Part shown: piece after piece, positions 1-35,536 of the stretch
Position numbering within the stretch: position 1 is the stretch's first letter
Layout: the number at the start of each line of letters is the position of its first letter
Assembly (NCBI GenBank): GCA_964496615.1
Contig: CAZCAB010000001.1
Location: 1 to 35,536 of the forward strand
Origin: an uncultured Gammaproteobacteria bacterium
GTDB taxonomy: Bacteria; Patescibacteriota; Patescibacteriia; Magasanikbacterales; UBA922
Direction: 5' to 3'
Length of the DNA: 35,536 nucleotides
Notes under the pieces: model-generated
Told to the model about the DNA's origin: nothing
Databases searched by the model: none
What the model saw: only the letters and a program-made list of their open reading frames with translations
Position numbers and translations under genes: made by a program

Positions 1-1218
1 CTGCACATTTGAAAAAATGCGTAAATATGCAAGCACGTCCTTTATATGCGCGCGCTCAAAAAAACGAACGCCCCCGCGATAGTCATACGGGATATCTCGC
101 TTTGCCAGTTCCATTTCTAGTGCTTGCGAATGAAACGCCGCCCGAAAAAGAACAGACATGCCTGAAAGTGATACACCCTCTTCTCGTAGTTCAAGAATAC
201 GCTGAGCAACAAACTCAGCCTCCTCCACTGCATCAGCGAATGCCTGGACTTCTGGCTTTCCGAGTGAGCTCACAATACTCTTGAGCTCCTTCTCGTATTG
301 AGATAAATTGCGCGTAATAACATCGTTTGCGAGCGCTAGAATTTCAGGCGTGGATCGATAGTTCGTTTCAAGTCTGTGTACGCGCGCGCTTTCATATTTA
401 TCTTCAAAACCTAAGATATTTTGAATCTCTGCAGCGCGAAATGAGTAAATGCTTTGTGCATCGTCTCCCACAACCAAAACATTCTTATGGATACTCCCGA
501 ACTGATCAACAATCGCAGCCTGAATTTTATTCGTGTCTTGATACTCATCAACGAGCACGTAGCGAAACTGCGACGCAAATTTTTCCCGAACACGAGGAGA
601 TTTAAGCAAAAGCAGGTACAAATTTGTCAGTAAATCATCAAAATCCATTGCATTTGCATCAAGCTTTCGCTTCCGATACTCATCGGCAATTCGCGCGAGT
701 GTCTCTTCATGTTCAAGCCACGATGGATGCTGCACATCAAGAACATCAGCTATTGTACTCATTGCATTTCTTGCATAGCTGATAATCGAAGAAATGACCC
801 GAGGCGATGGGAATCTTTTTTGCGTGCGATCGATCCCTTCCCCTTTCACACAGAGTTTCAAAAGATCTCGCGAATCTTCTGAATCCAAAATAGTGAAGTT
901 ATTTTGATATCCGAGCAAACCTGCGTATTGCTTCAGTATCTTATACGCAACATGATGAAACGTGCCTGCCCATGGCAACTTAACAGTACCTTCTGTCAAC
1001 AATTCAACACGCGAAAGCATCTCTCTGGATGCTTTATTCGTAAACGTTACCAATAAAATACTCCCCGGATCGACTCCTTGCTCCAGCAAATATGCAACAC
1101 GATATGTGATCGCTCTTGTCTTTCCACTCCCCGCTCCAGCCAAAACTAAACACGGTCCATCTCCATTTTGCACCACGATACGCTGCTCTTGATTTAATTC
1201 CTTTTCAAAGTTAATCAT
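1..1218 (-). CDS. uvrD: UvrD/PcrA-family ATP-dependent DNA helicase, N-terminal 406 aa; the 3' end runs off the window, so it has no stop and is absent from the ORF track
   Basis: Own translation from ATG at 1218..1216: MINFEKELNQEQRIVVQNGDGPCLVLAGAGSGKTRAITYRVAYLLE... Helicase motifs I (GAGSGKT), II (VDEYQDTN), III (VVGDDAQSIYSFRAAE) and IV (ETNYRST) are present. The frame is open to position 1. Confidence 0.9.
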   Translation of the reverse strand, partial: MINFEKELNQEQRIVVQNGDGPCLVLAGAGSGKTRAITYRVAYLLEQGVDPGSILLVTFTNKASREMLSRVELLTEGTVKLPWAGTFHHVAYKILKQYAGLLGYQNNFTILDSEDSRDLLKLCVKGEGIDRTQKRFPSPRVISSIISYARNAMSTIADVLDVQHPSWLEHEETLARIADEYRKRKLDANAMDFDDLLTNLYLLLLKSPRVREKFASQFRYVLVDEYQDTNKIQAAIVDQFGSIHKNVLVVGDDAQSIYSFRAAEIQNILGFEDKYESARVHRLETNYRSTPEILALANDVITRNLSQYEKELKSIVSSLGKPEVQAFADAVEEAEFVAQRILELREEGVSLSGMSVLFRAAFHSQALEMELAKRDIPYDYRGGVRFFERAHIKDVLAYLRIFSNVQ

Positions 1219-1224
1219 GGATGA

Positions 1225-1959
1225 TCATTGTACCATGAGTACCACTCGCCTGCCATGCTGCACATCACCACCGTTCCAATCATGGATTGTATTCATTAAA
1301 TCATCATATGTATATTCGAAATCAGCACCATGTTTTGTCCCTGGATCATTTGTTATAAAATGCTCAGGTGTATACCCCTTAATAATTAAAGCATGATACA
1401 CTGGGCCGTCGCCGCTAAAATATGGATTTGGTAAATCTTTTCCATATGCTACAACAAGTACAGGATGCCCGTGTGCAACAGACCGTTTAATTTCCTCGAC
1501 AGTTGGATTCTCAACAATGTGAAATGTTTGCCCCTTTACGTGCTCGTTGGCAAATTCTCGAACTTGTGTCATGGGAATACTATACTCCCACTCTTTCTCG
1601 TCTTGCCAAGAAACCATTTTCAGTATTTCATCACGTGAAAAAAAGGGGCTCAAGCTATATGAAGAATAGTAGGCATCAAGCATAAGGACAGCGGCTTCCT
1701 CGCATGCATCTTGCCATGGCTGTTCCCAATTTCCTTCAGGCGCTTGCGACGTAAACGGTACAGCCAAATCTTTATGTTCAGGCATGTCATCTAAAACTAC
1801 TTTTTCTTTCGCGCGTTCTTCTCTTGCAAGAATTTCAGTGTCCACTCTCACGACAATTGTGACATCTGACAAGGATGTAATTTCTCTCACCACCCAAAAA
1901 ATGCCTAAGCCGAAAAAAATGGACAGGCAAAGACAGATTCTGTTAAATCTAGAAAACAT
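1225..1959 (-). CDS. Membrane-anchored C39-like (papain-fold) cysteine peptidase
   Basis: ORF 1225..2025. Start placed at ATG 1959 (MFSRFNRICLCLSIFFGLGIFW, a TM anchor), just downstream of a terminator. Putative Cys motif WQDACEEAAVLML, His in VYHALIIKGY, and NDPG. Confidence 0.6.
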   Translation of the reverse strand: MFSRFNRICLCLSIFFGLGIFWVVREITSLSDVTIVVRVDTEILAREERAKEKVVLDDMPEHKDLAVPFTSQAPEGNWEQPWQDACEEAAVLMLDAYYSSYSLSPFFSRDEILKMVSWQDEKEWEYSIPMTQVREFANEHVKGQTFHIVENPTVEEIKRSVAHGHPVLVVAYGKDLPNPYFSGDGPVYHALIIKGYTPEHFITNDPGTKHGADFEYTYDDLMNTIHDWNGGDVQHGRRVVLMVQ

Positions 1960-1961
1960 AC

Positions 1962-1995
1962 TAAAAAGAGCGAGGGTCCCGAATCCGGCACCCTC
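1962..1995 (-). terminator. Intrinsic terminator closing the minus-strand unit of GC island 1
   Basis: On the minus strand GAGGGT(g)CCG-gatt-CGG(g)ACCCTC is followed by GCTCTTTTTAG. It lies between the stop of the 171-aa ORF (2016) and ATG 1959. Confidence 0.5.
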
Positions 1996-2015
1996 ATTCC
2001 CCTTGGCGACCCCTC

Positions 2016-2513
2016 TTAGCCGCATGTGATTCCATGAAAATCGCGATAGCGCAGGTTCTCCACCAGATCTTGAAGGGTACCGTGCAAGCGAAGCACTTGC
2101 CGACCACCCGCCTTTCTGGTGCGGTTTAGCACAATCACGACAACGAACACCGAGCCGCGTTGACTCTTGACGCGAACATCAGTACGGCCTCCATTGACGC
2201 CGCGCCGTGCAAGCGCCTCCTCAATCGCATCCTCTACTCGGCGAGCAGAACTCACCTTTGGTAGGGATACGCGATCTGATGCTTCTGACTCCTTCCTCCA
2301 GGTGCCAGCAAGAATCTGCGCACGACTCGTTTCGCGAGCGGGATGTGCTGACTTGCGTGCGTCCAGCTCTTCCCTGCCCGCTTGGGTCAATTCTCCTTCC
2401 GGTGTCAGCCACCCCTTCTTCACAGCATGGGCGACTTCTTGGTTGTACGAAGAAAAGGCTCCAAAGGGAGTCCTCAGGGCCTCATCCCATACAGGTGTGC
2501 CGTTGTTACTCAA
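2016..2513 (-). CDS. Orphan hypothetical protein (165 aa from TTG 2513; the track ORF extends to 2531), GC-rich
   Basis: SD GAGGAGG (2523-2529) lies 9 nt before TTG 2513. G at codon position 1 is 67/165 by hand count, which is coding-like. No family recognised; KKGWLTPEGELTQAGREEL is vaguely wHTH-like. Confidence 0.5.
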   Translation of the reverse strand: MSNNGTPVWDEALRTPFGAFSSYNQEVAHAVKKGWLTPEGELTQAGREELDARKSAHPARETSRAQILAGTWRKESEASDRVSLPKVSSARRVEDAIEEALARRGVNGGRTDVRVKSQRGSVFVVVIVLNRTRKAGGRQVLRLHGTLQDLVENLRYRDFHGITCG

Positions 2514-2581
2514 TCTGCAGTTCCTCCTCAATTTCTGGCATATAGGACGGCGTACCTATAGCCGACGTATCCACTCTATTC

Positions 2582-2609
2582 AGAGTACCACACATTTTTT
2601 TATGGTCAA
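2582..2609 (-). promoter_or_regulatory. Putative sigma70 promoter for the 171-aa ORF
   Basis: TTGACC-N16-TGgTACTCT (extended -10) on the minus strand, about 60 nt upstream of the SD. Confidence 0.45.
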
Positions 2610-2639
2610 AACCCGATATTGATATATGCACAGAAACGG

Positions 2640-2668
2640 TTGACGACTTGAAAAACCCATGATATTAT
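2640..2668 (+). promoter_or_regulatory. Near-consensus sigma70 promoter of the GC-rich plus-strand unit
   Basis: TTGACG (2640-2645), 17-nt spacer, TATTAT (2663-2668). Confidence 0.6.
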
Positions 2669-2675
2669 CTAGCCT

Positions 2676-3150
2676 AATGTCGTCGGATTGGCCGGTGACA
2701 CCTGCAAAGGAGAGGGGGCTTGAGCGTCTTCGCTCGGCTCCTCGCCCTCCTATGTGCACTCATGGCGCGTCCAGCGCCAGCGCAGGAGGAGACTCCTACG
2801 ACGAGAGCACCGGGGCAGGTGAGGAGACCACGGCCCCGAGGTCGCAACCACGCATGTGCCACGTTCCCTCGCTGGATCTGGTACAGAAGGTTGCTCCTTC
2901 GGGTCTGTACCAACGGCTAGGAGCCCATGCTCTTGGCCGCATCAGACATCACAAGGAGATAAAACAAACCCTCGTGGAAGAGGATGGTTCGCGACGTAGT
3001 AAGCAGCGCATCAGACGCACAGACTTATTGGACAGTCGCCACACCACAGAACAACGCACAGGGATGGGGGGACAGGAGGACAACAGACCGCCTTCCACTC
3101 ATTGACCTGTTCAATCTGGACAGATCAATGAGGAGGCGGTTTTGTTTTTT
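2676..3150 (+). ncRNA. Candidate structured ncRNA of unknown class (about 470 nt, GC-rich); a leaderless 142-aa ORF (2677..3105) is the alternative reading
   Basis: Bounded by the promoter at 2640-2668 and the terminator at 3088-3150. Dense strong hairpins include GGUACAGA...CC(UUCG)GG...UCUGUACC (2880-2911), the 10-bp GGCUAGGAGC-CCAU-GCUCUUGGCC (2915-2938) and a GGAG-GAGA-CUCC GNRA loop. The open frames show no codon-position bias by hand count. No RNase P, tmRNA, SRP or tRNA motifs found. Confidence 0.4.
3088..3150 (+). terminator. Rho-independent terminator of the GC-rich plus-strand unit
   Basis: Long imperfect hairpin with CCGCCT/AGGCGG and CTCATTGA/TCAATGAG arms (3088-3139), followed by TTTTGTTTTTT (3140-3150). 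Confidence 0.7.
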
Positions 3151-3170
3151 CTTGATAAGAAGGATATAGT
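3142..3170 (+). promoter_or_regulatory. Putative rlmH promoter, with leaderless geometry
   Basis: TTGTTT-N17-TATAGT; ATG 3179 lies 8 nt after the -10 and there is no SD. Confidence 0.4.
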
Positions 3171-3178
3171 ACAAACAT

Positions 3179-3649
3179 ATGCTCAGTTTCACCATCATAT
3201 CAGTCGGCAAACTCAAAGAATCATATTGGAGGGAAGCACAAAAAGAATACGCAAAAAGGCTTTCATCTTTTTGTCATATGAACATTGTCGAACTCAAAGA
3301 GGAAAAAAATGATGGAAAAAGTAATCGAGAATCAGTTCAAAAGAAAGAAGCGCAAAAAATACTCAAAGTGATTCCAAAAAATGACTATGTGATCACGCTT
3401 GATCCAGAAGGTCAATCCTACACGTCCCAAAAACTCAGTTCATATATTGAACTACTCACGCACGAAGTGAGCTCAATTTCGTTCATTATTGGAGGCCCAC
3501 TTGGTTTACATAAAAAAATACTGAGTCAATCAAAAAAGAGCATATCGCTCTCTTCTTTTACTTTTACGCATCAAATGGCGCGCATTATCCTTCTTGAACA
3601 ACTGTACAGAGCCTTCATGATTTCAAACAACAGACCGTACCACCACTAA
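3179..3649 (+). CDS. rlmH: 23S rRNA (pseudouridine1915-N3)-methyltransferase RlmH (SPOUT)
   Basis: 156 aa. Contains FIIGGPLGL, FTFTHQMARIILLEQLYRAF and a C-terminal RPYHH, typical of the YbeA/RlmH family. Confidence 0.9.
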   Translation: MLSFTIISVGKLKESYWREAQKEYAKRLSSFCHMNIVELKEEKNDGKSNRESVQKKEAQKILKVIPKNDYVITLDPEGQSYTSQKLSSYIELLTHEVSSISFIIGGPLGLHKKILSQSKKSISLSSFTFTHQMARIILLEQLYRAFMISNNRPYHH

Positions 3650-4596
3650 GAATCTACGACGGCACTAAACGTATTTGTTCCCAAACATTGACCACCAAGG
3701 GCAACCTCAAAATTTTGAGGAATAGCGATCTTCCAGTATGAATCCTTTGTAGAAGCACTGCCGTCAGTCGTTTTTGCAAGATTAGTCTGCACCAGCTGAG
3801 TTGTGGTCGTAAAGTATGTCATATCTGCATAGGCTTGAGCAGCGGATAGTGAAAACTTTTGCTGCGCCGCCCCTATTGTGCCTGCAGAGCACGTCATGGC
3901 AGTGCCTGAAAAATAACTATCAATACTCACATTTCCTGTATTGGTTATTGTTACAGTCGTATCTGACGTAGATGTAGCGCCAATCGCAAGCTCTCCGTAG
4001 CTAAAAAAACCAGGAACACTGAGGGCAGCAAGAGAATTTATTTCTGAACTCATATTACTACTTGTACTCGTTGCGAAATCGTTATCGGAAACAGTCACCC
4101 ATGCGACCCATGTGTCTGATGGATATCCATCAGAGTCAGTTGAGTCTGCATAATATTGAAGCGTAAAATCACACTCATAACTAACTGTTCCTTCATTACC
4201 GATAACACACCCTGTAATTGTGCAATCCCCGCCAGAATAGGTGACGCGATAACAATTATTGTTATCTGCAGAACAATTTTGTGCATTAGAAACACTACTA
4301 CGGTAATATACACTCTTGAGCGAATTATTATTTAAATTCGAACATCCGTCTCCGTCAGAAATATCCCCCCTCACATAAACTGCTTTTGTCGAATTTTCAT
4401 TCAAATGGATGTTCCCTGCAACTGAGGGTCCATCTGGTGTTGAAGTCGTGACGATAACTGAATCAACAGTAGGAGAAAAAGCACTTTTTGCCGGCTCTAT
4501 GAAAGAGTGAGATCCCAAAATTATAAGACCAATTATGTACGCAGCTATAAACGTCGACCAAACAACCAATTCTTTCTTGTTTCCTTGTTTAATCAT
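3646..4596 (-). CDS. Hypothetical Ser/Thr-rich, Cys-containing cell-surface protein with an N-terminal TM anchor
   Basis: 316-aa ORF with hydrophobic N-terminus VVWSTFIAAYIIGLIILG. ATGA overlap with the upstream ORF (4593-4596). Ends in TAG, overlapping the rlmH stop convergently. Confidence 0.6.
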   Translation of the reverse strand: MIKQGNKKELVVWSTFIAAYIIGLIILGSHSFIEPAKSAFSPTVDSVIVTTSTPDGPSVAGNIHLNENSTKAVYVRGDISDGDGCSNLNNNSLKSVYYRSSVSNAQNCSADNNNCYRVTYSGGDCTITGCVIGNEGTVSYECDFTLQYYADSTDSDGYPSDTWVAWVTVSDNDFATSTSSNMSSEINSLAALSVPGFFSYGELAIGATSTSDTTVTITNTGNVSIDSYFSGTAMTCSAGTIGAAQQKFSLSAAQAYADMTYFTTTTQLVQTNLAKTTDGSASTKDSYWKIAIPQNFEVALGGQCLGTNTFSAVVDS

Positions 4597-5966
4597 ACTT
4601 GAGCGTCTTCATTTTCAGATAAAAAGTGATCTTCAGAGGGTCTCACGTCAATCGTTGGAATGTCTGGGAGTACTGTTTGCATGCTCGGCCCTTTCACTTC
4701 TACACCATTTTGGCTCCTTTTAGGTGTCTCACGTTTTCTTCGAACTAGAACAAACGCACCCAAAATGATGAGGAGTACAAATCCAAATACGCTAAAAAAG
4801 CGGAAGCGGACTACTGGATCTCCGAGAAAGGCAAAAGTTGCAGCAAAAAACTGATAGATCACTCCCCCAACCTGAAACCTCACAACGTGCGTATCTTTCA
4901 TATCAACCCCAAAGTTCATGGTCGCCAGTAGTGCGTATGCTCCTCGTGATGGAGGAGTATACAATGTCGTAAATGTTGTGCGCTGCCCTTCACTAAAAGG
5001 TATATCTTTGGTTAAACTGAATGTCTCAACTTTTGTTTTTCCTTTAAAGACTTCGAGTTTGGCAGATGGTACATAGTTACTGGTTCCAGTATTCTCAACC
5101 ACAACCTCAATTTTGACTTTCTCGCCTTTCTTTAATTGCGATGAACTCAAGAGTACGTCACGAATTTTCCCAGACTGAGACAATATTCCTTCTGGATATA
5201 CGCGTAGAAGGGCGCTTTTTGAAACCACGTTGTCTACATCATACTTCGCCAAAATCGCGAGCTCATATTCTCCTGCATCAAGAAGCAAATCTGAAGTAAG
5301 CACGAGCGACTTCTGTTTACGAGGACTTACCCCACGAACTTTAGAAGTATCAATGGTGGACGTTACGACTGATACCCCGGACTCGTCAAACACCTCAAGT
5401 AGAACCTCAGAAAAACGAAAATCAACAGTCCCTCTATTTGCAATCTCAAACTCGAGCTGAACCGGACTCCCCGCTTGCGCAGGTTGCACATTAGCAAAAC
5501 GTACGTCAGCATCATGAACTTCTTGTCCAGTTACTTCAAAGTGAATCCGTCCCACAGCACCACTCTGAGCGTCAACGCTTTGCCCGCTCCTAGTTCTTGC
5601 TTGAATTTTCGTTGCCGGCTCAGCAACTAAGAATACATCATATGTTCCATTCGGTGCCGTGCGGACATCAAGTGTAAACTCTACACCGACAGATCTCGCA
5701 CCTTCAGAAAATTCAAGTATACGTCTTGAGAGCTTCACGTACTCAGATCCAAATCCCTCCACGCGCACACTGTAAGCTCGCTTCTTATCTATTTCAGAAT
5801 TTGTAATTCTGAATTCATCCGAAAAAGTTGCTGTTTTGGTAAGTCTACCACTTTCAATGGTACTCGGACTGATACCTGTCGCAAAGGTAAAAGAGATAAA
5901 ACCAAATAAACCACCCAGGAGTAGACCGGGTAGAAGCAAAAAACGAATGTATTTTTCTACACGCAT
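4593..5966 (-). CDS. Hypothetical membrane-anchored protein with about three Ig-like (CARDB/NEW3-like) repeats and a C-terminal TM plus charged tail
   Basis: ORF 4593..5984. Start placed at ATG 5966 (MRVEKYIRFLLLPGLLLGG, signal-like), 6 nt after TGgTATACT (5973-5981). Repeated beta-rich modules of about 100 aa. TM segment FFSVFGFVLLIILGAFVLV. Confidence 0.6.
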   Translation of the reverse strand: MRVEKYIRFLLLPGLLLGGLFGFISFTFATGISPSTIESGRLTKTATFSDEFRITNSEIDKKRAYSVRVEGFGSEYVKLSRRILEFSEGARSVGVEFTLDVRTAPNGTYDVFLVAEPATKIQARTRSGQSVDAQSGAVGRIHFEVTGQEVHDADVRFANVQPAQAGSPVQLEFEIANRGTVDFRFSEVLLEVFDESGVSVVTSTIDTSKVRGVSPRKQKSLVLTSDLLLDAGEYELAILAKYDVDNVVSKSALLRVYPEGILSQSGKIRDVLLSSSQLKKGEKVKIEVVVENTGTSNYVPSAKLEVFKGKTKVETFSLTKDIPFSEGQRTTFTTLYTPPSRGAYALLATMNFGVDMKDTHVVRFQVGGVIYQFFAATFAFLGDPVVRFRFFSVFGFVLLIILGAFVLVRRKRETPKRSQNGVEVKGPSMQTVLPDIPTIDVRPSEDHFLSENEDAQV

Positions 5967-5992
5967 AGCTTTAGTATACCACAAAAATATCG

Positions 5993-7027
5993 CTATGATC
6001 GTAAAAAACGATGCACATTGATATTATGCTCATCAAGTGTACGTGCGTACTTTACCTCCCCTTCGAGCGTGGTGATAAAATACCAGTAATCGTTTGGTTC
6101 AGGATATAACGCTGCCTTGATACTCTCCAAACTTGGACTTGAAATGGGGCCAAGCGGCAAACCCGGATATTTATACGTATTGTATGCTGAAAGCGATTCT
6201 CGGTCCTCTTTTGTAGTAAATACATCACCACGCTTTCCGACAGCGTAGTGAACGGTCGAGTCTGCTTGCAGAGCCCAATGTGCATCATATCGTCTCCAGA
6301 AAAGATCAGCCACTTTTGCTTTGTCTTCAGGACTACGCACTTCCCGCTCCACAATACTTGCAAGTGTTATGACTTCAAACATGGTCCTCCCATTTTTCTC
6401 TGCATCAGCATACATCTGATCAGTGATCTGATTATCACGATGATCAATGAGCTTTCGCACGATGTCCTCTATGGATGCATCCTTAAAAATACGAAATGTG
6501 TCAGGAGATAGATACCCTTCAAGCGTCACATATGGCGAAATATCTTTAAGCACTCGAGCATCGCTCGATATCCGCGGTGGTCTTCCTCTCTGTGTTTTGT
6601 AATTATACGCAGGTTTCCCTGTTACAGCGAATACTTCTTCTTCAGATGCAATGCCTTGCTCCTGAAGGTACGCTGCGATCTCTCTGAGGCTCCAACCCGG
6701 AAGGATCGTTATGGTCTGTTCATCATAACTTGGCCTATCAAGCGCCTCGACCACTCGCGCCAATGTGATCGGGCGCTCGACTACAAACGTTCCTTCTCTA
6801 ATTTCAGTATCAAGACCCTTGATAACTAAATACTTCTCAAAGAATGATGCACTGCGCACGATTCCTTCCTTTTCCAATCTGTTAGATAACGTTGCCACTG
6901 TTTCCCCTCGCTCTATGCGAAACGTTACAGAATCAACTTGCTGCGCCGTCGCACTGTAAATTTCAGAATAGATAAACCATGCCCCAACAAGAGCGCACAA
7001 AAAAAAGATACTCAGAAAAAAACGCAT
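5993..7027 (-). CDS. mltG: Endolytic murein transglycosylase MltG (YceG-like)
   Basis: LASIVEREV (catalytic Glu motif), LQADSTVHYA and YNTYKYPGLPLGPISSPSLESIKAAL. Start placed at ATG 7027 (MRFFLSIFFLCALVGAW) to avoid overlap with the upstream gene. Confidence 0.85.
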   Translation of the reverse strand: MRFFLSIFFLCALVGAWFIYSEIYSATAQQVDSVTFRIERGETVATLSNRLEKEGIVRSASFFEKYLVIKGLDTEIREGTFVVERPITLARVVEALDRPSYDEQTITILPGWSLREIAAYLQEQGIASEEEVFAVTGKPAYNYKTQRGRPPRISSDARVLKDISPYVTLEGYLSPDTFRIFKDASIEDIVRKLIDHRDNQITDQMYADAEKNGRTMFEVITLASIVEREVRSPEDKAKVADLFWRRYDAHWALQADSTVHYAVGKRGDVFTTKEDRESLSAYNTYKYPGLPLGPISSPSLESIKAALYPEPNDYWYFITTLEGEVKYARTLDEHNINVHRFLRS

Positions 7028-7031
7028 ACCA

Positions 7032-7727
7032 CTATACAAAGAGATGATGATGCTCCCGCGCCCAACGCAATCTTTCAGGCACACCAATATCTACCCATGG
7101 AACATCTGATACATATACATACAAATCCTTCATATGCGGAAACACATCATACTCAATACTAAAAGCATCCTGAGTAGGGAAATAATCTGAAACGCGCGGC
7201 GTGAATAAGTACAGACCTGCATTTATCACGCCAGGCTCATGCATACCCTGCTTTTCCTTAAATGCCTGAAGATGATTCTCCAAATCATACTCAAGCGTCC
7301 CATAGGTGCTTGCATCATCCACCTGAGCTCCGTAGATAACACCATCGCTGGATAGATTAAGCTTGGCAGCCATGTCAGAAAAATCGATCGTATAAAGTAT
7401 ATCCCCATTCAGTACCCATGTCGGCTGATCGGGGGAACTGATGTATGAAAGTGCATGTTTAATCGCACCACCTGTTCCGAGACGTTTTTCTTCAATGACA
7501 TATATGAGTCGGACCCCTTCGCGCTCTCCACCAATCTTCTCTTGCAGAACCTCCGCCAAATGTCCGGCCGCCAGTATAACTTCATGAACACCTGCCGCCT
7601 TTAGCTTTCTGAGCTGCAGATCAAGAACACTGATTCCTCCAATATCAAGTAAAATTTTCGGGATATCCTTTGTGATATCACCAAGTCGTGTTGAAAGTCC
7701 GCCACAGAGAATGATTGCGTTATGCAT
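7032..7727 (-). CDS. Sugar-phosphate nucleotidyltransferase (NTP_transferase family)
   Basis: N-terminal IILCGGLSTRLG...PKILL signature, GTGGAIKHAL, and a VDIGVPERL C-terminal motif. Confidence 0.8.
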   Translation of the reverse strand: MHNAIILCGGLSTRLGDITKDIPKILLDIGGISVLDLQLRKLKAAGVHEVILAAGHLAEVLQEKIGGEREGVRLIYVIEEKRLGTGGAIKHALSYISSPDQPTWVLNGDILYTIDFSDMAAKLNLSSDGVIYGAQVDDASTYGTLEYDLENHLQAFKEKQGMHEPGVINAGLYLFTPRVSDYFPTQDAFSIEYDVFPHMKDLYVYVSDVPWVDIGVPERLRWAREHHHLFV

Positions 7728-7735
7728 GAAATATC

Positions 7736-8278
7736 CTAAAAAAGTAAATACGGAGCACCATATACTACAAGCAGAGCGAGTAGTGCCCCGGCAATAACAT
7801 CACGGGGGTAATGAACACCAACGTACACACGTCCGAATGATACCAATAGTGCCAAAAGAACAAAAAGCAAACCCCACCAAAAAAATGGGAATGTCACCCC
7901 TACAACACCTGCCATGATAAAAGATAGGAGTGCATGATCTGACGGAAATGATTTTTCAGGCGTCAGCGGCTCGATAAGATTTTTTACATTATCTAGTTCG
8001 TTGTACGGACGCTTTCTTCTGATAAATATTGCAAGCACGTAGCTAAAAAAAATCCCGATGATCATATCCACGCCTGTCCAAAACAGCATCCACACCCATC
8101 GAGGTCCCTTTATATCGCTGCTCAGGCCAAACTCATATATAAAGAGCGCAGCCATCAGTATACCCATAATCCAAATAAGCCATTTGGCGCAAAAAACCAT
8201 AATGCGATCACACTGCGGATTCTTGCCGACACGCTTTTGTATGTTCAAAAATAAAATGTGACTCCAACTTAATTTCAT
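7736..8278 (-). CDS. PAP2-family phosphatase (undecaprenyl-diphosphatase-like)
   Basis: PAP2 motifs RRKRPY, PSDHA and GRVYVGVHYPRDV in a multi-TM protein. ATG 8278 overlaps the prfB TGA as ATGA. Confidence 0.8.
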   Translation of the reverse strand: MKLSWSHILFLNIQKRVGKNPQCDRIMVFCAKWLIWIMGILMAALFIYEFGLSSDIKGPRWVWMLFWTGVDMIIGIFFSYVLAIFIRRKRPYNELDNVKNLIEPLTPEKSFPSDHALLSFIMAGVVGVTFPFFWWGLLFVLLALLVSFGRVYVGVHYPRDVIAGALLALLVVYGAPYLLF

Positions 8279-9372
8279 GGTTGAGACTTTAACCATTTTA
8301 AATACGCTTCAACAAAATCATCCAAATCCCCATCAAGAACTGCACCGGGATCTTTGACCTCAAAACGAGTACGGACGTCCTTTACCATTTTGTACGGATG
8401 CAAGACATACGACCTAATTTGACTTCCCCATTCCGGGCTTTTGTATTCCCCGCGAAGCTTCAACCGCTCCTGCTCTTCTTTTTCCTCCTGAAGTTTCTGC
8501 AAGCGAGACGCAAGTATCTTCATTGCTGTCTGCTTATTCTGCAATTGGGATTTTTCATTTTGACAACTGACAGTTGCGCCAGTCGGAACATGCACAATGC
8601 GGACTGCTGAATAGGTTGTATTAACACTCTGCCCACCTTTCCCACTGCTCATAAATGTATCAATACGCAAATCCTTTTCATCAAGTGTAAACTCTTCGTG
8701 TTCAATTTCGGGGATGACTTCGATAAGAGCAAATGAGGTATGTCTCATTTTTTCAGCATCAAACGGGGAAATGCGTACCAACCGATGTGTCCCGTGCTCA
8801 CTTTTCAAATGTCCGTACGCCCATATTCCTTCGACGCGGAGAGTGGCAGATTTGATGCCAGCTTCTGATCCTCTCGATTCATCGAGCAGCGTCGTTCTCC
8901 ATCCCTTTTTTTCACAATATCGCAAAATCATGCGCATGAGCATCTCATTCCAATCTTGCGCTTCTGTCCCACCTGAACCTGCATGGAATGTGATGATCGC
9001 ATTCTTGCGATCATGCTTCCCATCAAGGAGAAGGTAAAACTCAAGTTTTTCGAATTGTATTTGTAGATCAGAAACTTTTTTCGTAAGCTCGGCGTACATA
9101 TCCTCATCAGGATTAGTTTCAAGATCCCCACAGAGCAAAATCAGCTCATCAATTTCACCTCTCATTTCTGTCCATGTATCGATCTCATTTTTGAGTGTCT
9201 CATGCTGCTTGCTTACTGCTGTTGCATGTTCCTGATCTGCCCAAAAATCAGCTCCTTGCATTTCTTTTTCCAGCTCCTTAACCTGAGAAGCACTTGCATC
9301 AATGCCAAGAAGTTCCCATGTTGAGGCAACTTTTTCCTTTAATGTCTTGAGTTGTTTTAACTGCTCTTTCAT
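8275..9372 (-). CDS. prfB: Peptide chain release factor 2, encoded as one uninterrupted frame
   Basis: 365 aa with SPF motif (RISPFDA) and GGQ motif (SGKGGQSVNTT). No internal TGA or +1 frameshift site is needed. Confidence 0.95.
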   Translation of the reverse strand: MKEQLKQLKTLKEKVASTWELLGIDASASQVKELEKEMQGADFWADQEHATAVSKQHETLKNEIDTWTEMRGEIDELILLCGDLETNPDEDMYAELTKKVSDLQIQFEKLEFYLLLDGKHDRKNAIITFHAGSGGTEAQDWNEMLMRMILRYCEKKGWRTTLLDESRGSEAGIKSATLRVEGIWAYGHLKSEHGTHRLVRISPFDAEKMRHTSFALIEVIPEIEHEEFTLDEKDLRIDTFMSSGKGGQSVNTTYSAVRIVHVPTGATVSCQNEKSQLQNKQTAMKILASRLQKLQEEKEEQERLKLRGEYKSPEWGSQIRSYVLHPYKMVKDVRTRFEVKDPGAVLDGDLDDFVEAYLKWLKSQP

Positions 9373-9413
9373 AGATAAGTAGCTCTATGGTAGCCAAAAA
9401 AAGGGTAAAAATC

Positions 9414-9444
9414 AAACCCGCCACATATGTGGCGGGTTTTTTTA
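9414..9444. terminator. Bidirectional intrinsic terminator after groEL
   Basis: AAACCCGCCACAT/ATGTGGCGGGTTT perfect hairpin flanked by an A-run and a T-run. Confidence 0.8.
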
Positions 9445-9460
9445 TTTAATCTAAGTATCC

Positions 9461-11387
<1,927 letters not shown>

Positions 11388-11429
11388 AGTGAATATGCAA
11401 TACGTAAATTATATTTAAAATAGAGTCAG

Positions 11430-11456
11430 TTATCACTCCCATATATGGAGTGATAA
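11430..11456. promoter_or_regulatory. CIRCE-like inverted repeat, a putative HrcA operator
   Basis: TTATCACTC-N9-GAGTGATAA against consensus TTAGCACTC-N9-GAGTGCTAA, with one symmetric substitution per arm. It lies between the groES promoter and the start codon. Confidence 0.75.
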
Positions 11457-11466
11457 TTGCAAGACC

Positions 11467-11494
11467 ATTGTACAGGATATACGAAAAAAGTCAA
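11467..11494 (-). promoter_or_regulatory. groES-groEL promoter
   Basis: TTGACT-N16-TACAAT on the minus strand, immediately upstream of the CIRCE element. Confidence 0.6.
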
Positions 11495-11543
11495 TACTTG
11501 CGGAAATAATTTAAAAAAAGCAATATTTTTAGCTTATTTAAGC

Positions 11544-11670
11544 AAAAAACCCACCATTGGCACCAAGCTCACTGTGACAACCCCATATGTAAGACTGTGA
11601 TGCCTGTCAAACACAGCCTTGAAAGGGCGTACACGTGCGCCTGAAGCCAATGGTGGATTCTTTAAAGTGC
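11544..11670 (-). ncRNA. Candidate small RNA (about 127 nt), one long irregular hairpin with its own promoter and U-tract
   Basis: An 11-bp closing stem CCACCATTGGC/GCCAATGGTGG (11551-11561 with 11646-11656) extends through UCAGGC/GCUUGG and further helices, followed by UUUUUU. Longest ORF is 5 codons. No SRP GGAA/AGCA motifs. Confidence 0.5.
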
Positions 11671-11676
11671 CTTCTC

Positions 11677-11705
11677 ATTATATGCACAGGTGGGCGCAGC
11701 GTCAA
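11677..11705 (-). promoter_or_regulatory. Consensus-like promoter of the sRNA candidate
   Basis: TTGACG (11700-11705), 17-nt spacer, TATAAT (11677-11682) on the minus strand. Confidence 0.6.
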
Positions 11706-11713
11706 CGGTGGAG

Positions 11714-11744
11714 AGAAAACAAAAAATTGGCTCAGTTAAGCCAA
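11714..11744 (-). terminator. Intrinsic terminator of the Wzy_C-like gene
   Basis: TTGGCT-taactg-AGCCAA followed by TTTTTTGTTTTCT on the minus strand. Confidence 0.55.
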
Positions 11745-11774
11745 TATACTTTTTGTTGTGCATAACATGGTGGA

Positions 11775-13049
11775 TTACTTGTGGAGTGCTAGTGCACAAG
11801 TCACTGATAGCAACATCAGCCCTATCGGGAGTGAAACGTAATAATGATCGAGAAGAACAATTGGGGTGATACTCAGAAGCAGAACTGATTCATATGACAA
11901 ACGATTCATTTGTGAAAGAAAACGTATGCCTGTTATGCAGATGACCATAAATAGTGCAAATCCGACAATCCCTAATTCGACTAAAAACAGCGCAAGCGCA
12001 TTATGAACTGGTTGATACTCCCACGGCTGATATTCTGGTCGCGTGTGCTGGAGTGCGCTTGTATACTGAGCAGGACCAACACCAAAAAATGGTTCACTGA
12101 TTAAAAGTTGTTTTGCATCTTCAAGTGCACTCCCCCGCTCACTTACCGAGGCAACTTCATGAGGTGATTGCACAGAAAAACGCGTGTGTACAAGCGGTGC
12201 GTTAAGAAGTAACATAAAAATGCACGTAATGCCAACTATGTACACCAAACGTCGCTGCACAACTGATCTTGCAACAAAAGAAAAAAGGAGTAAAAGTAAA
12301 AGCGAAAGCCAAGCACTTCTACTAAAACTCAGTATCAGTGAAATACTGCATAGTACTACCACCACATACACCCACGATGGAACATGCTCTTTCTCTATCT
12401 GAATTGAAAAAAGGGCAATCAGCACACTCACCATATACCCACCAAGAATGTTTGGGTGTGGGAAGCTCCCGTATGCACGCAACCATCGTCCAATGGTGTC
12501 TGATTGGATCACTGAGGTCCCTGGTTGCAAGAGCGGATGCTCAGCAAGTCCAAAGAGAGTTGATCCAACGGTAAGCTGGTTTGAAAATTGCCAAATGCTC
12601 AGCAGTGCTGGGATGATCGAACCTAAAATAAACCACCGAACCATTTTCCGTTTATCAATTCCAGAAAAAGAAATGGTGAGAAACAAAAGAACTGCTGACA
12701 AAAAGCGAAGTGCCCATTGCACACCGACATCAACTGAGGGTGATGTATATGCTCGTATATATACATATATAATGATTACAAACAAAGCTAAAATGAATTG
12801 TCGATCAATACTCCACTGAAATGCGATCGACTCTTTTTCCTTAATGATCCTCCGTGCACTTCGGTGCATGTACGCGAGGATAACGAGCCACAAAAGAAAC
12901 TCCCATACATACCACGATATCGTTGCATACTGCCAGACATGTCCATGAATCATCCCTTCTTGTATGATATATACGGTCTGCCATGGCAGCAAAAAAAGTA
13001 GGAGGCACATCAACTTTTCAAAAAATAAGTTGGATATATTTTTTCTCAT
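11775..13049 (-). CDS. O-antigen ligase/polymerase family (Wzy_C-like) polytopic membrane protein
   Basis: 424 aa with about 10 or more hydrophobic segments and the Wzy_C-type motif FSRSAWLSLLLLLL. Confidence 0.7.
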   Translation of the reverse strand: MRKNISNLFFEKLMCLLLFLLPWQTVYIIQEGMIHGHVWQYATISWYVWEFLLWLVILAYMHRSARRIIKEKESIAFQWSIDRQFILALFVIIIYVYIRAYTSPSVDVGVQWALRFLSAVLLFLTISFSGIDKRKMVRWFILGSIIPALLSIWQFSNQLTVGSTLFGLAEHPLLQPGTSVIQSDTIGRWLRAYGSFPHPNILGGYMVSVLIALFSIQIEKEHVPSWVYVVVVLCSISLILSFSRSAWLSLLLLLLFSFVARSVVQRRLVYIVGITCIFMLLLNAPLVHTRFSVQSPHEVASVSERGSALEDAKQLLISEPFFGVGPAQYTSALQHTRPEYQPWEYQPVHNALALFLVELGIVGFALFMVICITGIRFLSQMNRLSYESVLLLSITPIVLLDHYYVSLPIGLMLLSVTCALALHK

Positions 13050-13981
13050 ACAATTTGATGGGCACGACAGACCATTTGCCAGAGCTTTCGATAATGGGCA
13101 CGACGATCGTTCTCATGAAATTTAAGCATGGTATCAGAAATAACGACTCTGGTATCAGGCTCATGCTGGATACTCCCGGTATTTTGTGCCATCCTATGCA
13201 TTTGATACGTCTTTGCCTTCTTGTCAAACAGATCGAACAAAACGGCCGGCAGTCGCTCCACCCACTTCTGGACTAAACTCTGAGAAGTCTGCCAATCGTG
13301 CGATGGATTTTTCTGTGTATCTGCATGAGGCAGAGCAAACTTAAGCCAGTGATTCGCAGCACGCACGCGTGCATACGTCTTATGTGAATCAAAAAGTGGA
13401 ATAAGATGCGTGAGCCAATACACTAAATAGATATCATCTCGTGAAAGCGCAATATCTGCTAAGTTTAACCGCTCATCACTAATATAGAAACTCAAACATA
13501 TTTTATCTCTCACATCATCTTTTGATCTTCGCATCTTAAAAAGCTCAAGCATACTAGTAACAAGCAAACGACCAATCCACATTCTCCCGTGCTTTAAGAC
13601 AATGAAAAAATCAATATCGCTCTGATCCTTAGGGACTCCAAATGAAACCGTATTACATAGATACACACCACGAACAAATGGAATGTATGATAATAGTCTG
13701 GCAGCTCGTTTTGCAATACGCATCTTTTTTTCAGCAATAAGAAGACGCTCCCTCCTCTCGTTGACAATAGAAGATCGTCCCGGTAGAAAAAAATGGCCCC
13801 ACAGAGATTCAACAACTCCTGAATCCTTCAATATATCCAAACCTTGAATGAATGAGGAAAAAGAAATTTTCTTTGCATCCCATAGCAGTCGGTACAGCTC
13901 TTCCTTGGTAAGCGCGTAATCAAAAACATCAAAAAAAGCGAGTGTCTGTAGAACCGATTTTCGAAAGGAAGCTCCATCCAT
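13046..13981 (-). CDS. Hypothetical protein, possibly nucleotidyltransferase-fold; start trimmed from the 495-aa track ORF
   Basis: ATG 13981 (MDGASFRKSVLQTLAFFDVFDY...) lies 8 nt after TACACT. Contains SFGVPKDQSDIDFFIV. ATGA overlap with the downstream gene. The upstream 184 codons of the track ORF read through the GC-rich island in another frame. Confidence 0.6.
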   Translation of the reverse strand: MDGASFRKSVLQTLAFFDVFDYALTKEELYRLLWDAKKISFSSFIQGLDILKDSGVVESLWGHFFLPGRSSIVNERRERLLIAEKKMRIAKRAARLLSYIPFVRGVYLCNTVSFGVPKDQSDIDFFIVLKHGRMWIGRLLVTSMLELFKMRRSKDDVRDKICLSFYISDERLNLADIALSRDDIYLVYWLTHLIPLFDSHKTYARVRAANHWLKFALPHADTQKNPSHDWQTSQSLVQKWVERLPAVLFDLFDKKAKTYQMHRMAQNTGSIQHEPDTRVVISDTMLKFHENDRRAHYRKLWQMVCRAHQIV

Positions 13982-14007
13982 ATATTCTGAGTGTACCTGA
14001 TTTTCGT

Positions 14008-14033
14008 ACAAAACAAAAATCGCCCAAGGCGAT
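14008..14033 (-). terminator. Intrinsic terminator
   Basis: ATCGCC-ttg-GGCGAT followed by TTTTTGTTTTG on the minus strand. Confidence 0.65.
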
Positions 14034-14042
14034 ATTTTTATG

Positions 14043-14081
14043 CCCCCGCCCACCTCGACCTTTCGGTGAGGTGGGCGGGGG
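14043..14081. other. Very strong GC hairpin at the 3' end of the 99-aa cassette
   Basis: CCCCCGCCCACCTC / GAGGTGGGCGGGGG, a 14-bp perfect stem, with an inner ACC-GAAA-GGT on the minus strand. There is no adjacent U-tract; the canonical terminator follows 10 nt later. Confidence 0.7.
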
Positions 14082-14133
14082 TCGTTGGTTCTGCTGCCCC
14101 CAATGATGTCGGATCTCAGCGCTGGGGCGGCTA

Positions 14134-14433
14134 CTACTCGCTGACCTGCAGGTAGCCGGCCCGCTCCTCGGCGTTGTAGAAGCCCTCGACGCGGAGACCG
14201 CCGACGGGCATGCCCTCGATCGCGTTCATGAGGTTCCCACGGATGCAGAACATCCCGCGAGAGCCGGACTCGTAGCTGAGTCCGGTAATCTGCACGACCA
14301 CCTGACCGGTCTCGTGCGAGGTCTCGAACGTCGCGGTCGCGCCACGGGGATCGAAAGCGCGTGCGAACGCGTCGAGGATGTCGGGCGTCGAGGGGTTCAG
14401 GGGGTTCTTGAGAATGTCGATCCTGACCTTCAT
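14134..14433 (-). CDS. Orphan 99-aa protein with high-GC codon usage (MKVRIDILKNPLNPSTPDILDAFARAFDPRG...YLQVSE)
   Basis: SD GGAGGA (14438-14443) lies 4 nt before ATG 14433. About 88 of 99 codons end in G or C and 38/99 start with G (hand counts). Double stop TAGTAG. No family recognised. Confidence 0.65.
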   Translation of the reverse strand: MKVRIDILKNPLNPSTPDILDAFARAFDPRGATATFETSHETGQVVVQITGLSYESGSRGMFCIRGNLMNAIEGMPVGGLRVEGFYNAEERAGYLQVSE

Positions 14434-14488
14434 GTGCTCCTCCATGCGGCTGAAAGTGATATGCTGGCACCGCAAGACCAGACAACAG

Positions 14489-14517
14489 ACTATACCACAT
14501 AAAAGGAAATTTGTCAA
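14489..14517 (-). promoter_or_regulatory. Consensus promoter of the 99-aa cassette
   Basis: TTGACA (14512-14517), 17-nt spacer, TATAGT (14489-14494), followed by a 5' leader of about 55 nt. Confidence 0.65.
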
Positions 14518-14519
14518 TA

Positions 14520-14548
14520 CTAAAATACCCCAAATGTGGGGTATTTTC
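14520..14548. terminator. Intrinsic terminator after the PRC-barrel gene
   Basis: ATACCCCA-(4 nt)-TGGGGTAT flanked by A and T runs. Confidence 0.7.
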
Positions 14549-14565
14549 CCTTAACTTAGATCTTT

Positions 14566-14856
14566 TTACTCTCTCATTGCCACTGGCTCAGCATCTGTTT
14601 TAGGTATAACCGAGACGGTTCCCGTTCCTTCAGCCTTTTTAACCGCATCATCCACGATGATCTTGTCGTCTGAGATGCTTTTTATCTGAGTAGGTGAAAT
14701 CAATATACCTCCAGCAGCTATAGGAAATGGTCGAACCCGATAGTTTACGATGGTATGTGCCTCGCTATCAAACTCGCAATCACGGATCTTCCCCAACATC
14801 ACACCACTCTGTGTCTCAACTTTCTTTCTTTTCAGTTGTGATAGCAAAATGCGCAT
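14566..14856 (-). CDS. PRC-barrel domain protein (YlmC/YmxH-like)
   Basis: 96 aa; GVMLGKIRDCEFDSEAHTIVNYRV is typical of small PRC-barrel proteins. Lies directly downstream of yidC. Confidence 0.6.
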   Translation of the reverse strand: MRILLSQLKRKKVETQSGVMLGKIRDCEFDSEAHTIVNYRVRPFPIAAGGILISPTQIKSISDDKIIVDDAVKKAEGTGTVSVIPKTDAEPVAMRE

Positions 14857-14858
14857 AG

Positions 14859-15587
14859 CTATGACACAACCTCAGCCTGGGGTTTCTTCTTTTTGAACAA
14901 AAGTTTTTGTTGCAGTGCAGTGAGAAGTGTCGACAAGAACCAATACAGCATCACACCACCTGGAAGTTGTAATCCAATCAAGATGGTAATAAACGGCATG
15001 AAATACAGCATCTGCTTGTTCATCATTGCCATCATACTCTCATCTTTACCACCCTCACCAGCAGCCTTTGGTGGTTTCTTTTTATGAAACATCTTTGCTT
15101 GCCAATATTGCGCAGCCGCAGCCAGTAGCGCCAGTGGAATACTCGCAACTGACAGATCGACAATACCAAGAGCAATCGGATTCAGCTCACCCGGGTTTGC
15201 AACGAACGGATAGAGAATATCAAAGTTGGTGGTAGTAAGACCATCACGAAGTACCCAATAGAGTGCAAGAAAAATGGGAAGTTGCACGAGAATAGGAAGA
15301 CATGAACCAAATGGATTCACCTTATTTTCCTTGTACAATTTCATGGTCTCCTGCGCAAGGGTCTGCTGATCGTCTTTATACTTCTTCTTGAGTTCATCCA
15401 TCTTTGGTTGAAGCTCAGTTAAAGATTTTTGTGCCTTGATCGAAGATCCGGTAAGCGGATACAGAGCAAGTTTAATAAGAACGGTCAAAACAAAAATAAC
15501 AATACCCATATCGGGTATTACATTGTACAACGCGATCAATGCATTGAAGATCGGCTCATACAATACTGTATGGAAAAGTTCTTTCAT
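14859..15587 (-). CDS. yidC: Membrane protein insertase YidC (short form)
   Basis: KMDELKKKYKDDQQ, NPFGSCLPILVQLPIFLALYWVL and a basic C-terminal tail. ATG 15587 lies 9 nt after TGaTATACT. Confidence 0.9.
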   Translation of the reverse strand: MKELFHTVLYEPIFNALIALYNVIPDMGIVIFVLTVLIKLALYPLTGSSIKAQKSLTELQPKMDELKKKYKDDQQTLAQETMKLYKENKVNPFGSCLPILVQLPIFLALYWVLRDGLTTTNFDILYPFVANPGELNPIALGIVDLSVASIPLALLAAAAQYWQAKMFHKKKPPKAAGEGGKDESMMAMMNKQMLYFMPFITILIGLQLPGGVMLYWFLSTLLTALQQKLLFKKKKPQAEVVS

Positions 15588-15617
15588 AGTTGCCAAAGTA
15601 TATCACCAGACCTAGCC

Positions 15618-16214
15618 CTAGTCAATCATGATATCGACCGCTGTTTTTTTCTCCGATGCCGGCTGCTGAGCTTGAGAAGCTCTCTTACGCCTCTGTACTT
15701 CGCTCATAGATACGGCTGCTTTTTCCAAATCCTTTCGTCCGATCGAACGAGTGGCGCCCACCTCTTGTATATGCTCCTCTCTTCGGGCCTCACGCGCGCG
15801 AGCCCACATCTTTTTCTTCTTTTTCAGTGCCTCTTGAGATGCTCTTCTTCTTCCCGCAGGAGTTGTCTGCGTCTGAGAATCATCATCATCAATATTTGAA
15901 GCAGCAGCTGACTTCATAGCCCGGAGCGTCCTTTTCACGCTTTTTACATATTTATCCTTGAGTCCAATATCTTCCTTGATAAGATCTTTGCGCACTTGTT
16001 TAGCCAATCGTTTACTCGACATCTTCCCCGACTCAATACCAGAAAGAACGCGCCTGTCTTTTCTGAGCATCTTCCTATCTTGCTTTGTCAAAGTACCCCC
16101 AGACGCTTGTTTTTTTGATTTAATGAGGCGCTTGTTAATGCGATATGCTGAGGTATTTGGACGGACCTTATCTTGTTTAAAAAGACCTAGTAATCCTGAG
16201 GAGAGTTTTGGCAT
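15618..16214 (-). CDS. Hypothetical highly basic (Lys/Arg-rich) protein
   Basis: 198-aa ORF between miaA and yidC. ATG 16214 lies 8 nt after TAAACT. No family recognised. Confidence 0.55.
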   Translation of the reverse strand: MPKLSSGLLGLFKQDKVRPNTSAYRINKRLIKSKKQASGGTLTKQDRKMLRKDRRVLSGIESGKMSSKRLAKQVRKDLIKEDIGLKDKYVKSVKRTLRAMKSAAASNIDDDDSQTQTTPAGRRRASQEALKKKKKMWARAREARREEHIQEVGATRSIGRKDLEKAAVSMSEVQRRKRASQAQQPASEKKTAVDIMID

Positions 16215-16225
16215 ATACCCTTAGT

Positions 16226-17170
16226 TTACTCTGTTTGCAAAAAATCTTCAACGAGCTTTTTCGCCTGCTCGAATGTTGTTACCCAGGCGACCTTTTTGTC
16301 GCGTTTAAACCACGTGTTTTGACGCCGTGCATAGCGCCTGGTATCGCGCTTCAAAATCTCAATGCATTCATCCATTGATGCCTTCCCTTCAAAATACGGT
16401 CGGAATTGCCGATATCCAATACCGCTCATACTGGGCAGATCCCATGGATACTTCTGCTTAAGCAAATTTCTGATTTCCTCCACTAACCCCAGCTTAACCA
16501 TTTCTTCGACACGATCATTGATGCGTTCATTTAACTCATCTTTAGTGACGTCAATACCGATTTGCAGGGTACTAAAAAGCGGATCCCCTTTTTGTCTTTG
16601 TTCGGAAAAAGGAACGCCGCTCAATATACAAACCTCAAACGCCCGAATAATACGCAGCTTGTTATGAAAATCAATAACCTGGCCAGAATCAGGATCCGTT
16701 TGTTTTAACAGTTCAATAAGCTACTCGTTACTCTTTTCTTCAAAACTTCTGCGTAGCTTATTATTCGGAGGAATCCGAGGGATCTTTAAGTTATCAACGG
16801 TTGCTTGAACATACAGTCCTGTTCCACCAACCAAAAACGGAGTTTTTCCATTACGAACGATTAATTTAGCAAATTTGATACTCCTGTCACGAAACTCCGC
16901 AACACTAAATTTCTTACCCGGATCTAGAAAATCGATATTATAATGTGGGACCCCGCCTGACACGTACGTCTTTCGAAGCCCGGTTCGCTGCCACTCCCCT
17001 TGAACCTTGGCAGTTCCGATATTCATTCTTTTGTAGATCTGTCGAGAATCAGCAGAAATAATCTCACCATTAAACTTCCTCGCCAAATCCAAACTCCACT
17101 TCGTTTTACCGCATGTAGTAGGACCGACCAGCACGATCATTTTGGGTAATTTTTTTAAATGTGCACGCAT
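16226..17170 (-). pseudogene. miaA: tRNA dimethylallyltransferase MiaA interrupted by a single in-frame TAG (codon 150, 16721-16723)
   Basis: Track ORFs 16721..17272 (P-loop GPTTCGKT, ISADSRQIYKRMNIGTAK) and 16226..16624 (GIGYRQF, TRRYARRQNTWF) are in the same frame. The 97 nt between them translate without stops as LIELLKQTDPDSGQVIDFHNKLRIIRAFEVCI, which is conserved MiaA sequence. Confidence 0.85.
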
Positions 17171-17174
17171 ATAT

Positions 17175-18515
17175 TTATGTTTTTTTGCCCCAGAGTACCC
17201 ACTCATCAGCTCGCTCGACATGCACCTGCACAATCGAGCCGACCAGGGATACGTCACCTTGAAAATGTACACGCTTCATCTCGCGAGAATTCCCAGAGCA
17301 CCATCCATTTTCACATTTCTCAACGAGTACTTCAACATCCGTATTTTTGTATGCCTGATTCTTTTTAAGGACAATCTGCTCCATGAGATTTTGAAGGACC
17401 CACCATCTCCTTTTTTTCTCATCTTTGGGCACATCATCTTCAAAAAGTGTAAATCCAAGGGTTCCCGTACGTGGAGAATACTGCGCGTTATATGAAATGT
17501 CAAAGTCACACTCCTTATACAAACTCACGGTATCCTCAAACATCTCTTCTGTCTCTCCACTGTACCCTACGATGATATCAGTGCCAAGAGCTATATCAGG
17601 TTTTTTTGCTCGTACTTTTTGCACGATCTGAAGATACGCTTCTCTGCTGTGCCGACGATTCATTCTCTCAAGCATGGCATCATTACCACTTTGCACAGGA
17701 AGATGCAAAAAGTTTACCTGTTTAGGGAGCGTTAACGCATCAATCACTTCATCACTCATGTATATGGGATGCGGAGCAGTAAAATGAATTCTATTAAGCG
17801 AATCAATGGTATTTAACTCCCAGAGCAGCTTTGCAAAATCACTTTCCTCATATGGATTATTCCTTGAAAAAAATTCACGGTCTGGAGCAACGTATCTATT
17901 CACTATCTGCCCAAGCAGTGTTATCTCCAAACACCCGTTTTCGGCAAGCTCGCGCACTTCACGCACGATATCTTCTGCCGGACGATTGACTTCAAGTCCG
18001 CGAGAAAATGGAACAACACAATATGTACAAAAATGATTACACCCGGTCTGAATGGTCACATATGCCTGTGACACGTTGTGATATGTTGGCCGCAGATTAA
18101 GATAGTCTTGAACAATATCTTCCATGGGGCGAAGATCAGGATTAAGCTCTGATAGCCACTTCGGAAGATAAACCATGTCTTTTGTTGGAAAATACAGATC
18201 AACCCCCCTGAGCTTTGTTTTCATCCTTCCATCCTTATCGCGACCAGGCATACACCCCGTCACTCCCACGATTAAATGAGGCTTTTTTTCTTTTAACTGA
18301 GCAAAATTGACTGCCTTTCCATACACTCTATCCTCCGCTGCTTGCCGAACTGAACAGCTATTCATAAGTATCACATCAGCCTGTTCAGGCATATTCGTCG
18401 AATCCAGGCCCATATTCTTCAAAATCGACTCCATTCGCTCTGAATCACTCTTGTTCATTTGACATCCAAACGTAAGAATATGGTAGTTGTATGTTTTTAG
18501 AGCACCTGTTTGCAT
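17175..18515 (-). CDS. miaB: tRNA-i6A37 methylthiotransferase MiaB (radical SAM)
   Basis: FGCQMNKSDSE and CNHFCTYCVVP, plus a TRAM-like C-terminus. Start placed at ATG 18515 (MQTGALKTYNYH). Confidence 0.93.
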   Translation of the reverse strand: MQTGALKTYNYHILTFGCQMNKSDSERMESILKNMGLDSTNMPEQADVILMNSCSVRQAAEDRVYGKAVNFAQLKEKKPHLIVGVTGCMPGRDKDGRMKTKLRGVDLYFPTKDMVYLPKWLSELNPDLRPMEDIVQDYLNLRPTYHNVSQAYVTIQTGCNHFCTYCVVPFSRGLEVNRPAEDIVREVRELAENGCLEITLLGQIVNRYVAPDREFFSRNNPYEESDFAKLLWELNTIDSLNRIHFTAPHPIYMSDEVIDALTLPKQVNFLHLPVQSGNDAMLERMNRRHSREAYLQIVQKVRAKKPDIALGTDIIVGYSGETEEMFEDTVSLYKECDFDISYNAQYSPRTGTLGFTLFEDDVPKDEKKRRWWVLQNLMEQIVLKKNQAYKNTDVEVLVEKCENGWCSGNSREMKRVHFQGDVSLVGSIVQVHVERADEWVLWGKKT

Positions 18516-18523
18516 ACACCACA

Positions 18524-18551
18524 ATTATACTTAAATAAGCGAAAAAATCAA
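18524..18551 (-). promoter_or_regulatory. miaB promoter, with leaderless geometry
   Basis: TTGATT-N16-TATAAT; ATG 18515 lies 8 nt after the -10 and there is no SD. Confidence 0.5.
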
Positions 18552-18559
18552 GTGTTTAC

Positions 18560-18588
18560 TTGACAAAACTCCTTTTTTCTGCTATACT
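18560..18588 (+). promoter_or_regulatory. Consensus promoter for the plus-strand two-gene unit
   Basis: TTGACA-N17-TATACT. Confidence 0.6.
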
Positions 18589-18607
18589 ATGTTGTATAGT
18601 ATTAAAA

Positions 18608-18637
18608 GTACGGCGAGGATGCCGTGCTTTTTATTTC
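18608..18637. other. Terminator-like hairpin about 13 nt downstream of the predicted TSS (5' stem-loop, attenuator or insulator)
   Basis: GUACGGC-GAGGAU-GCCGUGC (7 bp) followed by UUUUUAUUUCUC. On the other strand it is followed by UUUUAAU. Confidence 0.5.
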
Positions 18638-18661
18638 TCATCAAAATAAACACAAAAACAT

Positions 18662-19858
18662 ATGCCACGCTTCGAAGGAAGACCATTTAATAAAGATAGT
18701 AATGCTGATTTTCCAAGTCAGCCGCATCTTGGTGGTGGTGGAGCTGCAACAGAGAAGCCCAAAAAATTATCGCAACTAGATAATCTAAAAGAAACGGTCC
18801 AAGATAACATGGCAATTGATGCTGCAGCCCGTGAAGTGCGCACTGCCGGTATTGCTGAGAGCATGAAACTTGACCGCCCAGAGCCTGTTGACATGACCGA
18901 CGAAGCTGAGCTTATCGAGCCTCCTGCGTTTAACCCGCCTTACCCGACATTTAAGGAGCGTCGCAGCGCTAGTCTCGAAAAAAAGGCCGTTGACATGACC
19001 GACGAAGCTGAGCTTATCGAACCACCTGCGTTTGATAATAAAAAAATCCTTGCGGCAAGATTGAAAGACGTTCAAGCACAGGCACAAGCAAAAAAAGAGC
19101 AGCAAAATCTTGCTGCTGCTTTTAATCCTGAAAAGCAACCACTTCGTCCAGTTATTGTAAATCCTTCTGCAAGACGCGACCGTACCGTGCGTACAGGTGG
19201 TCCAGTTGAAATTGCCCCGCCACAGTCAGTAGACCAGCTGGAACAGCACTTCATGGCAGCTGGCGACCAAATCGATACCAAAAACAAGGAAGCATGGCAA
19301 GGTGCTGACGGTATTATTCATGAAATTGGAAACAAATTTGGCATCAAACTCGATGCCGCGGGAAATCCTCTTGGTTTGAAATCAAAACTGAAGATGAAAC
19401 TTCAAAAGAAAAATCCTGAACTTCAAAACATGCTTATCTCTCTTCAAGAAGCGCTCAATCCGGGAACCGAAAGTACTGGAGAAATTCTTCCTGCGACTCC
19501 AGGAGAACCAGCCCCAAATCCTGTTAGACGTGTCGCAAGGCAGGAAATCCCATCGGGATACGCTATTGCGCCGTCAAACAGAACTGGTGAAACCCTCTCA
19601 ACACAGACTTCAGATCTTGGTCTGACAGTTGATCCTGTATCCGGTGAGAAAACACTCCAACATCTGATGAATGAAGCTGGTGCTGCGCCTGCAGATAACC
19701 CATCCCCTTCTCTGAGCGCTGAAACGCAAGCGACAATGCCTACTTTTGACGAAAATCAAATAAAGACTGAACCAGTAATGCCAGCACTTCCGCCACAAGA
19801 AGAAGTGCACACAGAACCAAACCTACCTGCATTTGCTAAAGATAAACAGGTAGCATAA
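18662..19858 (+). CDS. Hypothetical Pro/Ala/Glu-rich, probably disordered protein with an internal 34-aa-period repeat
   Basis: 398-aa ORF. VDMTDEAELIEPPAF occurs twice. No SD and no recognised family. Confidence 0.6.
   Translation: MPRFEGRPFNKDSNADFPSQPHLGGGGAATEKPKKLSQLDNLKETVQDNMAIDAAAREVRTAGIAESMKLDRPEPVDMTDEAELIEPPAFNPPYPTFKERRSASLEKKAVDMTDEAELIEPPAFDNKKILAARLKDVQAQAQAKKEQQNLAAAFNPEKQPLRPVIVNPSARRDRTVRTGGPVEIAPPQSVDQLEQHFMAAGDQIDTKNKEAWQGADGIIHEIGNKFGIKLDAAGNPLGLKSKLKMKLQKKNPELQNMLISLQEALNPGTESTGEILPATPGEPAPNPVRRVARQEIPSGYAIAPSNRTGETLSTQTSDLGLTVDPVSGEKTLQHLMNEAGAAPADNPSPSLSAETQATMPTFDENQIKTEPVMPALPPQEEVHTEPNLPAFAKDKQVA
18887..19033 (+). repeat. Two copies of a 45-nt direct repeat, 102 nt apart, inside the 398-aa ORF
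   Basis: 18887-18931 and 18989-19033 (gttgacatgaccgacgaagctgagcttatcga.cc.cctgcgttt) differ at 3 positions. Confidence 0.85.
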
Positions 19859-19877
19859 CAAATTCATACCACGAAAT

Positions 19878-20261
19878 ATGGACCCACGATTCGCAGAAAT
19901 GACTCCAGAACAAAGACAGGCAATCCTTGGTGTTGCTGATACAGAGCCGAACATTCCTGCCATCTCAGGAGAAGATACACGCGTCGACGATGCAGTTGAC
20001 CTTACGTCTGAAGCAATACCACTGGATGTCCAACACGGCCCCCCTCCTGAACCAAGCGTTGCAGAGCTTGCGGCACGCACCCCGGTCACCGGACCTGCTG
20101 AGGGCGACGCAGAGCCTGAAGCAGGAACATCTCTATACATCGGAGAAGGTGATGAGGAAGGTGTCATTGCAAGTATACCGCCAGCTGAAAACTTTGATTC
20201 ACTTGGGCAAACGATTGATACCATGCCGGTTGTGGATGTACCACCAGAACAAAGAAATTAA
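19878..20261 (+). CDS. Hypothetical acidic, probably disordered protein
   Basis: 127 aa. G at codon position 1 is about 48% by hand count, which is coding-like. AVDLTSEAIPLD resembles the repeat motif of the upstream protein. Followed by a terminator. Confidence 0.55.
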   Translation: MDPRFAEMTPEQRQAILGVADTEPNIPAISGEDTRVDDAVDLTSEAIPLDVQHGPPPEPSVAELAARTPVTGPAEGDAEPEAGTSLYIGEGDEEGVIASIPPAENFDSLGQTIDTMPVVDVPPEQRN

Positions 20262-20262
20262 C

Positions 20263-20294
20263 AAAAAAACAGCCCTTAGGGCTGTTTTTTATTT
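20263..20294. terminator. Bidirectional terminator between the convergent 127-aa gene and thrS
   Basis: AACAGCCC-tta-GGGCTGTT flanked by A7 and T6. Confidence 0.8.
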
Positions 20295-22048
20295 TAGCTC
20301 AGCGTGCGATCCTGCACCTCTTTTTTAAGTCGCGTCATAAAGGCATCTTTACTCATTACTTCCTGCTCTTCCTGACCACGAATTCTGATGGTCCACTCCC
20401 CCTCATCAAGCTCTCGATCACCAACAACGACAATATACGGAATTTTCTGCTTTACTGCCTTTCTAATTTTATTCCCCACAGTCTCGTCAGCACTATCAAT
20501 CTGAACTCGAAATCCCTTTTCAAAAAACTCGTCACTCAACTTCTTAGTCCCCTCAATGTGTTTCTCTGAAACCGGCACGAACTGCACTTGAACGGGAGAG
20601 AGCCAAACAGGAAATACACCGGCGGTATGTTCGATATATACTGACAAAAAACGTTCAATCGATCCCATTAACGCAAAATGGACCATAACAGGAGTTTTGT
20701 CTTGCCCGTCAGAATCAGTATATGTAAGACCAAATCGCTTCGGTTGAACAAAATCAAGTTGCGGCGTCGCAACCTGCCATTCTCTACCAATCGCATCAAC
20801 AGCCATGAAATCAATCTTAGGCCCATAGAATGCTGCCTCACCCTCTACTTCATAATAATCAAGCTCATGTGCTTTAGCGATTTTGAGCAAGATGGATTCT
20901 GCCTGATCCCAAAGTGCTGGTTCGCCAAGATATTTCTCAGGCTCATTTGGATCACGATATGATAATCGAGCCTTCAGCGGCATGTTAAGGGTTCCATAAA
21001 AAGCTTTGACTGTTTGTATAAGGTCGCTATATACTTCTTCGATCTGTTCAGGAGTGCAAAACGTGTGACCGTCATCTTGCGTAATACACCGAACTCGAGA
21101 AAGCCCAAGAAGCTCCCCCGCTTTCTCATCTCGATACACGGTCGTAGTCTCCATGAAACGAATCGGGAGATTGCGATAACTGCGAGGCTTTGACGCATAT
21201 ATCTGCTGATGATGCGGACAATTCATCGGCTTCATAACAAGCTCATCGCTTGTTTCCTGACTCTCGACGAGAAAAAGTTCATCCCCAAACTTCGCCCAAT
21301 GTCCGGATGTTTCATACAATTCCTTTTTGGTAATATGCGGAATCCATACTTTTTGATACCCGAGTTTGGTTCGCAGCTGCTCAGAATACTTCGTCAACTC
21401 TTCTCTCAAAACAGTTCCTTTTGGTGTAAAGAGTGGAAGTCCAGAACCAACAAGTTCAGAAAAGGTAAACAGATCAAACTCTTTGCCCAATTTTCGATGG
21501 TCTCTTTTTTTGGCTTCTTCAAGCATGTGCAGATGAGCTTTAAGCTGCTGCTTCGTAGAAAATAAAAGACCATAGATGCGGGTAAGCATGGGATTGTTCT
21601 CATTTCCTCGCCAATATGCTCCGGCAACTTTATGCAATTTTAATCCTTGTGTTGGAATCTCCGAGGTATTCTCAACATGTCCTCCTCGACACAGATCTTT
21701 AAACGGACCAGACTCATATATGGTCAAATCTTTTCCATCAGATGAAAACTCATCAATCAGCTCCAGTTTAAACGGCTGATCTTTTTCTTCTTCTTTTGCT
21801 TCTTGCGCAGTAACGGATCTACCGGAAAAATCATGATTACCCTTAATAATCTCTTTCATCTTCTGCTCAATTGATTTCAGGTCTTTTTCTGAAATACTGA
21901 CCCCATCTTCAAACAAAAAATCATAATAAAACCCATAATCAATGGTCGGTCCAATACCCAGCTTGGTACCAGGGTACAATTCCAAAATTGCTGCAGCGAG
22001 CATATGCGCAGCTGAATGACGAATGTCATCTAACTTGTCTTTATCCAT
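20294..22048 (-). CDS. thrS: Threonine--tRNA ligase lacking the N-terminal TGS domain
   Basis: 584 aa, starting at the editing-domain HxxxH (RHSAAHMLAAA). Class II motif 2 region is TTVYRDEKAGELLGLSRVRCITQDDGHTFC. Confidence 0.97.
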   Translation of the reverse strand: MDKDKLDDIRHSAAHMLAAAILELYPGTKLGIGPTIDYGFYYDFLFEDGVSISEKDLKSIEQKMKEIIKGNHDFSGRSVTAQEAKEEEKDQPFKLELIDEFSSDGKDLTIYESGPFKDLCRGGHVENTSEIPTQGLKLHKVAGAYWRGNENNPMLTRIYGLLFSTKQQLKAHLHMLEEAKKRDHRKLGKEFDLFTFSELVGSGLPLFTPKGTVLREELTKYSEQLRTKLGYQKVWIPHITKKELYETSGHWAKFGDELFLVESQETSDELVMKPMNCPHHQQIYASKPRSYRNLPIRFMETTTVYRDEKAGELLGLSRVRCITQDDGHTFCTPEQIEEVYSDLIQTVKAFYGTLNMPLKARLSYRDPNEPEKYLGEPALWDQAESILLKIAKAHELDYYEVEGEAAFYGPKIDFMAVDAIGREWQVATPQLDFVQPKRFGLTYTDSDGQDKTPVMVHFALMGSIERFLSVYIEHTAGVFPVWLSPVQVQFVPVSEKHIEGTKKLSDEFFEKGFRVQIDSADETVGNKIRKAVKQKIPYIVVVGDRELDEGEWTIRIRGQEEQEVMSKDAFMTRLKKEVQDRTLS

Positions 22049-22051
22049 ATA

Positions 22052-22296
22052 TATTAATTAAACCCCGATACAAGAAAACCATATTGATTTGCTTGTATCG
22101 GGGTCCTGATATTCAAGACGGTTCCACCCGACTATTTTCTTTGCTAATTGTCATGCTCCAAGAGTCGGTACCATGCAGGTTTTTCCCAAAGAAGGTTTCC
22201 AGTCACGACCTTCTCTCCCTGGTGGGTCATCCCCTGCTGGGCTAGCTCTTGTCCAAACGCATGTAGTAGGCTACATCACTCAAACTCTTCTGTCAA
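22052..22296 (-). promoter_or_regulatory. T-box-like leader (promoter, stem I region, T-box sequence, terminator/antiterminator) upstream of thrS
   Basis: Promoter TTGACA-N17-TAGCCT (22268-22296). T-box motif GGGUGGAACCG (22119-22129) against consensus GGGUGGUACCG. 12-bp terminator CCCCGATACAAG/CTTGTATCGGGG (22063-22103) plus UUUAAUUA. UCGGG of the T-box can pair with CCCGA of the terminator 5' arm. ACC codons are present in the stem I region. Confidence 0.65.
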
Positions 22297-22300
22297 GGTA

Positions 22301-23446
22301 CTACTCAACTTGCCGAACAACAACAGTAATATGATCTGGTGTGTGCGGGACTGATCTATTCCATACCGGCCTAAAATTGACCTTCATTCCCTGCACATGA
22401 TCAAGTGACATCACATACCTTCGCACTTCGTCTTCTGTTTTCCCAAAAAACATTTTCTTTTCAAGGCCGGCACTATTTGCGTCAAGATTCACCCGCCCAC
22501 TATGTGCAACATTGAGTGTTGCACTTCCTGCGTCCAAGTTGTGATCTCCGACGATTACGGACATTTCGCTTGAAACTGATTGGAGCTGTTCCGAATCATC
22601 AACGACCTGCTTTTCAAGCATTGAACGCGCGTACTTTTCAAGCGATGTTTTGTCATAGAAGACACCAACAACGCGCACGCTCCCACTCAGATCAAAAGAG
22701 TCGACTTCTTCACCAAGTGTTGCTTGAGTTTGCAATCGTGCATCAGACGCGCTATATACACCAACCATACCATCATGTGAATCCTGTAATGCTTCCTGCG
22801 CTTTTTCAATTGCCTGCTCGATTGCAAGCTGTTCTGCACGTGTTAAGTCTGACTGCGAAAGAACACCAACTTCCACAATTCCACCACTGGTCGGTTCTTC
22901 ACTTCTGCCATAAATGACTTGCTGTCTTGCGGGATTCAGTCCGGGGATGCTAAATTCACTCGGACCAATGTTTCCTTGAGATCCTTTTTCATCAGCATAC
23001 ATGCGCGCTTGGACAGAATCATTTGCAGGAACAATGATACCTTCTGACAGTCGAAAGAGCACTCCATCTCCAGTCAGAAGACGGGTTGTTTTGACAAGTG
23101 GCTGCTCTCGACTACTCTCATTGTATATTGTTACCTTGCCCACGGCCTGCGCTTCTTCCTTCTTGTTCCCGTCAGGATGAAAGGTTTCATCTATTGAAAT
23201 TGACACGCTATCAACTGATCCAAGTACTGCATACTTTGACTCATCAGGTCCAACATCAACACTAAACGCCGCTTCAATAGGTTCTGAGCTTGTCGTTATG
23301 ATTATCTCAGCGCGCTTTGAAGACATGAAAAGAATAATCCCAAAAAGCACGACGGTAATCAAAAGGAACGTTAAAGCAACGAATTTGTAAAATCGAACTG
23401 GCTGTTTAATCGATGTATGACGTGCTGGTTTTCGTCGTGCGGGCAT
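22301..23446 (-). CDS. Hypothetical protein with an N-terminal TM anchor, downstream of pilB
   Basis: 381-aa ORF with FVALTFLLITVVLFGIILF and a basic N-terminus. No family recognised. Confidence 0.6.
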   Translation of the reverse strand: MPARRKPARHTSIKQPVRFYKFVALTFLLITVVLFGIILFMSSKRAEIIITTSSEPIEAAFSVDVGPDESKYAVLGSVDSVSISIDETFHPDGNKKEEAQAVGKVTIYNESSREQPLVKTTRLLTGDGVLFRLSEGIIVPANDSVQARMYADEKGSQGNIGPSEFSIPGLNPARQQVIYGRSEEPTSGGIVEVGVLSQSDLTRAEQLAIEQAIEKAQEALQDSHDGMVGVYSASDARLQTQATLGEEVDSFDLSGSVRVVGVFYDKTSLEKYARSMLEKQVVDDSEQLQSVSSEMSVIVGDHNLDAGSATLNVAHSGRVNLDANSAGLEKKMFFGKTEDEVRRYVMSLDHVQGMKVNFRPVWNRSVPHTPDHITVVVRQVE

Positions 23447-23449
23447 ACA

Positions 23450-25189
23450 CTATTCTATGACACGATAAACTTCATCAAGTGAAGTAATTCCTTGGTGCGC
23501 TTTGATAATACCATCTTGCACCATACTGATCATTCCATTTTTCTGGGCAAAAGCTTCAATTTCATACTCTGAGCTTTGTCCGTTCTGAATGAGCTGTTGC
23601 ATCTGATCATCAACGGCAAAAATTTCATAGAGCCCCACTCTCCCCTTAAAACTCAAACCATTATTTACCTCACACTCAGCAGCGGGTGCTTTAAATTTCA
23701 TGCCACTATCCACTATAGCCTGTTTGTATTCTTCAGGCAAGCGGTCAATCTGAGCCTTAATTTCCTCCTGAGGAACCCCATCTCCGATCTGTTCAAGTGT
23801 TGTATCCGTTGCACACTCAGGGAAAAGTCGACGTGCTAGACGCTGTCCGATGATACAATTAAGTGCAGGAGCGAGTAAAAACGGCTTTACGCCCATTGAA
23901 AGAAAACGAGGAATCGCGCCAGAAGCACTATTTGTGTGAATCGTCGAAAGAACCAAGTGACCGGTAAGTGCTGCTTGTATGGCGATCTCCGCTGTTTCAA
24001 GATCTCTAATCTCTCCAACCATGACGATATCAGGATCTTGTCTTAAGATGGAGCGAAGACCTTTTGCAAAGGTATACCCTTTCGAGTGATCAATCGCACT
24101 TTGATTTACTCCTTCCAAACGATATTCCACAGGGTCTTCCAATGTGATAATTTTAACCCCAGGCTTGTTAAGCGCCTTGAGTATTGCGTACAGCGTTGTC
24201 GTCTTACCACTCCCGGTTGGGCCGGTTGTAATAATCATGCCGTTGGGACGAGAAATCTCACGCTTGAGTATTGAGAGTGGACCATCAAGAAATCCGAGCT
24301 TATCTATCACAACACCTTCTTGGCTTTGTCTGAGAAGGCGCATGACCACACTCTCACCATACACTGTTGGCATGGTTGAAACACGGACATCCACATCACC
24401 ATCAGGAAGTTTAATGGTAAAACGTCCATCTTGTGGTTTGTTTGTAATATTAATTTTTATTGATGAAAGAAGCTTAATACGCGACACAATCATCTTGAAT
24501 GCTTCTTTTGGAAGTTGAGCGACATCGTGCAAAATACCATCAATACGATATCTCACGACAATCTGTTTTTCCTCAGCCTCAACGTGCACATCTGACGCAT
24601 CAACTTTAAAAGCTGCGCCCATCAGCACAGTAACCAGATCAGTGGTTGTCCCTGAATCAAACAATGATTGAAGAGATTTCAAATCCGTGACAGACGCTTG
24701 CACCTTTTGCAAATCTTCTGCACTGACCTGTATATTTTTTTCGATCGCTTTAATCTTCGGCAGTGTTGCGTACAGCTTCAAAACACGTTTCAAGCTATGC
24801 TCTGAGATAAGGTAGATAGCAACATGAGCACGCGTTCGTTGTTCTAAATCACCAACTAGTTTTCTGACTTCATCAGTATCAGGATCTACGGCACCAATGC
24901 GAAGTTCGTCCTGGGTTGCATAAAAGCAAACTGCCTTAATCTCTTGAGCCTGCTCTTGTGGAATTTGCTTGAGCGCTTCTTGAGAAATCGGAAACTTTTC
25001 TAAATCAATGTGCGGATGTTTGCGAACTGAAGCACGCCTTTGTGCATCAACTTCCACCTCTTTATGAGAAATTTGTTGCATTTTATGCTCAAATTTCTCC
25101 TGTGTGGTCAACTCAGAAGACGTCTCATCTTGCTCTTGATCATCCTCCTTCTTAAGTAAGTCATCCAAGGACGGAAGATCACCGGGCAT
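23450..25189 (-). CDS. pilB: Type II/IV secretion (type IV pilus assembly) ATPase, GspE/PilB family
   Basis: Walker A GPTGSGKTTTLYA, Walker B/Asp box ILRQDPDIVMVGEIRD, His box LTGHLVLSTIHTN. Confidence 0.9.
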   Translation of the reverse strand: MPGDLPSLDDLLKKEDDQEQDETSSELTTQEKFEHKMQQISHKEVEVDAQRRASVRKHPHIDLEKFPISQEALKQIPQEQAQEIKAVCFYATQDELRIGAVDPDTDEVRKLVGDLEQRTRAHVAIYLISEHSLKRVLKLYATLPKIKAIEKNIQVSAEDLQKVQASVTDLKSLQSLFDSGTTTDLVTVLMGAAFKVDASDVHVEAEEKQIVVRYRIDGILHDVAQLPKEAFKMIVSRIKLLSSIKINITNKPQDGRFTIKLPDGDVDVRVSTMPTVYGESVVMRLLRQSQEGVVIDKLGFLDGPLSILKREISRPNGMIITTGPTGSGKTTTLYAILKALNKPGVKIITLEDPVEYRLEGVNQSAIDHSKGYTFAKGLRSILRQDPDIVMVGEIRDLETAEIAIQAALTGHLVLSTIHTNSASGAIPRFLSMGVKPFLLAPALNCIIGQRLARRLFPECATDTTLEQIGDGVPQEEIKAQIDRLPEEYKQAIVDSGMKFKAPAAECEVNNGLSFKGRVGLYEIFAVDDQMQQLIQNGQSSEYEIEAFAQKNGMISMVQDGIIKAHQGITSLDEVYRVIE

Positions 25190-26156
25190 ACTTTAACCAA
25201 TAGCGTACACGACTACCCACTCCTGTGCCGTGCATCTTCATAAATAGATATGTCCAAACAGAAATAGTAAACACACCAACAATTGCGCCGATCAGAGCGA
25301 TAAGCAAACCAAGACCAAGAAGGCCAGAGGCCACACCAATACCAGCAAGCGCAGAACTTCCCAAAAATTGCGCGATAAACCACATGACAAGTGCCGGTGC
25401 AAAGACAATGTAAATACCCGCTATGACCGCAGCTGCGGCAACAAGATGTATGATAAGCATGATAACACCCATCTCAAGCGATACAAGCGGATGCTTTACA
25501 AATAGCCGCCAAGACTCTTGTATCGCTGCACCAAACGAATAGTTCTCGACAACAACATACCCCGCGGCGTAAATAAGCAGAAAAGAAAGGACTAAGCCAA
25601 CCAAAGCCGCAATAATGAAAATCATGACAAATGCAGCCCGCACTGACGCCTCATTTGAGGCAAACGCGTACAGAGCACTCCAAGCCACCCAGAGCGTCAT
25701 GAAACCCAAGATAAATTTCTTGATGATGTTTAAGCCAAACAATTTCCAAAAGTGTGTTACTCCCTCGTGCCACGATTTATCCATGGGAGGTAGATCGCTT
25801 GATCTTTTTGAGAATTTTGCTGCAGCATGTATAAGTGCACCTTGCGATGCTGTTGAGATAAAAGCAAGTACAAGAAGTGTGCCGAGCAAAAGCGCTATGA
25901 GCCACAAAACGAGCAACACTTGCTCAAAGCCAAATCCTGATAAACCGACCGAGCCACCAGAAAAAACAGAAATAAGATCAAGCCACAAATTTGGAGCAGA
26001 AAACTGAGTCGCTGCTAAAAAAAGCTCGGATACTAAATGAATAATACCCATATGACCAAGCAATGCTGCAAATAGCCCGAGAATCCATAGATTTTTATGG
26101 CGCCACGCAAGCTCCCAACCGAAGCTCAATGCTTGACGATATGTTGGTTCAGACAT
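25179..26156 (-). CDS. Hypothetical polytopic membrane protein
   Basis: 325 aa with at least 6 hydrophobic segments. Overlaps the pilB start by 11 nt. Confidence 0.6.
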   Translation of the reverse strand: MSEPTYRQALSFGWELAWRHKNLWILGLFAALLGHMGIIHLVSELFLAATQFSAPNLWLDLISVFSGGSVGLSGFGFEQVLLVLWLIALLLGTLLVLAFISTASQGALIHAAAKFSKRSSDLPPMDKSWHEGVTHFWKLFGLNIIKKFILGFMTLWVAWSALYAFASNEASVRAAFVMIFIIAALVGLVLSFLLIYAAGYVVVENYSFGAAIQESWRLFVKHPLVSLEMGVIMLIIHLVAAAAVIAGIYIVFAPALVMWFIAQFLGSSALAGIGVASGLLGLGLLIALIGAIVGVFTISVWTYLFMKMHGTGVGSRVRYWLKYAR

Positions 26157-26204
26157 ACAAATTCCTTATATTTAGACGATCTGAGTATACCATATATATA
26201 AGGA

Positions 26205-26230
26205 AGCAAAAACTCCCCTATTAGGGGAGT
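26205..26230 (-). terminator. Intrinsic terminator of the 89-aa cassette
   Basis: ACTCCCCT-aat-AGGGGAGT followed by TTTTTGC on the minus strand. Confidence 0.7.
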
Positions 26231-26288
26231 GAACTATTGGTATTTGGTCCCAGGCACAGCTGATGGGACTATCTGCTGGTCTCTATTC

Positions 26289-26558
26289 TCAATCCAATTG
26301 AGAAGAGAAGAGCAAAGCTACAAGGAGCAGTAGCGCGAGATAGAAAACGAACTCACGAGGAGTCCACTGCATAGCCAACTCAGTTCTCCCAGGAAGACCC
26401 TTTTGTTGGCACCTACCACAAACCCCATCCTTGTGGTGAATCTCATACCACTCTTTCTCGCAATGGATGCACGTCTCCATGCGATCAGCAAAGAGAGCTT
26501 GGCGTTCCCTACCGAGTCGTATGAGTGCTTCATTGATTTCTCTTTCTCGATCAGTCAC
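26289..26558 (-). CDS. Small tail-anchored zinc-ribbon protein (89 aa)
   Basis: SD AGGAGG (26563-26568) lies 4 nt before GTG 26558. CIHC-X14-CGRC motif. C-terminal TM FVFYLALLLLVALLF. Confidence 0.55.
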   Translation of the reverse strand: MTDREREINEALIRLGRERQALFADRMETCIHCEKEWYEIHHKDGVCGRCQQKGLPGRTELAMQWTPREFVFYLALLLLVALLFSSQLD

Positions 26559-26593
26559 GATTCCTCCTAAAAGCTGTGCCCAGGCGTCAACGT

Positions 26594-26622
26594 ACTATAT
26601 GTGAAAAAACTGTATGTGTCAA
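26594..26622 (-). promoter_or_regulatory. Consensus promoter of the 89-aa cassette
   Basis: TTGACA-N17-TATAGT on the minus strand, with a 35-nt leader. Confidence 0.6.
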
Positions 26623-26623
26623 C

Positions 26624-26655
26624 AAAAAACTCCCCCTTTGGGGAGTTTTATTCTT
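26624..26655. terminator. Bidirectional terminator after ftsH
   Basis: AACTCCCC-cttt-GGGGAGTT flanked by A6 and T-rich runs. Confidence 0.75.
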
Positions 26656-26665
26656 CACGTTGGAT

Positions 26666-28535
26666 TTAGCTCTCAACTTCTTCTTTCTCTTTTTCCTCTT
26701 TCTTTTGCTCACCTTTCATCACTTGATCAAAGAGTTCTTGCTCAACCGTCTCATGCTCCATGAGTGCATCAACAAGTCGTTGCATTTCAGTCATGTGCTC
26801 ATCGATAACCTTTGTTGCCCTTTCCTTTGCTTCTTCAAGAAGCTCATTGATCTCGGCATCGATAATTTCGGCTGTCTTTTCAGAATAATTCCTCTTATTG
26901 TGAATCTCTTCAGCAAGGAAAATCATTTGCTCATTTTCACCATACAAGCGTGGGCCAAGTTTGTCACTCATAGCATACCGAGTCACCATTGCTGTTGCTG
27001 TCTCAGTTGCTTTTTTCAAATCGCTCGACGGACCTGTGGTAAGAAATTCATTACCGTACTTCTTCTTTTCAATCACATACCCACCAAGCATCATGGCAAG
27101 ATCATCTTTAAACTTCGCGAGTGTTCTATACCGTACGTCTTCTTTTGGCATTGAAAGCGTATATCCACCAGCCATACCACGACCAATGATCGATACCTTT
27201 CTCACAGGGTCACAATGTTCAAGGAAATGCCCGACAATTGCATGTCCTGCTTCGTGCCAAGCGGTCATCTCCCGCTCCTTGTCGCTCATCACGCGCGAAC
27301 GCTTCTCAGGACCGAGGAGCACTTTATCAATACTCTCAAGAATCTCTTCTTCAGTTACCTGCTTTTTCTCTTTACGTACCGTAAGAATCGCTGCCTCGTT
27401 CAAAAGATTCTCTAGATCAGCGCCTGAAAATCCTGGAGTTCGCTCAGCAAGTTTTCGAAGTGACACTCCCTTACCCATCGGCTTGTTCTTCGCATGCACC
27501 TTCAAAATCTCTTCTCTGTCATTGATATCTGGCATATCAATGACCACACGTCTATCAAACCGTCCTGGTCGAAGCAGTGCCCGATCAAGGACGTCTGGTC
27601 TATTTGTTGCTGCCATGACGATCACACCAATGTTTGGATCAAACCCATCCATTTCAACCAAAATCTGGTTAAGGGTCTGCTCTCTTTCATCGTGTGAACC
27701 ACCAAGACCTGCTCCTCGCTTTCGACCAACCGCATCAATCTCATCGATAAAGACAATGGCAGGAGCTGCCTTTTTTTGCTTTGTTGAACAAATCTCGTAC
27801 CCTGCTCGCACCGACACCAACAAACATCTCAACAAATTCAGATCCTGAGATATGAAAGAATGGCACACCTGCTTCACCTGCAACTGCTTTTGCTAGAAGT
27901 GTCTTACCTGTCCCGGGGGATCCCATCAAAAGTACCCCACGAGGAATCTTGGCTCCCATGTCAGTGAATTTCTTTGGATCTTTAAGAAAATCAACTATTT
28001 CCTCAAGCTCGTCCTTCGCCTCTTTAGCTCCCGCAACATTGGTAAAGGTAATCTTATTCTTATCATCCGGCTTTGCTTGTTTTGCACCGCTCTGTCCAAA
28101 GCCCATTGCACGGTTATTCATACCCTGCACTTGTCTGGTCATGAGCCACATCAGACCAAGAATAAGGAACAGTGGGAATAGATACGGAGCAACGGCAGCT
28201 ATCCACACTTGTGGTCCTGTCTCGTCTTTTACCTGTACATCAATTGCCTGAAGTTTTTCAGCATCAACCTTGTAATCAGTCATGAGTTCGCTGAACGACT
28301 GCCCAAGCTCTTTTTTGAGCTGCTGCGTATTTGCCTCTTCATCAAGAAGAGTAACGGTTACGGTATCATTGATAACCTCAATACTCTTTACTTTTCCTTC
28401 GTTGATTTCCTGTACCAGTGTATTTACGCCGATATCATCCGGTTTTTCAGCATTAAAATCTGAAAAACTCATAACACCCGCAATGAGAAAGAGTGTCACA
28501 ATGATGAGTCCAATATTTTTTGCTAAGTTTTTCAT
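26666..28535 (-). CDS. ftsH: ATP-dependent zinc metalloprotease FtsH, split into two track ORFs by a 1-nt frameshift in an A7 run (27771-27777)
   Basis: N-terminal ORF: TM segments and Walker A GSPGTGKT...[11 protein letters not shown]-terminal ORF: [15 protein letters not shown] (Walker B), the SRH region and [10 protein letters not shown]. The total span is 1870 nt, which is 3n+1. Deleting one A gives [18 protein letters not shown]. Confidence 0.9.
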
Positions 28536-28553
28536 GCGTACTCCTCTATACTA

Positions 28554-29765
28554 TTAAGCGACCACCTCTTCAGAATCCTCTGAAGTTTGTGGTTGATTAC
28601 TTTCTTCAGGTTTTTCTTCTGCGACTGGAACTTCTACCTCTGTCTCTGCAGGAGTTTCCTTACTTTTTCCAGCATTACTCCCTACTAATTTCAAACCGAG
28701 GCGATGTTCAGCAGGCTCCATAGAAATAATCTCAAATGCATGCTTTTCTCCAATCTTGAATGCTGAAAGAAAATCTCGTGGATCGCTCAGACGCTTTCCG
28801 GTCAAATCCGAAATGTGCGCAAGTCCATGAATATCATCATCGAGCTTAACCATGAGACCAAATGCCTCTATCTTATGAATCTCACCTTCAAGTTTTTGTC
28901 CAACACTGTATTTATCTTTCACATGCTTCCATGGATCTTCAACCAAACGCTTGAGGGAAAGATAAATTTTTGATTTGTTCAAATCAATAATCTGCGCCTT
29001 TACACTATCACCCACTTTCAAAACATCTCGTGGATGATCAATTCTCTGCCAGACGATCTCTGAAATGTGTGCCAGCCCTTCAAGTCCCTCGCCAAATTTC
29101 ACGAATGCTCCAAAACCGGTGAGCGCAGCAACTTCTCCTTCAATCGTGTCTCCAATCTTGTACTGATCAAGGACAGCTTTTTGTTCGTCTTCCCACAGTG
29201 CTTTTTCTGATAGGATGAGCTTTTCCGTATCTTTAGTTGCATCAAGGACGGTAACACGCAAATTTTTTCCAATAAAGCCTCGTAAATGCTCTAAAATTCT
29301 ATTTTTATCTCCGCCTGGGACGCGTGGATAGTTATCAGGTGACAGCTGAGACACTGGCAAAAAGCCGTGAAGTCCGTCGACCTTCATAAGAAGTCCACCT
29401 TTATTGGCTTGAAGTACTTTCGCTTCAATCGGGGATGCTTCATCTCTAATCTTCTCCATTCGCTTCCACACGATCTCATGACCGGCAACACGAAAAGAGA
29501 GTTCCATTTCCCCACTCTCATTTTCAAGCTCAATCACGGTTGCTTCAACATCATCATCGACGTTTACATCTGAAAATTCTTTTGATTCTGAAAAAAGTTC
29601 AGGACCACGAACAACACCAACAACAAGACCGTTAACATCGATTCGTACCTCCCCTTTATCAATTGATATAATCCTCCCCTTAATTAAATCACCGACCTCA
29701 GGCATCTGCGCAAAATAATCTGATAAAAGCGCACCAAAGTCGGTTTTCGTGGCAGTATCTGCCAT
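28554..29765 (-). CDS. rpsA: 30S ribosomal protein S1
   Basis: Repeated S1 domains (GDLIKGRIISIDKGEV..., GDTIEGEVAALTGFGAFV, GDSVKAQIIDL, GQKLEGEIHKIEAFGLMV). Start placed at ATG 29765 (MADTATK). Confidence 0.9.
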   Translation of the reverse strand: MADTATKTDFGALLSDYFAQMPEVGDLIKGRIISIDKGEVRIDVNGLVVGVVRGPELFSESKEFSDVNVDDDVEATVIELENESGEMELSFRVAGHEIVWKRMEKIRDEASPIEAKVLQANKGGLLMKVDGLHGFLPVSQLSPDNYPRVPGGDKNRILEHLRGFIGKNLRVTVLDATKDTEKLILSEKALWEDEQKAVLDQYKIGDTIEGEVAALTGFGAFVKFGEGLEGLAHISEIVWQRIDHPRDVLKVGDSVKAQIIDLNKSKIYLSLKRLVEDPWKHVKDKYSVGQKLEGEIHKIEAFGLMVKLDDDIHGLAHISDLTGKRLSDPRDFLSAFKIGEKHAFEIISMEPAEHRLGLKLVGSNAGKSKETPAETEVEVPVAEEKPEESNQPQTSEDSEEVVA

Positions 29766-29832
29766 ATGCATCCATTGTTTAACCCGAAAATCCGAGTGAC
29801 CCCTCAAATGAGGCCTAATTTAGTGGAGCTAT

Positions 29833-29861
29833 ACTATATATACATTTCTCCTATTTGTCAA
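29833..29861 (-). promoter_or_regulatory. rpsA promoter P2
   Basis: TTGACA-N17-TATAGT. A second candidate, P1, is TTGACA-N17-TATCGT at 29897-29925. Confidence 0.6.
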
Positions 29862-29903
29862 GCGTGTCTCCTTCACACTATATGTGACAGCACTGCACGA
29901 TAC

Positions 29904-29932
29904 CAAAAAGGAAAGGTGTTGTCAACCCTTCC
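29904..29932 (-). terminator. Terminator of the 1574-aa gene, overlapping rpsA P1
   Basis: GGAAGGG-ttgacaaca-CCTTTCC followed by TTTTTGG on the minus strand. Confidence 0.5.
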
Positions 29933-29963
29933 CTACATAAAATCAAAATGTCCTGTAAAAAAA

Positions 29964-32900
29964 TCACGGTGAATACGCAAATGCCTCTGCTACAGAGCTA
30001 AATCCAGCGCTTTTTGCCAGATCGTGCAATCCATTAATATTTTTGATCATCAATGTTATCTTAAGCGGAGCCTTCAAACCATATTTTTTCAGAACTACCA
30101 TGACGTGTGACAGTGCGATCATGTCCTGCTGCGCAACAAGAGCCGCAAGCTCTTTGTCTATATTCGCACGCCTCTTTTTTGGAATATCAGTAAGATCATT
30201 TACCGCGATCACATAATCAACAAATGCATTGATCCTCTGCCCTACATCTTGCAGCGCAAATAACTGCGCGATCATCGCTCTATCGCGTGCATCAAGTTCG
30301 ATATAGTTATTCCTGTCGATTATAGCAACGCGTTTCTCGCCACCCTCTTGAGACACCATGAAATTACCAGGGTGCACATCAGCATGAACCAAACTTACCT
30401 CCCGCTTCTTTTTACCACTGCCGAGCTTCAAGGGATGCATAATTTGATAGCTATAATTCTTCGTTATCAATGAAACAATTTCTTTAAGATCATGATCCTC
30501 AAGCTCCTCTGGCCGCACGAGTGTCTGCCCATCAACAAACTCTTCAACTTTCACATATGTATTGTCACTACCATCTCCTTCTATCATTGTTGATTGAGGA
30601 ACATACATGGTATATTCATGGCCTGCAGCGGTAAATCCGTGATTTACCTCTTTGAAAGCAGGATCAGTCTCATGGAATCGATCATATTTGATATCCTCAA
30701 TAACCCAAGCCTCAATCTCGTCTATCGCAGCTCGAGCTGGCGCGTAGCGCTCCGACCGCGTCTCAACAAGTATTTCAAACGTGCGTTTGAGCATGCGCAC
30801 CACCTCAGTGACATACATCTCGGCATTGGGATTAAGAACTTTCACAACGCGCTTGGAACCATCTTTCATATCACACAGATATGTAGACATCAGAGAACCA
30901 CCTCCGATTCGACCGACCATACGCTCAATGTATTCAGGTGCATCCTGCCATTCACGTTTGAGTGTGTTTGATGCGGTAAGCTTTGATTGACCCTTTACAC
31001 TATCATACGCATCACGAAACATGTTCTGCAGCCTTTGAGGAACATCAACATACTGACCTATCACCTGCAAAAACCGAATACCCACTGCCCCAAGACTTTC
31101 AGCAAGTTTAACTACGAACTCCTCAGTAGCCATTTTCTTTTGATCAATAGTTTCTAGTGGGTCTAACTGATTTTCAAGTTTGCGGCGCTGATGCACATAC
31201 TTAAGATTGAAACTAAAACTAGAATCTTCCACGCCATCCTCCGTTACTAACACCCGAGGACCAGCTCCTGACATTTGTTGTTCCATATTCTTGTACTCCC
31301 TAACCATCTTATCAAGATTTTTCTCGTCCTCTTCCCGTCTTTTGCGCTCCTCCTCTATCTCATCATCAGAGATTCCATCAGTCCAAGAATAATTATATAA
31401 ATCAAAACCATAATAATCATTAAACACCTGTCGCCATGGGGTTGGCTCTGATGGCGGTCTCAAGATTCTACTATGTATAAGCGGAGCGAGACCAAAAAAC
31501 AACATGTCCTCATCTACCTCACTGATTGCGACCTTCAGCACTTCCTTCATAACATCTTGCAGACTGCGACGATCTGAAGTTCGGCCATCCGAAACAAACT
31601 CACCAAGCATGTACTTAAGCAGCCATTTCCGACGCGCCTCAGTACGAAGAAGGCCCTTTTCACCAATCAAAAGCTCTCGAACGATCGCAAAACGCATCAT
31701 ATCGTTAATACCGAAAAGCGACCGAGTCCGTTGATCAGCCACATACGCTGCATCAGGTGCGTTGTCATAATCGTCACCCGCGTATACGCCGCGAGAAAAA
31801 AAATAGCTTTTCAAACCAGCGTCATCCCCACTCGCATTCATACATAGCTTAAACATTTCTTTCATATCCATTTTCTTCCCGAATTGCTCCATAAGGGCGA
31901 GCGCTCCCATCTTCGTAGGTTCTACCATTGATTCAAATTGATCAAGAAGCACATCCTCCACTCTTGAAAGCTCTTCAAATGATTGTGCATCACGTTCAAT
32001 AAACAATTCTCGCTGTTCTTTATTAAGCGTTGCCTTTGCTGCTGGATTGAGAAAAAAAGCATGCAACCTGTCTTCAAATGTGCCGGCTGACGCTTGTCTA
32101 CTTAAAATACCAGCCTGAAGTCGTGATCTGAAGCCTTGATCTTCATGTATTACTGCAACATACATGAGCAGCTCTCGATCCTGAGGATCATCCAAATCAA
32201 AATCATATGCTTCAATTATCTCCCGAGCAAGTCGATGAGAGCGTAAATTATCTACATACCTAAACCAATAATCTGCCATTTGCCTAAGTTTTTGGCTGAC
32301 AAATTCCTTTGGTGGAGATTGCTCCTTTTTCTTATTGGATGGATCATTCTTATATTCCCACATTGCATACATGAAATTATCACAATACATTTCCCACATC
32401 GTCTTGACGGTTTCGCTATCCGAGTGTAGGGGACTGTTGCCCAAAAGTTTGTTTGGTCTAAAACTCACAACATCTAGACCTTTAAGCCGCTCATGTTCAC
32501 CAGTGATAATCTGCGCAGCCTCAAACAAGTAGTTAAGACGCTCATCCATACTCGGATTCTTTTCATCATGTTCGAATGGATCATAGGTAATCTCACCAAC
32601 AGTATATATAAGAGAAATATGGTGAGTATACATTCGATATAGTTCGGGACGAGATCTGAGCATGATAAGCAACTCCCTGTCTCTATCCACACTCGATTCT
32701 GGAAGAAAATCCACCCCATCTATGATCAGATCAAGTATCCAATTGTTTACCATGGCCTCATAACTGTGCTCTGTCAAACCTACGCCATCTGATTCTTCAG
32801 CCACATGCTCTTCCAGCCATATAAAAAACGCTTCAAGCTTTTGAATTGAATCAACCTCAAACATCTTTAAGACGTATGCGAGTTCATAATCTTCAGGCTC

Positions 32901-34688
32901 ATCATCAAGATTCATTGCAAGTCTTTCATCGATACGCTTATAGGATCTTTTTTCCGCTTCCCTTCTCTCCTCAAAATTTTCAAGATCTTTAATTTCCTCT
33001 CTTAGAATTTTTTTCTCCTCTCTTTCAATTTCTTCCTTTTTTTCCCTCCATGCATCTTTTTTTATCTTAAGCTCGGATAATTGTTCATAAAAGACAGACC
33101 ATTTTTTCGCAAATTGATCATCGCGAGCTATGATATCCGTCAACCCCTCTTTCTCTTCATCATCGAGCTCAATATACGGAAGCTCGGCAATTGTATCCAT
33201 TGCTTGTCTGACACCGAATTTTATCCCTTCGTCTGCAAGTCGCTCGATGAGATCCATGAGCGGTTTGCGCGATTCTTCCAAATCAAGATTGAGGATAGCT
33301 TCGTTCATTATCGCGCCGGTTAAATCCTCTAACTTGATCGGTAAAAAACCACGTCGCCTTGATAGCTCACCAAAATGTGTTGAGATAAATTTTACGAAAT
33401 CAATATATTCCCTAGCATCAAAACCTTCATCTCCTTCAAAAAGTTTGTTTTCATTGGCTGCAGCTAGTATCACTTGAACATACTCACCCGAATCAGTAAA
33501 AGCAGGAATAACAATCCCCAGCTTTTCAAAGACCTCAGGCGTGAGAAGTGCTACCCCACTCTTAAGTGTATCGATACTGTCGATGTCGACAAGAGTTTCG
33601 GTGTATTTCTCAAGCACCGTACCAGCAGCATCGTTTGTGCGTACCCCGACACACACTTCCAGTATGCTATGAGTTAAAAACGCGTGATCCTCAGGGCTCA
33701 GCGTAGGCAATGCCTCAACCACTTTACCCGATATTACTAAGCCAAGATTCTTGTAAAAATAGTCGTACTGTTCATCTTCATATGAATACACACTTTCTTC
33801 AGTTCTGTCAGCCAAATCCTTATGCACTTTACGAGCAGCCAACACTATTTCTGAAAGCTGCGCACGCTTCACGAGATCTCGCACATCTTTCTTTTGAGAT
33901 ACAGAGGGAATCTTGTCATACAACCATTTTTCGGTTGATCCTCCAGCAAACTCGCTTACCTTTTGTGGAAATGACTCTTGCTCATGCACGTTACTACGAT
34001 AATCAACAAGCTTGCCGACACTCCCAATGTTCACCATGCGAGCTAAATTTGATCCATGCGCTACATCATGGCTCGATAGTCCTTTTTTCTCAGCATAATC
34101 GTCAAGTTTAACAAAGACGTTTCGTGCAGCGACAGGATTAACTCCATTGTCAGTCGCGTGCAAAAGACCACGGATATCTGCCTCATATTCGCTAAACCGC
34201 TGCATACCCATGAGCCTCACCCTACCCCATGCTCTGTCCGCCAAACTCTGATATTTAACACATGCTTCCCGTATCGCGCCATCTATCTCTTGGACATGAC
34301 CTTGCTTGTAGTGTATCGCCTCGTGCGCGAGCACAAAATCAAGTTCATCTTGTGTTTCAAGGAGCTGTAAAAGTCCTTTTGTGACAACAATGGCACCATT
34401 TGCCATGCTCAGAGCATTCGGCTCATCTTCGTTAGAGGCAACCTTGGCACGAAGCGGTAAATCTGGGAAAAATGCATCAAGGCGAGATTGTATATATACG
34501 GTTATTGGATGCTCTTCTGGTAAAAAACCATATTCAACATCAAGTATTTGCTCAAGAACATCTGATTGGAAGATAATAGATTCGTCGAAACGCTCCTTAT
34601 GCATTTCAAATCGCTCCTTTTCCTCTGTCGAAGTAGTATCTTTTTTAGCAGCCATCGTAGCTGCAATACCAGGCCGTCTTTCTCCCAT
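29964..34688 (-). CDS. Giant 1574-aa protein with an N-terminal M48-like zinc metallopeptidase, a long helical/coiled-coil middle and a C-terminal ABC1/UbiB-like atypical kinase domain
   Basis: HEAIH at 34311-34325, with the downstream SEYEAD third-ligand motif. Glu/Lys-rich coiled-coil EKKILREEIKDLENFEERREAEKR. Kinase-like VVKVLNP, HADVHPGN (30363-30386) and AIIDRNNY. Confidence 0.8.
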   Translation of the reverse strand: MGERRPGIAATMAAKKDTTSTEEKERFEMHKERFDESIIFQSDVLEQILDVEYGFLPEEHPITVYIQSRLDAFFPDLPLRAKVASNEDEPNALSMANGAIVVTKGLLQLLETQDELDFVLAHEAIHYKQGHVQEIDGAIREACVKYQSLADRAWGRVRLMGMQRFSEYEADIRGLLHATDNGVNPVAARNVFVKLDDYAEKKGLSSHDVAHGSNLARMVNIGSVGKLVDYRSNVHEQESFPQKVSEFAGGSTEKWLYDKIPSVSQKKDVRDLVKRAQLSEIVLAARKVHKDLADRTEESVYSYEDEQYDYFYKNLGLVISGKVVEALPTLSPEDHAFLTHSILEVCVGVRTNDAAGTVLEKYTETLVDIDSIDTLKSGVALLTPEVFEKLGIVIPAFTDSGEYVQVILAAANENKLFEGDEGFDAREYIDFVKFISTHFGELSRRRGFLPIKLEDLTGAIMNEAILNLDLEESRKPLMDLIERLADEGIKFGVRQAMDTIAELPYIELDDEEKEGLTDIIARDDQFAKKWSVFYEQLSELKIKKDAWREKKEEIEREEKKILREEIKDLENFEERREAEKRSYKRIDERLAMNLDDEPEDYELAYVLKMFEVDSIQKLEAFFIWLEEHVAEESDGVGLTEHSYEAMVNNWILDLIIDGVDFLPESSVDRDRELLIMLRSRPELYRMYTHHISLIYTVGEITYDPFEHDEKNPSMDERLNYLFEAAQIITGEHERLKGLDVVSFRPNKLLGNSPLHSDSETVKTMWEMYCDNFMYAMWEYKNDPSNKKKEQSPPKEFVSQKLRQMADYWFRYVDNLRSHRLAREIIEAYDFDLDDPQDRELLMYVAVIHEDQGFRSRLQAGILSRQASAGTFEDRLHAFFLNPAAKATLNKEQRELFIERDAQSFEELSRVEDVLLDQFESMVEPTKMGALALMEQFGKKMDMKEMFKLCMNASGDDAGLKSYFFSRGVYAGDDYDNAPDAAYVADQRTRSLFGINDMMRFAIVRELLIGEKGLLRTEARRKWLLKYMLGEFVSDGRTSDRRSLQDVMKEVLKVAISEVDEDMLFFGLAPLIHSRILRPPSEPTPWRQVFNDYYGFDLYNYSWTDGISDDEIEEERKRREEDEKNLDKMVREYKNMEQQMSGAGPRVLVTEDGVEDSSFSFNLKYVHQRRKLENQLDPLETIDQKKMATEEFVVKLAESLGAVGIRFLQVIGQYVDVPQRLQNMFRDAYDSVKGQSKLTASNTLKREWQDAPEYIERMVGRIGGGSLMSTYLCDMKDGSKRVVKVLNPNAEMYVTEVVRMLKRTFEILVETRSERYAPARAAIDEIEAWVIEDIKYDRFHETDPAFKEVNHGFTAAGHEYTMYVPQSTMIEGDGSDNTYVKVEEFVDGQTLVRPEELEDHDLKEIVSLITKNYSYQIMHPLKLGSGKKKREVSLVHADVHPGNFMVSQEGGEKRVAIIDRNNYIELDARDRAMIAQLFALQDVGQRINAFVDYVIAVNDLTDIPKKRRANIDKELAALVAQQDMIALSHVMVVLKKYGLKAPLKITLMIKNINGLHDLAKSAGFSSVAEAFAYSP

Positions 34689-34827
34689 ATATACTCTGTA
34701 TGTTACTATAATGTACCACGTATCATATCAGCTAAAAAAAGCAAAGTAAACAAAAAACGGGCACATCCATATCCCTTGTCAAATACCCCAAAATCAGGTA
34801 TACTAGATCCGCTAAAAGAACCAAATT

Positions 34828-35448
34828 ATGCATATTTCATGGCTCGGAACGAGCACACTCAAAATACAAACCAAGCACGAAGGAAAGGATGTAACGCTCG
34901 TCATTGACCCGTATAAACCGAAAAAAGGGGCATTCCCAAGGAGTCTCACACCACAAATTGCGCTGTTTACCCGATCTGAAAAAGACTCGGTTACCTTGTC
35001 AGGAAATCCGTTCATACTGTCCACTGCAGGAGAGTGCGATGTACAAGGAGTTCTTGTCACCGCAGTTGAAGGGCATGATCCTGACACAACCATGCTCAGA
35101 CTTGATCTTGAAGACATGTCCTTGGGCCATCTTGGTCTGTCACATACCCCTCTCAATGAAAAACAGCTCGAAGTACTCAGTGGTGTCGATATACTCTGCA
35201 TTGGCGTGGGTGGGAAAAACGTCCCCACATATTACCCCCATGAAGCGGTAAAAGTGATTAATGACGTGGAGCCGCGGATCATTATCCCGTATGCGTTTAA
35301 AAGTGATAATAGCGCAGATGCAAAACCAGTTGCTGATTTTCTCAAAGAGATGAGTATGCCTGCTGAAAAACCAGAAACGAAAGTGATTATCAAAAAGAAA
35401 GATCTTCCAACCGAACACACACAAGTTATCGTGCTCTCAAAAGAGTAA
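34828..35448 (+). CDS. MBL-fold (UPF0173-like) protein with a degenerate metal-binding motif
   Basis: MHISWLGTSTLKIQ...DVTLVIDPY resembles the N-terminus of metal-dependent hydrolases, but the expected HxHxDH position reads FTRSEKDS. Confidence 0.5.
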   Translation: MHISWLGTSTLKIQTKHEGKDVTLVIDPYKPKKGAFPRSLTPQIALFTRSEKDSVTLSGNPFILSTAGECDVQGVLVTAVEGHDPDTTMLRLDLEDMSLGHLGLSHTPLNEKQLEVLSGVDILCIGVGGKNVPTYYPHEAVKVINDVEPRIIIPYAFKSDNSADAKPVADFLKEMSMPAEKPETKVIIKKKDLPTEHTQVIVLSKE

Positions 35449-35454
35449 AGGAGT

Positions 35455-35536
35455 ATGCCTGTTAAAAAAATAGACAAGAAAAAAAGTCTAAAAAAGAAAG
35501 CTCCGAAAAAAAAGGTGGCTGCTAAGAATACGAGAA
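35455..35536 (+). CDS. Start of a Lys-rich ORF (MPVKKIDKKKSLKKKAPKKKVAAKNTR...) running off the window
   Basis: ATG at 35455, open to the window end. Only 27 codons are visible, so no identification is possible. Confidence 0.3.
   Translation, partial: MPVKKIDKKKSLKKKAPKKKVAAKNTR

Follow-up and report, generated by a model that had tools for sequence, protein, structure and literature searches.

In the GeneMarkS-2 'group C' (Actinobacteria and Deinococcus-Thermus), leaderless transcription is frequent (25–50% of units), and a Pribnow-type -10 box lies 6–8 nt before the starts of first genes in operons (PMC6028130). Bacteroidia such as Flavobacterium johnsoniae initiate translation independently of the Shine-Dalgarno (SD) sequence while retaining the anti-SD, and in Flavobacteria rpsU keeps a strong SD that is read by bS21-free ribosomes (PMC6847099, PMC7797042, PMC9976891, PMC13000453). 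Pairing of U(-1) of the mRNA with A37 of the initiator tRNA has been demonstrated in E. coli (PMC10018350, in which Esposito et al. 2003 is cited for a chloroplast precedent). In a survey of rRNA motifs, Tsurumaki et al. 2022 detected the anti-SD in 48% of Parcubacteria (PMC9297842).

The window analysed here is the whole 35,536-nt stretch of one contig (GC 0.43). Sequence comparison assigns it to the Magasanikbacteria/Uhrbacteria group within the Patescibacteria (CPR); the closest MiaB matches are from Ca. Magasanikbacteria (66% identity), followed by Uhrbacteria, Falkowbacteria, and other Patescibacteria. As in group C, -10 boxes occur near the AUG of operon-first genes (here 6–9 nt) and only some units are affected. 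The remaining genes of group C use SDs, whereas internal genes here carry them at the random rate, and the modal spacing here is N8, which predicts 1–2-nt leaders with U(-1) retained. No assignment of this CPR class to a GeneMarkS-2 group was found in the literature searched. Shared with Bacteroidia are a genome-wide lack of SDs, weakly structured starts, a retained anti-SD (seen here in one relative), and a very small set of genes that keeps strong SDs, hence a special regime. The Bacteroidia signal, however, consists of A at -3, -6, -12, and -13, while here it is U at -1 with modest A enrichment, and the SD-bearing genes are accessory, GC-rich, self-contained cassettes rather than a ribosomal autoregulatory gene. 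In E. coli, too, initiation is promoted by a U immediately before the start codon, but there this U is a modest modulator on SD-led mRNAs; here it is near-universal (73–85%) in an SD-less lineage. The Parcubacteria survey (PMC9297842) provides independent evidence of relaxed SD pairing in CPR ribosomes, but without mRNA start contexts. Within the literature searched, the contrast between SD-less native genes and SD-led cassettes has been only partly described.

Start signals of native genes

A set of 27 native starts was curated (28 with a 127-aa gene at 19878), and all native starts are ATG. SD strength was scored over positions -22 to -2 as the energy of the duplex formed with CACCUCCUUU, the anti-SD tail. 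Native energies range from +2.0 to -8.4 kcal/mol with a mean of -3.3 (n = 27), and random windows of the contig (n = 3000) average -2.6 kcal/mol; values of -6 kcal/mol or below occur at 0.148 of native starts vs 0.133 of random windows. The first-pass annotation had described nearly all native genes as SD-less, and this is borne out, since they pair no better than random windows. The exception is ftsH (AGAGGAG, N5, ATG 28535; 28533–28547, minus strand; C at -1), the sole native gene in the window with a good SD-like site (-8.4 kcal/mol). Start regions are weakly structured (fold energy of -25 to +25, mean -4.7 kcal/mol for native starts vs -7.6 for random positions, P = 2.5e-5) and A-rich at -14 to -2. 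The prfB gene of the window contains no frameshift site.

For comparison within the clade, 25 related ABY1-class loci (336 genes) were used, with Actinomycetota and Planctomycetota loci as controls in the same crude pipeline. SD sites of -8 kcal/mol or below were found in 7% of the relatives' genes and in 2.2% of their operon-internal genes, which is about the random rate. Actinomycetota controls have a sharp SD peak, in >50% of genes. Likewise, SD 5-mers at a spacer of 4–8 are rare in the 25 relatives and abundant in the Actinomycetota. The SD scarcity therefore holds beyond the window. The canonical anti-SD tail GGATCACCTCCTTTCT is present at the 16S rRNA 3' end of one relative (L006, 55% MiaB identity); for this genome, neither the 16S 3' end nor the initiator tRNA is on the contig.

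The main native start signal is a T at -1, which the first-pass annotation overlooked. T(-1) precedes the start ATG in 23 of the 27 native genes of the curated set (24 of 28 when the 127-aa gene is counted; 81–85% in the window), compared with 22% of internal in-frame ATGs of the window. In the relatives it precedes 73% of starts, and across the comparisons internal ATGs have it in 19–23%. Starts in the relatives were called crudely, by taking the first ATG of each ORF, a procedure that dilutes the signals and cannot generate a T(-1) bias. T(-1) frequencies in other groups are 54% in Saccharibacteria, 41% in other CPR, 31% in Actinomycetota, and 36% in Planctomycetota. The base is kept at synonymous sites in seven of eight ATGA overlaps, and 12 of 13 'stop + T + ATG' junctions have T(-1) at a synonymous site. 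It is found in none of the three SD-led cassettes, and among the relatives it occurs in 33% of SD-bearing genes vs 77% of others (P = 2e-5). SD presence thus goes with loss of the native T(-1), which upholds the earlier proposal that the SD marks atypical genes independently of GC content. Being near-universal, kept at synonymous sites, and absent from SD-led genes, T(-1) appears to act as a main initiation determinant in the lineage.

Shine-Dalgarno-led cassettes

The contrast between native genes and cassettes is real and clade-wide. SD energies of the three cassettes (-11.5, -10.2, and -9.3 kcal/mol) are the strongest of the 30 starts, beyond all 27 native values (Mann-Whitney P = 0.003), and -9 kcal/mol is reached by only 2.8% of random windows. 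All three cassettes lie on the minus strand; all promoters, leader lengths, and start codons given for this contig are predictions from sequence.

Cassette 1 (1970–2609) has TTGACC at 2609–2604, TGgTACTCT at 2590–2582, a leader of ~62 nt, the SD GAGGAGG at 2529–2523, a TTG start at 2513 with A at -1, a stop at 2018–2016, and a hairpin with a T-run at about 1995–1972 (GC 0.57). Its ORF is 165 aa by this analysis, not 171 aa as first annotated; it matched only itself among 5.8e9 proteins, has weak wHTH matches, and has GC1 above GC2. Cassette 2 (14010–14517) has TTGACA at 14517–14512, TGgTATAGT at 14497–14489, a leader of ~49 nt with a 5' hairpin, the SD GGAGGA at 14443–14438, an ATG at 14433 with C at -1, a stop at 14136–14134, a GC-rich 3' hairpin, and a terminator at 14033–14019. 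Its 99-aa ORF has a GC of 0.64 (.60/.44/.89 by codon position), 33 protein homologues, and an AlphaFold pLDDT of 94. Cassette 3 (26212–26622) has TTGACA at 26622–26617, TATAGT at 26599–26594, a leader of ~29 nt, the SD AGGAGG at 26568–26563, a GTG start at 26558 with C at -1, a stop at 26291–26289, and a terminator at 26230–26212; its 5' end (26584–26572) is able to pair with the 3' UTR (26261–26249). The 89-aa product is a zinc-ribbon protein with two CxxC pairs and a hydrophobic C-terminal membrane segment, for which protein search found no homologues. The SDs are as first annotated, and the 35–60-nt leaders reported with them correspond to 35–68 nt counted from the -10 box but to about 29, 49, and 62 nt when measured from where transcription is predicted to start.

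The cassettes are heterogeneous in composition (GC 0.64, 0.57, and 0.485), and two of the three have non-AUG starts (TTG, GTG). Their transcripts are more stably folded than shuffled sequences (z = -3.2 to -3.8), and the fold energies of two translation initiation regions (-5.1 and -5.3) resemble native ones. Neither flanking repeats nor an integrase was found, there are no phage genes nearby, and there were no PHROG matches. Phage morons are self-sufficient insertions between genes, each comprising a promoter, an ORF, and a terminator and deviating in GC. The cassettes resemble them as single ORFs with their own promoter and terminator, deviating composition, a position between unrelated units, and presence or absence among relatives, but lie between chromosomal housekeeping genes.

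The cassettes could be passive foreign relics, recently gained from SD-using, GC-richer donors, with SDs as leftovers and a dichotomy that reports only ancestry. This would suit the composition of the 99-aa ORF (GC3 0.89) and island 1 (GC 0.57) against a contig of 0.43, the orphan status of the 165-aa and 89-aa ORFs, and the enrichment of SDs in GC-elevated genes of the relatives (four of seven genes at least 0.08 above locus GC vs 20 of 329 others, Fisher P = 6e-4). It would also suit the lack of room for the 89-aa unit in relatives L004 and L018: at this junction, the tblastn alignment ends of ftsH and the 325-aa gene are only ~135–180 nt apart. The promoters of all three cassettes, however, fit the genome's own consensus (TTGAC[AC], 16–17 nt, (TGn)TAnnnT), like those of rpsA and yidC, and the composition of the 89-aa unit is close to native (.60/.39/.47 by codon position). 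Homologues of the 99-aa protein at 47–54% identity, in different genomes, share its architecture and high GC3, which is unexpected for independent decaying relics. In the four readable upstream regions of this family (the window, L083, L086, and L087), TTGACA, a 17-nt spacer, and a -10 box are followed in every case by a leader of 50–55 nt carrying a 5' hairpin; the SD is always strong, and the base at -1 is never T. In L081 and L082 the contig ends just upstream of the homologue, and only AAGGA and G at -1 are visible. GC3 of the family is 0.74–0.89 in backgrounds of GC 0.38–0.60, and neighbouring genes vary between loci. The combination of promoter, ~50-nt leader, strong SD, and high GC3 is repeated in four other contig families, three of which have a background GC below that of the gene, so the signals travel with the cassette or are maintained in it. 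We therefore regard the relic explanation as unlikely. The first-pass annotation had offered a different origin or a special expression regime; for the 99-aa cassette a different origin is too simple, and a conserved regime or a mobile unit fits the evidence better than an isolated foreign leftover does.

Start codons close to predicted -10 boxes

The first-pass annotation predicted leaderless mRNAs for seven genes with an ATG 6–9 nt after a -10 hexamer, and all seven pairs were located where it had placed them. With a strong -10 box defined by a score of 5 or more, counting TATAAT matches and a TG extension, five of the 27 native genes have one at N6–N9, vs 0.55 expected (binomial P = 2e-4). 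Four of these were among the seven: rlmH (TATAGT 3165–3170, N8, ATG 3179, T at -1; 3165–3181, plus strand), the 463-aa CARDB protein (TGgTATACT 5981–5973, N6, ATG 5966; 5964–5981, minus), yidC (TTGACT, 17 nt, TGaTATACT 15605–15597, N9, ATG 15587; 15585–15625, minus), and miaB (TTGATT, 16 nt, TATAAT 18529–18524, N8, ATG 18515; 18513–18551, minus). The fifth, uvrD (TGgTACAAT 1235–1227, N8, ATG 1218, C at -1; 1216–1235, minus), had been missed; its start lies within the peptidase gene, at the 3' end. Two others are weak matches: the 311-aa gene (TACACT, 4/6, N8, ATG 13981; 13979–13995, minus) and the basic 198-aa gene (TAAACT, N8, ATG 16214; 16212–16228, minus). For the latter, translational coupling to miaA is an equally good explanation. 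The predicted start site of the CARDB gene is the A of its ATG, and N8–N9 spacings predict 5' UTRs of 1–3 nt, not 0.

The excess extends to the relatives, whose unit-first genes have a -10 box at N6–N9 in 26 cases vs 8.4 expected (P = 9e-7), and Saccharibacteria are also enriched (P = 3e-9). Among miaB orthologues of the relatives, read by eye, about 8–9 of 25 have a good -10 box at N6–N8 and several more at N10–N13. Leaderless-type arrangements amount to about 5–7 of roughly 13 units in the window and to an excess of 13–19% in the relatives by a stringent count.

These hexamers may not be promoters at all. Transcription would then start further upstream, no leaderless mRNAs would form, and the TAnnnT excess at -14 to -9 would reflect an A/T-rich ribosome-loading region, as the A-rich stretch upstream of starts might suggest, or upstream stop codons, as with the TAAACT hexamer of the basic gene, which includes the miaA stop. 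Operon-internal genes of the relatives also show an excess (11 vs 2.8 expected at N6–N9). Nevertheless, miaB and yidC have -35 boxes at 16–17 nt, and yidC, the CARDB gene, and uvrD have TG extensions. Enrichment is sharp at N6 and N8 and strongest in unit-first genes, and the -1 base changes with spacing (T or C about equally at N6, T in 11 of 12 cases at N8), which fits a start site on the A at N6 and 1–2 nt upstream at N8. In addition, miaB follows a divergent intergenic region in which the next candidate promoter is a palindromic site about 90 nt upstream. A non-promoter origin of the hexamers is accordingly improbable.

Leaderless starts nevertheless describe only a subset of the native genes, as leaders without an SD precede seven or more of the unit-first genes (lengths counted from the -10 box). 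These include rpsA (TTGACA, 17 nt, TATAGT, ~61-nt leader, U-AUG 29765; 29763–29861, minus) and the 398-aa gene (TTGACA, 17 nt, TGnTATACT, ~67-nt leader, U-AUG 18662; 18560–18664, plus), in which a hairpin (18604–18631) is followed by an A-rich SD-less stretch. The groES gene (U-AUG 11387; 11385–11494, minus) has two promoter-like sites, an SD-less leader of 14 or ~73 nt from the -10 box, and a CIRCE-like inverted repeat (TTATCACTC, N9, GAGTGATAA) at 11456–11430; groEL follows it at a TAA-T-ATG junction. SD-less leaders counted from the -10 box are ~21 nt for the 325-aa gene, ~17 nt for MBL, and 10–27 nt for the giant ORF, and thrS is preceded by a structured 250-nt region. As a rule, native genes initiate at U-AUG without recourse to an SD.

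The last of the seven, the island-1 plus unit (TTGACG 2640–2645, TGaTATTAT 2660–2668, N8, ATG 2677; 2640–3150, plus), is probably a structured RNA of ~475 nt and not a leaderless mRNA; GC is flat across codon positions (.64/.57/.59), the fold z-score is -6.0/-6.1, and a long terminator hairpin lies at about 3090–3150. The cassette islands might similarly encode structured non-coding RNAs with incidental SD-like purine runs, since several frames are open by chance in GC-rich sequence and the cassette transcripts are themselves well folded. This is very improbable given the extreme codon periodicity, homologues, and confident predicted fold of the 99-aa ORF, the native-like periodicity, CxxC pairs, and hydrophobic segment of the 89-aa ORF, and the GC1 excess and weak wHTH match of the 165-aa ORF; it fits only the island-1 plus unit. 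Chance sampling of SD-poor genes from an ordinary SD-using organism can practically be dismissed, even with only about 28 genes in the window and a good SD-like site at ftsH, as the 336 genes of the relatives are equally SD-poor and both control groups show clear SD peaks in the same pipeline.

A model for initiation in this lineage

Normal initiation in this lineage is shown to proceed without SD pairing, at an AUG directly preceded by U, where structure is weak. We favour, with moderate confidence, a single explanation that combines SD-independent U-AUG initiation of native genes with SD use by a small class of cassettes. The native start signal would in effect be the four-base U-AUG, most plausibly read when U(-1) pairs with the initiator tRNA at A37, for which the E. 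coli pairing offers the obvious mechanism. A minority of unit-first genes, 6–9 nt past a -10 box, would yield mRNAs with 0–3-nt leaders and leaderless-type initiation; other unit-first genes would have ordinary SD-less leaders, probably loaded with the help of bS1. Internal genes would be coupled to the preceding stop codon through an ATGA overlap or a stop + T + ATG junction.

The 16S anti-SD tail is probably retained, and a small gene class may therefore still be able to use SD pairing. Each cassette would be self-contained: a consensus promoter and a leader of 29–62 nt with a strong SD precede a short ORF, and a terminator closes the unit. On transcripts that are GC-richer, more structured, and without U(-1), the SD would provide effective ribosome recruitment, and we infer that mRNA structure makes it necessary. 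Conservation of the whole 99-aa expression unit across genomes suggests that its SD is a portable or maintained regime, not an accident; the 165-aa and 89-aa ORFs are orphans whose expression is predicted only. Given that no more than 48% of Parcubacteria had a detected anti-SD (PMC9297842), the host ribosome might fail to recognise the SD, although relative L006 keeps the canonical tail. By analogy with Bacteroidia, ribosomes could also be SD-blind despite an anti-SD, in which case the cassettes would be poorly translated or dependent on special ribosomes.

Gene content and comparison set

The window is a whole NCBI contig. Genes assigned in it with Pfam are housekeeping genes and lie nearly all on the minus strand. 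They code for UvrD, a C39 peptidase, RlmH, a CARDB surface protein, MltG/YceG, a nucleotidyl transferase, a PAP2 protein, PrfB, GroES/EL, a Wzy-type ligase, a PRC-barrel protein, YidC, MiaA, MiaB, ThrS, a PilB-type ATPase, FtsH, RpsA, a 1574-aa M48/ABC1 protein, and an MBL-fold protein. The GC content is ~0.43, with two GC-rich islands at ~2000–3100 and 13500–14500, and no rRNA or tRNA occurs on the contig. The nearest matches to MiaB among 185,579 species genomes are from Ca. Magasanikbacteria (66% identity), followed by Uhrbacteria, Falkowbacteria, and other Patescibacteria. We used the 25 best MiaB loci (L001–L025, ~430 kb) as clade relatives and, as controls, Saccharibacteria, Actinomycetota, and Planctomycetota loci from the same scan. 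Several relatives with Patescibacteria-like genes, L006 among them, are labelled "uncultured Gammaproteobacteria", a label that is evidently wrong.

The clade sample holds ~360 genes, all around one syntenic region. Genes were called identically on all loci, using a codon-usage score, greedy resolution of overlaps, and the first ATG as the start; starts in the relatives are therefore crude. Native (non-cassette) starts in the window were curated by N-terminal sense, homology, and ORF structure (n = 27). The whole analysis is sequence-based, and promoters are predicted from consensus matches.

Two genes in the window are interrupted. A 1-nt insertion at an A7/GG run splits ftsH (GCAAAAAAAGGCAGC; 27741–27883, frameshift near 27765–27775), and miaA has an in-frame TAG at 16721–16723. 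Apart from these lesions both genes are complete and conserved, so the cause is an error of assembly or in a homopolymer, or else the genes are early pseudogenes. Such defects raise a concern over sequence quality or gene decay, though not for the start-context statistics.

Shine-Dalgarno usage

The first-pass annotation described native genes that lack a Shine-Dalgarno (SD) site and three cassette ORFs with strong ones, and every hexamer, spacer, start codon, and SD string that it quoted was confirmed in the window. Duplex energies of positions -22 to -2 with the anti-SD tail support this division, with ftsH as the sole native exception (AGAGGAG, 5 nt, ATG; -8.4 kcal/mol). Energies at the 27 native starts range from +2.0 to -8.4 kcal/mol (mean -3.3) and are indistinguishable from random windows of the contig (mean -2.6, n = 3000); values of -6 or below make up a fraction of 0.148 and 0.133, respectively. 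The cassette starts, at -11.5, -10.2, and -9.3 kcal/mol, exceed every native start in strength (Mann-Whitney p = 0.003), and only 2.8% of random windows reach -9 kcal/mol. RNA structure is weaker around native starts, too, at a mean of -4.7 kcal/mol versus -7.6 kcal/mol for random 50-nt windows (p = 2.5e-5).

The scarcity of SDs is not a sampling artefact of the window, a point on which the earlier reading stood once SD frequency was measured in the 25 relatives and the controls. In Actinomycetota loci SDs peak sharply at spacers of 4–8 nt, with 14–18 matches per position among 105 unit-first genes (first genes of transcription units). At the same spacers the relatives have almost none, and zero in internal genes. 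Energies at or beyond -8 kcal/mol occur in 7% of 336 genes in the relatives (unit-first 10.6%, internal 2.2%) against a random rate of ~4%, and several of these matches are G-runs of terminator hairpins.

The 16S rRNA 3' end, proposed earlier as a check, has a canonical anti-SD in the relative L006, the sole related locus that holds it (positions 1–60, GGATCACCTCCTTTCT); the window contig does not carry the 16S gene. The usual candidate loader of SD-less leadered mRNAs is bS1, and the bS1 encoded in the window has four S1 stretches. The initiator tRNA is absent from the window, and no tRNA-fMet was found in the 21 related loci scanned. The anti-SD motif has been detected in only 48% of Parcubacteria (Tsurumaki et al. 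2022, PMC9297842). The window prfB (8275–9372, minus) is one unbroken ORF without the programmed +1 frameshift site and internal SD, which fits an SD-independent lineage.

A U-AUG start context

Position-specific composition upstream of starts has a single outstanding column, which the first-pass annotation did not notice: T at -1, directly 5' of the start ATG. In the window, 21 of 26 starts called automatically and 23 of 27 curated ones read T-ATG, as do 73% of 351 starts in the relatives; at internal in-frame ATGs within these genes, T(-1) is at 19%–23% (binomial p = 1e-11 for the window and 2e-106 for the relatives). Frequencies are 54% in Saccharibacteria and 41% in other CPR, with a small excess in Actinomycetota (31%) and Planctomycetota (36%). 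The frequency of A rises modestly over other positions at -14 to -2 (33%–46%); the strong signal is T at -1.

T(-1) might merely reflect a pyrimidine-purine rule for transcription starts. It is as strong in operon-internal genes (79%), overlapping ones included, as in unit-first genes (70%), and this explanation was therefore rejected. Stop-start junctions in operons are tight, and T(-1) holds in one-base spacers (12 of 13 stop+T+ATG junctions) and also in ATGA overlaps, where the base is a synonymous site in the gene upstream (7 of 8).

Cassette starts depart from this context, with A, C, and C at -1, and two of the three start with TTG or GTG. A depletion is seen in the relatives, where T(-1) occurs in 33% of SD-bearing starts versus 77% of the rest (Fisher p = 2e-5). 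This is a second, GC-independent line of evidence for two initiation styles.

Promoter positions and leader lengths

Strong -10 boxes lie 6–9 nt before the ATG (N6–N9) in 5 of the 27 native starts, versus 0.55 expected from their contig-wide density (p = 2e-4). These are rlmH, the CARDB gene, yidC, miaB, and uvrD. The -10 box is preceded by a -35 box at 16–17 nt in miaB and yidC and is TG-extended in yidC, the CARDB gene, and uvrD. Seven unit-first genes had been predicted to be leaderless, a list from which uvrD (TGgTACAAT, N8, ATG 1218) was absent. The prediction stands for rlmH, the CARDB gene, yidC, and miaB. Two others have weak -10 matches (TACACT for the 13981 gene and TAAACT for the basic protein), and because TAAACT holds the miaA stop codon, translational coupling explains the basic-protein start equally well. 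The seventh, the plus-strand unit of island 1, is likelier to be a structured RNA.

Promoter-like sites in the window are not in excess of shuffles overall; only their position relative to starts is. Unit-first genes in the relatives have 26 strong -10 boxes at N6–N9, where 8.4 are expected (p = 9e-7); N6 and N8 stand out as peaks, and Saccharibacteria show the same pattern (p = 3e-9). By reading of the sequences, a good -10 lies at N6–N8 in ~8–9 of 25 miaB orthologues and at N10–N13 in several more. From the commonest spacing, N8, the mRNA 5' end is expected 1–2 nt before the AUG. Genes with a box at N6 have T or C at -1 about equally, and those at N8 have T in 11 of 12 cases. This would fit a start site on the A of the AUG at N6 and a 1–2-nt leader that retains U(-1) at N8.

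Measured from the best promoter-like sites, other unit-first native genes have SD-less leaders, so "leaderless" covers only a subset. These leaders are ~61 nt for rpsA, ~67 nt with a hairpin for the 398-aa gene, 14 or ~73 nt with a CIRCE-like repeat for groES, ~21 nt for the 325-aa gene, ~17 nt for the MBL-fold gene, and 10–27 nt for the giant ORF. The thrS start comes after a structured region of 250 nt.

Several of these upstream regions have features of their own. At the 398-aa gene (18560–18662, plus) a strong promoter is followed by a terminator-like hairpin inside the leader (18604–18631), which may be an attenuator or end a short RNA using the same promoter. The inverted repeat upstream of groES (11430–11456, minus; TTATCACTC, N9, GAGTGATAA) is a variant of the HrcA operator consensus (TTAGCACTC, N9, GAGTGCTAA). 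Between the Wzy-type gene and groES lies a candidate small RNA (11505–11705, minus) with a promoter (TTGACG, 17 nt, TATAAT; 11705–11677) and a ~125-nt extended hairpin closed by CCACCATTGGC/GCCAATGGTGG and a U-run (z = -6.5; without an Rfam match). The region from the 381-aa gene to thrS (22049–22300, minus; z = -3.3) has a GC-rich hairpin directly before the thrS ATG and is possibly a regulatory leader; no T-box or other Rfam match was found there. In relatives with both genes aligned, this gap varies widely, from ~130 to 820 nt.

SD-led cassettes

The three cassettes encode ORFs of 165 aa (171 aa in the first-pass annotation), 99 aa, and 89 aa. By consensus scans and direct reading, each is a full unit in an intergenic gap, directly after the terminator of the upstream gene, and consists of a near-consensus promoter, a leader, an SD, a short ORF, and its own terminator. 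GC content is 0.64 for the 99-aa cassette and 0.57 for the 165-aa cassette versus 0.43 for the window; that of the 89-aa unit is only 0.485. Their transcripts are more stably folded than shuffled sequences (z = -3.2 to -3.8). The cassette proteins show no relationship to one another or to SD-led genes of the relatives, and no known RNA family was found in the islands or leaders (Rfam, E <= 1, whole window).

An association of SDs with high GC is also present in the relatives. SDs precede 4 of the 7 genes whose GC exceeds that of their locus by 0.08 or more, versus 20 of 329 others (p = 6e-4), and a fifth of the seven has one at an alternative start. High-GC SD-led genes, each behind a -10 box, occur in L013 (269 aa, GC3 0.87), L011 (AAGGAGGTG), and L004 (GGAGGA).

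The 99-aa family

The 99-aa ORF (14134–14433, minus) belongs to an unannotated family (loci L081–L089). It has zero matches in a word-indexed search of 5.8e9 proteins, and the family surfaced only by exhaustive phmmer search, which gave 33 relatives, most of ~90–120 aa, with conserved motifs (NPS...AF..A.D, YESG..GMF, and GFYNA). A metagenome scan with the protein found no relative. Judged by GC at the three codon positions (.60/.44/.89) and by this family, the ORF is a genuine gene. An AlphaFold model has a pLDDT of 94 and a small beta-rich fold with one helix; Foldseek gave no convincing fold match in the PDB (best TM 0.53, CBF-beta). Neither this protein nor the 89-aa protein was assigned by Pfam, PDB sequence search, PHROGs, or PADLOC.

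Four homologues could be placed on contigs, with GC3 of 0.74–0.85 and flanking GC of 0.38–0.47 in three and 0.60 in the fourth. Including the window, family GC3 is 0.74–0.89 and lies above that of the flanks in four of the five contig backgrounds sampled. Neighbouring genes vary by contig (map-adk, L20-L35-IF3, and others). The high GC3 may come from frequent transfer or else from selection, as for an mRNA that is stable and heavily used. An assembly chimera as the source of the GC-rich islands was rejected because the arrangement of a gene within lower-GC flanks recurs in independent assemblies.

Homologues in L083, L086, and L087 have TTGACA, 17 nt, a -10 box, and a 50–55-nt leader that opens with a hairpin, contains an SD (AGGAGG, GGGAGG, or AAGGAGG), and ends in a base other than T at -1. 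As in the window, the ORFs of L081, L086, and L087 have a GC-rich hairpin on their 3' side. The contigs of L081 and L082 end just upstream of the gene, where only AAGGA and a G at -1 are visible. Since promoter, leader, and SD are the same in homologues, we take these predicted expression signals to be part of the 99-aa cassette, conserved along with it.

The 89-aa unit and island 1

The 89-aa ORF has two CxxC pairs, a C-terminal hydrophobic segment, and near-native composition, with no homologues in the word-indexed search of 5.8e9 proteins. In L004 and L018 the junction from ftsH to the 325-aa gene measures ~135–180 nt between tblastn alignment ends and has no room for this unit. The cassette is bracketed by two nearly identical terminators (26632–26645 and 26212–26230, minus; ACTCCCC..GGGGGAGTTTTT), and the predicted mRNA can form 13 bp between its first ~15 nt and its own 3' UTR (26572–26584 with 26249–26261). 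A host terminator may have been duplicated on insertion, and the end pairing may protect both RNA ends.

In island 1, the 165-aa ORF (2016–2513, minus) matched only itself in the word-indexed search of 5.8e9 proteins. It has weak matches to a wHTH-PRTase-associated family in Pfam, below the cut-off, and to PRTase_III-A in PADLOC (E = 0.003). The NCBI start (135 aa) skips the SD-led TTG and trims part of the weak wHTH match. The divergent plus-strand unit (2640–3150) has a full promoter (TTGACG, 17 nt, TGaTATTAT) with an ATG at 2677, flat GC by codon position (.64/.57/.59), and a low-complexity "protein". Its fold z-score is -6.1, versus +1.65 to -2.9 for native coding controls. The unit is more likely a ~475-nt structured RNA whose predicted start site lies near an ATG by chance, and island 1 may be a small accessory module made up of an RNA and a protein.

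Discussion

Pairing of U(-1) with A37 of the initiator tRNA was shown in E. coli by compensatory mutation and is a modest modulator there (PMC10018350). In the likeliest mechanism for the lineage studied here, U(-1) would act through the same pairing. Genes with a -10 at N6–N9 would give mRNAs with 0–3-nt leaders that are translated leaderless-style, leadered native mRNAs would depend on an open A/U-rich region and bS1, and cassettes, being GC-rich and structured, would rely on SD pairing with a still-functional anti-SD. A more far-reaching proposal is that U-AUG read by the initiator tRNA is the main mark of the start site and replaces the SD genome-wide, and that the retained anti-SD is used almost only by portable, GC-rich, promoter-to-terminator cassettes, such as the 99-aa family, that bring their own SD, giving two translation channels per cell. 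We offer this broader proposal tentatively, as a possibility that is rather more doubtful than probable.

Each component has a counterpart in known systems. Group C bacteria (Actinobacteria, Deinococcus) have frequent leaderless transcription, with a Pribnow box 6–8 nt from the start (PMC6028130), and the window lineage likewise has -10 boxes near starts of unit-first genes. Non-leaderless genes in group C use SDs, whereas those of the window lineage do not (2.2% of internal genes in the relatives are at or below -8 kcal/mol). Bacteroidia are SD-independent genome-wide with an anti-SD that is kept but sequestered by bS21/bS18/bS6, and their SD-bearing rpsU is under a special regime (PMC6847099, PMC9976891, PMC13000453). 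SD enrichment is also missing upstream of starts in the window and its relatives, but the start context in Bacteroidia is A-rich (-3, -6, -12/-13) and that of the window lineage has U(-1). U is enriched at -1 of genuine starts, as extended U(-1):A37 pairing would predict, and amounts to 81%–85% in the window and 73% in the relatives versus 19%–23% at internal ATGs.

Phage morons are autonomous promoter-ORF-terminator inserts of deviating GC. The cassettes resemble them as single ORFs with their own promoter and terminator, with deviating GC in two of three, and have no room at the matching junction in L004 and L018 (89-aa unit) or are found in different contexts (99-aa family). They differ in lying among chromosomal housekeeping genes (yidC, the groES/EL region, ftsH, rlmH) with no phage signal; there were no PHROG matches.

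No paper that we found treats leaderless genes, a U(-1) rule, or the start context of mRNAs in Patescibacteria; the literature searches returned only an rRNA-side study. Gene-finder models may capture the rule implicitly. What appears new is not the components, which are known, but how they combine, how strong U(-1) is, and that an SD-led cassette family is conserved. Gene finders and annotators for CPR need a correct start model, and a U-AUG rule would better start calls across a very large uncultivated radiation. An SD together with elevated GC and no U(-1) is a simple sequence marker for accessory or mobile genes in these genomes, and such cassettes pose the question of how they are handled by a mostly SD-independent ribosome. 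A lineage with near-obligatory U(-1) would be a natural test bed for four-base reading by the initiator tRNA.

What the first reader, a model, noticed from the sequence alone, without database searches (positions are those of the whole stretch)
1962..3150. Self-contained GC-rich ~1.2 kb island with divergent protein and RNA units between housekeeping genes
Between the C39-like peptidase and rlmH the composition jumps from AT-rich background to clearly GC-rich. The segment holds two divergent transcription units that share a less GC-rich control region of about 130 bp with back-to-back promoters. These are TTGACC-N16-TGgTACTCT at 2582-2609 (minus) and TTGACG-N17-TATTAT at 2640-2668 (plus). Each unit ends in an outward-facing intrinsic terminator (1962-1995 and 3088-3150). 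The minus unit encodes a 165-171 aa orphan protein with a strong SD (GAGGAGG) and a coding-like G excess at codon position 1 (67/165 by hand count). I recognise no family for it. The plus unit looks non-coding and is described in the next finding. This insulated layout differs from the surrounding tightly packed, SD-less operons and suggests an acquired protein-plus-RNA module of unknown function.
Basis: partly seen in the sequence, partly recalled or inferred. Interest (0 to 1): 0.75.

Follow-up and report, generated by a model that had tools for sequence, protein, structure and literature searches.

The report
GC-rich protein-plus-RNA cassette in Magasanikbacteria
A 1.2 kb GC-rich segment in a Magasanikbacteria (candidate phyla radiation) genome holds a small, probably DNA-binding protein gene and, back to back with it, a likely ~475-nt structured non-coding RNA gene that matches no known RNA family; it is real and shared with one related species, but its function is unknown.

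Summary
Window 1962-3150 is 55% GC against 44%. GC3 of the ORF is 0.55 against 0.39 +/- 0.04 in host genes. The two back-to-back promoters, both terminators, the GAGGAGG SD and the 67/165 G count are all there.

The minus-strand ORF (165 aa, TTG start) is a real gene: its substitutions concentrate at third codon positions. It is not a pure orphan. It belongs to a small, fast-evolving, Magasanikbacteria-only family: a winged-helix-like N-domain, a linker and an alpha-beta-beta-beta-alpha C-domain. Other members are AT-rich, SD-less and sit next to the same C39-like peptidase and uvrD.

The plus unit (~2677-3150) matches no Rfam family and shows no codon periodicity. Its long ORFs are not frame-conserved. 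It has a strong conserved consensus fold, promoter and terminator in a second species. It is most likely a structured ncRNA, but a 66-aa SD+TTG ORF inside it is not excluded.

The island lies in the same place (rlmH | RNA | ORF | peptidase | uvrD) in a relative whose synonymous sites are nearly saturated. It is therefore neither a chimera nor a recent insertion, and its GC-richness is maintained. Similar GC-rich, SD-bearing orphan cassettes flank this peptidase in many Magasanikbacteria. Function is inferred only: a regulator paired with a divergent RNA.

The parts
1962..1995 (-). Intrinsic-terminator-like hairpin (1972-1995, one G.G mismatch) plus T-run, ending the protein unit. The peptidase ATG (1959) follows directly.
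   Evidence: Read. About 90% identical over 40 nt in L001/L088. Not listed by the simple scanner because of the internal mismatch.
2016..2513 (-). Protein gene, 165 aa, TTG start. N-terminal winged-helix-like domain (about res 10-54), disordered linker (55-85), C-terminal alpha-beta-beta-beta-alpha domain (86-160).
   Evidence: Codon-position differences against L001 are 64/51/104, with 60 synonymous and 73 non-synonymous codon changes. Homologs are P0002 at 56% and P0004 at 23%. Pfam PF24409 E = 1.1e-5, below its cut-off. AF2 models. GC3 is 0.55 against host 0.39.
2523..2529 (-). Shine-Dalgarno GAGGAGG, 9 nt upstream of the TTG start.
   Evidence: The same GAGGAGG occurs before TTG in L001 and before GTG in L002. 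Host genes lack SD.
2582..2609 (-). Promoter of the protein unit: TTGACC-N16-TACTCT with TGg (extended -10).
   Evidence: The same type occurs in L001 (TTGACA...TGaTACAGT) and L002 (TTGACG...TGgTACGCT).
2640..2668 (+). Promoter of the RNA unit: TTGACG-N17-TATTAT with TG.
   Evidence: 10/12. Conserved in L001/L088 as TTGACA-N17-TACCAT with TG.
2677..3150 (+). Candidate structured non-coding RNA, about 475 nt. The 5' end is inferred from the -10 box. The most conserved core is 2897-2960.
   Evidence: No Rfam match. No tRNA or tmRNA. MFE z = -5.8 (window) and -7.9 (L001) with terminator, -2.75 and -4.98 without, antisense -1.6 and -1.95, host genes about 0. Consensus fold -137 kcal/mol with 114 pairs, all cells paired, 10 double-sided changes against 1-2 in slid controls. 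The coding control gives only -63. No codon periodicity.
2720..2920 (+). Unresolved small ORF inside the RNA unit: AAGGAG-N6-TTG, 66 aa, hydrophobic N-terminus, Arg-rich.
   Evidence: In frame with a 69-aa ORF in L088 but removed by a 37-nt deletion in the near-identical L001. Amino-acid identity is 0.55, against 0.47 and 0.41 in the other frames. Synonymous/non-synonymous is 10/30. No periodicity.
3088..3150 (+). Long hairpin terminator of the RNA unit plus T-run. The rlmH -10 box (TATAGT 3165-3170) and ATG (3179) follow.
   Evidence: 21 pairs, one U-G to G-C change. The sequence GGATATAGTA downstream is conserved in L088.

Best explanation
The island is an old, lineage-specific two-gene cassette of a Magasanikbacteria lineage, with two parts.

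(a) A small two-domain protein, probably nucleic-acid-binding (winged-helix-like N-domain, alpha-beta-beta-beta-alpha C-domain). It belongs to a fast-evolving Magasanikbacteria family that is normally encoded beside the C39-like peptidase and uvrD.

(b) A divergently transcribed, roughly 475-nt, highly structured RNA of a so far undescribed family.

Proposed mechanism (inferred, not shown): the protein binds the ~130-bp shared control region and regulates both its own gene and the RNA gene. This is the regulator-plus-divergent-RNA layout known from oxyR/oxyS and gcvA/gcvB. Alternatively, or additionally, the protein binds the RNA through its C-domain. The RNA acts in trans.

Shown: both units are real, conserved and compositionally distinct; the protein is under coding constraint; the RNA unit is not. 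Inferred: DNA or RNA binding, the functional coupling, and any downstream role.
For: - Island and signals confirmed.
- The same order, rlmH | RNA | ORF | peptidase | uvrD, occurs in L088/L089/L090/L001, which are independent assemblies of a related species.
- Protein: coding-type substitution pattern; winged-helix-like match; the motif FG..YN...A..GWL..G.LT..G is shared with L003, L008, L026, L040 and L043 proteins.
- The two-domain model has pLDDT 66, and the C-domain alone 71.5.
- RNA: conserved extended -10 promoter and terminator.
- RNA: strong conserved consensus structure compared with a coding control.
- RNA: strand-specific folding z-scores.
- RNA: uniform substitutions over codon positions.
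- RNA: full-length ORFs run through non-homologous frames and are broken by a 37-nt indel between near-identical strains.
- The -35 boxes are back to back, 18-30 nt apart, which fits shared control.
Against: - Only two species carry the RNA, so covariation rests on effectively two sequences. RNAalifold also finds 'compensatory' pairs in a coding control.
- GC-rich coding cassettes also fold better than shuffles, z = -1.5 to -5.4.
- Six family members (L002, L003, L008, L026, L040, L043) have no such RNA next to them. The pairing may be a coincidence of two cassettes at an insertion hot spot.
- No conserved operator-like repeat was found in the control region.
- The winged-helix match is below Pfam's cut-off, and no structural neighbour is significant (best E = 0.12).
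- A 66-69-aa SD+TTG ORF is conserved in frame in two species.
Confidence: 0.45

Rival explanations
1. Two unrelated GC-rich cassettes lie side by side by chance. The region around the C39-like peptidase is a hot spot where Magasanikbacteria accumulate independent GC-rich, self-expressed cassettes. Under this reading the RNA unit and the protein unit have no functional link.
For: - GC-rich cassettes with their own promoter, SD and terminator flank the peptidase in many loci. At the tgt|peptidase junction: L011, L019, L025, L036, L037. At the peptidase|uvrD junction: L007, L016, L017, L025, L031.
- An unrelated HNH-like family occupies the same slot in four genomes.
- The protein family occurs without the RNA in six genomes.
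Against: - Both units are kept together, in the same arrangement and with closely abutting promoters, in two species whose synonymous sites are near saturation.
- The two units share the same unusual composition and the same AGGAG enrichment.
Confidence: 0.28
2. The plus unit is a protein-coding cassette, or a dual-function RNA. It would encode a 66-69-aa hydrophobic, Arg-rich peptide from AAGGAG-N6-7-TTG. One possibility is a small membrane toxin or effector whose expression is controlled by the divergent winged-helix protein.
For: - SD, TTG start and stop are conserved, and all indels between window and L088 inside the ORF are multiples of three.
- The protein gene of the island also starts with TTG after an SD.
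- Most other GC-rich cassettes encode small SD-led orphan proteins.
- Amino-acid identity is slightly higher in this frame: 0.55 against 0.47 and 0.41.
- The N-terminus stays hydrophobic in both species.
Against: - There is no third-position excess of substitutions ([9,11,8] and [8,10,8]). Synonymous/non-synonymous is 10/30, similar to the wrong frames.
- A 37-nt deletion destroys the ORF in the near-identical L001.
- The ORF's pyrimidine-rich 5' part pairs with a purine-rich stretch whose changes keep the pairing but not the amino acids.
- The most conserved part of the unit is the stop-codon region plus a 230-nt 'UTR'.
- GC2 of 0.63 is typical of a spurious ORF.
Confidence: 0.17
3. The RNA is a long cis-acting leader or attenuator of rlmH, which follows it on the same strand in both species.
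For: The RNA is co-oriented with rlmH and ends 29 nt before the rlmH ATG in the window. The arrangement is the same in L088.
Against: - A strong terminator separates them, and a conserved -10 box (GGATATAGTA) lies between the terminator and the ATG at the distance seen for other leaderless-looking host genes.
- rlmH in four other Magasanikbacteria loci has no such upstream element.
- The composition differs sharply from rlmH.
Confidence: 0.05
4. Assembly chimera or contamination: a GC-rich fragment from another organism was joined into an AT-rich contig.
For: Only the sharp compositional borders.
Against: - The same junctions on both sides appear in a second species, in an NCBI MAG, two ENA assemblies from different runs and a Logan assembly.
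- A remote homolog cassette is likewise embedded in AT-rich DNA.
Confidence: 0.01

Closest known systems
Transcription factor genes with a divergently transcribed regulatory RNA gene (E. coli oxyR/oxyS, gcvA/gcvB). Recalled from my own knowledge, not tested here.
   Same: A small DNA-binding-type protein gene and an RNA gene are transcribed back to back from a short shared control region. The RNA has its own promoter and an intrinsic terminator.
   Different: Those regulators are LysR-type and their RNAs are about 100-200 nt and Hfq-dependent. Here the protein is a 165-aa winged-helix-like protein with an unclassified C-domain. The RNA is about 475 nt, GC-rich and highly structured. No regulation has been shown.
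Large structured bacterial ncRNAs of unknown function, found as GC-rich intergenic regions (OLE, ROOL, GOLLD, raiA).
   Same: Several hundred nucleotides long, extensive conserved helices, stands out by GC content in an AT-richer genome, own promoter and terminator, no known function.
   Different: None of these Rfam families, nor any other, matches. The distribution seen so far is two species only. It is paired with a specific small protein gene.
wHTH-PRTase associated domain (Pfam PF24409), which is the C-terminal winged helix of the retron type III-A PRTase effector (PADLOC PRTase_III-A).
   Same: Residues 29-64 match the recognition helix and wing part of the profile: E = 1.1e-5 in Pfam and E = 0.003 in PADLOC. 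In retrons this domain accompanies a structured ncRNA.
   Different: The score is below Pfam's gathering cut-off. There is no reverse transcriptase and no PRTase next to it, and no msr/msd-like features. The rest of the protein is unrelated.
Double-stranded-RNA-binding domain (dsRBD) and hibernation-factor-like alpha/beta folds.
   Same: The predicted C-domain topology is alpha-beta-beta-beta-alpha. The top weak Foldseek neighbours include PACT D3, the RNase III dsRBD, Loqs, DRB4 and chloroplast PSRP1/HPF.
   Different: No match is significant (best E = 0.12, TM 0.3-0.45). The dsRBD sequence motifs are not visible. This is a lead only.
Type I and type III toxin-antitoxin modules.
   Same: A compact, self-contained module that pairs a protein gene with an RNA gene, and a possible small hydrophobic peptide.
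   Different: There are no tandem repeats in the RNA as in ToxI. There is no antisense overlap between the RNA and an mRNA. The protein shows no nuclease signature.

Membership tests
Any Rfam 15 RNA family (RNase P, tmRNA, SRP, 6S, OLE, ROOL, GOLLD, HEARO, group I/II introns and others) | Covariance-model score at or above the family's gathering threshold | tested here: not met
   No match at gathering thresholds on the whole window. The best sub-threshold hits on 1900-3250 and on L088 are chance-level (E >= 0.24, 12-20 bits against thresholds of 43-380). ARAGORN finds no tRNA or tmRNA.
Structured non-coding RNA (generic) | Conserved secondary structure supported by covariation across homologs | tested here: inconclusive
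   There are 114 consensus pairs, 100% of cells paired, and 10 double-sided changes against 1-2 in slid controls. Only two distinct sequences are available, the structure was derived from them, and a coding control also yields 'compensatory' pairs.
Structured non-coding RNA (generic) | Absence of protein-coding constraint | tested here: met
   Substitutions are uniform over codon positions in every block. No frame has a synonymous excess. Long ORFs pass through non-homologous frames and are broken by a 37-nt indel between strains. The 66-aa ORF remains undecided.
Pfam PF24409 wHTH-PRTase_assc | Whole-protein score at or above the gathering cut-off (27 bits) | tested here: not met
   25.9 bits, E = 1.1e-5, residues 29-64 on profile positions 28-62 of 83. 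Probably a related winged helix, but not a certified member.
Retron (type III-A) | A reverse transcriptase gene and a PRTase effector adjacent to the ncRNA | tested here: not met
   The neighbours are the C39-like peptidase, uvrD and rlmH. The only PADLOC hit is the weak wHTH segment.
dsRBD | Significant structural or sequence similarity to dsRBD domains | tested here: not met
   Foldseek best E is 0.12-0.17 with TM 0.3-0.45. There is no Pfam dsrm hit at E <= 1.
Type III toxin-antitoxin (ToxIN-like) | An RNA made of tandem direct repeats next to an endoribonuclease gene | tested here: not met
   No repeat family occurs within 2670-3150. The protein has no nuclease match.
Recently acquired genomic island | Atypical composition | tested here: met
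   GC is 0.55 against 0.44. GC3 is 0.55 against 0.39 +/- 0.04. Tetranucleotide z = 2.4-3.0.
Recently acquired genomic island | Absent from close relatives, with mobility genes, a tRNA or flanking repeats at the borders | tested here: not met
   The island is present at the same site in a species with near-saturated synonymous divergence. There is no tRNA, no border repeats and no integrase or transposase nearby. There is no match in phage or plasmid collections.
Sigma-70-type promoter plus intrinsic terminator transcription unit | -35/-10 hexamers with 16-18 nt spacing, and a GC hairpin followed by a T-run, conserved in homologs | tested here: met
   Transcription itself was not testable here.

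The most novel reading that the evidence does not exclude
The RNA is the founding member of a new class of large structured RNA that works with a winged-helix/dsRBD-like partner protein in CPR bacteria. The island is one example of a wider, undescribed phenomenon. Magasanikbacteria, whose own genes are SD-less and often look leaderless, carry a population of GC-rich, SD-led, promoter- and terminator-insulated orphan cassettes at hot spots. The foreign-looking composition and translation signals of these cassettes are actively maintained over long evolutionary times, by selection or by a biased process such as gene conversion, rather than being a fading trace of transfer.
Probability: 0.2. Interest if true: 0.75.

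Novelty: new member of a known kind. Interest (0 to 1): 0.5.

Why it matters
CPR bacteria have tiny genomes, so a 1.2 kb module kept intact across species with its own strong expression signals is probably useful to the cell.

If the RNA is real, it adds a large structured RNA family with a candidate protein partner in a phylum where almost no regulatory RNAs are known.

The context may matter more than the island itself. GC-rich, SD-bearing orphan cassettes sit in genomes whose native genes lack SD, and they hold their composition despite saturated synonymous divergence. That raises a testable question about how two translation-initiation styles and two compositions coexist in one small genome, and where these cassettes come from.

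Tried and rejected
- **Known RNA families.** Rfam at gathering and at permissive thresholds on the window and on L088, and ARAGORN: nothing.
- **Protein annotation.** NCBIfam, PADLOC, PHROGs and PDB sequence search gave nothing usable beyond a weak wHTH segment.
- **Structure search.** Foldseek of two AF2 models against PDB and BFVD found no significant neighbour.
- **Protein homolog searches.** The word-indexed search found only the query itself. The exhaustive phmmer search over 1.84 billion representatives found two real relatives plus one repeat-protein artefact, P0003. A profile search with 8 sequences added only P0006-P0008. The L043 protein found only itself.
- **Protein-pattern scan of GTDB genomes.** No hit.
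- **RNA pattern scans.** Two metagenome scans gave 0 hits. Two viral scans gave five 16-mer hits, shown to be chance by nhmmer, and 0 hits.
- **BLASTN of the island** against phage and plasmid collections: no match.
- **nhmmer of the RNA** against 80 related loci found only L037:5505-5621 at E = 0.045, at the 3' end and terminator region of another cassette. I judged it chance.
- **Trans target.** A 13-nt complementarity of the RNA to the start region of the gene at 4596 is not conserved in L088, so I rejected it.
- **Operator search.** No conserved inverted or direct repeat in the control region.
- **AGGAG/GGAGG enrichment as an RNA-specific 'sponge' feature.** The enrichment is real (11 observed, 2.4 expected) but equally present in the protein mRNA, so it is not specific.
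- **Full-length ORFs of 148 and 143 aa across the RNA unit.** They are individually unlikely (p = 0.05 and 0.03 against shuffles). They start inside the -10 box, use non-homologous frames and are broken in L088. I rejected them as genes.
- **Literature searches** on CPR GC-rich RNAs and on SD/leaderless translation in Patescibacteria: nothing relevant.
Full report
**1. The observation**

Window 1962-3150 is 55.3% GC, against 43.1% upstream and 43.6% downstream. The ORF is 56.6% GC and the putative RNA 58%, and the control region between them drops to 41%. In 300-nt windows, only this island, a second patch at 13.9-14.5 kb and a weak one at 19.9 kb exceed mean + 2 sd. Tetranucleotide distance gives z = 2.4-3.0 for the island.

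The plus-strand promoter TTGACG-N17-TATTAT (2640-2668, with TG) is reported by the scan. The minus-strand promoter TTGACC-N16-TGgTACTCT (2609-2582) can be read directly. Both terminator hairpins exist.

The SD GAGGAGG (2529-2523) lies 9 nt before a TTG at 2513, which gives a 165-aa product. Only 2 of 25 host gene starts have any GAGG/GGAG. Several host genes have a -10-like box about 8 nt before the ATG, so they look leaderless.

One correction: the peptidase starts at 1959, not 2025.

**2. Where it comes from, and whether it is an artefact**

Scanning GTDB genomes with the C39-like peptidase returned 80 loci. The best were Candidatus Magasanikbacteria (CPR/Patescibacteria), and peptidase-uvrD synteny is conserved among them.

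The ORF's only close relative, P0002 (56% identity), lies on a 2.3 kb NCBI MAG contig (L001) in the order RNA(-)/ORF(+)/peptidase/uvrD. A 90%-cluster mate, P0009, lies on 50-52 kb ENA contigs and a Logan contig from two sequencing runs (L088-L090). The order there is yceG-CARDB-313aa-rlmH-[RNA]-ORF-peptidase-uvrD, the mirror image of window 1-7087. Both junctions are thus reproduced in four further independent assemblies of a second species, which excludes a chimera.

**3. The protein unit**

Between the window and L001, differences fall 64/51/104 on codon positions 1/2/3, with 60 synonymous and 73 non-synonymous codon changes. This is a gene under purifying selection.

Annotation libraries give only a sub-threshold match of residues 29-64 to the winged-helix profile PF24409 (25.9 bits, cut-off 27, E = 1.1e-5), and the corresponding C-terminal segment of the PADLOC retron III-A PRTase model (E = 0.003). 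No PDB sequence match was found.

AF2 predicts three parts:
- a small N-domain with pLDDT around 80;
- a disordered linker at residues 55-85;
- an alpha-beta-beta-beta-alpha C-domain (pLDDT 71.5 and pTM 0.59 when modelled alone).

Foldseek finds no significant neighbour. The recurring weak hits (E 0.12-0.6) are dsRBDs and hibernation-factor-like proteins, which share that topology. This is a lead, not a classification.

**4. The protein is not a pure orphan**

An exhaustive phmmer search of 1.84 billion representatives found P0002, a 23%-identical protein P0004, and one repeat-protein artefact, P0003.

P0004 (L002, a Logan contig) is again a 59-64% GC cassette in a 43% GC context. It has a TTGACG...TGgTACGCT promoter, a GAGGAGG SD, a hairpin terminator and tgt directly upstream, but no divergent RNA.

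An HMM built from these three sequences, run on six-frame ORFs of the 80 loci and iterated once, detected further members. They share the motif FG..YN...A..GWL..G.LT..G and the same overall layout:
- L008 6922-7428
- L003 6853-7356
- L040 6729-7556 (the motif region appears twice, judged by eye)
- L043 1351-2271 (the motif region appears twice, judged by eye)
- L026 3811-4362

Four of the five lie between the peptidase and uvrD in operon-like spacing. All have background GC (0.29-0.41) and no SD.

The family is therefore native to Magasanikbacteria and linked to this neighbourhood. Only the window, L001/L088 and L002 versions are GC-rich, with their own promoter, SD and terminator.

**5. The plus unit**

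There is no Rfam match at curated or permissive thresholds, in the window or in L088, and no tRNA or tmRNA.

The homologous segment in L001/L088 is about 70-75% identical. It keeps the TTGAC-N17-TGnTAnnAT promoter and the long terminator hairpin. Long invariant blocks include CTGTACCAACGGCTAGGAGC.CATGCTCTTGGCCGCATCA and ACACCACAGAA.

Folding z-scores:

| Segment | z-score |
|---|---|
| Window RNA with terminator | -5.8 |
| L001 RNA with terminator | -7.9 |
| Window RNA without terminator | -2.75 |
| L001 RNA without terminator | -4.98 |
| Antisense, window / L001 | -1.6 / -1.95 |
| Eleven host gene segments | -0.65 to +1.3 |
| GC-rich coding cassettes | -1.5 to -5.4 |

Because the GC-rich coding cassettes also fold better than shuffles, thermodynamics alone does not decide the question.

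The consensus fold has 114 pairs in 16 helices at -137 kcal/mol. Every cell is paired. There are 10 double-sided changes, against 1-2 when partners are slid. A coding control of the same length gives only -63 kcal/mol and short scattered helices, although RNAalifold also 'finds' 23 compensatory pairs there. With two sequences, pair counts are therefore weak evidence.

**6. Coding potential of the plus unit**

Substitutions are spread evenly over codon positions in every ungapped block, and no frame has a synonymous excess.

Both the window and L001 have an ORF spanning the whole unit (148 and 143 aa; p = 0.05 and 0.03 against shuffles). These ORFs start in the -10 box, run through non-homologous frames because of 1-, 34-, 2-, 14- and 2-nt indels, and are broken in L088. 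L088 differs from L001 mainly by a 37-nt hairpin-sized indel.

A shorter ORF (2720-2920, AAGGAG-N6-TTG, 66 aa) is colinear and in frame with a 69-aa ORF in L088. Its amino-acid identity (0.55) barely exceeds the other frames (0.47 and 0.41). Its synonymous/non-synonymous count is 10/30. It is destroyed in L001. Its pyrimidine-rich 5' half pairs with a purine-rich stretch whose changes keep the pairing but not the amino acids.

I conclude that a structured ncRNA is the best reading. A small peptide or a dual-function RNA stays open.

**7. Age and composition**

Between the window and L088, third-codon positions differ at 0.47-0.60 in six flanking genes and at 0.64 in the island's gene. Amino-acid identities are 0.45-0.90 for the flanks and 0.55 for the island's gene. 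The island has therefore diverged about as much as its surroundings. This fits presence in the common ancestor.

Yet GC3 is 0.54-0.55 in both lineages, against 0.32-0.42 in the flanks. With synonymous sites near saturation, a passively decaying import should have approached host composition. Either the composition is maintained, by selection (for instance for RNA structure) or by a biased process, or related GC-rich copies were acquired independently at the same site.

There is no tRNA, integrase or border repeat, and nothing similar in phage or plasmid collections.

**8. Wider context**

Among Magasanikbacteria loci, 55-68% GC patches are common. They are absent from the Shapirobacteria and other CPR loci recovered by the same scan.

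Many are small genes just upstream or downstream of the peptidase. They have SD-like sequences and almost no Pfam match: 9 of 10 tested had none. One family with a TRHHxVP motif (which looks HNH-like to me, although Pfam found no match) occupies the tgt|peptidase slot in L019, L025, L036 and L037 at 32-39% identity.

The window has a second such cassette at 14043-14520 (-): TTGACA-N17-TATAGT, GGAGGAG, a 99-aa ORF with GC3 = 0.89, and a strong terminator. The island is one instance of a class.

**9. Mechanism**

Shown:
- two conserved, insulated transcription-unit-like segments;
- a constrained protein gene of a lineage-specific family with a winged-helix-like domain;
- an unconstrained-for-coding, strongly and conservedly folding partner unit.

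Inferred: the protein binds the shared control region, which would give autoregulation and control of the divergent RNA as in oxyR/oxyS-type pairs, and/or binds the RNA through its C-domain. The RNA then acts in trans.

I found no operator repeat and no conserved target complementarity. The RNA is missing next to six family members. The functional coupling therefore carries only moderate confidence (0.45), with 'two independent cassettes' as the main rival (0.28).

**10. Verdict**

This is a real, reproducible feature. Novelty is at the level of new families in a known kind of arrangement, namely a regulator-like protein with a divergent structured RNA. The broader pattern of maintained GC-rich, SD-bearing cassettes in an SD-less genome is the more surprising lead.

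Noticed in passing
window 14043-14520 (minus strand): A second self-contained GC-rich cassette, up to 66% GC. It has a TTGACA-N17-TATAGT promoter with TG, a GGAGGAG SD and a 99-aa ORF (14134-14433, GC3 = 0.89) with no Pfam match, followed by a strong GC hairpin terminator at 14043-14082. It is the strongest tetranucleotide outlier in the window (z up to 4.3). It is embedded in what the mechanical ORF list shows as a 495-aa ORF.
   Followed up: partly
window, 25 gene starts (for example 3165-3181, 9092, 15596, 22048): Host genes lack Shine-Dalgarno motifs (2 of 25 have GAGG). Several have a TATAGT/TATACT-like box about 8 nt before the start codon, which suggests leaderless mRNAs. The two GC-rich cassettes carry strong SDs instead. 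Whether the 16S rRNA has an anti-SD could not be checked.
   Followed up: partly
L011:5078-5596, L019:5448-5942, L025:4735-5286 and 6676-7539, L036:5100-5603, L037:5051-5542, L007:7109-8437, L016:7296-8759, L017:6935-7762, L031:7157-8551, L038:3813-4064: GC-rich (0.51-0.67) genes, mostly SD-led and without Pfam matches, flank the C39-like peptidase in many Magasanikbacteria, at the tgt|peptidase and peptidase|uvrD junctions. The non-Magasanikbacteria CPR loci from the same scan show no such patches. L019, L025, L036 and L037 form one family with a TRHHxVP motif that looks HNH-like to me, although Pfam found no match.
   Followed up: partly
L001:1-432 versus L088:9468-10000: Two assemblies of the same species differ in the RNA gene by a 37-nt hairpin-sized indel (present in L088 and in the window, absent in L001) and one SNP. 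This looks like population-level variation in a peripheral stem. An assembly difference is not excluded.
   Followed up: partly
window 2677-3150 and 2016-2575: AGGAG/GGAGG motifs are enriched about 4-fold over dinucleotide shuffles, both in the RNA (11 against 2.4; five sites conserved in L088, three of them unpaired: 2708, 2954, 3074) and in the protein mRNA (8 against 2.1). This may be an oligonucleotide signature of these cassettes or a binding motif.
   Followed up: partly
window 1959-1995: The terminator of the island's protein gene ends only about 3 nt before the peptidase start codon. No promoter-like box is visible in between. Peptidase and uvrD expression may depend on read-through from the island's promoter.
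   Followed up: no
L002:2990-3125: Downstream of the P0004 cassette there are two different GC-rich palindromic hairpins, ATCCCCGCGTAGGCGGGGAT and ATTCCCGCTTTCGCGGGAAT. They resemble REP-like or CRISPR-repeat-like elements. The contig ends there.
   Followed up: no
window 19878-20261 (+): A third, milder GC-rich patch (54%). It is a 127-aa acidic, Pro/Glu-rich ORF followed by a terminator. It does not have the cassette signals of the other two.
   Followed up: partly
window 32701-33450: A tetranucleotide outlier (z = 2.3-2.7) and low-GC stretch (0.35) inside the 1574-aa ORF.
   Followed up: no

Follow-up and report, generated by a model that had tools for sequence, protein, structure and literature searches.

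A probable stand-alone structured non-coding RNA of about 470 nt, outside the known RNA families, upstream of rlmH in a small AT-rich genome

A transcript of about 472 nt, predicted on the plus strand at positions 2676-3150 of the analysed stretch of DNA (hereafter the window, 35,536 nt in full) and flanked by two ordinary genes of a small AT-rich genome, is best explained, with a probability of roughly 0.6, as a stand-alone structured non-coding RNA. It would belong to a new and very rare family, with a function that is not readable from the sequence. A discrete, structured, non-coding RNA of about 470 nt outside the known families had been proposed in an earlier note on this DNA, and the proposal is supported by several lines of sequence comparison: the boundaries of the transcription unit are conserved, the constraint acts at the nucleotide level without codon periodicity and with frame-breaking indels, the helices are apparently kept through substitutions and length variation, and no Rfam family was matched. 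The features of the locus, in window coordinates, are listed below.

2016-2531, minus strand: divergent, GC-rich wHTH-like gene encoding a basic protein of 171 aa (annotated as 135 aa).
2640-2668, plus strand: promoter with the -35 element TTGACG (2640-2645), a 17-nt spacer, and the extended -10 element TGaTATTAT (2660-2668).
2676-3150, plus strand: predicted transcript, its 5' end (2676/2677) placed from the position of the -10 element and its 3' end lying within the T-tract.
2679-2699, plus strand: 5'-terminal hairpin P1, GUCGUCGG-AUUGG-CCGGUGAC, beginning 2 nt past the predicted 5' end.
2707-2712, plus strand: first AAGGAG, SD-like and single-stranded, 7 nt ahead of TTG 2720.
2714-2717, plus strand: 5' half (GGGG) of a predicted long-range helix with CCCU at 2969-2972, which may close the central multi-helix domain.
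2720-2920, plus strand: small ORF (a rival reading, outside the RNA model) with a TTG start 7 nt after AAGGAG, 66 aa, and a TAG stop within P9.
2722-2735, plus strand: hairpin P3, GAGCG-UCUU-CGCUC, present in every fold.
2736-2829, plus strand: long irregular stem P4, 2736-2760 with 2804-2829, with tips at 2764-2778 and 2783-2802 (GNRA loop).
2830-2908, plus strand: stem P8, 2830-2848 with 2890-2908, and its variable tip, 2849-2889.
2914-2939, plus strand: 11-bp hairpin P9, C-GGCUAGGAGC-YCAU-GCUCUUGGCC-G, including two G-U pairs.
2940-2968, plus strand: purine-rich single-stranded linker, CAUCARACAWCACAAGGAG(AU)AAAACAAA, with the second AAGGAG at 2953-2958.
2975-3085, plus strand: 3' domain of two or three weaker hairpins with the conserved block CACACCACAGAA.A.CGC.CAGGGAUG.GGGG (3043-3072).
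3086-3150, plus strand: intrinsic terminator, predicted by folding as a hairpin of ~24 bp (3086-3141) followed by TTTTGTTTTTT at 3140-3150.

The near-consensus promoter recognized earlier was recovered by a promoter scan. The site, with its -10 hexamer TATTAT at 2663-2668, matches the consensus at 10 of 12 positions and carries the TG extension; as TTGACG-17-TATTAT, it is the sole sigma-70-like site across 1500-4000. In the related contigs L001 and L059, a -35 element TTGACA, the TG, and a -10 element TACCAT are found at unchanged spacing, and the spacer and upstream sequence have diverged. At the other end of the unit, the hairpin and T-tract that had been taken for a terminator were reproduced in the fold; a simple terminator scanner missed them because the hairpin is long and bulged. 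The terminator is retained in L059 with the tail TTTTGTTTT. Between the window and L059, one of its U-G pairs is replaced by G-C, and a C/A mismatch of the window corresponds to an A-U pair. The bracketing expected of a generic class of non-coding RNA, with a conserved promoter on one side and an intrinsic terminator on the other, was thus found, and the flanks diverge in the second species.

The G+C content reaches 0.56-0.68 in 100-nt windows over 2650-2950 vs ~0.43 in the whole window. The GC-rich stretch described earlier is therefore present; the island is, however, larger than stated, extending over ~1960-3150 and taking in the minus-strand protein gene at 2016-2531. The use of this contrast as a marker of RNA genes fails here: it is not diagnostic in this lineage because other GC-rich islands clearly encode protein, including the one at 14134-14451 of the window (GC3 0.89) and comparable islands in L046 and L059. 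GC-richness alone as a sign of an RNA gene was accordingly rejected.

An Rfam scan had been named in the earlier note as a check, a significant hit being what would make the element known rather than novel. No family was matched: the whole window gave 0 matches at the gathering thresholds of Rfam 15 (4227 covariance models), which covers RNase P, tmRNA, SRP, 6S, OLE, ROOL, GOLLD, raiA, and HEARO, as well as group I and II introns and riboswitches. At E <= 10, positions 1900-3300 of the window and 9440-10030 of L059 yielded unrelated noise of 10-20 bits (miRNA, snoRNA, and lncRNA models), and the only weak match recurring in both species was mir-276, on the invariant P9 hairpin. A weak ROSE_3 match was discarded as the terminator hairpin of the neighbouring gene, with no meaning for the RNA. 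No tRNA or tmRNA was detected in the window by ARAGORN, and neither the RNase P core GGAAAGUCC nor the tmRNA tag ORF and T-arm was seen on reading the sequence. The absence of RNase P, tmRNA, SRP, and tRNA claimed earlier agrees with the results of Rfam 15 and ARAGORN.

Over all collections searched, the element was found in one other lineage only, on three contigs (L001, L059, and L060), making two species in total. Contigs L059, L060, and L061 were reached via cluster members of the neighbouring genes. L059 and L060 are almost identical to L001 and represent a strain variant, so the comparison comprises two species and one variant. The gene order rlmH, RNA, wHTH-like gene, and C39-like peptidase is shared. 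Over ungapped columns, the RNA of the window is 80% identical to that of L001 and 72% identical to that of L059, whereas the third codon positions of eight syntenic neighbouring genes are 0.37-0.60 identical (0.6-0.98 and 0.69-0.99 for the first and second positions). The indels between the window and L001 measure 1, 6, 34, 2, 14, 2, and 2 nt, most of them not multiples of three, and L001 differs in length by 37 nt from the near-identical L059. In all frames and blocks, the three codon positions differ to a similar extent (e.g., 11/8/9, 8/8/9, and 6/5/8), and the excess of third-position substitutions that marks protein coding was found in no frame.

A covariance model of the core (R1) detected no further copy, either in the window or at the loci of the relatives, phage and plasmid DNA gave no match in distant-mode blastn, and pattern scans for different conserved blocks gave 0 matches in viral contigs. 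The 42 genome-contig stretches fitting GTACCAACGGCN{14,30}GCCGCATCA were regarded as chance matches because nhmmer with the RNA alignment recovered none of them; 8 metagenome-contig matches to CACAAGGAGN{0,4}AAAACAAACCC were also set aside as chance. Nothing on structured RNAs from Patescibacteria or the candidate phyla radiation was found in a literature search.

The folding check suggested earlier placed the whole unit far below its dinucleotide-shuffled controls (z = -6.0 on the plus strand and -4.7 on the minus strand). The body without the terminator reached z = -3.2, and the segment 2714-2912, which in isolation takes on the P4 architecture, reached z = -3.8; the homologues gave -4.1 (L001) and -6.25 (L059). 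A negative folding z is unspecific, since the neighbouring protein-coding sequence also folds at z = -3.4. The two-species consensus fold comprises 111 pairs, in 8 of which both partners changed and in 15 one partner, with pairing kept, vs 1 double change in each of the slid controls; the basis is two independent species, too few sequences for a statistical test. The 100% pairing in the consensus is circular because the structure was derived from those very sequences. When the single-sequence MFE fold was projected onto the other species, 49-57% of the changed pairs were still paired, compared with ~25-51% (means ~36-41%) in the slid controls, a modest excess. The collection of homologues advised earlier has thus provided a second species that keeps the promoter, the terminator, and the helices, with the covariation evidence drawn from two species.

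Along the predicted fold, all 8 pairs of P1 are present in all copies, with two one-sided changes (U-G to C-G and G-C to G-U). The AAGGAG at 2707-2712 is unchanged in the window, L001, and L059 and is unpaired in the consensus folds. Closure of the central domain by the GGGG/CCCU helix is weakly predicted by the fold model; an RNAalifold run with three sequences joins columns 46-51 to 312-317, with 4 pairs formed in the window and 6 in each of L059 and L001. In P3, the loop-closing pair changes on both sides between the species (G-C to A-U), with the loop UCUU vs GUAU. The P4 tip hairpin at 2764-2778 reads GGCGC-GUCCA-GCGCC. The P4 stem and its lower extension contain 19 pairs, 2 changed two-sidedly and 6 one-sidedly (C-G to U-G or U-A to U-G), and 0 are broken in the two-species consensus; the tetraloop is of the GNRA type in both species, being GAGA in the window (hairpin GGAG-GAGA-CUCC) and GCAA in L059. 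The P8 stem (16 pairs) has 14 invariant pairs and 2 changed one-sidedly. Its tip, with 41 nt in the window, is reduced to 7 nt in L001 and replaced by 44 nt of unlike sequence in L059, and so behaves like an expansion segment.

The stem of P9, which in the window takes the form GGCUAGGAGC-CCAU-GCUCUUGGCC (2915-2938), is identical in all copies and falls within the best-conserved block of 52 nt (2903-2958), where only 3 differences occur. The two G-U pairs of P9 and many elsewhere indicate that the plus strand is the functional one. The linker at 2940-2968 hardly varies between the species, and the consensus folds leave most of it unpaired, the two-sequence fold placing a weak 3-bp helix there; reading the sequence revealed no start codon at SD spacing after its AAGGAG. 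Two pairs in the predicted helices of the 3' domain changed on both sides, and a 14-nt segment of this domain (3008-3021) is missing from the relatives. All the hairpins listed in the earlier note were found in the sequence; GGUACAGA...UCUGUACC, however, is unconserved in the relatives and was rejected as a structural element, occurring in the window only, where the conserved alternative pairs 2830-2848 with 2890-2908. The direct repeat noted earlier is real, with a length of 10 nt rather than 9 (CGCATCAGAC, 2938-2947 and 3007-3016), but it is unconserved because its second copy sits in the 14-nt segment missing from the relatives, and it was rejected as a functional feature.

The ORFs described previously (2659/2677-3105 and 2720-2920) exist, and the observation that they are open without codon-position bias was reproduced: GC by codon position is flat (0.64/0.56/0.59 in the long ORF and 0.61/0.63/0.67 in 2720-2920), and no periodicity was found in any frame. 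The ORF translations matched no family in Pfam, NCBIfam, or PHROGs, and the two long ORFs, of the window and L001, are singleton clusters in the protein collection. Automatic annotation places a "hypothetical protein" of 148 aa or 143 aa over the element in two assemblies and nothing in the third.

Among the other explanations, the one that survives best, although unlikely, is that the transcript encodes the 66-aa protein starting at TTG 2720, whether as an mRNA or as a dual-function RNA, with the remainder serving as a structured 3' UTR. The N-terminus of the product (MSVFARLLALLCALMARPAPA) would resemble a signal peptide, and its arginine-rich C-terminus would end in RRLLLRVCTNG. Both species share the same SD, 7-nt spacing, and TTG start, and TTG starts are apparently common among the ORFs of this genome; together with the retained frame, this conserved start is the main caveat to the RNA reading, absent from the earlier note, and a weak hint of coding. 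The frame is kept between the window and L059 (69 aa), with indels of 6 and 3 nt and 37 of 67 aa identical; the BLOSUM score is 163 vs 111 and 99 in the other frames (column-shuffle z = 2.8). The 5'-terminal AUG of L059 is in frame with the small ORF, and other GC-rich islands of these genomes encode small proteins. However, the third positions are unrelaxed (0.70/0.70/0.60 by codon position vs 0.60/0.69/0.37 in an equally diverged neighbouring gene), and the codon changes between the window and L059 comprise 10 synonymous and 30 non-synonymous ones, with differences by position of 20/20/27. The conservative Leu/Val/Ala/Phe replacements are those that C-to-U transitions on the pyrimidine-rich P4 strand yield in this frame. 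In addition, the start codon runs straight into a GC hairpin, which a 19-bp stem follows, the 37-nt deletion occurring naturally in L001 shifts the frame partway, and the translation belongs to none of the families searched. The stop codon lies within the most conserved block, which runs 38 nt further, and the next 170 nt are constrained too, so the conservation goes beyond what a peptide explains.

A relic of GC-rich DNA gained by horizontal transfer, now decaying and without present function, such as a pseudogene or mobile-element fragment, is quite improbable. This would fit the several foreign-looking GC-rich islands mentioned above and the single GC-rich block formed by the RNA and the wHTH-like gene. 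The FtsH and MiaA genes in the window are split, and gene decay or assembly errors therefore occur here. The element itself, however, keeps an identity of 72-80% and a near-invariant 52-nt core where the third codon positions of its neighbours are 37-53% identical, its promoter elements and terminator were selectively kept while the surroundings diverged, its substitutions preserve the helices, and no relative was found in the phage and plasmid collections or viral contigs.

A role in cis, either as a leader or attenuator of rlmH or as a divergent transcript controlling the operon of the wHTH-like gene and the C39 peptidase, is very improbable. The RNA terminator ends 29 nt ahead of the rlmH start codon, the order of RNA and then rlmH is conserved, and the RNA and wHTH-like gene promoters, as read from the sequence, stand back to back. 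Yet rlmH has its own conserved leaderless promoter (TTGTTT-17-TATAGT, 8 nt, ATG), which overlaps the T-tract of the RNA, and the divergent transcripts occupy separate stretches of DNA. No conserved anti-terminator was seen, Rfam gave no match to a riboswitch or leader family, and 470 nt with a multi-helix conserved core is far above the typical attenuator size.

The caveat of the earlier note, leaderless translation of a disordered protein of ~142 aa from ATG 2677, was left with hardly any probability: the geometry of -10, 8 nt, and ATG is real, is shared with rlmH, MiaB, and ORF 16214, and is conserved in L001 and L059, and the frame runs without a stop as far as the terminator in the window (142 codons) and L001 (137 codons; P = 0.02 and 0.01 against dinucleotide shuffles), but the ORF opened there is unconserved, and its stop after 83 codons in L059/L060, where no gene is called, largely refutes this reading. 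The frame of the 142-aa ORF (2677-3105) was not conserved; the long ORF of L001 crosses all three window frames in the alignment, BLASTP of the two long ORFs gave 13 identical among 26 aligned residues, codon periodicity is lacking, and the G of the AUG is already within the 8-bp hairpin. The plus strand is T-poor (18% T), and long open frames therefore arise easily.

The divergently encoded neighbour was analysed as well. Its product combines an N-terminal wHTH-like motif with a C-terminal alpha-beta-beta-beta-alpha domain, and the gene ends in a terminator hairpin at ~1960-1996. The protein matches Pfam PF24409 with E = 1e-5, below the curated cut-off, and its orthologue in L001 is 55% identical. 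Distant relatives always adjoin a Peptidase_C39_2 gene (P0005 and P0006 lie between TGT and Peptidase_C39_2), and no such RNA element was found at the corresponding upstream position in their loci. The AlphaFold2 models have pLDDT values of 61-65 and gave no significant match in the PDB with Foldseek, dsRNA-binding domains appearing only at E ~0.5-0.7. A demonstrable dsRNA-binding protein was therefore rejected, the topology being alike without a significant fold or sequence match. Co-occurrence of the RNA and the wHTH-like gene across genomes, together with a recognisable RNA-binding fold, as a ribonucleoprotein (RNP) would require, was not found.

As a stand-alone structured RNA, the element would be transcribed from the strong extended -10 promoter as far as the long intrinsic terminator, shortly before rlmH, a leaderless gene with a promoter of its own. 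It would form P1 and then a central domain with the short GGGG/CCCU long-range helix around P3, P4, P8, and P9, where P4 is a long three-way-branched stem with a GNRA-capped tip, the P8 tip is freely variable, and P9 is invariant. The purine-rich single strand with the SD-like AAGGAG, the looser 3' domain, and the terminator hairpin would follow. The RNA would presumably accumulate in the cell, and the best guess is that it may act in trans as a binding platform, in which P9 and the exposed purine-rich SD-like strands would bind either a protein or, on the small ribosomal subunit, the anti-SD region. A candidate partner is the basic wHTH-like protein encoded next door. Any such RNP role, provided that the element is a non-coding RNA, is possible but doubtful, and the idea is weakened because the distant relatives of the partner gene pair lack the RNA at the matching upstream site.

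Bacterial RNAs of more than 400 nt with unknown function are few and have historically proved to be ribozymes, RNP scaffolds, or large self-assembling particles. Like OLE, ROOL, GOLLD, the raiA motif, and HEARO/IscB omega-RNA, the element is several hundred nt long, has its own promoter and terminator, combines multiple helices with conserved single-stranded joints and hairpin tips of variable length, exceeds the host genome in GC content, and shows a narrow range and a function unreadable from the sequence. It differs from them in having no covariance-model match even at E = 10, in lacking oap genes, a prophage context, or an IscB/TnpB gene nearby, and in being far rarer (two species). RNase P RNA and tmRNA are comparable in size, and these two, together with the SRP and 6S RNAs, resemble the element as single-copy chromosomal genes with their own promoter and terminator that are GC-rich relative to an AT-rich genome; unlike them, the element has no match in Rfam, and ARAGORN reported no tmRNA.

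Dual-function sRNAs with a small peptide include SgrS/SgrT, RNAIII/delta-haemolysin, and SR1/SR1P. The element shares with this type a structured, independently transcribed RNA, a short SD-preceded ORF, and RNA conservation beyond the ORF; in contrast to them, its peptide bears almost no sign of purifying selection. GGA sponges of the CsrB/RsmZ type exemplify protein- or ribosome-sequestering RNAs with repeated exposed purine motifs, to which the element may be likened by functional analogy for its abundant GGA triplets and its two AAGGAG copies, both invariant and unpaired. It is unlike them in that two conserved motifs do not make a repetitive array and the consensus folds place both AAGGAG copies outside hairpin loops. 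The 35-kb window showed no CsrA-like gene.

The weight of the finding is limited because only two species were found and no functional clue was obtained. A practical warning follows for related genomes: automatic annotation puts a hypothetical protein over the element, and GC content alone cannot separate RNA genes from foreign protein genes. Reduced-genome uncultured lineages keep little that is dispensable, and their biology is mostly inferred from protein genes. A new large RNA in such a lineage would add a component to organisms known mainly from those genes. In a stronger version, which we consider unlikely, the element would found a new class of large structured RNAs (~470 nt), restricted to a small clade of reduced-genome, probably Patescibacteria-like bacteria, and would engage the translation machinery or a dedicated basic protein, possibly the wHTH-like neighbour, through P9 and its exposed SD-like strands. 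If true, it would represent a new RNP or a ribosome-directed regulator rather than a conventional base-pairing sRNA.

The window, at ~43% GC, is AT-rich and resembles an ordinary bacterial chromosome segment carrying genes for GroEL, a class-I release factor, YceG, YidC, ThrRS, FtsH, S1, MiaA/MiaB, and a PilB-type ATPase. This gene content suggests a member of the Patescibacteria (candidate phyla radiation). A GC-rich block at ~1960-3150 contains two divergent units, namely a minus-strand gene for a winged helix-turn-helix (wHTH)-like protein and the plus-strand candidate RNA (2676-3150, ~470 nt). The GC contrast, the hairpins, and the two ORFs listed for the latter unit in the earlier note were all found in the window sequence; the direct repeat reported there was also present, with a length of 10 nt instead of 9. 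The candidate was estimated to be a functional non-coding RNA with a probability of about 0.6, and is probably a new, very narrowly distributed structured ncRNA.

Features of the GC-rich block and predicted elements of the candidate RNA
2016-2531, minus strand: wHTH-like ORF, with a hairpin and T-tract downstream (~1996-1960)
2640-2668, plus strand: candidate promoter, TTGACG-17-TGaTATTAT, the sole promoter-like site in 1500-4000
2679-2699, plus strand: predicted helix P1
2714-2717 with 2969-2972, plus strand: predicted short long-range helix
2722-2735, plus strand: predicted helix P3; loop-closing pair changed from G-C to A-U between species
2736-2760 with 2804-2829, plus strand: predicted helix P4; changes mostly C-G to U-G
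2830-2848 with 2890-2908, plus strand: predicted helix P8; tip of 41, 44, or 7 nt, unrelated in sequence across copies
2914-2939, plus strand: predicted helix P9, invariant
2940-2968, plus strand: conserved purine-rich single strand containing a second AAGGAG
after 2940-2968, plus strand: looser 3' domain, followed by the terminator
3086-3141, plus strand: candidate terminator, a hairpin of ~24 bp, then TTTTGTTTTTT
3179 (start), plus strand: rlmH

No Rfam 15 family matched the window at gathering thresholds, the check proposed in the earlier note, and E <= 10 yielded only noise; the homologue on contig L059 of a second species likewise gave nothing above noise at E <= 10. ARAGORN found zero genes in the window, and translations of the candidate's ORFs gave no hits to Pfam, NCBIfam, or PHROGs families. 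The candidate RNA is outside every described family; orphan large structured RNAs as a kind have precedents. A weak ROSE_3 match at ~1996-1960 corresponds to the terminator hairpin of the minus-strand ORF 2016-2531.

Among 5.8 billion clustered proteins, the 171-aa wHTH-like protein has one close relative (P0002, 55% identity), encoded on the 2.3-kb contig L001, which carries an RNA homologue on the opposite strand. The long contigs L059 and L060 were reached via 90%-identity cluster members, and L059 is nearly identical to L001 except for a 37-nt insertion and one substitution. The order YceG, CARDB, 313-aa gene, rlmH, RNA, wHTH-like gene, C39_2 peptidase, UvrD is common to the window, L059, and L060. 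Between the window and the second species, amino-acid identity of eight syntenic proteins ranges from 98% (GroEL) down to 54% (wHTH-like protein), and third codon positions of syntenic genes are 0.37-0.53 identical (0.60 in GroEL). The element itself is 80% identical to L001 and 72% to L059, the latter value taking in the poorly alignable variable tip. P1 and the block 2883-2958 reach ~87% and 87%, respectively, with 52 nt inside the block differing at 3 positions only. One scan each of genomes and metagenomes, five of viral sequences, and blastn searches of phages and plasmids yielded chance matches or none; since nothing real was found beyond the two species, the RNA family is very rare among current samples.

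Folding against dinucleotide shuffles gave z = -6.0 (plus strand) and -4.7 (minus strand) for the whole unit, -3.2 for the body without terminator, and -3.8 for segment 2714-2912, values that are unspecific, as adjacent protein-coding sequence scored -3.4 and another GC-rich coding island -1.0. The RNAalifold consensus of the two species comprises 111 pairs in 15 helices; 8 pairs are altered at both bases and 15 at a single base, against one double change per slid control, these counts coming from two independent sequences and a consensus derived from the same data. Adding L059 gave the same architecture, which the window's central segment also adopts when folded in isolation. Single-sequence minimum-free-energy folds projected on the other species preserved 49-57% of changed pairs versus slid-control means of ~36-41%, a modest excess. 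The P4 tip is a GNRA tetraloop in both species (GAGA vs. GCAA). G-U pairs, which occur throughout, identify the plus strand as the functional one. L060 differs from L059 by a lone A-to-T change at ~9915 on the minus strand (window 2723), which turns GAGCA into GUGCA in the P3 stem and would convert an A-U pair to a U-U mismatch; either polymorphism or a sequencing error may account for it.

The main rival retained, though unlikely, is a small-ORF or dual-function mRNA translated from TTG 2720 (2720-2920, plus strand). The AAGGAG at 2707-2712, the 7-nt spacer, and the TTG are invariant, and the frame, of 66 codons in the window and 69 in L059, is maintained through indels of 6 and 3 nt, with an amino-acid identity of 37/67 and a BLOSUM score of 163 against 111 and 99 for the other frames (column-shuffle z 2.8). 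However, identity by codon position is 0.70/0.70/0.60, the third position being as conserved as the first two, whereas the wHTH-like gene, of equal divergence, has 0.60/0.69/0.37; 30 codon changes are non-synonymous and 10 synonymous. The conservative hydrophobic replacements are explained by C-to-U transitions in the strand of P4 that is rich in pyrimidines. Moreover, the start codon adjoins stable helices, the stop codon lies within the most conserved block, which extends well past it, and a 37-nt deletion shifts the frame in L001.

The promoter hexamers and terminator of the candidate are conserved in the second species, and a non-functional foreign remnant is considered improbable. A cis-regulator was given slightly less credence still; rlmH has its own leaderless promoter (TTGTTT-17-TATAGT, 8 nt, ATG), overlapping the candidate's T-tract. 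Leaderless layouts with exactly 8 nt between the -10 hexamer and ATG were observed at rlmH (3150-3181), ORF 16214, and MiaB (18515), and that of rlmH is kept in L059 (9467-9500).

Least probable of all, and very doubtful, is the leaderless 142-aa protein from ATG 2677 left as a caveat in the earlier note: the ATG lies 8 nt past the -10 hexamer, as in rlmH, MiaB, and ORF 16214, and the frame is open to the terminator for 142 codons in the window and 137 in L001 (shuffles, P = 0.02 and 0.01), but it ends after 83 codons in L059 and L060, the L001 ORF passes through all three window frames, and the two products are unrelated, BLASTP aligning 13/26 residues only. For these reasons, the long ORF is regarded as an incidental result of the strand's low T content (18%). 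Indels between the window and L001 measure 1, 6, 34, 2, 14, 2, and 2 nt; in ungapped blocks, substitutions are evenly distributed across codon positions in every frame and synonymous changes are a small minority in all. GC by codon position is flat in the candidate's two ORFs, in agreement with the claimed lack of codon-position bias. Automatic calling placed a 148-aa protein over the RNA in the window (2659-3105, plus strand) and a 143-aa one in L001 (10-441, minus strand), each a singleton cluster among 15 billion proteins, and none in L059 or L060; both annotations are probably spurious. The structured ncRNA reading proposed earlier is supported by homologue conservation, helix-preserving changes, frame-breaking indels, and the absence of an Rfam 15 match.

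Other GC-rich islands and split genes were also recorded.

Further GC-rich islands and split genes
window 14010-14520, minus strand: second GC-rich island, 0.61 GC
L059 13500-14230, minus strand: GC-rich island between UvrD and NDK, own promoter; Cys-rich 116-aa ORF with several CxxC motifs
L046 1560-1960, minus strand: GC-rich island on the contig of a distant wHTH-like relative, own promoter; ~70-aa ORF, GC-rich at third codon positions
window 26666-28535, minus strand: FtsH, split into overlapping ORFs 27741-28535 and 26666-27883
window 16721-17272 and 16226-16624, minus strand: MiaA (IPPT domain), split; profile positions 93-133 missing

The second island has its own promoter (TTGACA-17-TATAGT), two hairpin terminators, and a 105-aa ORF (14134-14451, GC3 0.89) for which Pfam, NCBIfam, and PHROGs gave no matching family; the island seems to have been acquired recently from a high-GC donor, and its ORF shows that GC-rich islands of this genome can be protein-coding. 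Neither the L059 nor the L046 island matched Rfam. The FtsH and MiaA splits are either frameshifts or pseudogenes, or assembly errors, and indels of 1-2 nt in the window's contig therefore call for caution.

The wHTH-like protein is basic, with a weak, sub-threshold match to PF24409 (a Pfam winged helix-turn-helix family) and a predicted alpha-beta-beta-beta-alpha C-terminal domain; Foldseek and sequence searches against PDB gave nothing significant. Four distant relatives emerged from a full HMMER scan; where context is available, they are flanked by a divergent tRNA-guanine transglycosylase (TGT) gene on one side and a gene for Peptidase_C39_2 on the other. The wHTH-like and peptidase pair occurs in the window (1225-2531, minus strand), L046 (3473-5053), and L047 (2175-3742), preceded in the last two by the divergent TGT gene; L050 (1159-2941) has the TGT and wHTH-like genes and runs out before a peptidase gene is reached. 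Base composition of the wHTH-like gene varies by lineage, being GC-rich in the window, L001, and L050 and AT-rich in L046. RNA of this kind was absent from those loci of the distant relatives that have context available, where the spacer is just ~110 nt. Since these relatives keep the peptidase without the RNA, the protein is tied to the peptidase, not the RNA, and a ribonucleoprotein of the two would be a guess.

The candidate RNA may be a stable trans-acting molecule, as its 5' hairpin, strong terminator, and compact core suggest. The likely interaction surfaces would be its exposed conserved segments, namely P9 together with the SD-like purine strand, and binding of a protein or the 30S anti-SD region is judged the most likely mechanism. 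A new large RNA would be an attractive find in a genome of reduced size, but the evidence comes from two species.

Follow-up and report, generated by a model that had tools for sequence, protein, structure and literature searches.

A probable new family of structured small RNAs upstream of groES in part of the Magasanikbacterales, with a candidate target next to gyrA

The DNA analyzed here (the window) is a 35,536-nucleotide stretch from a ~1-Mb, 82%-complete Magasanikbacteria assembly of the Candidate Phyla Radiation (CPR). Within it, a gene encoding a ~310-aa protein is followed by a Wzy_C-like gene, a small RNA (sRNA) unit, a promoter with a CIRCE-like operator, groES and groEL, in that order (Table 1). 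The sRNA unit and all of its parts lie on the minus strand, as do the Wzy_C-like gene and groES/groEL. The Wzy_C-like gene upstream ends in a terminator of its own, which shows that the sRNA is a separate unit; it lies, as the first-pass annotation had placed it, between that terminator and the groES promoter. The end of the window carries the gene pair that precedes gyrA in related genomes. The second gene of this pair begins at bp 35455 (product MPVKKIDKKK...) and is cut by the contig end at bp 35536, while gyrA itself is missing from this assembly.

Table 1. Features of the sRNA locus and of the candidate target locus in the window
Feature	Coordinates	Strand	Remarks
Wzy_C-like gene	13049..11775	-	upstream of the sRNA
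Terminator of the Wzy_C-like gene	11745..11726	-	upstream context of the sRNA
-35 box of the sRNA promoter, TTGACG	11705..11700	-	11 of 12 consensus positions together with the -10 box
-10 box of the sRNA promoter, TATAAT	11682..11677	-	17-nt spacer from the -35 box
Predicted sRNA transcript, ~127 nt	11670..11544	-	leader of ~10 nt, long irregular hairpin, U6 tail
Rod-like hairpin body, ~46 consensus bp	11660..11550	-	lower helix and apical helix; covariation
Closing stem	11656..11646 (CCACCAUUGGC) with 11561..11551 (GCCAAUGGUGG)	-	base pairing
Invariant apical-loop nonamer, GACAGGCAU	11608..11600	-	identical in 39/39 distinct members
U6 tract	11549..11544	-	directly behind the closing stem; read as intrinsic terminator
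groES promoter, TTGACT-16-TACAAT	11494..11467	-	~50 nt beyond the sRNA terminator
CIRCE-like operator, TTATCACTC-N9-GAGTGATAA	11430-11456	-	inverted repeat 5' of groES
groES	11387..11094	-	downstream of the sRNA
groEL	11092..9461	-	downstream of groES
MBL-fold hydrolase gene	34828-35448		first of the pair before gyrA
Predicted target site, AUGCCUGUUAAA	35455..35466	+	covers codons 1-4, AUG included, of the gene for a small Lys-rich membrane protein

The promoter of the unit (TTGACG-17-TATAAT) matches the consensus at 11 of 12 positions and is the best site between bp 11000 and bp 12200. Transcription is predicted to start at approximately bp 11670. The predicted 127-nt transcript folds with -62.5 kcal/mol, compared to -35.2 +/- 3.8 kcal/mol for 200 dinucleotide shuffles (z = -7.15), none of which was as stable. 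This fold is a single irregular hairpin (~111 nt in the window and 111-116 nt in the homologues overall) in which the helices are broken up by conserved small internal loops and bulges, and in the minimum-energy structure the closing stem is lengthened by A-U and G-U pairs. The positions of the hairpin, its stems, its internal segments and its final run of six U residues, as described in the first-pass annotation, are correct. Together with the U-tract, the closing stem constitutes a terminator with a matching 5' A-tract. The further claim that the unit contains no ORF of more than 5 codons stands for ATG starts only: two ORFs that overlap the unit, one of 38 and one of 32 codons, start with TTG. 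The longest ORF ranges from 4 to 38 codons across 39 homologues and so is not conserved, and substitutions in the hairpin track base pairing rather than codons.

A BLAST search for DNA matches to the sRNA in 40 relatives returned none. An nhmmer search of the groES loci of named genomes identified 16 loci with a same-strand homologue upstream of groES, and a search with the invariant core, in which only candidates with a T-run downstream were retained, brought the homologous loci to 22 of the ~24 Magasanikbacteria groES loci, again on the groES strand. The same rod fold is found in each of these 22 loci. The set of distinct homologues comprises 39 sequences. Of the 39, 27 have a TTGAC box that precedes the hairpin base by 35-64 nt, compared to 3.3% of random 40-nt windows. 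Every member retrieved has a U-run after the closing stem, this being partly a selection criterion (the T-run filter).

The hairpin is supported by extensive covariation. A MAFFT alignment of 20 sequences was scored with the structure taken from individual folds. Both partners have changed in 37 of 47 pairs, and 86.8% of cells are paired, versus 34-44% when the partner columns are slid; the observed covariation was reached by none of 500 shuffles. A covariance model (R1) was built and used to realign the 39 distinct sequences. In this realignment, which is biased towards the model, 91% of cells are paired and 37 of 46 pairs are compensatory, while slid-partner controls over both alignments gave 33-44% of cells paired. 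Against the window, R1 matches bp 11544-11660 with 91.7 bits (E = 3.5e-21). Because G-U pairs are frequent and reverse strands score much lower than forward strands (at most 52 bits versus 62-111 bits), the functional strand can be fixed. Some features of the stem are conserved in sequence as well, namely invariant C-G pairs on either side of a purine-purine mismatch, a CG/CG step with a bulge, and a CAUAU loop on the 3' side. The region is thus kept in relatives, and the promoter, the fold, the U6 tract, the conservation and the covariation all support the earlier reading of an independent promoter-to-terminator unit for a structured RNA.

R1 matches were found in 69 of the 151 genomes of the order Magasanikbacterales. 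In the window's own bacterial family, 57 of the 59 listed genomes carry exactly one copy of the sRNA; the remaining positives are 12 genomes, spread over six genera, from another family of the order. A scan of the class gave matches in 4 of 301 genomes, all four in the window's own family. There is one locus per positive genome, the second "match" being the reverse strand of the same hairpin, and its position is fixed across ~46 genera; in the loci that were inspected, the genes on its upstream side recur too. R1 matched none of 59 groES loci from other CPR bacteria and other phyla, and in 20 other CPR loci no known RNA gene was identified ahead of groES. The sRNA family is therefore restricted to part of the order Magasanikbacterales (CPR/Patescibacteria), where it occurs in two bacterial families. 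Other long palindromes are present at the same intergenic site in relatives that lack the RNA.

When Rfam 15 was searched with the window at the gathering threshold, no family matched the sRNA and no SRP RNA was found. There was likewise no match to the 421-nt sRNA region at E <= 10 or to eight diverse family members at E <= 1, so that SRP_bact, 6S RNA and the other known families to which the hairpin might have belonged give no hit even at permissive thresholds. Literature searches found no description of the family. Judging from these searches, it appears to be previously undescribed and kin to no described family. We consider it very probable that this hairpin represents a real structured small RNA, transcribed independently of its neighbours and belonging to a new, narrow-range family.

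The apical loop of this RNA is 11-14 nt in length, and its 3' nine nucleotides, GACAGGCAU, are the only long invariant stretch in the family. These form a GACA tetraloop closed by two weak pairs, which vary only from U-G to C-G, followed by CAU. The reverse complement of the nonamer is AUG-CCU-GUC (AUGCCUGUC), a start codon followed by two sense codons. In the window, the small gene that would precede gyrA begins with a close match to this sequence: its start (AUGCCUGUUAAA) can pair with the loop region (UUUGACAGGCAU) over 12 bp, of which 11 are Watson-Crick and one is G-U (-16.3 kcal/mol). This duplex is the second best among ~1590 ORF starts of the genome, with one of the 1589 others scoring as well. 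In genome G043, the hydrolase and small membrane-protein genes stand in the same order as in the window and are followed by gyrA. In the small protein, a single transmembrane helix separates a Lys-rich N-terminal tail from an acidic C-terminal part, and no Pfam family was found for it. In two loci (L199 and L208), its gene ends 3-4 nt before the gyrA start.

The start of this gene was compared in 14 hydrolase/small-gene/gyrA loci (the window, G043, L177 and eleven others). Five of the 14, counted by target gene alone and whatever their RNA content, start exactly with AUGCCUGUC; by similarity, these five loci appear to be from Magasanikbacteria. The window orthologue starts with AUGCCUGUU, which leaves one G-U pair with the loop, three loci start with AUGCCUGC(U/A) for a seven-nucleotide match, four share only AUGCC, and one has no match. 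Three comparisons suggest that the codons are constrained. First, the proline codon is CCU in all nine complementary starts, while genome-wide use of CCU is ~27%; it is CCA, or less often CCG, in the non-complementary starts, and the neighbouring gyrA starts mostly have CCA. Second, the valine codon is GUC in five of six starts, versus 5-21% genome-wide. Third, the adjacent hydrolase gene of these loci differs at the third position of 56-74% of its conserved codons, and its first codons vary freely. Synonymous positions at the target start thus appear frozen, a nucleotide-level constraint that fits pairing with the loop. Part of the identity could stem from the conserved MPVKK N-terminus and from shared ancestry.

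Because the invariant loop matches the start codon region of the gyrA-adjacent gene, the sRNA is probably a translational regulator. As the likeliest mechanism we propose, tentatively and with somewhat less than even confidence, that it acts in trans and masks the start codon of this membrane-protein gene through its loop. The RNA itself is the predicted product, non-coding and ~115-127 nt in length, of a stand-alone gene with a sigma-70-type promoter and an intrinsic terminator. In the proposed mechanism, its loop would serve as an anti-start-codon seed, the CAU pairing with AUG, and would bind in trans to AUG-CCU-GU(C/U) at the coding start of the gene for the Lys-rich single-pass membrane protein, the immediate upstream neighbour of gyrA and probably part of one transcript with it. 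The 12-bp pairing at bp 35455-35466 would make the start codon inaccessible to the 30S subunit and lower translation of the target protein and perhaps, via coupling, of gyrA. The long rod may stabilize the RNA and present the loop. We infer each of the three steps, transcription, target pairing and repression, from the sequence.

The gyrA-adjacent gene is unlikely to be the only partner of the loop. In G043, which carries the sRNA with the same loop, the orthologous gene starts with AUGCCAAGU, leaving five complementary nucleotides, and in OZ246405, where the sRNA is also present, only seven nucleotides of the orthologous start are complementary. Because the loop is invariant even where the orthologous gene has lost complementarity, the sRNA probably has further targets or a protein partner. 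Several searches were made for such targets. The exact 9-mer complementary to the loop is not over-represented genome-wide in the window's own genome or in G043. RNAduplex comparison of the loop and stem with all ORF starts was noisy and yielded no shared orthologue, and a two-genome search for orthologues with a loop-complementary start in both genomes identified none (the target ORF of the window, cut by the contig end, lay outside this search). Metagenome gyrA loci, mostly from distant lineages, showed no loop complementarity.

Two other genes start exactly with AUGCCUGUC. One (C16:1114), in the window's own genome, encodes a secreted 408-aa protein with a signal peptide; its only homologue, P0004, does not have such a start, and it is therefore at best a lineage-specific target. 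The other (G043:967597) encodes a SIMPL-like membrane protein; its homologue in the window's genome, C71, starts with AUGGCAAAA, so this match is not conserved. Both matches could be lineage-specific targets or could be due to chance.

We also considered that the RNA might be a scaffold or decoy that binds some protein, as 4.5S/SRP, 6S and Y RNAs do, with target complementarity being secondary or coincidental. The RNA is single-copy, near-universal in its family and strongly promoted, as housekeeping RNAs are, and its loop has stayed unchanged even in G043, whose version of the proposed target lacks the complementarity. The conserved irregularities of the stem (the C-G pairs at the purine-purine mismatch, the bulge and the CAUAU loop) are more suggestive of protein recognition than of an antisense RNA. 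Furthermore, no complementarity to, or mimicry of, 16S rRNA, 23S rRNA, tmRNA or tRNA was found in the complete genome G043; the window's own assembly contains no rRNA genes. However, no candidate protein was found: the neighbours of the sRNA are the Wzy_C-like gene and groES/groEL, and none encodes an RNA-binding protein. A scaffold would also leave the frozen synonymous positions of the AUG-CCU-GUC start unexplained. We rank this reading second to start-codon masking and judge it to be rather unlikely.

The constant location upstream of groES raises the possibility that the hairpin is a cis element of the Wzy_C-groESL intergenic region, either an attenuator or riboswitch-like leader or an elaborate terminator or insulator. 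In 28 of 30 loci, the sRNA is followed by a groES gene of like orientation; the closing stem, U-tract and 5' A-tract make up a terminator in themselves; and in ~12 of the 39 members no TTGAC promoter is obvious, so that their transcription might begin further upstream. Nevertheless, this reading is improbable for several reasons. First, groES always has its own strong promoter and a CIRCE-like operator past the sRNA terminator: a TTGACA-type promoter and a CIRCE-like inverted repeat lie between the sRNA and groES in all 24 loci with a readable spacer, and in 15 of these 24 the strict CIRCE pattern is matched. Second, the gene after the sRNA is convergent in one locus (L008) and is a gene other than groES in two others (L094 and L096). 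Since groES retains its own promoter and the next gene in L008 is convergent, the sRNA is not a groES leader. Third, the adjacency of Wzy_C and groES persists in relatives without the sRNA, and the linkage to groES is therefore best read as inherited synteny. Fourth, a terminator needs neither a nine-nucleotide invariant loop nor 46 covarying pairs.

A divergent SRP RNA of the 4.5S type, or its relic, was suggested by the overall shape: the RNA is ~115 nt in length and single-copy, has a strong promoter, and forms one irregular hairpin with a tetraloop above a small internal loop. The first-pass annotation had noted this likeness and left the RNA unassigned for want of the SRP motifs, a judgement that holds. 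The consensus structure is topped by a GACA tetraloop on (U/C)-G and C-G closing pairs, with a UUA/CAU internal loop below; this is not a GNAR tetraloop, the AGCA/symmetric-loop motif of SRP domain IV is absent, and no SRP model matches at E <= 10. In favour of the SRP reading, no other SRP RNA was found in the whole genome with RF00169 and RF01854 or in 40 relatives with RF00169, a search that detected 12 of 14 control genomes.

The protein components of the system appear to be missing as well, which is a stronger reason to set SRP RNA aside than the one given in the first-pass annotation. The Ffh M domain (PF02978) was absent from 26 of 26 genomes. In the window's own genome, the SRP54-type GTPase domain (PF00448) gave merely noise of 15-17 bits, and tblastn with E. 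coli Ffh gave no match. This GTPase domain was found in none of 21 genomes of the order; four weak partial matches of ~28 bits were obtained among 151 genomes of the class, and one true match among the 201 from the phylum; each of the 14 control genomes scored. By these searches, Ffh and FtsY are absent from the genome, the order, the class and nearly all of the phylum sample. A genome paper states that two SRP subunits are missing in many CPR bacteria (PMC8080830), so the loss is already known; in the phylum sample searched here it is nearly complete. With a lineage that lacks an SRP system, the SRP reading is removed, and the restriction of the sRNA to two families, against a phylum-wide loss of SRP, also speaks against it; we regard it as effectively refuted. 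Least credible of all is a palindromic repeat or miniature mobile element without RNA function, which the palindromes at this site in RNA-less relatives might suggest, as the sequence is strictly single-copy, fixed in position across genera and equipped with a dedicated promoter, and its G-U strand asymmetry suits an RNA and not a DNA palindrome.

Returning to the proposed start-codon-masking RNA, its closest functional parallels may be RNAs that act through a loop. Antisense RNAs with an apical loop directed at a start region include the IS10 RNA-OUT/RNA-IN pair, CopA/CopT of plasmid R1 and hok/sok-type regulators, and trans-encoded RNAs whose loops mask translation-initiation regions include Staphylococcus RNAIII and RsaE. 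Like these, the sRNA has a stable stem and a short conserved single-stranded loop complementary to the initiation region of a candidate target, is small, has its own promoter and an intrinsic terminator, and is predicted to occlude a start codon. It is not a cis-antisense RNA, as it is encoded 24 kb from the proposed target in the window. It differs from them in that its seed covers the first three codons, AUG included, and not the Shine-Dalgarno sequence, and in its unusually long stem (~46 bp) with conserved irregularities. It shares no sequence or family kinship with them, and its action is a prediction.

Two housekeeping RNAs and the orphan motifs provide further comparisons. 4.5S RNA (RF00169) is similar in size (~115 nt), in its irregular hairpin with a tetraloop above internal loops, and in being single-copy and strongly promoted, but the sRNA has no match to its model, carries GACA in place of GNAR, lacks the domain IV motifs, is found without Ffh or FtsY and occurs in only two families. 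6S RNA is an abundant ~180-nt rod whose large central bubble imitates an open promoter. The sRNA resembles 6S RNA (RF00013) as a rod-like, stand-alone regulatory RNA whose structure is conserved more than its sequence, but at 111-116 nt its hairpin is ~65 nt shorter, it has no match in Rfam, and its conservation lies mainly in the apical loop. The internal loops between its helices have at most ~5 unpaired nucleotides per strand in the consensus, with no large central bubble; because the bubble is absent, the sRNA is not 6S-like. Orphan, lineage-specific structured ncRNAs were reportedly gathered by comparative genomics in the candidate-motif collection of Weinberg et al. in 2017. As with those motifs, the sRNA is defined by conservation, covariation and a promoter/terminator frame and has no Rfam entry. 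In contrast to them, a specific candidate partner sequence can be named for the sRNA.

All three genes whose starts are exact or near-exact complements of the loop, the gyrA-adjacent bitopic protein gene, C16:1114 and the SIMPL-like gene of G043, encode membrane or secreted proteins. One might therefore speculate that, in these SRP-less bacteria, the loop reads the mRNAs of membrane and secreted proteins at AUG-CCU-GUC starts and so replaces, at the mRNA level, part of co-translational targeting or of envelope-protein control. We consider this idea very improbable.

A large part of bacterial diversity belongs to the Candidate Phyla Radiation, and hardly any of its members have been cultured. 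To our knowledge, based on the literature searches carried out, almost nothing has been reported on RNA-based regulation in these bacteria. The RNA family described here is well supported, being single-copy, near-universal in its clade and backed by 37 covarying pairs. The question of its relation to SRP RNA is settled: the sRNA is not an SRP RNA, and it is found in a lineage without any SRP system. It is unusual for an orphan RNA in having a concrete candidate partner sequence, which is open to analysis with an E. coli reporter and compensatory mutations. Should the pairing prove real, the CPR would have an early example of an sRNA-target pair, one that would place a small envelope protein, and possibly gyrase expression, under riboregulation.

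Two further genes begin with the exact complement (AUGCCUGUC) of the invariant apical loop of the small RNA. The first, outside the window but in the same genome (contig C16), encodes a 408-aa protein with a signal peptide; the sole detectable homologue of this protein has 43% identity and a different gene start. This gene could be a second, lineage-specific target of the RNA or a chance match. The second gene, which encodes a SIMPL/DUF541-like membrane protein, was found between pgk and eno in G043, a complete relative genome that carries the RNA. Its homologue on contig C71 of the genome studied here has a start without the exact loop complement. A run of N near position 1600 of C71 breaks the SIMPL-like gene, and the whole assembly contains 320 N.

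The proposed target at the end of the window, a small Lys-rich membrane-protein gene, is cut by the contig end and precedes gyrA in relatives. gyrA is absent from this assembly (82% complete) and was presumably lost at the contig break.

Searches of the whole assembly detected no SRP54-type GTPases (Ffh, FtsY), Ffh M domain or SRP RNA, and at the level of the order none of these were detected among 21-40 genomes. The corresponding searches gave just four weak partial matches in the class (151 genomes) and one true match in the phylum (201 genomes); the control genomes all scored. The lack of two SRP subunits in many CPR bacteria has already been published (PMC8080830). In the genomes sampled here the absence of the system is near-total, and its extent is striking.

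groES has a variant CIRCE operator, with TTATCACTC-N9-GAGTGATAA in place of TTAGCACTC-N9-GAGTGCTAA. At related loci this variant is kept across the family, 3' of a TTGACA-type promoter and between the RNA and groES. The TTGAC promoter of the RNA itself is missing in one subgroup (loci L018, L021, L022, L088, L095, L096 and L102). Members of this subgroup have a short hairpin (for example, GCCAACUUUAGGUUGG) approximately 60-75 nt 5' of the RNA, which resembles the 3' strand of the RNA closing stem, CCUACUUUGGG. The short hairpin could be a duplication remnant or an element for alternative pairing.

Coordinates of the genes, operator, hairpins and repeats described
Feature	Sequence	Position
groES operator (CIRCE variant)	window	11430-11456
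Gene directly before the Lys-rich membrane-protein gene	window	34828-35448
Small Lys-rich membrane-protein gene	window	35455-35536
Signal-peptide protein gene	C16	1114-2340
SIMPL/DUF541-like gene	G043, contig C1 (L175-L176 region)	967597-968415
Hairpin before groEL	L011	2961-3076
Intergenic repeat, example sites	G043	755642, 797163, 801099, 809174, 813270, 842398
Wzy_C-groES spacer hairpins, relatives lacking the RNA	L063	2352-2476
	L027	2127-2251
	L017	26-150

Other hairpins and repeats were observed in relatives. In L011, a long, near-perfect palindromic hairpin lies right before groEL in a groES-groEL spacer of approximately 350 nt; it has sub-threshold matches to microRNA-precursor and Wolbachia sRNA models and probably belongs to the hairpin repeats that many CPR genomes contain. 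G043 carries approximately 11 copies of an intergenic repeat, GGAGTCGAAATATCTCGTGTTTGTTTCACTATTTT, clustered from 750 to 845 kb. Relatives that lack the RNA while keeping the Wzy_C-groES gene order have different long hairpins in the same spacer, including a palindrome in L063 with the ends GTCAT...ATGAC. The Wzy_C-groES spacer seems to accumulate structured elements.

Follow-up and report, generated by a model that had tools for sequence, protein, structure and literature searches.

How does a small gene whose codons end overwhelmingly in G or C come to stand in a stretch of bacterial DNA of 44% GC, and why is it so rich in GC? The gene lies on the minus strand at positions 14134-14433 of a 35,536-nucleotide stretch of DNA, which is analysed here at its full length and called the window. 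An earlier note on this DNA had described it as an orphan gene of no recognizable family, transferred from a high-GC donor, perhaps an actinobacterial host, and set under a local promoter. The YidC protein encoded nearby places the window among Magasanikbacteria-type Patescibacteria, with the nearest species representative 71% identical. Most Patescibacteria have never been cultured, and the majority of their accessory genes await an explanation.

Anatomy, composition and insertion of the cassette

The region from 14,043 to 14,517 is a complete transcription unit. Its parts, together with the two hairpins that border it, are listed in the order of transcription.

14522-14547, no strand assigned: upstream border terminator, an AT-rich native bidirectional hairpin with 11-bp arms, AAAATACCCCA / TGGGGTATTTT, from the inverted-repeat scan
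14489-14517, minus strand: promoter of sigma-70 type, TTGACA-N17-TATAGT, with an extended -10 TG and 11 of 12 consensus matches in the promoter scan; 28% GC
14434-14482, minus strand: 5' leader of about 49 nt from the predicted transcription start; 57% GC
14134-14433, minus strand: coding sequence of 99 codons plus the first TAG, for a small alpha+beta protein, recognized from GC3, relatives, alignment and AlphaFold2
14082-14133, minus strand: 3' untranslated spacer, second TAG included; 62% GC
14043-14081, minus strand: GC hairpin with perfect 14-bp G+C arms (14043-14056 and 14068-14081), an 11-nt loop and no U-tail
14009-14033, no strand assigned: downstream border terminator, a native hairpin (14019-14033) with a T-run, ATCGCCTTGGGCGAT TTTTGTTTT, from the terminator scan

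The upstream hairpin terminates the preceding PRC-barrel gene and forms the upstream border of the cassette, while the downstream terminator stands just before a conserved gene for a 314-aa protein (13046-13990). Within the leader, a stem UGCGG(U)/(G)CCGCA, in which 14469-14474 pairs with 14445-14450, lies directly 5' of the Shine-Dalgarno sequence GGAGGA (14438-14443, minus strand), and the ATG follows 4 nt further on. The reading frame ends in a double stop, TAG TAG, with the second TAG at 14131-14133. The GC hairpin at 14043-14081 occurs as a single copy in the window, marks the end of the GC-rich zone, and probably serves the cassette as a 3' stabiliser or as a terminator stem. Promoter, Shine-Dalgarno sequence, double stop, 14-bp hairpin and both flanking terminators all lie where the earlier note had put them, and its hand count of about 88 codons in 99 with G or C in third position agrees with the computed count (88/99). 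The inverted-repeat scan of the window found no target-site duplication and no terminal inverted repeats of the cassette.

The coding sequence has a GC content of 0.61, 0.44 and 0.89 at codon positions 1, 2 and 3, with third positions occupied by C in 55 codons, G in 33, T in 9 and A in 2. The 28 native genes of the window average a GC3 of 0.393 (sd 0.036, range 0.32-0.48), which puts this reading frame at z = 13.6, and the maximum over any 99-codon stretch of native genes does not exceed 0.525. By its dinucleotide signature the sequence stands out only moderately (delta* 0.177, rank 18 among 314 native windows). The steps in GC content along the cassette are sharp, from 28% in the promoter to 57% in the leader, 65% in the coding sequence, 62% in the 3' spacer and 77% in the hairpin, followed by 11% in the next 9 nt. 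The GC-rich zone has the same extent as the predicted transcript.

The open reading frame is a genuine protein gene. Its GC content is strongly 3-periodic and its mRNA folds no better than shuffled sequences (z = -1.0), and it is therefore coding rather than structured RNA; the fold of the whole transcript (z = -3.7) is driven by the 3' hairpin. Rfam, applied to the whole window at gathering thresholds and to 13900-14650 in permissive mode, gave nothing meaningful, and a tRNA/tmRNA scan found none. A structured non-coding RNA was accordingly rejected as a candidate. The abruptness of the compositional break might also suggest an assembly chimera, a fragment of contaminant DNA, or a structured, GC-rich RNA that happens to contain a reading frame. 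Against this, an independently assembled Logan contig of SRR8146441 matches 13647-15381 at 100% identity and runs across the two junctions, the layout of promoter, leader, reading frame and hairpin recurs at 15 other loci from other samples in low-GC housekeeping contexts, and the protein is conserved and modeled with high pLDDT (94), as described below. We regard an artefact of any of these kinds as highly improbable. Exact look-ups of the 99-aa and 314-aa products returned no record, probably because gene callers fused or extended reading frames through the GC-rich stretch, as the 495-aa reading frame in the ORF list of the window suggests.

The neighbors of the cassette in the window are yidC, the PRC-barrel gene, miaA, a Wzy-type gene and groESL. 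The gene order YidC, (PRC-barrel gene), 314-aa gene, Wzy-type gene is kept in those related Magasanikbacteria loci that reach far enough, and the gap between YidC and the 314-aa gene is usually 150-550 nt. None of 80 fetched related loci contains a relative of the GC-rich gene. Because synteny is conserved without the gene in these 80 loci, the compositional edges are sharp, and the junctions are reproduced independently, the cassette is recognized as a lateral insertion between the PRC-barrel gene and the 314-aa gene, which bears out the view that a foreign gene sits at this site. Among the related Magasanikbacteria loci, L033, L064 and L081 carry high-GC3 genes of their own, unrelated to this one. 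Taken alone, the window locus looks like any other orphan gene acquired by horizontal transfer; the family to which the gene belongs is less ordinary.

A rare protein family and its loci

The earlier note could place the protein in no family, and a word-indexed homologue search with the single 99-aa sequence indeed gave no match. A rare but clear family nevertheless exists: when 1.84 billion cluster representatives were searched exhaustively with HMMER, 33 relatives (clusters) emerged, the best of them 54% identical. The relatives are mostly 89-136 aa long and have the motifs NPS..D.(I/L)DAF..A(F/Y)D, TGL.YESG..GMF and GFYNA..R.G.L in common. In the family alignment, P14, A26, G84, Y86 and G93 are invariant, and I7, A22, Y54, E55, S56 and G60 nearly so. 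Four long proteins among the matches (P0016, P0021, P0022 and P0033) were judged spurious, since only 30-45 residues align, by way of repeat motifs (DAFVAALDP, TPEIVDAFSVSFD). AlphaFold2 supplied with the family alignment predicts a strand-helix-five-strand fold with a pLDDT of 93.8 and a pTM of 0.85, compared with a pLDDT of 43 for the 99-aa protein as a single sequence. The family is new, and is defined by a length of about 90-135 aa, the three motifs (NPS-DAF / YESG-GMF / GFYNA) and the strand-helix-five-strand topology; the reading frame of the window belongs to it.

Searches of curated families (Pfam, NCBIfam, PHROGs and PADLOC) with the query and all 30 aligned members gave isolated sub-threshold matches only, and the best hit of a sequence-profile search of the PDB had E = 0.17. 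Foldseek returned nothing at E <= 1e-3 for the model of pLDDT 93.8 (best E = 0.028 in the PDB and 0.077 in BFVD). No relatives were found in phage and plasmid collections by tblastn or in a scan of IMG/VR, and a literature search on the family or its GC-rich pattern found nothing. The homology and structure searches for which the earlier note had called have thus supplied relatives, patescibacterial wherever they can be named, and no curated family or known fold. The family is both rare and previously undescribed.

DNA context was obtained for 15 further loci, in part through a profile built from a 9-sequence subset of the alignment, which makes 16 with the window. Of these, L082/L083 belong to Ca. 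Saccharimonadales, L087 to Ca. Saccharibacteria by its DnaK (88-91% identity), with L095 and L097 assigned by synteny, and L099 to "Patescibacteria group bacterium" GCA_004299275.1, whose genome is 59% GC. Judged from such assignments, the family appears only in Patescibacteria among the members with identifiable taxonomy, about half of the clusters being on short contigs without taxonomy. Even in Saccharibacteria it is sporadic, with about 33 family clusters set against hundreds of close DnaK clusters.

The genes are solitary and lie beside housekeeping genes, including clpB/nusA, dnaK, map/adk, rplT/infC, rplS, leuS and tRNAs. Neighbors are not shared among the 16 loci, the exceptions being local synteny among L087, L095 and L097 and between L092 and L093; since no partner gene is conserved next to the family gene, a toxin-antitoxin or toxin-immunity pair was rejected. 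Both flanks are the same in L087 and L097, with an upstream protein 68% identical and a convergent dnaK downstream, and L095 also has dnaK as a neighbor (DnaK 83-86%). The three family proteins at these loci are only 38-45% identical, with GC3 values of 0.95, 0.88 and 0.70 for L087, L097 and L095, respectively. The family protein evolves faster than the products of neighboring genes, and near-identical contigs (L082-L086, L090/L091 and L099-L101) show no substitutions within the gene.

The layout of the cassette recurs wherever flanks are available: a consensus promoter comes first, then a structured leader with its last hairpin directly against a strong Shine-Dalgarno sequence, and then the reading frame. 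A GC hairpin follows the stop codon in most family loci, and is clear in L087, L088, L090, L094, L095, L097, L098, L099, L103 and L104. RNAalifold, applied to the window, L092, L093, L098 and L099, recovered the leader hairpin, with compensating changes on both sides in five of nine pairs. In L098 and L099, single folds show an upstream pyrimidine run able to pair with the Shine-Dalgarno sequence, and this predicted pairing hints at translational control. What the earlier note took for a local promoter is part of the cassette, as are the leader hairpin and the Shine-Dalgarno sequence, which recur at other loci too.

The GC3 of each family gene and of its neighbors is given below.

Window: gene 0.89, neighbors 0.39
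L087: gene 0.87-0.95, neighbors 0.45
L090: gene 0.85, neighbors 0.27
L093: gene 0.87, neighbors 0.44
L098: gene 0.80, neighbors about 0.38
L097: gene 0.88, neighbors about 0.6
L082: gene 0.77, neighbors 0.56
L092: gene 0.72, neighbors 0.44
L095: gene about 0.69-0.70, neighbors 0.48
L103: gene 0.55, neighbors about 0.37
L104: gene 0.58, neighbors 0.43
L099: gene 0.81, neighbors 0.63-0.78
L094: gene 0.57, neighbors 0.49
L102: gene 0.57, neighbors about 0.52
L088: gene 0.39-0.40, neighbors 0.35
L096: gene 0.42-0.44, neighbors 0.45

At none of the 16 loci is the gene clearly below its neighbors (L096 is lower by 0.01-0.03), and at nine it is above them by at least 0.2, two of the nine being positional orthologues in Saccharibacteria; L103 and L104 show an excess of about +0.15 to +0.18. 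Members with higher GC3 also have higher GC1 and GC2 and a correspondingly shifted amino-acid composition (r = 0.78 and 0.61). Extreme GC3 is a recurrent trait of the family and not a peculiarity of the window locus. Because the excess recurs in the low-GC genomes of most members, GC-richness is to be considered a hallmark of the family, either brought in again and again from a high-GC pool as yet unsampled or kept up by active maintenance. The statement in the earlier note that such codon usage is incompatible with long residence in the genome is therefore doubtful, the more so as the excess extends to positional orthologues whose flanking genes have long diverged.

Origin of the GC-richness

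The proposal that an epibiotic Patescibacterium captured a gene of its actinobacterial host and set it under a local promoter draws on several observations. The codon usage is like that of an organism of 65-70% GC; the GC hairpin lacks a U-tail, as does a kind of terminator common in Actinobacteria; and Saccharibacteria, which are known epibionts of Actinobacteria, carry family members. However, Actinobacteria are very heavily sequenced, and a host family would be expected to surface, whereas none of the 33 relatives in 1.84 billion representatives is named as actinobacterial. The named sources are only Ca. Saccharimonadales, Ca. Saccharibacteria and "Patescibacteria group bacterium", and the phage, plasmid and IMG/VR searches were empty. 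The expression signals, being conserved parts of the cassette even in the 59% GC genome, are not local additions. Most patescibacterial relatives likewise far exceed their own genomes in GC content, which a single gift from a host does not explain. We consider an actinobacterial host donor very unlikely. Since high GC3 marks the family in many independent low-GC genomes, the immediate source is most likely another Patescibacterium or a circulating element.

The weightier choice is between two accounts of how a patescibacterial cassette comes to be so GC-rich. The gene may be a very recent, un-ameliorated import from an unsampled high-GC donor (a Patescibacterium or a mobile element), with copies in low-GC genomes short-lived and mostly young. 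Alternatively, GC-richness may be actively maintained, so that a mobile patescibacterial cassette would keep its leader, reading frame and 3' hairpin at 60-65% GC (GC3 0.8-0.95) over the long term in genomes of 38-50% GC. Much of the compositional evidence is what plain amelioration predicts. Values of the excess grade continuously from 0 to +0.58; GC1, GC2 and GARP/FYMINK amino-acid content move together with GC3; and L099, a nearly native member in a Patescibacterium of 59% GC, nests inside the clade of the window gene, whose codon choice is much closer to the codon table of L099 (-0.96 log units per codon) than to the native table (-1.48). Recent import also accords with the sporadic distribution, with the sharp edges and the GC-richness of the non-coding leader and 3' UTR as well as the reading frame, and with the unrelated high-GC3 genes seen in Magasanikbacteria. 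For its part, maintenance has to contend with a coding sequence that carries no excess RNA structure.

Time and donors are where recent import meets difficulty. With equilibrium GC3 set at the native 0.39, a two-state model leaves room since import for no more than about 0.03-0.08 S-to-W changes per synonymous site, yet the closest relative anywhere is just 54% identical and the high-GC3 copies are mutually 35-55% identical. Imports of equally recent date, from mutually divergent and unsampled donors, would be needed at no fewer than seven loci. By the textbook relation between GC3 and genome GC, values of 0.89-0.95 imply a donor genome of roughly 66-72% GC, beyond the 28-59% of the patescibacterial loci read (n = 96), and they exceed the GC3 of the only high-GC host seen (neighbors 0.63-0.78). 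Three Saccharibacteria, moreover, have the gene at the same dnaK-side position with high GC3. If L087, L097 and L095 are positional orthologues that have kept their GC3, neutral decay from a common ancestor would have erased the excess; the dnaK side could instead be a re-used insertion site, given the sporadic occurrence of the family among Saccharibacteria. On this evidence, we slightly favor active maintenance, to which we give somewhat less than an even chance, over recent un-ameliorated import, which we also hold to be quite possible. Taken together, the picture of a self-contained, laterally inserted cassette that reached the window from another Patescibacterium or a circulating element rather than from an actinobacterial host, with maintained GC as the slightly favored explanation of its composition, seems to us about evenly balanced between right and wrong.

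In either case, a new small-protein family has been defined, whose fold is predicted with confidence, whose cassette follows a fixed design and whose base composition is striking. Should its GC-richness be only a scar of transfer, the family can serve to trace genes passing into ultra-small bacteria from high-GC lineages not yet sampled, and it speaks against taking the high-GC genes of epibionts for host genes by default. Should the excess be maintained, the family would be a rare bacterial case of a gene-specific, heritable departure from genomic base composition under selection, and the detection and dating of horizontal transfer by GC3 can mislead. Some Saccharibacteria can now be cultivated with their hosts, and recoding experiments may therefore be feasible.

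Proposed function and resemblance to known systems

Long-lived mRNAs are classically associated with a stem beside the Shine-Dalgarno sequence at the 5' end, a very strong stem at the 3' end and GC-richness in between. Combined with the strong promoter and strong Shine-Dalgarno sequence, the 5' stem, GC-rich body and 14-bp 3' stem of the cassette would be expected to yield a long-lived, well-translated monocistronic message. Under the maintenance reading, a pressure acting on the whole transcript, such as mRNA longevity, nuclease resistance or controlled translation, would presumably keep GC high. The product, of about 11 kDa, would be soluble and consist of a single alpha+beta domain, and inspection of the 99-aa sequence found no signal peptide or membrane segment. 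These absences, the lack of a partner gene, and the faster evolution relative to neighbors lead us to a tentative guess, which may well be wrong, that the protein binds or neutralises a target stoichiometrically, in the manner of immunity or anti-defence proteins. The conserved set Y54-E55-S56 / Y86 / R91, known from the alignment, might equally form a small-ligand or catalytic site.

The best Foldseek matches are to the partly open beta-barrel of CBF-beta (1io4_D, 3wts_G), which is likewise a small half-barrel of the alpha+beta type (TM-score of about 0.52 across about 103 columns). The E-values of 0.03-0.1, 10% identity and rmsd of 5-6 A give no evidence of homology or common function. Orphan immunity and anti-defence proteins of the Acr/Ard kind resemble the family more broadly, in having about 100 residues, a cytoplasmic location, no partner gene, fast evolution, sporadic distribution and strong expression signals. 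This resemblance is circumstantial, as there is no match in sequence or fold in PADLOC, PHROGs, Pfam, the PDB or BFVD, and no neighboring toxin, aca-type regulator or mobile-element genes.

As a genetic unit, the cassette was also compared with integron gene cassettes, a candidate that was rejected: it has its own consensus promoter, its perfect 14-bp stem lacks the RYYYAAC / GTTRRRY core sites, and it is present in single copy rather than in an array. With un-ameliorated transferred genes, as in the amelioration concept of Lawrence and Ochman, it shares atypical GC3, sharp borders and patchy distribution. It differs from them in that the excess is common to anciently diverged members (35-55% identity) and to positional orthologues, and no donor lineage of matching composition is known among the loci read (28-59% GC). 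The closest likeness in design is to phage morons, the autonomous promoter-gene-terminator units of lambdoid phages. Unlike a moron, the cassette is chromosomal, standing among yidC, the PRC-barrel gene, miaA, groESL and the Wzy-type gene rather than in a phage or prophage; it has no phage, IMG/VR or PHROG match; and its compositional offset recurs throughout the family. Like a moron, it brings its own sigma-70 promoter, reading frame and hairpin terminator, is lodged between genes that are adjacent in relatives, and deviates in composition from its surroundings.

Leaders and tRNA genes at the family cassettes

A long spurious frame overlies the conserved 314-aa gene and the GC-rich cassette that carries the 99-codon ORF.

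13046-14533, minus strand: spurious 495-aa open frame, running from the 314-aa gene through the cassette

This frame crosses the cassette in a frame other than that of the 99-codon ORF. Gene-calling programs may merge it with other sequence or lengthen it, and this would explain why an exact-sequence look-up of the 99-aa and 314-aa products found neither on record.

Within the family of small proteins to which the 99-aa product belongs, the members of one sub-clade, with the motif GGPS..DAFKYAFD, share a leader architecture of three hairpins in series upstream of the Shine-Dalgarno sequence.

L082, 5908-6003: sub-clade leader
L087, 5975-6069: sub-clade leader
L097, 378-469: sub-clade leader
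L103, 4908-5003: sub-clade leader
L094, L095 and L104: further sub-clade leaders

The loop of the first hairpin resembles UGUAUG, and GGUGG comes after this hairpin; the stem sequences vary from locus to locus. Covariation was assessed largely by eye; RNAalifold, applied to a rough alignment, supported the last hairpin only. No Rfam family was found for this three-hairpin leader, which is possibly a new cis-regulatory leader.

Four of the 16 family loci have a tRNA gene no more than about 300 nt from the cassette.

L088, 5670-5743: tRNA gene
L092, 873-947: tRNA gene
L093, 167-241: tRNA gene
L094, 4702-4772: tRNA gene

Neither an integrase nor a common neighbour is conspicuous in the gene table of L088 and the ORFs matching other loci.

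Additional GC-rich features in the window

Two more GC-rich features lie elsewhere in the window.

2016-2531, minus strand: 171-aa ORF in a patch of 57% GC
2640-3150, plus strand: second GC-rich island, about 60% GC, codon periodicity absent

A promoter-like TTGACG-N17-TATTAT directly precedes the island, which ends in a hairpin and T-run and adjoins rlmH (3179-3649). Its predicted fold (-206 kcal/mol) is far better than those of shuffled sequences (z = -5.05), and an Rfam search returned zero matches at E <= 1. The island is a candidate structured RNA of unknown type, about 450 nt long. The 171-aa ORF, with GC of 0.64/0.50/0.56 at codon positions 1/2/3, matches Pfam PF24409 (wHTH-PRTase associated) below threshold (25.9 bits, E = 1e-5; the cut-off is 27 bits), and may be a further acquired gene.

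High-GC DNA in related Magasanikbacteria

In the window, the cassette lies in the gap between YidC and the 314-aa gene. In three relatives without a family member, this gap holds other GC-rich DNA, outside the 99-aa family, of 56-60% GC in loci of 35-42%.

L008, 6881-8160: GC-rich stretch
L038, 7221-7680: GC-rich stretch
L076, 6781-7460: GC-rich stretch

Foreign DNA may land repeatedly at this intergenic site. Three other relatives carry high-GC3 ORFs unrelated to the family.

L033, 874-2193: high-GC3 ORF
L064, 10047-11618: high-GC3 ORF
L081, 465-1067: high-GC3 ORF

Their GC3 is 0.72-0.86 in loci of 41-49% GC, and one of the three shows a weak PEGA-domain match. In the Magasanikbacteria lineage, then, high-GC genes occur outside the family too.

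Follow-up and report, generated by a model that had tools for sequence, protein, structure and literature searches.

Our analyses show that the gene at positions 29964..34688 of the window (the whole 35,536-nucleotide stretch of DNA studied here) joins an M48 metallopeptidase, a helical scaffold and a UbiB-like kinase-fold domain in one polypeptide of 1,574 amino acids. It belongs to a large, widespread and undescribed family whose architecture is no rarity among sequences, and conservation across 115 members suggests that the protease and kinase-fold sites are both under selection. Beyond the identity of its domains, we tentatively propose that the product may be an auto-inhibited cytoplasmic protease gated by a nucleotide-dependent UbiB-fold switch, acting in protein quality control or signalling and not in quinone biosynthesis.

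The open reading frame is complete on the (-) strand, to which all coordinates below refer, with 1,574 open codons followed by a stop, and the length, place and sequence motifs given in the original prediction were all verified. The gene is the sole M48 and sole ABC1 match in a 0.99-Mb, 82%-complete genome. It had been credited with its own promoter and terminator, and consensus matches for both are present: a terminator-like hairpin with a T tract 30 nt 3' of the stop codon (29908..29934) and a promoter-like TTTACT-17-TATGAT (extended TG) 5' of the ATG at 34688 (34722..34750). Shuffled sequence yields promoter-like matches at least as often, which makes this element at best a candidate. As predicted, the protein has no signal peptide or hydrophobic N-terminus, and a transmembrane segment was ruled out because the highest 19-residue Kyte-Doolittle window reaches only 1.54 and contains charged residues; the product is most likely soluble and cytoplasmic.

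Two enzymatic domains on a helical scaffold

At its N-terminus the protein has an M48 zinc endopeptidase of the BepA/LoiP type, which retains all four zinc ligands, including the plug histidine H211. The domain spans residues 74-220 with the plug motif (34029..34469). Pfam Peptidase_M48 (PF01435) matches residues 74-207 (E 1.8e-13, 51.1 bits against a gathering cut-off of 20.3), the family profile retrieves from the PDB 3C37 of Geobacter sulfurreducens (E 3.2e-17) and BepA (YfgC) of E. coli (5e-10), and Foldseek ranks the same two proteins top for the N-terminal model, whose pLDDT is 85-94 over residues 60-140. The zinc-binding and catalytic motif HEAIH (residues 122-126, 34311..34325) holds H122, E123 and H126, and EYEAD (E167-D171, 34176..34190) corresponds in the alignment to E-x-x-A-D in 3C37 and BepA, E167 being the third zinc ligand. 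H211-G212-x4-R217 (34038..34058) is the M48 'active-site plug' motif, with Gly for the Pro that follows the His in the H-P-x4-R of BepA. In BepA the plug histidine H246 is auto-inhibitory, and the plug motif is conserved across M48 (10.1101/2020.07.30.230011).

Across the 115 cluster representatives of full length found in the top 150 matches, H122, H126, E167 and G212 are present in all 115, R164 in 114, E123, D171 and H211 in 113 each and R217 in 112. The protease site is essentially invariant across the family, auto-inhibitory plug included. The likeness to BepA, one of several soluble M48 peptidases that also include LoiP and YcaL, extends to a helical-repeat domain after the protease. BepA is nevertheless a periplasmic protein of 487 amino acids with a signal peptide that acts at the BAM complex, whereas the fusion protein is far longer, lacks a signal peptide and carries a kinase-fold domain.

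The C-terminus (residues 1168-1574, 29967..31187) is a UbiB/COQ8-fold ATP-binding domain with a KxGQ-type N-terminal extension and with its lysine, catalytic Asp/Asn and metal-binding Asp intact. Pfam ABC1 (PF03109) matches residues 1261-1477 (E 8.6e-10, 38.6 bits against a gathering cut-off of 22.9), and hhalign pairs the domain with canonical UbiB over 352 columns, extension included (probability 99.75%, E 2.6e-27). Among solved members of the UbiB/COQ8A (ADCK3)/ABC1K family, Foldseek places COQ8A first (5I35 and 4PED, TM 0.62-0.66, target-normalised), followed by MSMEG_1954 (7CY2) and Rv3197 (5YJZ), the last being also the PDB profile match. The domain shares with UbiB and COQ8A the protein-kinase-like fold, the extension, the HxDxHPGN loop, the beta3 lysine and the metal-binding Asp; it differs from them by the absence of a transmembrane segment, by the fused protease and by the replacement of three hallmark motifs. 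By hhalign column correspondence, R1205-F-L-Q1208 (31065..31076; R1205 in 111/115, Q1208 in 113/115) stands for KxGQ as RxxQ, and a true Gly-rich loop, G1262-G-G-S1265 (30894..30905; 113, 110, 113 and 110 of 115), pairs with A[SA]AS in place of the Ala-rich AAAS loop. The third is D1458-R-N (30309..30317), which lies within AIIDRNNY (1455-1462) and aligns with the canonical DFG; its metal-binding Asp is kept in 113/115 members and the Arg in 110/115. The ATP-binding beta3 lysine, K1283 of VVKVLNP (30840..30842), pairs with the lysine in canonical VAVK; it is invariant in the 30 closest members and a Lys in 83/115 overall. The other 30 sequences with a residue in this column have Arg (15) or Gly/Ala (15), most of the latter with a basic residue two positions on. 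The catalytic loop HADVHPGN (residues 1435-1442, 30363..30386) aligns with canonical HADLHPGN, and D1437 is found in 104/115 members (Asn in 10), G1441 in 114/115 and N1442 in 112/115.

An assignment as UbiB orthologue was rejected: TIGR01982 aligns residues 1168-1551 with 42.6 bits, far from its cut-off of 487.55, and the UbiB hallmarks are replaced. The original prediction had seen a puzzle in the presence of a quinone- or lipid-linked kinase in reduced genomes; once UbiB orthology is set aside, the lack of quinone metabolism is no paradox.

The scaffold that separates the two enzymatic domains by ~1,300 residues is predicted to be all-helical, in line with the helical and coiled-coil middle originally described. 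Its first part (residues 230-520, 33129..34001; pLDDT mostly 60-87) is a helical-repeat region positioned like the TPR domain of BepA, to which Foldseek aligns ~510 columns of M48 plus TPR. Next comes a spacer of highly charged helical or coiled-coil sequence (residues 521-780, 32349..33128), rich in D/E (34) and K/R (22) over residues 501-600 and little conserved in two family alignments (A1, A2); residues 520-780 are modelled at low confidence, with a single long charged helix at ~526-583 whose pLDDT is below 50. The C-terminal third of the scaffold is a conserved, family-specific helical domain (residues 820-1090, 31419..32231), which the phmmer matches show as their second block of conservation, with the motifs LLxGxxGxL and LYFxLxPxLxxRILxPP...W; it is also present in the archaeal homologue (P0003) and matches nothing in Pfam or the PDB. 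In the predicted model, this domain (pLDDT 75-92) and the kinase domain form a single body (pTM 0.75). An acidic linker of low confidence lies at residues 1095-1160 (31209..31406), with 25 D/E in residues 1101-1200 and a pLDDT below 50 at model residues 316-381.

A large family of patchy occurrence

An exhaustive search retrieved 480 cluster representatives at E<=1e-3, and 115 of the best 150 measure 1,350-1,800 amino acids with the same domain order and spacing, the distance from HExxH to HxDxHxGN being constant. Full-length homologues share 22-41% identity; all 30 members tested match M48 and 28 of them ABC1. Giant proteins of 2,200-4,500 amino acids contain the intact module in 9 of the 10 tested. 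Protease and kinase-fold domain invariably keep this order and spacing and are passed on as a unit, even within larger proteins. The architecture had been thought undescribed, and the literature searched contained no published description of an M48-UbiB-like fusion, the NCBI label of members being only "M48 family metalloprotease"; the size of the family nevertheless shows that it is no oddity.

Carriers are almost only uncultured microbes: Patescibacteria, one Micrarchaeota archaeon and MAGs labelled as proteobacteria. The genome-resolved ones mostly have genomes of 0.9-1.6 Mb, some with two copies. The link once drawn to reduced-genome symbionts does not hold for the whole family, as one member occurs in a 4.6-Mb genome and another on marine (TARA) metagenome contigs next to GGDEF, purine-synthesis and Bat-operon genes. 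Only 3 of 401 genomes in the phylum and none of the 40 closest relatives carry a member; such patchy occurrence is atypical for a core quality-control enzyme and counts against a regulated protease. The same is true of the gene neighbourhoods, as none of the ~15 loci examined revealed conserved neighbours pointing to a substrate.

Possible functions of the fusion

In the mechanism that we propose, the plug would keep the protease inactive and the kinase-fold module would be a nucleotide-dependent switch governing plug release or substrate engagement, through ATP binding, ATP hydrolysis or autophosphorylation. In COQ8A, autophosphorylation rises and ATPase activity falls when Ala in the A-rich loop is changed to Gly, whether or not the KxGQ Lys is altered as well, and the Gln of KxGQ keeps a candidate hydrolytic water in place (PMC8956952, 10.1101/149823). 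By comparison, the Gly-rich loop of the fusion might favour autophosphorylation and its conserved Gln hydrolysis. Phosphotransfer cannot be a universal function of the family, since 10/115 members have Asn for the catalytic Asp and 30/115 have a substituted or displaced beta3 Lys; nucleotide binding could be. FtsH combines an AAA+ module with an M41 peptidase and Lon an AAA+ module with S16, and the fusion resembles them, by analogy, in that a single chain contains both a protease and a nucleotide-using module; its module is of kinase fold instead of an AAA+ unfoldase, and oligomeric rings or processive unfolding find no support here.

An alternative that we consider unlikely is a machine for lipid or prenyl-lipid homeostasis, in which hydrophobic molecules on the surface of a membrane or lipid body would be the targets of the kinase-fold ATPase and the protease would turn over associated proteins. 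The UbiB homology, full-length down to the extension, speaks for it, as do the plant plastoglobules, where ABC1K proteins and an M48 protease co-reside and are co-expressed (10.1101/2021.02.05.430006, PMC8956952), and the Synechocystis cyanoglobules, which hold slr1919, sll0005 and sll1770 with sll1280 (PMC12223511). If so, the fusion would be the 'Rosetta stone' of an ancient ABC1-M48 partnership. The parallel is one of analogy: the same two families share a compartment, but the ABC1K kinases and their M48 protease partner, PGM48 or sll1280, are separate proteins with canonical ABC1 motifs on lipid droplets of photosynthetic hosts, whereas the fusion is a single soluble polypeptide of non-photosynthetic, mostly ultra-small organisms. 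Two loci (L062, L063) have a patatin-type lipase gene 42 nt upstream and another (L065) a CDP-alcohol phosphatidyltransferase gene close by, although lipid-related genes of this kind are not a constant feature of the neighbourhoods. The lack of any evident membrane anchor, the low TIGR01982 score and the family-wide replacement of the ATPase- and lipid-linked AAAS loop and KxGQ Lys also argue against this reading. A further point against it is the general view that Patescibacteria have no quinone synthesis.

Improbable to a similar degree is an effector that would be exported independently of Sec (by a route such as type IV secretion, pili or contact-dependent transfer) and would cleave and/or phosphorylate proteins of a host or prey cell. 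Such a role would fit the episymbiotic lifestyle of many carriers, with their small genomes and the one archaeon among them, as well as the patchy distribution and occasional second copy. It would also agree with the VirB4, PrgI and TraC-like genes directly upstream in one locus (L066), the large Ig/fn3 surface protein genes upstream in four loci and the signal-peptide-like N-termini of ~6/115 relatives. Yet ~100/115 relatives, like the protein studied here, have no transmembrane segment or signal peptide, some members occur in larger, apparently free-living genomes, and the gene is flanked in the window by housekeeping genes (rpsA-like S1, FtsH, ThrRS). The low Cys content (0.32% against 0.69% in neighbouring proteins) is a weak argument because several neighbouring cytoplasmic proteins have no Cys at all.

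It is very doubtful that the kinase-fold domain is a pseudo-enzyme serving as a structural or ligand-binding part of the protease scaffold without catalytic ATP turnover. The Asn at the catalytic position, the less than strict beta3 Lys and the tighter conservation of the protease site point that way, but all catalytic residues are intact in the fusion protein and its 30 closest relatives, and the Gly-rich loop, N1442, D1458 and Q1208 are kept in at least 95% of the family, as expected of a selected nucleotide- and metal-binding site. Hardly more probable is an anti-phage or anti-plasmid conflict system whose nucleotide-dependent sensor would license a protease effector: among the giant members, P0074 has the module fused to an SF1 helicase, P0094 to a GHKL ATPase, and P0084 to an APH-like kinase together with methyltransferases of CheR and other types, and the distribution is very patchy, but PADLOC gave no match, the ~15 loci contained no defence-island neighbours and the GC content of the gene equals that of its surroundings.

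Gene and domain composition

The 1,574-aa protein studied here is very probably a bifunctional member of an M48–UbiB-like family. Its gene, the minus-strand ORF 29964..34688, is open over 1,574 codons and is the longest ORF listed in the window, both as originally predicted. The motifs named in that prediction also occur where it had placed them: the zinc motif HEAIH (residues 122–126, nt 34311–34325), the M48 motif EYEAD (residues 167–171), VVKVLNP, which contains the beta3 lysine K1283, the ABC1/UbiB catalytic loop HADVHPGN (residues 1435–1442, nt 30363–30386) and AIIDRNNY (residues 1455–1462). The presumed absence of a TM segment and of a signal peptide was upheld, since hydrophobicity over 19-residue windows peaks at 1.54, in a stretch that includes charged residues, and the N-terminus is hydrophilic, with no Sec signal seen. 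Low cysteine content (0.32% versus 0.69%) was discarded as a sign of export, as several cytoplasmic neighbours have no cysteine. The gene had also been credited with its own promoter and terminator. Candidate elements do exist on the minus strand, namely a -35/-10-like site 5' of the start (34750–34722) and a hairpin with a T tract 3' of the stop codon (29934–29908), both consensus matches, but such matches are no commoner than in shuffled sequence; they therefore count for little and weakly suggest that the gene might be a monocistronic unit.

Neighbouring genes in the window encode a protein with an S1 domain and a split FtsH; a divergent neighbour encodes a protein of metallo-beta-lactamase fold. 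The ftsH gene, presumably encoding an essential protease, is divided into two overlapping minus-strand ORFs (26666–28535), one coding for FtsH_ext and the beginning of the AAA domain (27741..28535), the other for the remainder of that domain and M41 (26666..27883). The shift of frame falls near 27770–27776, on or close to a stretch of seven A (aaagcAAAAAAAggc), and reflects a homopolymer assembly error or else a genuine frameshift. We considered and rejected a recent horizontal arrival of the M48–UbiB-like gene, whose GC content (0.40–0.44) is that of the window and bears no compositional sign of transfer.

The M48 assignment of the N-terminal region stands. Pfam Peptidase_M48 (PF01435) aligns with residues 74–207 (E = 1.8e-13, 51.1 bits against a cut-off of 20.3) and matches 30 of the 30 closest relatives. 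The HExxH motif (H122-E-A-I-H126) and the downstream third zinc ligand E167 are present, and are kept in 113–115 of the 115 sequences of the family alignment A1 (H122, H126 and E167 in all of them, E123 in 113), together with R164 (114/115) and D171 (113/115). M48 peptidases have an active-site plug with the signature H-P-x(4)-R, 30–140 residues past HExxH, whose histidine obstructs the catalytic water and has to shift for activity; in BepA, this histidine (H246) is an auto-inhibitory fourth zinc ligand (10.1101/2020.07.30.230011). In our protein, H211-G212-S-N-L-A-R217 sits 84 residues past HExxH and, whereas the BepA plug reads H-P-x(4)-R, that of the family reads H-G-x4-R, with the proline replaced by an invariant glycine (G212, 115/115) and the histidine (H211, 113/115) and arginine (R217, 112/115) retained.

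Structure was predicted in two halves (residues 1–800 and 780–1574) from small diverse alignments, A3 and A4, composed of the window protein and fetched loci. The N-terminal model has a pLDDT of 60 overall, with 85–94 for protease residues 60–140, moderate confidence for the helical repeats to ~500 and low confidence for 520–780. Its best Foldseek matches are BepA (6ait/6sar, E 1e-07) and 3c37 (target-normalised TM 0.56–0.57), the BepA match spanning ~510 columns that comprise the protease and its TPR-like helices. Single-sequence searching of the PDB gave no match; profiles did, with the Geobacter M48 peptidase 3C37 (E 3.2e-17) and BepA (~5e-10) found for the N-terminus. The N-terminal domain thus passes as M48 in everything save the Pro-to-Gly variant of the plug, and zinc endopeptidase activity is predicted for it.

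At the other end, the ABC1/UbiB prediction was borne out by Pfam ABC1 (PF03109), which aligns with residues 1261–1477 (E = 8.6e-10, 38.6 bits against a cut-off of 22.9) and matches 28 of the 30 closest relatives. The NCBIfam UbiB equivalog TIGR01982 aligns with 1168–1551 and scores far under its cut-off (42.6 versus 487.55 bits), which makes the domain a member of the superfamily and no UbiB orthologue; PRK04750 scores 20.3 against a cut-off of 667. A UbiB orthologue acting in ubiquinone biosynthesis was rejected on these missed cut-offs, and also because the protein has none of the C-terminal TM segments of UbiB proper and no Ubi genes occur among its scanned neighbours.

Profile–profile comparison (hhalign) of the family C-terminal part with A5, an alignment of eight canonical UbiB/ABC1 proteins from fetched loci, gave a probability of 99.75% (E 2.6e-27) over 352 columns, including the UbiB-specific N-terminal extension. 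It equates the lysine of VAVK with K1283, the alpha-C glutamate with D1332, HADLHPGN with H1435-ADVHPGN and DFG with D1458-R-N. The beta3 lysine, the catalytic loop through N1442 and the metal-binding D1458 are therefore all present, being looser in distant members. Two signatures are altered: KxGQ corresponds to R1205-F-L-Q1208, in which the glutamine is retained (113/115), the lysine is replaced by arginine (111/115) and the glycine by leucine, and the Ala-rich loop A[SA]AS, which reads A[AS][AG]S in the canonical loci, corresponds to G1262-G-G-S1265 (each residue in 110–113/115). The C-terminal model (mean pLDDT 78.7, pTM 0.75) retrieves COQ8A/ADCK3 first in Foldseek (5i35, 4ped, 7udq; ~406–415 columns, target-normalised TM 0.62–0.66), followed by MSMEG_1954 and then Rv3197, all of them UbiB-family structures, and Rv3197 is also found by PDB profile search (E 3e-07). 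Because profile, fold and catalytic residues agree with the superfamily, whereas KxGQ and the Ala-rich loop are not kept and the score falls short of the UbiB equivalog cut-off, the C-terminal domain should, on this comparative evidence, be regarded as a divergent clade within the ABC1/UbiB superfamily rather than as UbiB, with RFLQ, GGGS and DRN in place of KxGQ, AAAS and DFG.

Experimental work on COQ8A bears on these replacements: an Ala-to-Gly change in its A-rich loop makes it active as a protein kinase, seen as autophosphorylation, the same change combined with one of the KxGQ lysine increases autophosphorylation and decreases ATPase activity, and the KxGQ glutamine positions a candidate hydrolytic water (PMC8956952, 10.1101/149823). 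A 1,575-codon open frame from a Candidatus Peregrinibacteria locus (L050, 3–4727) carries a canonical KLGQ at 1195 and HADLHPGN at 1431, nearly the motif positions of the window protein, and is possibly a family branch retaining the classical UbiB motif.

Conservation and distribution of the family

A word-indexed search had returned two relatives, suggesting a near-orphan, a reading overturned by an exhaustive phmmer search of residues 1–1200 against 1.84 billion cluster representatives, which gave 480 matches at E<=1e-3, of which 146 also satisfy <=1e-10 and 31 satisfy <=1e-30. Among the best 150, 115 span 1,350–1,800 aa; HExxH falls near residue 100–200 in nearly all of these, and HxDxHxGN ~140 residues before the C-terminus in most. 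The catalytic residues of the window protein are largely conserved in these homologues (A1). In the kinase fold, G1441 occurs in 114 of the 115 sequences, D1458 in 113, N1442 in 112 and R1459 in 110, while the catalytic aspartate D1437 is kept in 104, with asparagine in 10, and K1283 in 83; the latter position is arginine in 15 members and glycine or alanine in another 15, most with a basic residue two positions on. K1283 is invariant among the 30 closest relatives, and all eight core catalytic residues coexist in 74 of the 115 members, the window protein included. Judging from these counts and from the Pfam matches in relatives, the protease with its plug and the nucleotide/metal site are universally intact, and the phosphotransfer residues are present in most lineages, not in every one.

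Ten bigger matches (2,216–4,541 aa) were scanned, a set from which P0043 (5,166 aa) and P0087 (6,307 aa) were left out. Both domains recur in nine, their order unchanged and their spacing similar (cluster representatives P0074, P0094, P0084, P0088, P0047, P0082, P0092, P0142 and P0127), sometimes with additions: an SF1 helicase in P0074, a GHKL ATPase with HEAT repeats in P0094, and in P0084 two methyltransferases, one CheR-type and one class-I, together with an APH-like kinase. The M48–scaffold–ABC1 pair thus behaves as a single evolutionary module. Some six of the 115 full-length relatives (P0062, P0076, P0079, P0097, P0113 and P0121) have a signal-peptide-like hydrophobic N-terminus, so that some members, unlike the window protein, may be exported.

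Genome-resolved carriers were surveyed with one sequence pattern from the alignment of the 30 closest relatives. Among the matches listed, full-length carriers are MAGs labelled Daviesbacteria, Peribacteria and 'Patescibacteria group', as well as 'Deltaproteobacteria' and 'uncultured Gammaproteobacteria'. A Micrarchaeota contig carries one partial copy beside SBDS and exosome genes, and this copy is therefore truly archaeal. Another member occurs on marine (TARA) metagenome contigs, beside GGDEF, purine-synthesis and Bat-operon genes. Six carrier genomes were sized, five at 0.9–1.6 Mb and one at 4.6 Mb. The occurrence is scattered: the family is absent from all 40 nearest relatives of the genome studied here, a full-length copy occurs in 3 genomes of a phylum-wide sample of 401, and 6 of 41 genomes around one small 'Gammaproteobacteria'-labelled genome carry the family, with two copies in at least two of the six. 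These copies are diverged full-length paralogues in genomes G448 (C1:528222–532649 and 636473–641209) and G449 (C3 and C13). Two carriers classified as 'uncultured Gammaproteobacteria', G436 (locus L013) and G438 (locus L008), are MAGs of 1.1–1.2 Mb, and all 40 nearest relatives of G436 measure 0.7–1.5 Mb; their label may be wrong, or their lineage strongly reduced.

The original prediction knew of no described architecture of this kind. The architecture is not unique, as it belongs to a large family, but full-text literature searches found no paper describing the fusion, and the sole NCBI name for its members is "M48 family metalloprotease". The family is therefore large and undescribed; what is new is the conserved domain combination with its altered signature motifs, each domain being already known.

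Proposed function

Whether UbiB/ABC1 proteins act as protein kinases, ATPases or lipid extractors is still debated, and M48 proteases are now seen as auto-inhibited, with activating signals mostly unknown. The family couples the two physically, and is large and conserved. We tentatively favour a coupling model, at a little below even chances, in which the nucleotide state of the kinase fold would control the protease. The UbiB-fold domain would be expected to bind ATP, because the family naturally possesses Gly-Gly-Gly-Ser and Arg-x-x-Gln; the ATP would then probably be hydrolysed, or the domain would autophosphorylate. The nucleotide state would gate plug release or substrate engagement, with the conserved helical body (820–1090) and the long scaffold as the signal path. 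This gating is the simplest model since the kinase-fold domain of the family is never found without the plugged protease.

More speculatively, and rather unlikely as matters stand, the module might constitute a new class of nucleotide-gated protease in which the soluble UbiB-fold domain, with its natural Gly loop, would be a genuine switch, working by autophosphorylation or ATP hydrolysis, that frees the M48 plug. Ultra-small bacteria, DPANN archaea and certain proteobacteria could then share, with a similarly modest chance, a kinase-fold counterpart of AAA+ proteases. In that case the fusion would be genetic evidence for cooperation between the UbiB family and M48 elsewhere, for instance in plastoglobules, cyanoglobules and possibly mitochondria, and a tractable soluble model for what UbiB 'kinases' do.

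Other functions appear less probable. The only literature co-mentions of M48 with ABC1/UbiB concern plastoglobules and cyanoglobules, and by analogy with their ABC1K–PGM48 pair a role at lipid surfaces can be imagined, an improbable one for a protein devoid of TM segments. Delivery to another cell as an effector has similarly poor prospects; the signal-peptide-like N-termini of a few relatives speak for it, the lack of an export signal in the window protein and in most other members against it. A biological-conflict system is very unlikely: giant multidomain relatives might invite the idea, and the defence-system reading was rejected when PADLOC-DB 2.0 models of defence proteins matched 0 families at E<=0.1. 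Just as doubtful is a pseudo-kinase scaffold, which would suit members without K1283 and not those with every core catalytic residue.

GGGS is the same Gly-for-Ala change that shifts COQ8A to autophosphorylation, making the family a natural experiment on UbiB and M48, and its soluble nature may ease purification. These are among the biggest proteins kept by genome-reduced Patescibacteria and DPANN organisms; the retention of so large a protein, whose ORF takes up ~0.5% of a 0.99-Mb genome, suggests that it should matter to the biology of its carriers.

Neighbourhoods of family loci

Flanking genes differ among all loci examined and so point to no substrate. An all-versus-all BLAST of flanking ORFs from 11 loci found no shared neighbour except large Ig/fn3 surface proteins, common to two pairs of loci. 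Four loci from three lineages have genes for large surface proteins (Ig-like, cadherin-like, fn3 or beta-helix) upstream of the family member (L006, 3–4085; L010, 103–1485; L007, 2–1255; L013, 2108–5920), directly so in L013, where the gene overlaps the start of the member. This proximity may be a coincidence, such genes being common in these genomes. Proteostasis genes occur near the member in three loci and are missing from the others: FtsH in the window, YidC, Band_7, HrcA and GrpE in L002, and DnaJ in L062. As evidence, a heat-shock/proteostasis neighbourhood was dropped, for it did not hold in L064, L065 and L066.

On the marine TARA contigs L062 (6676–7959) and L063 (3340–4623), 42 nt separate the family member from the end of an upstream patatin-like phospholipase gene, which in turn follows a response-regulator gene; this arrangement may be an operon. 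On a 928-kb contig (L066, 421–5988), type IV secretion genes (PrgI, TraC-like, VirB4/DUF87-TraG) are found directly upstream of the member and a PP2C phosphatase gene ~2 kb downstream, and in L065 the member is followed by an M17 aminopeptidase.
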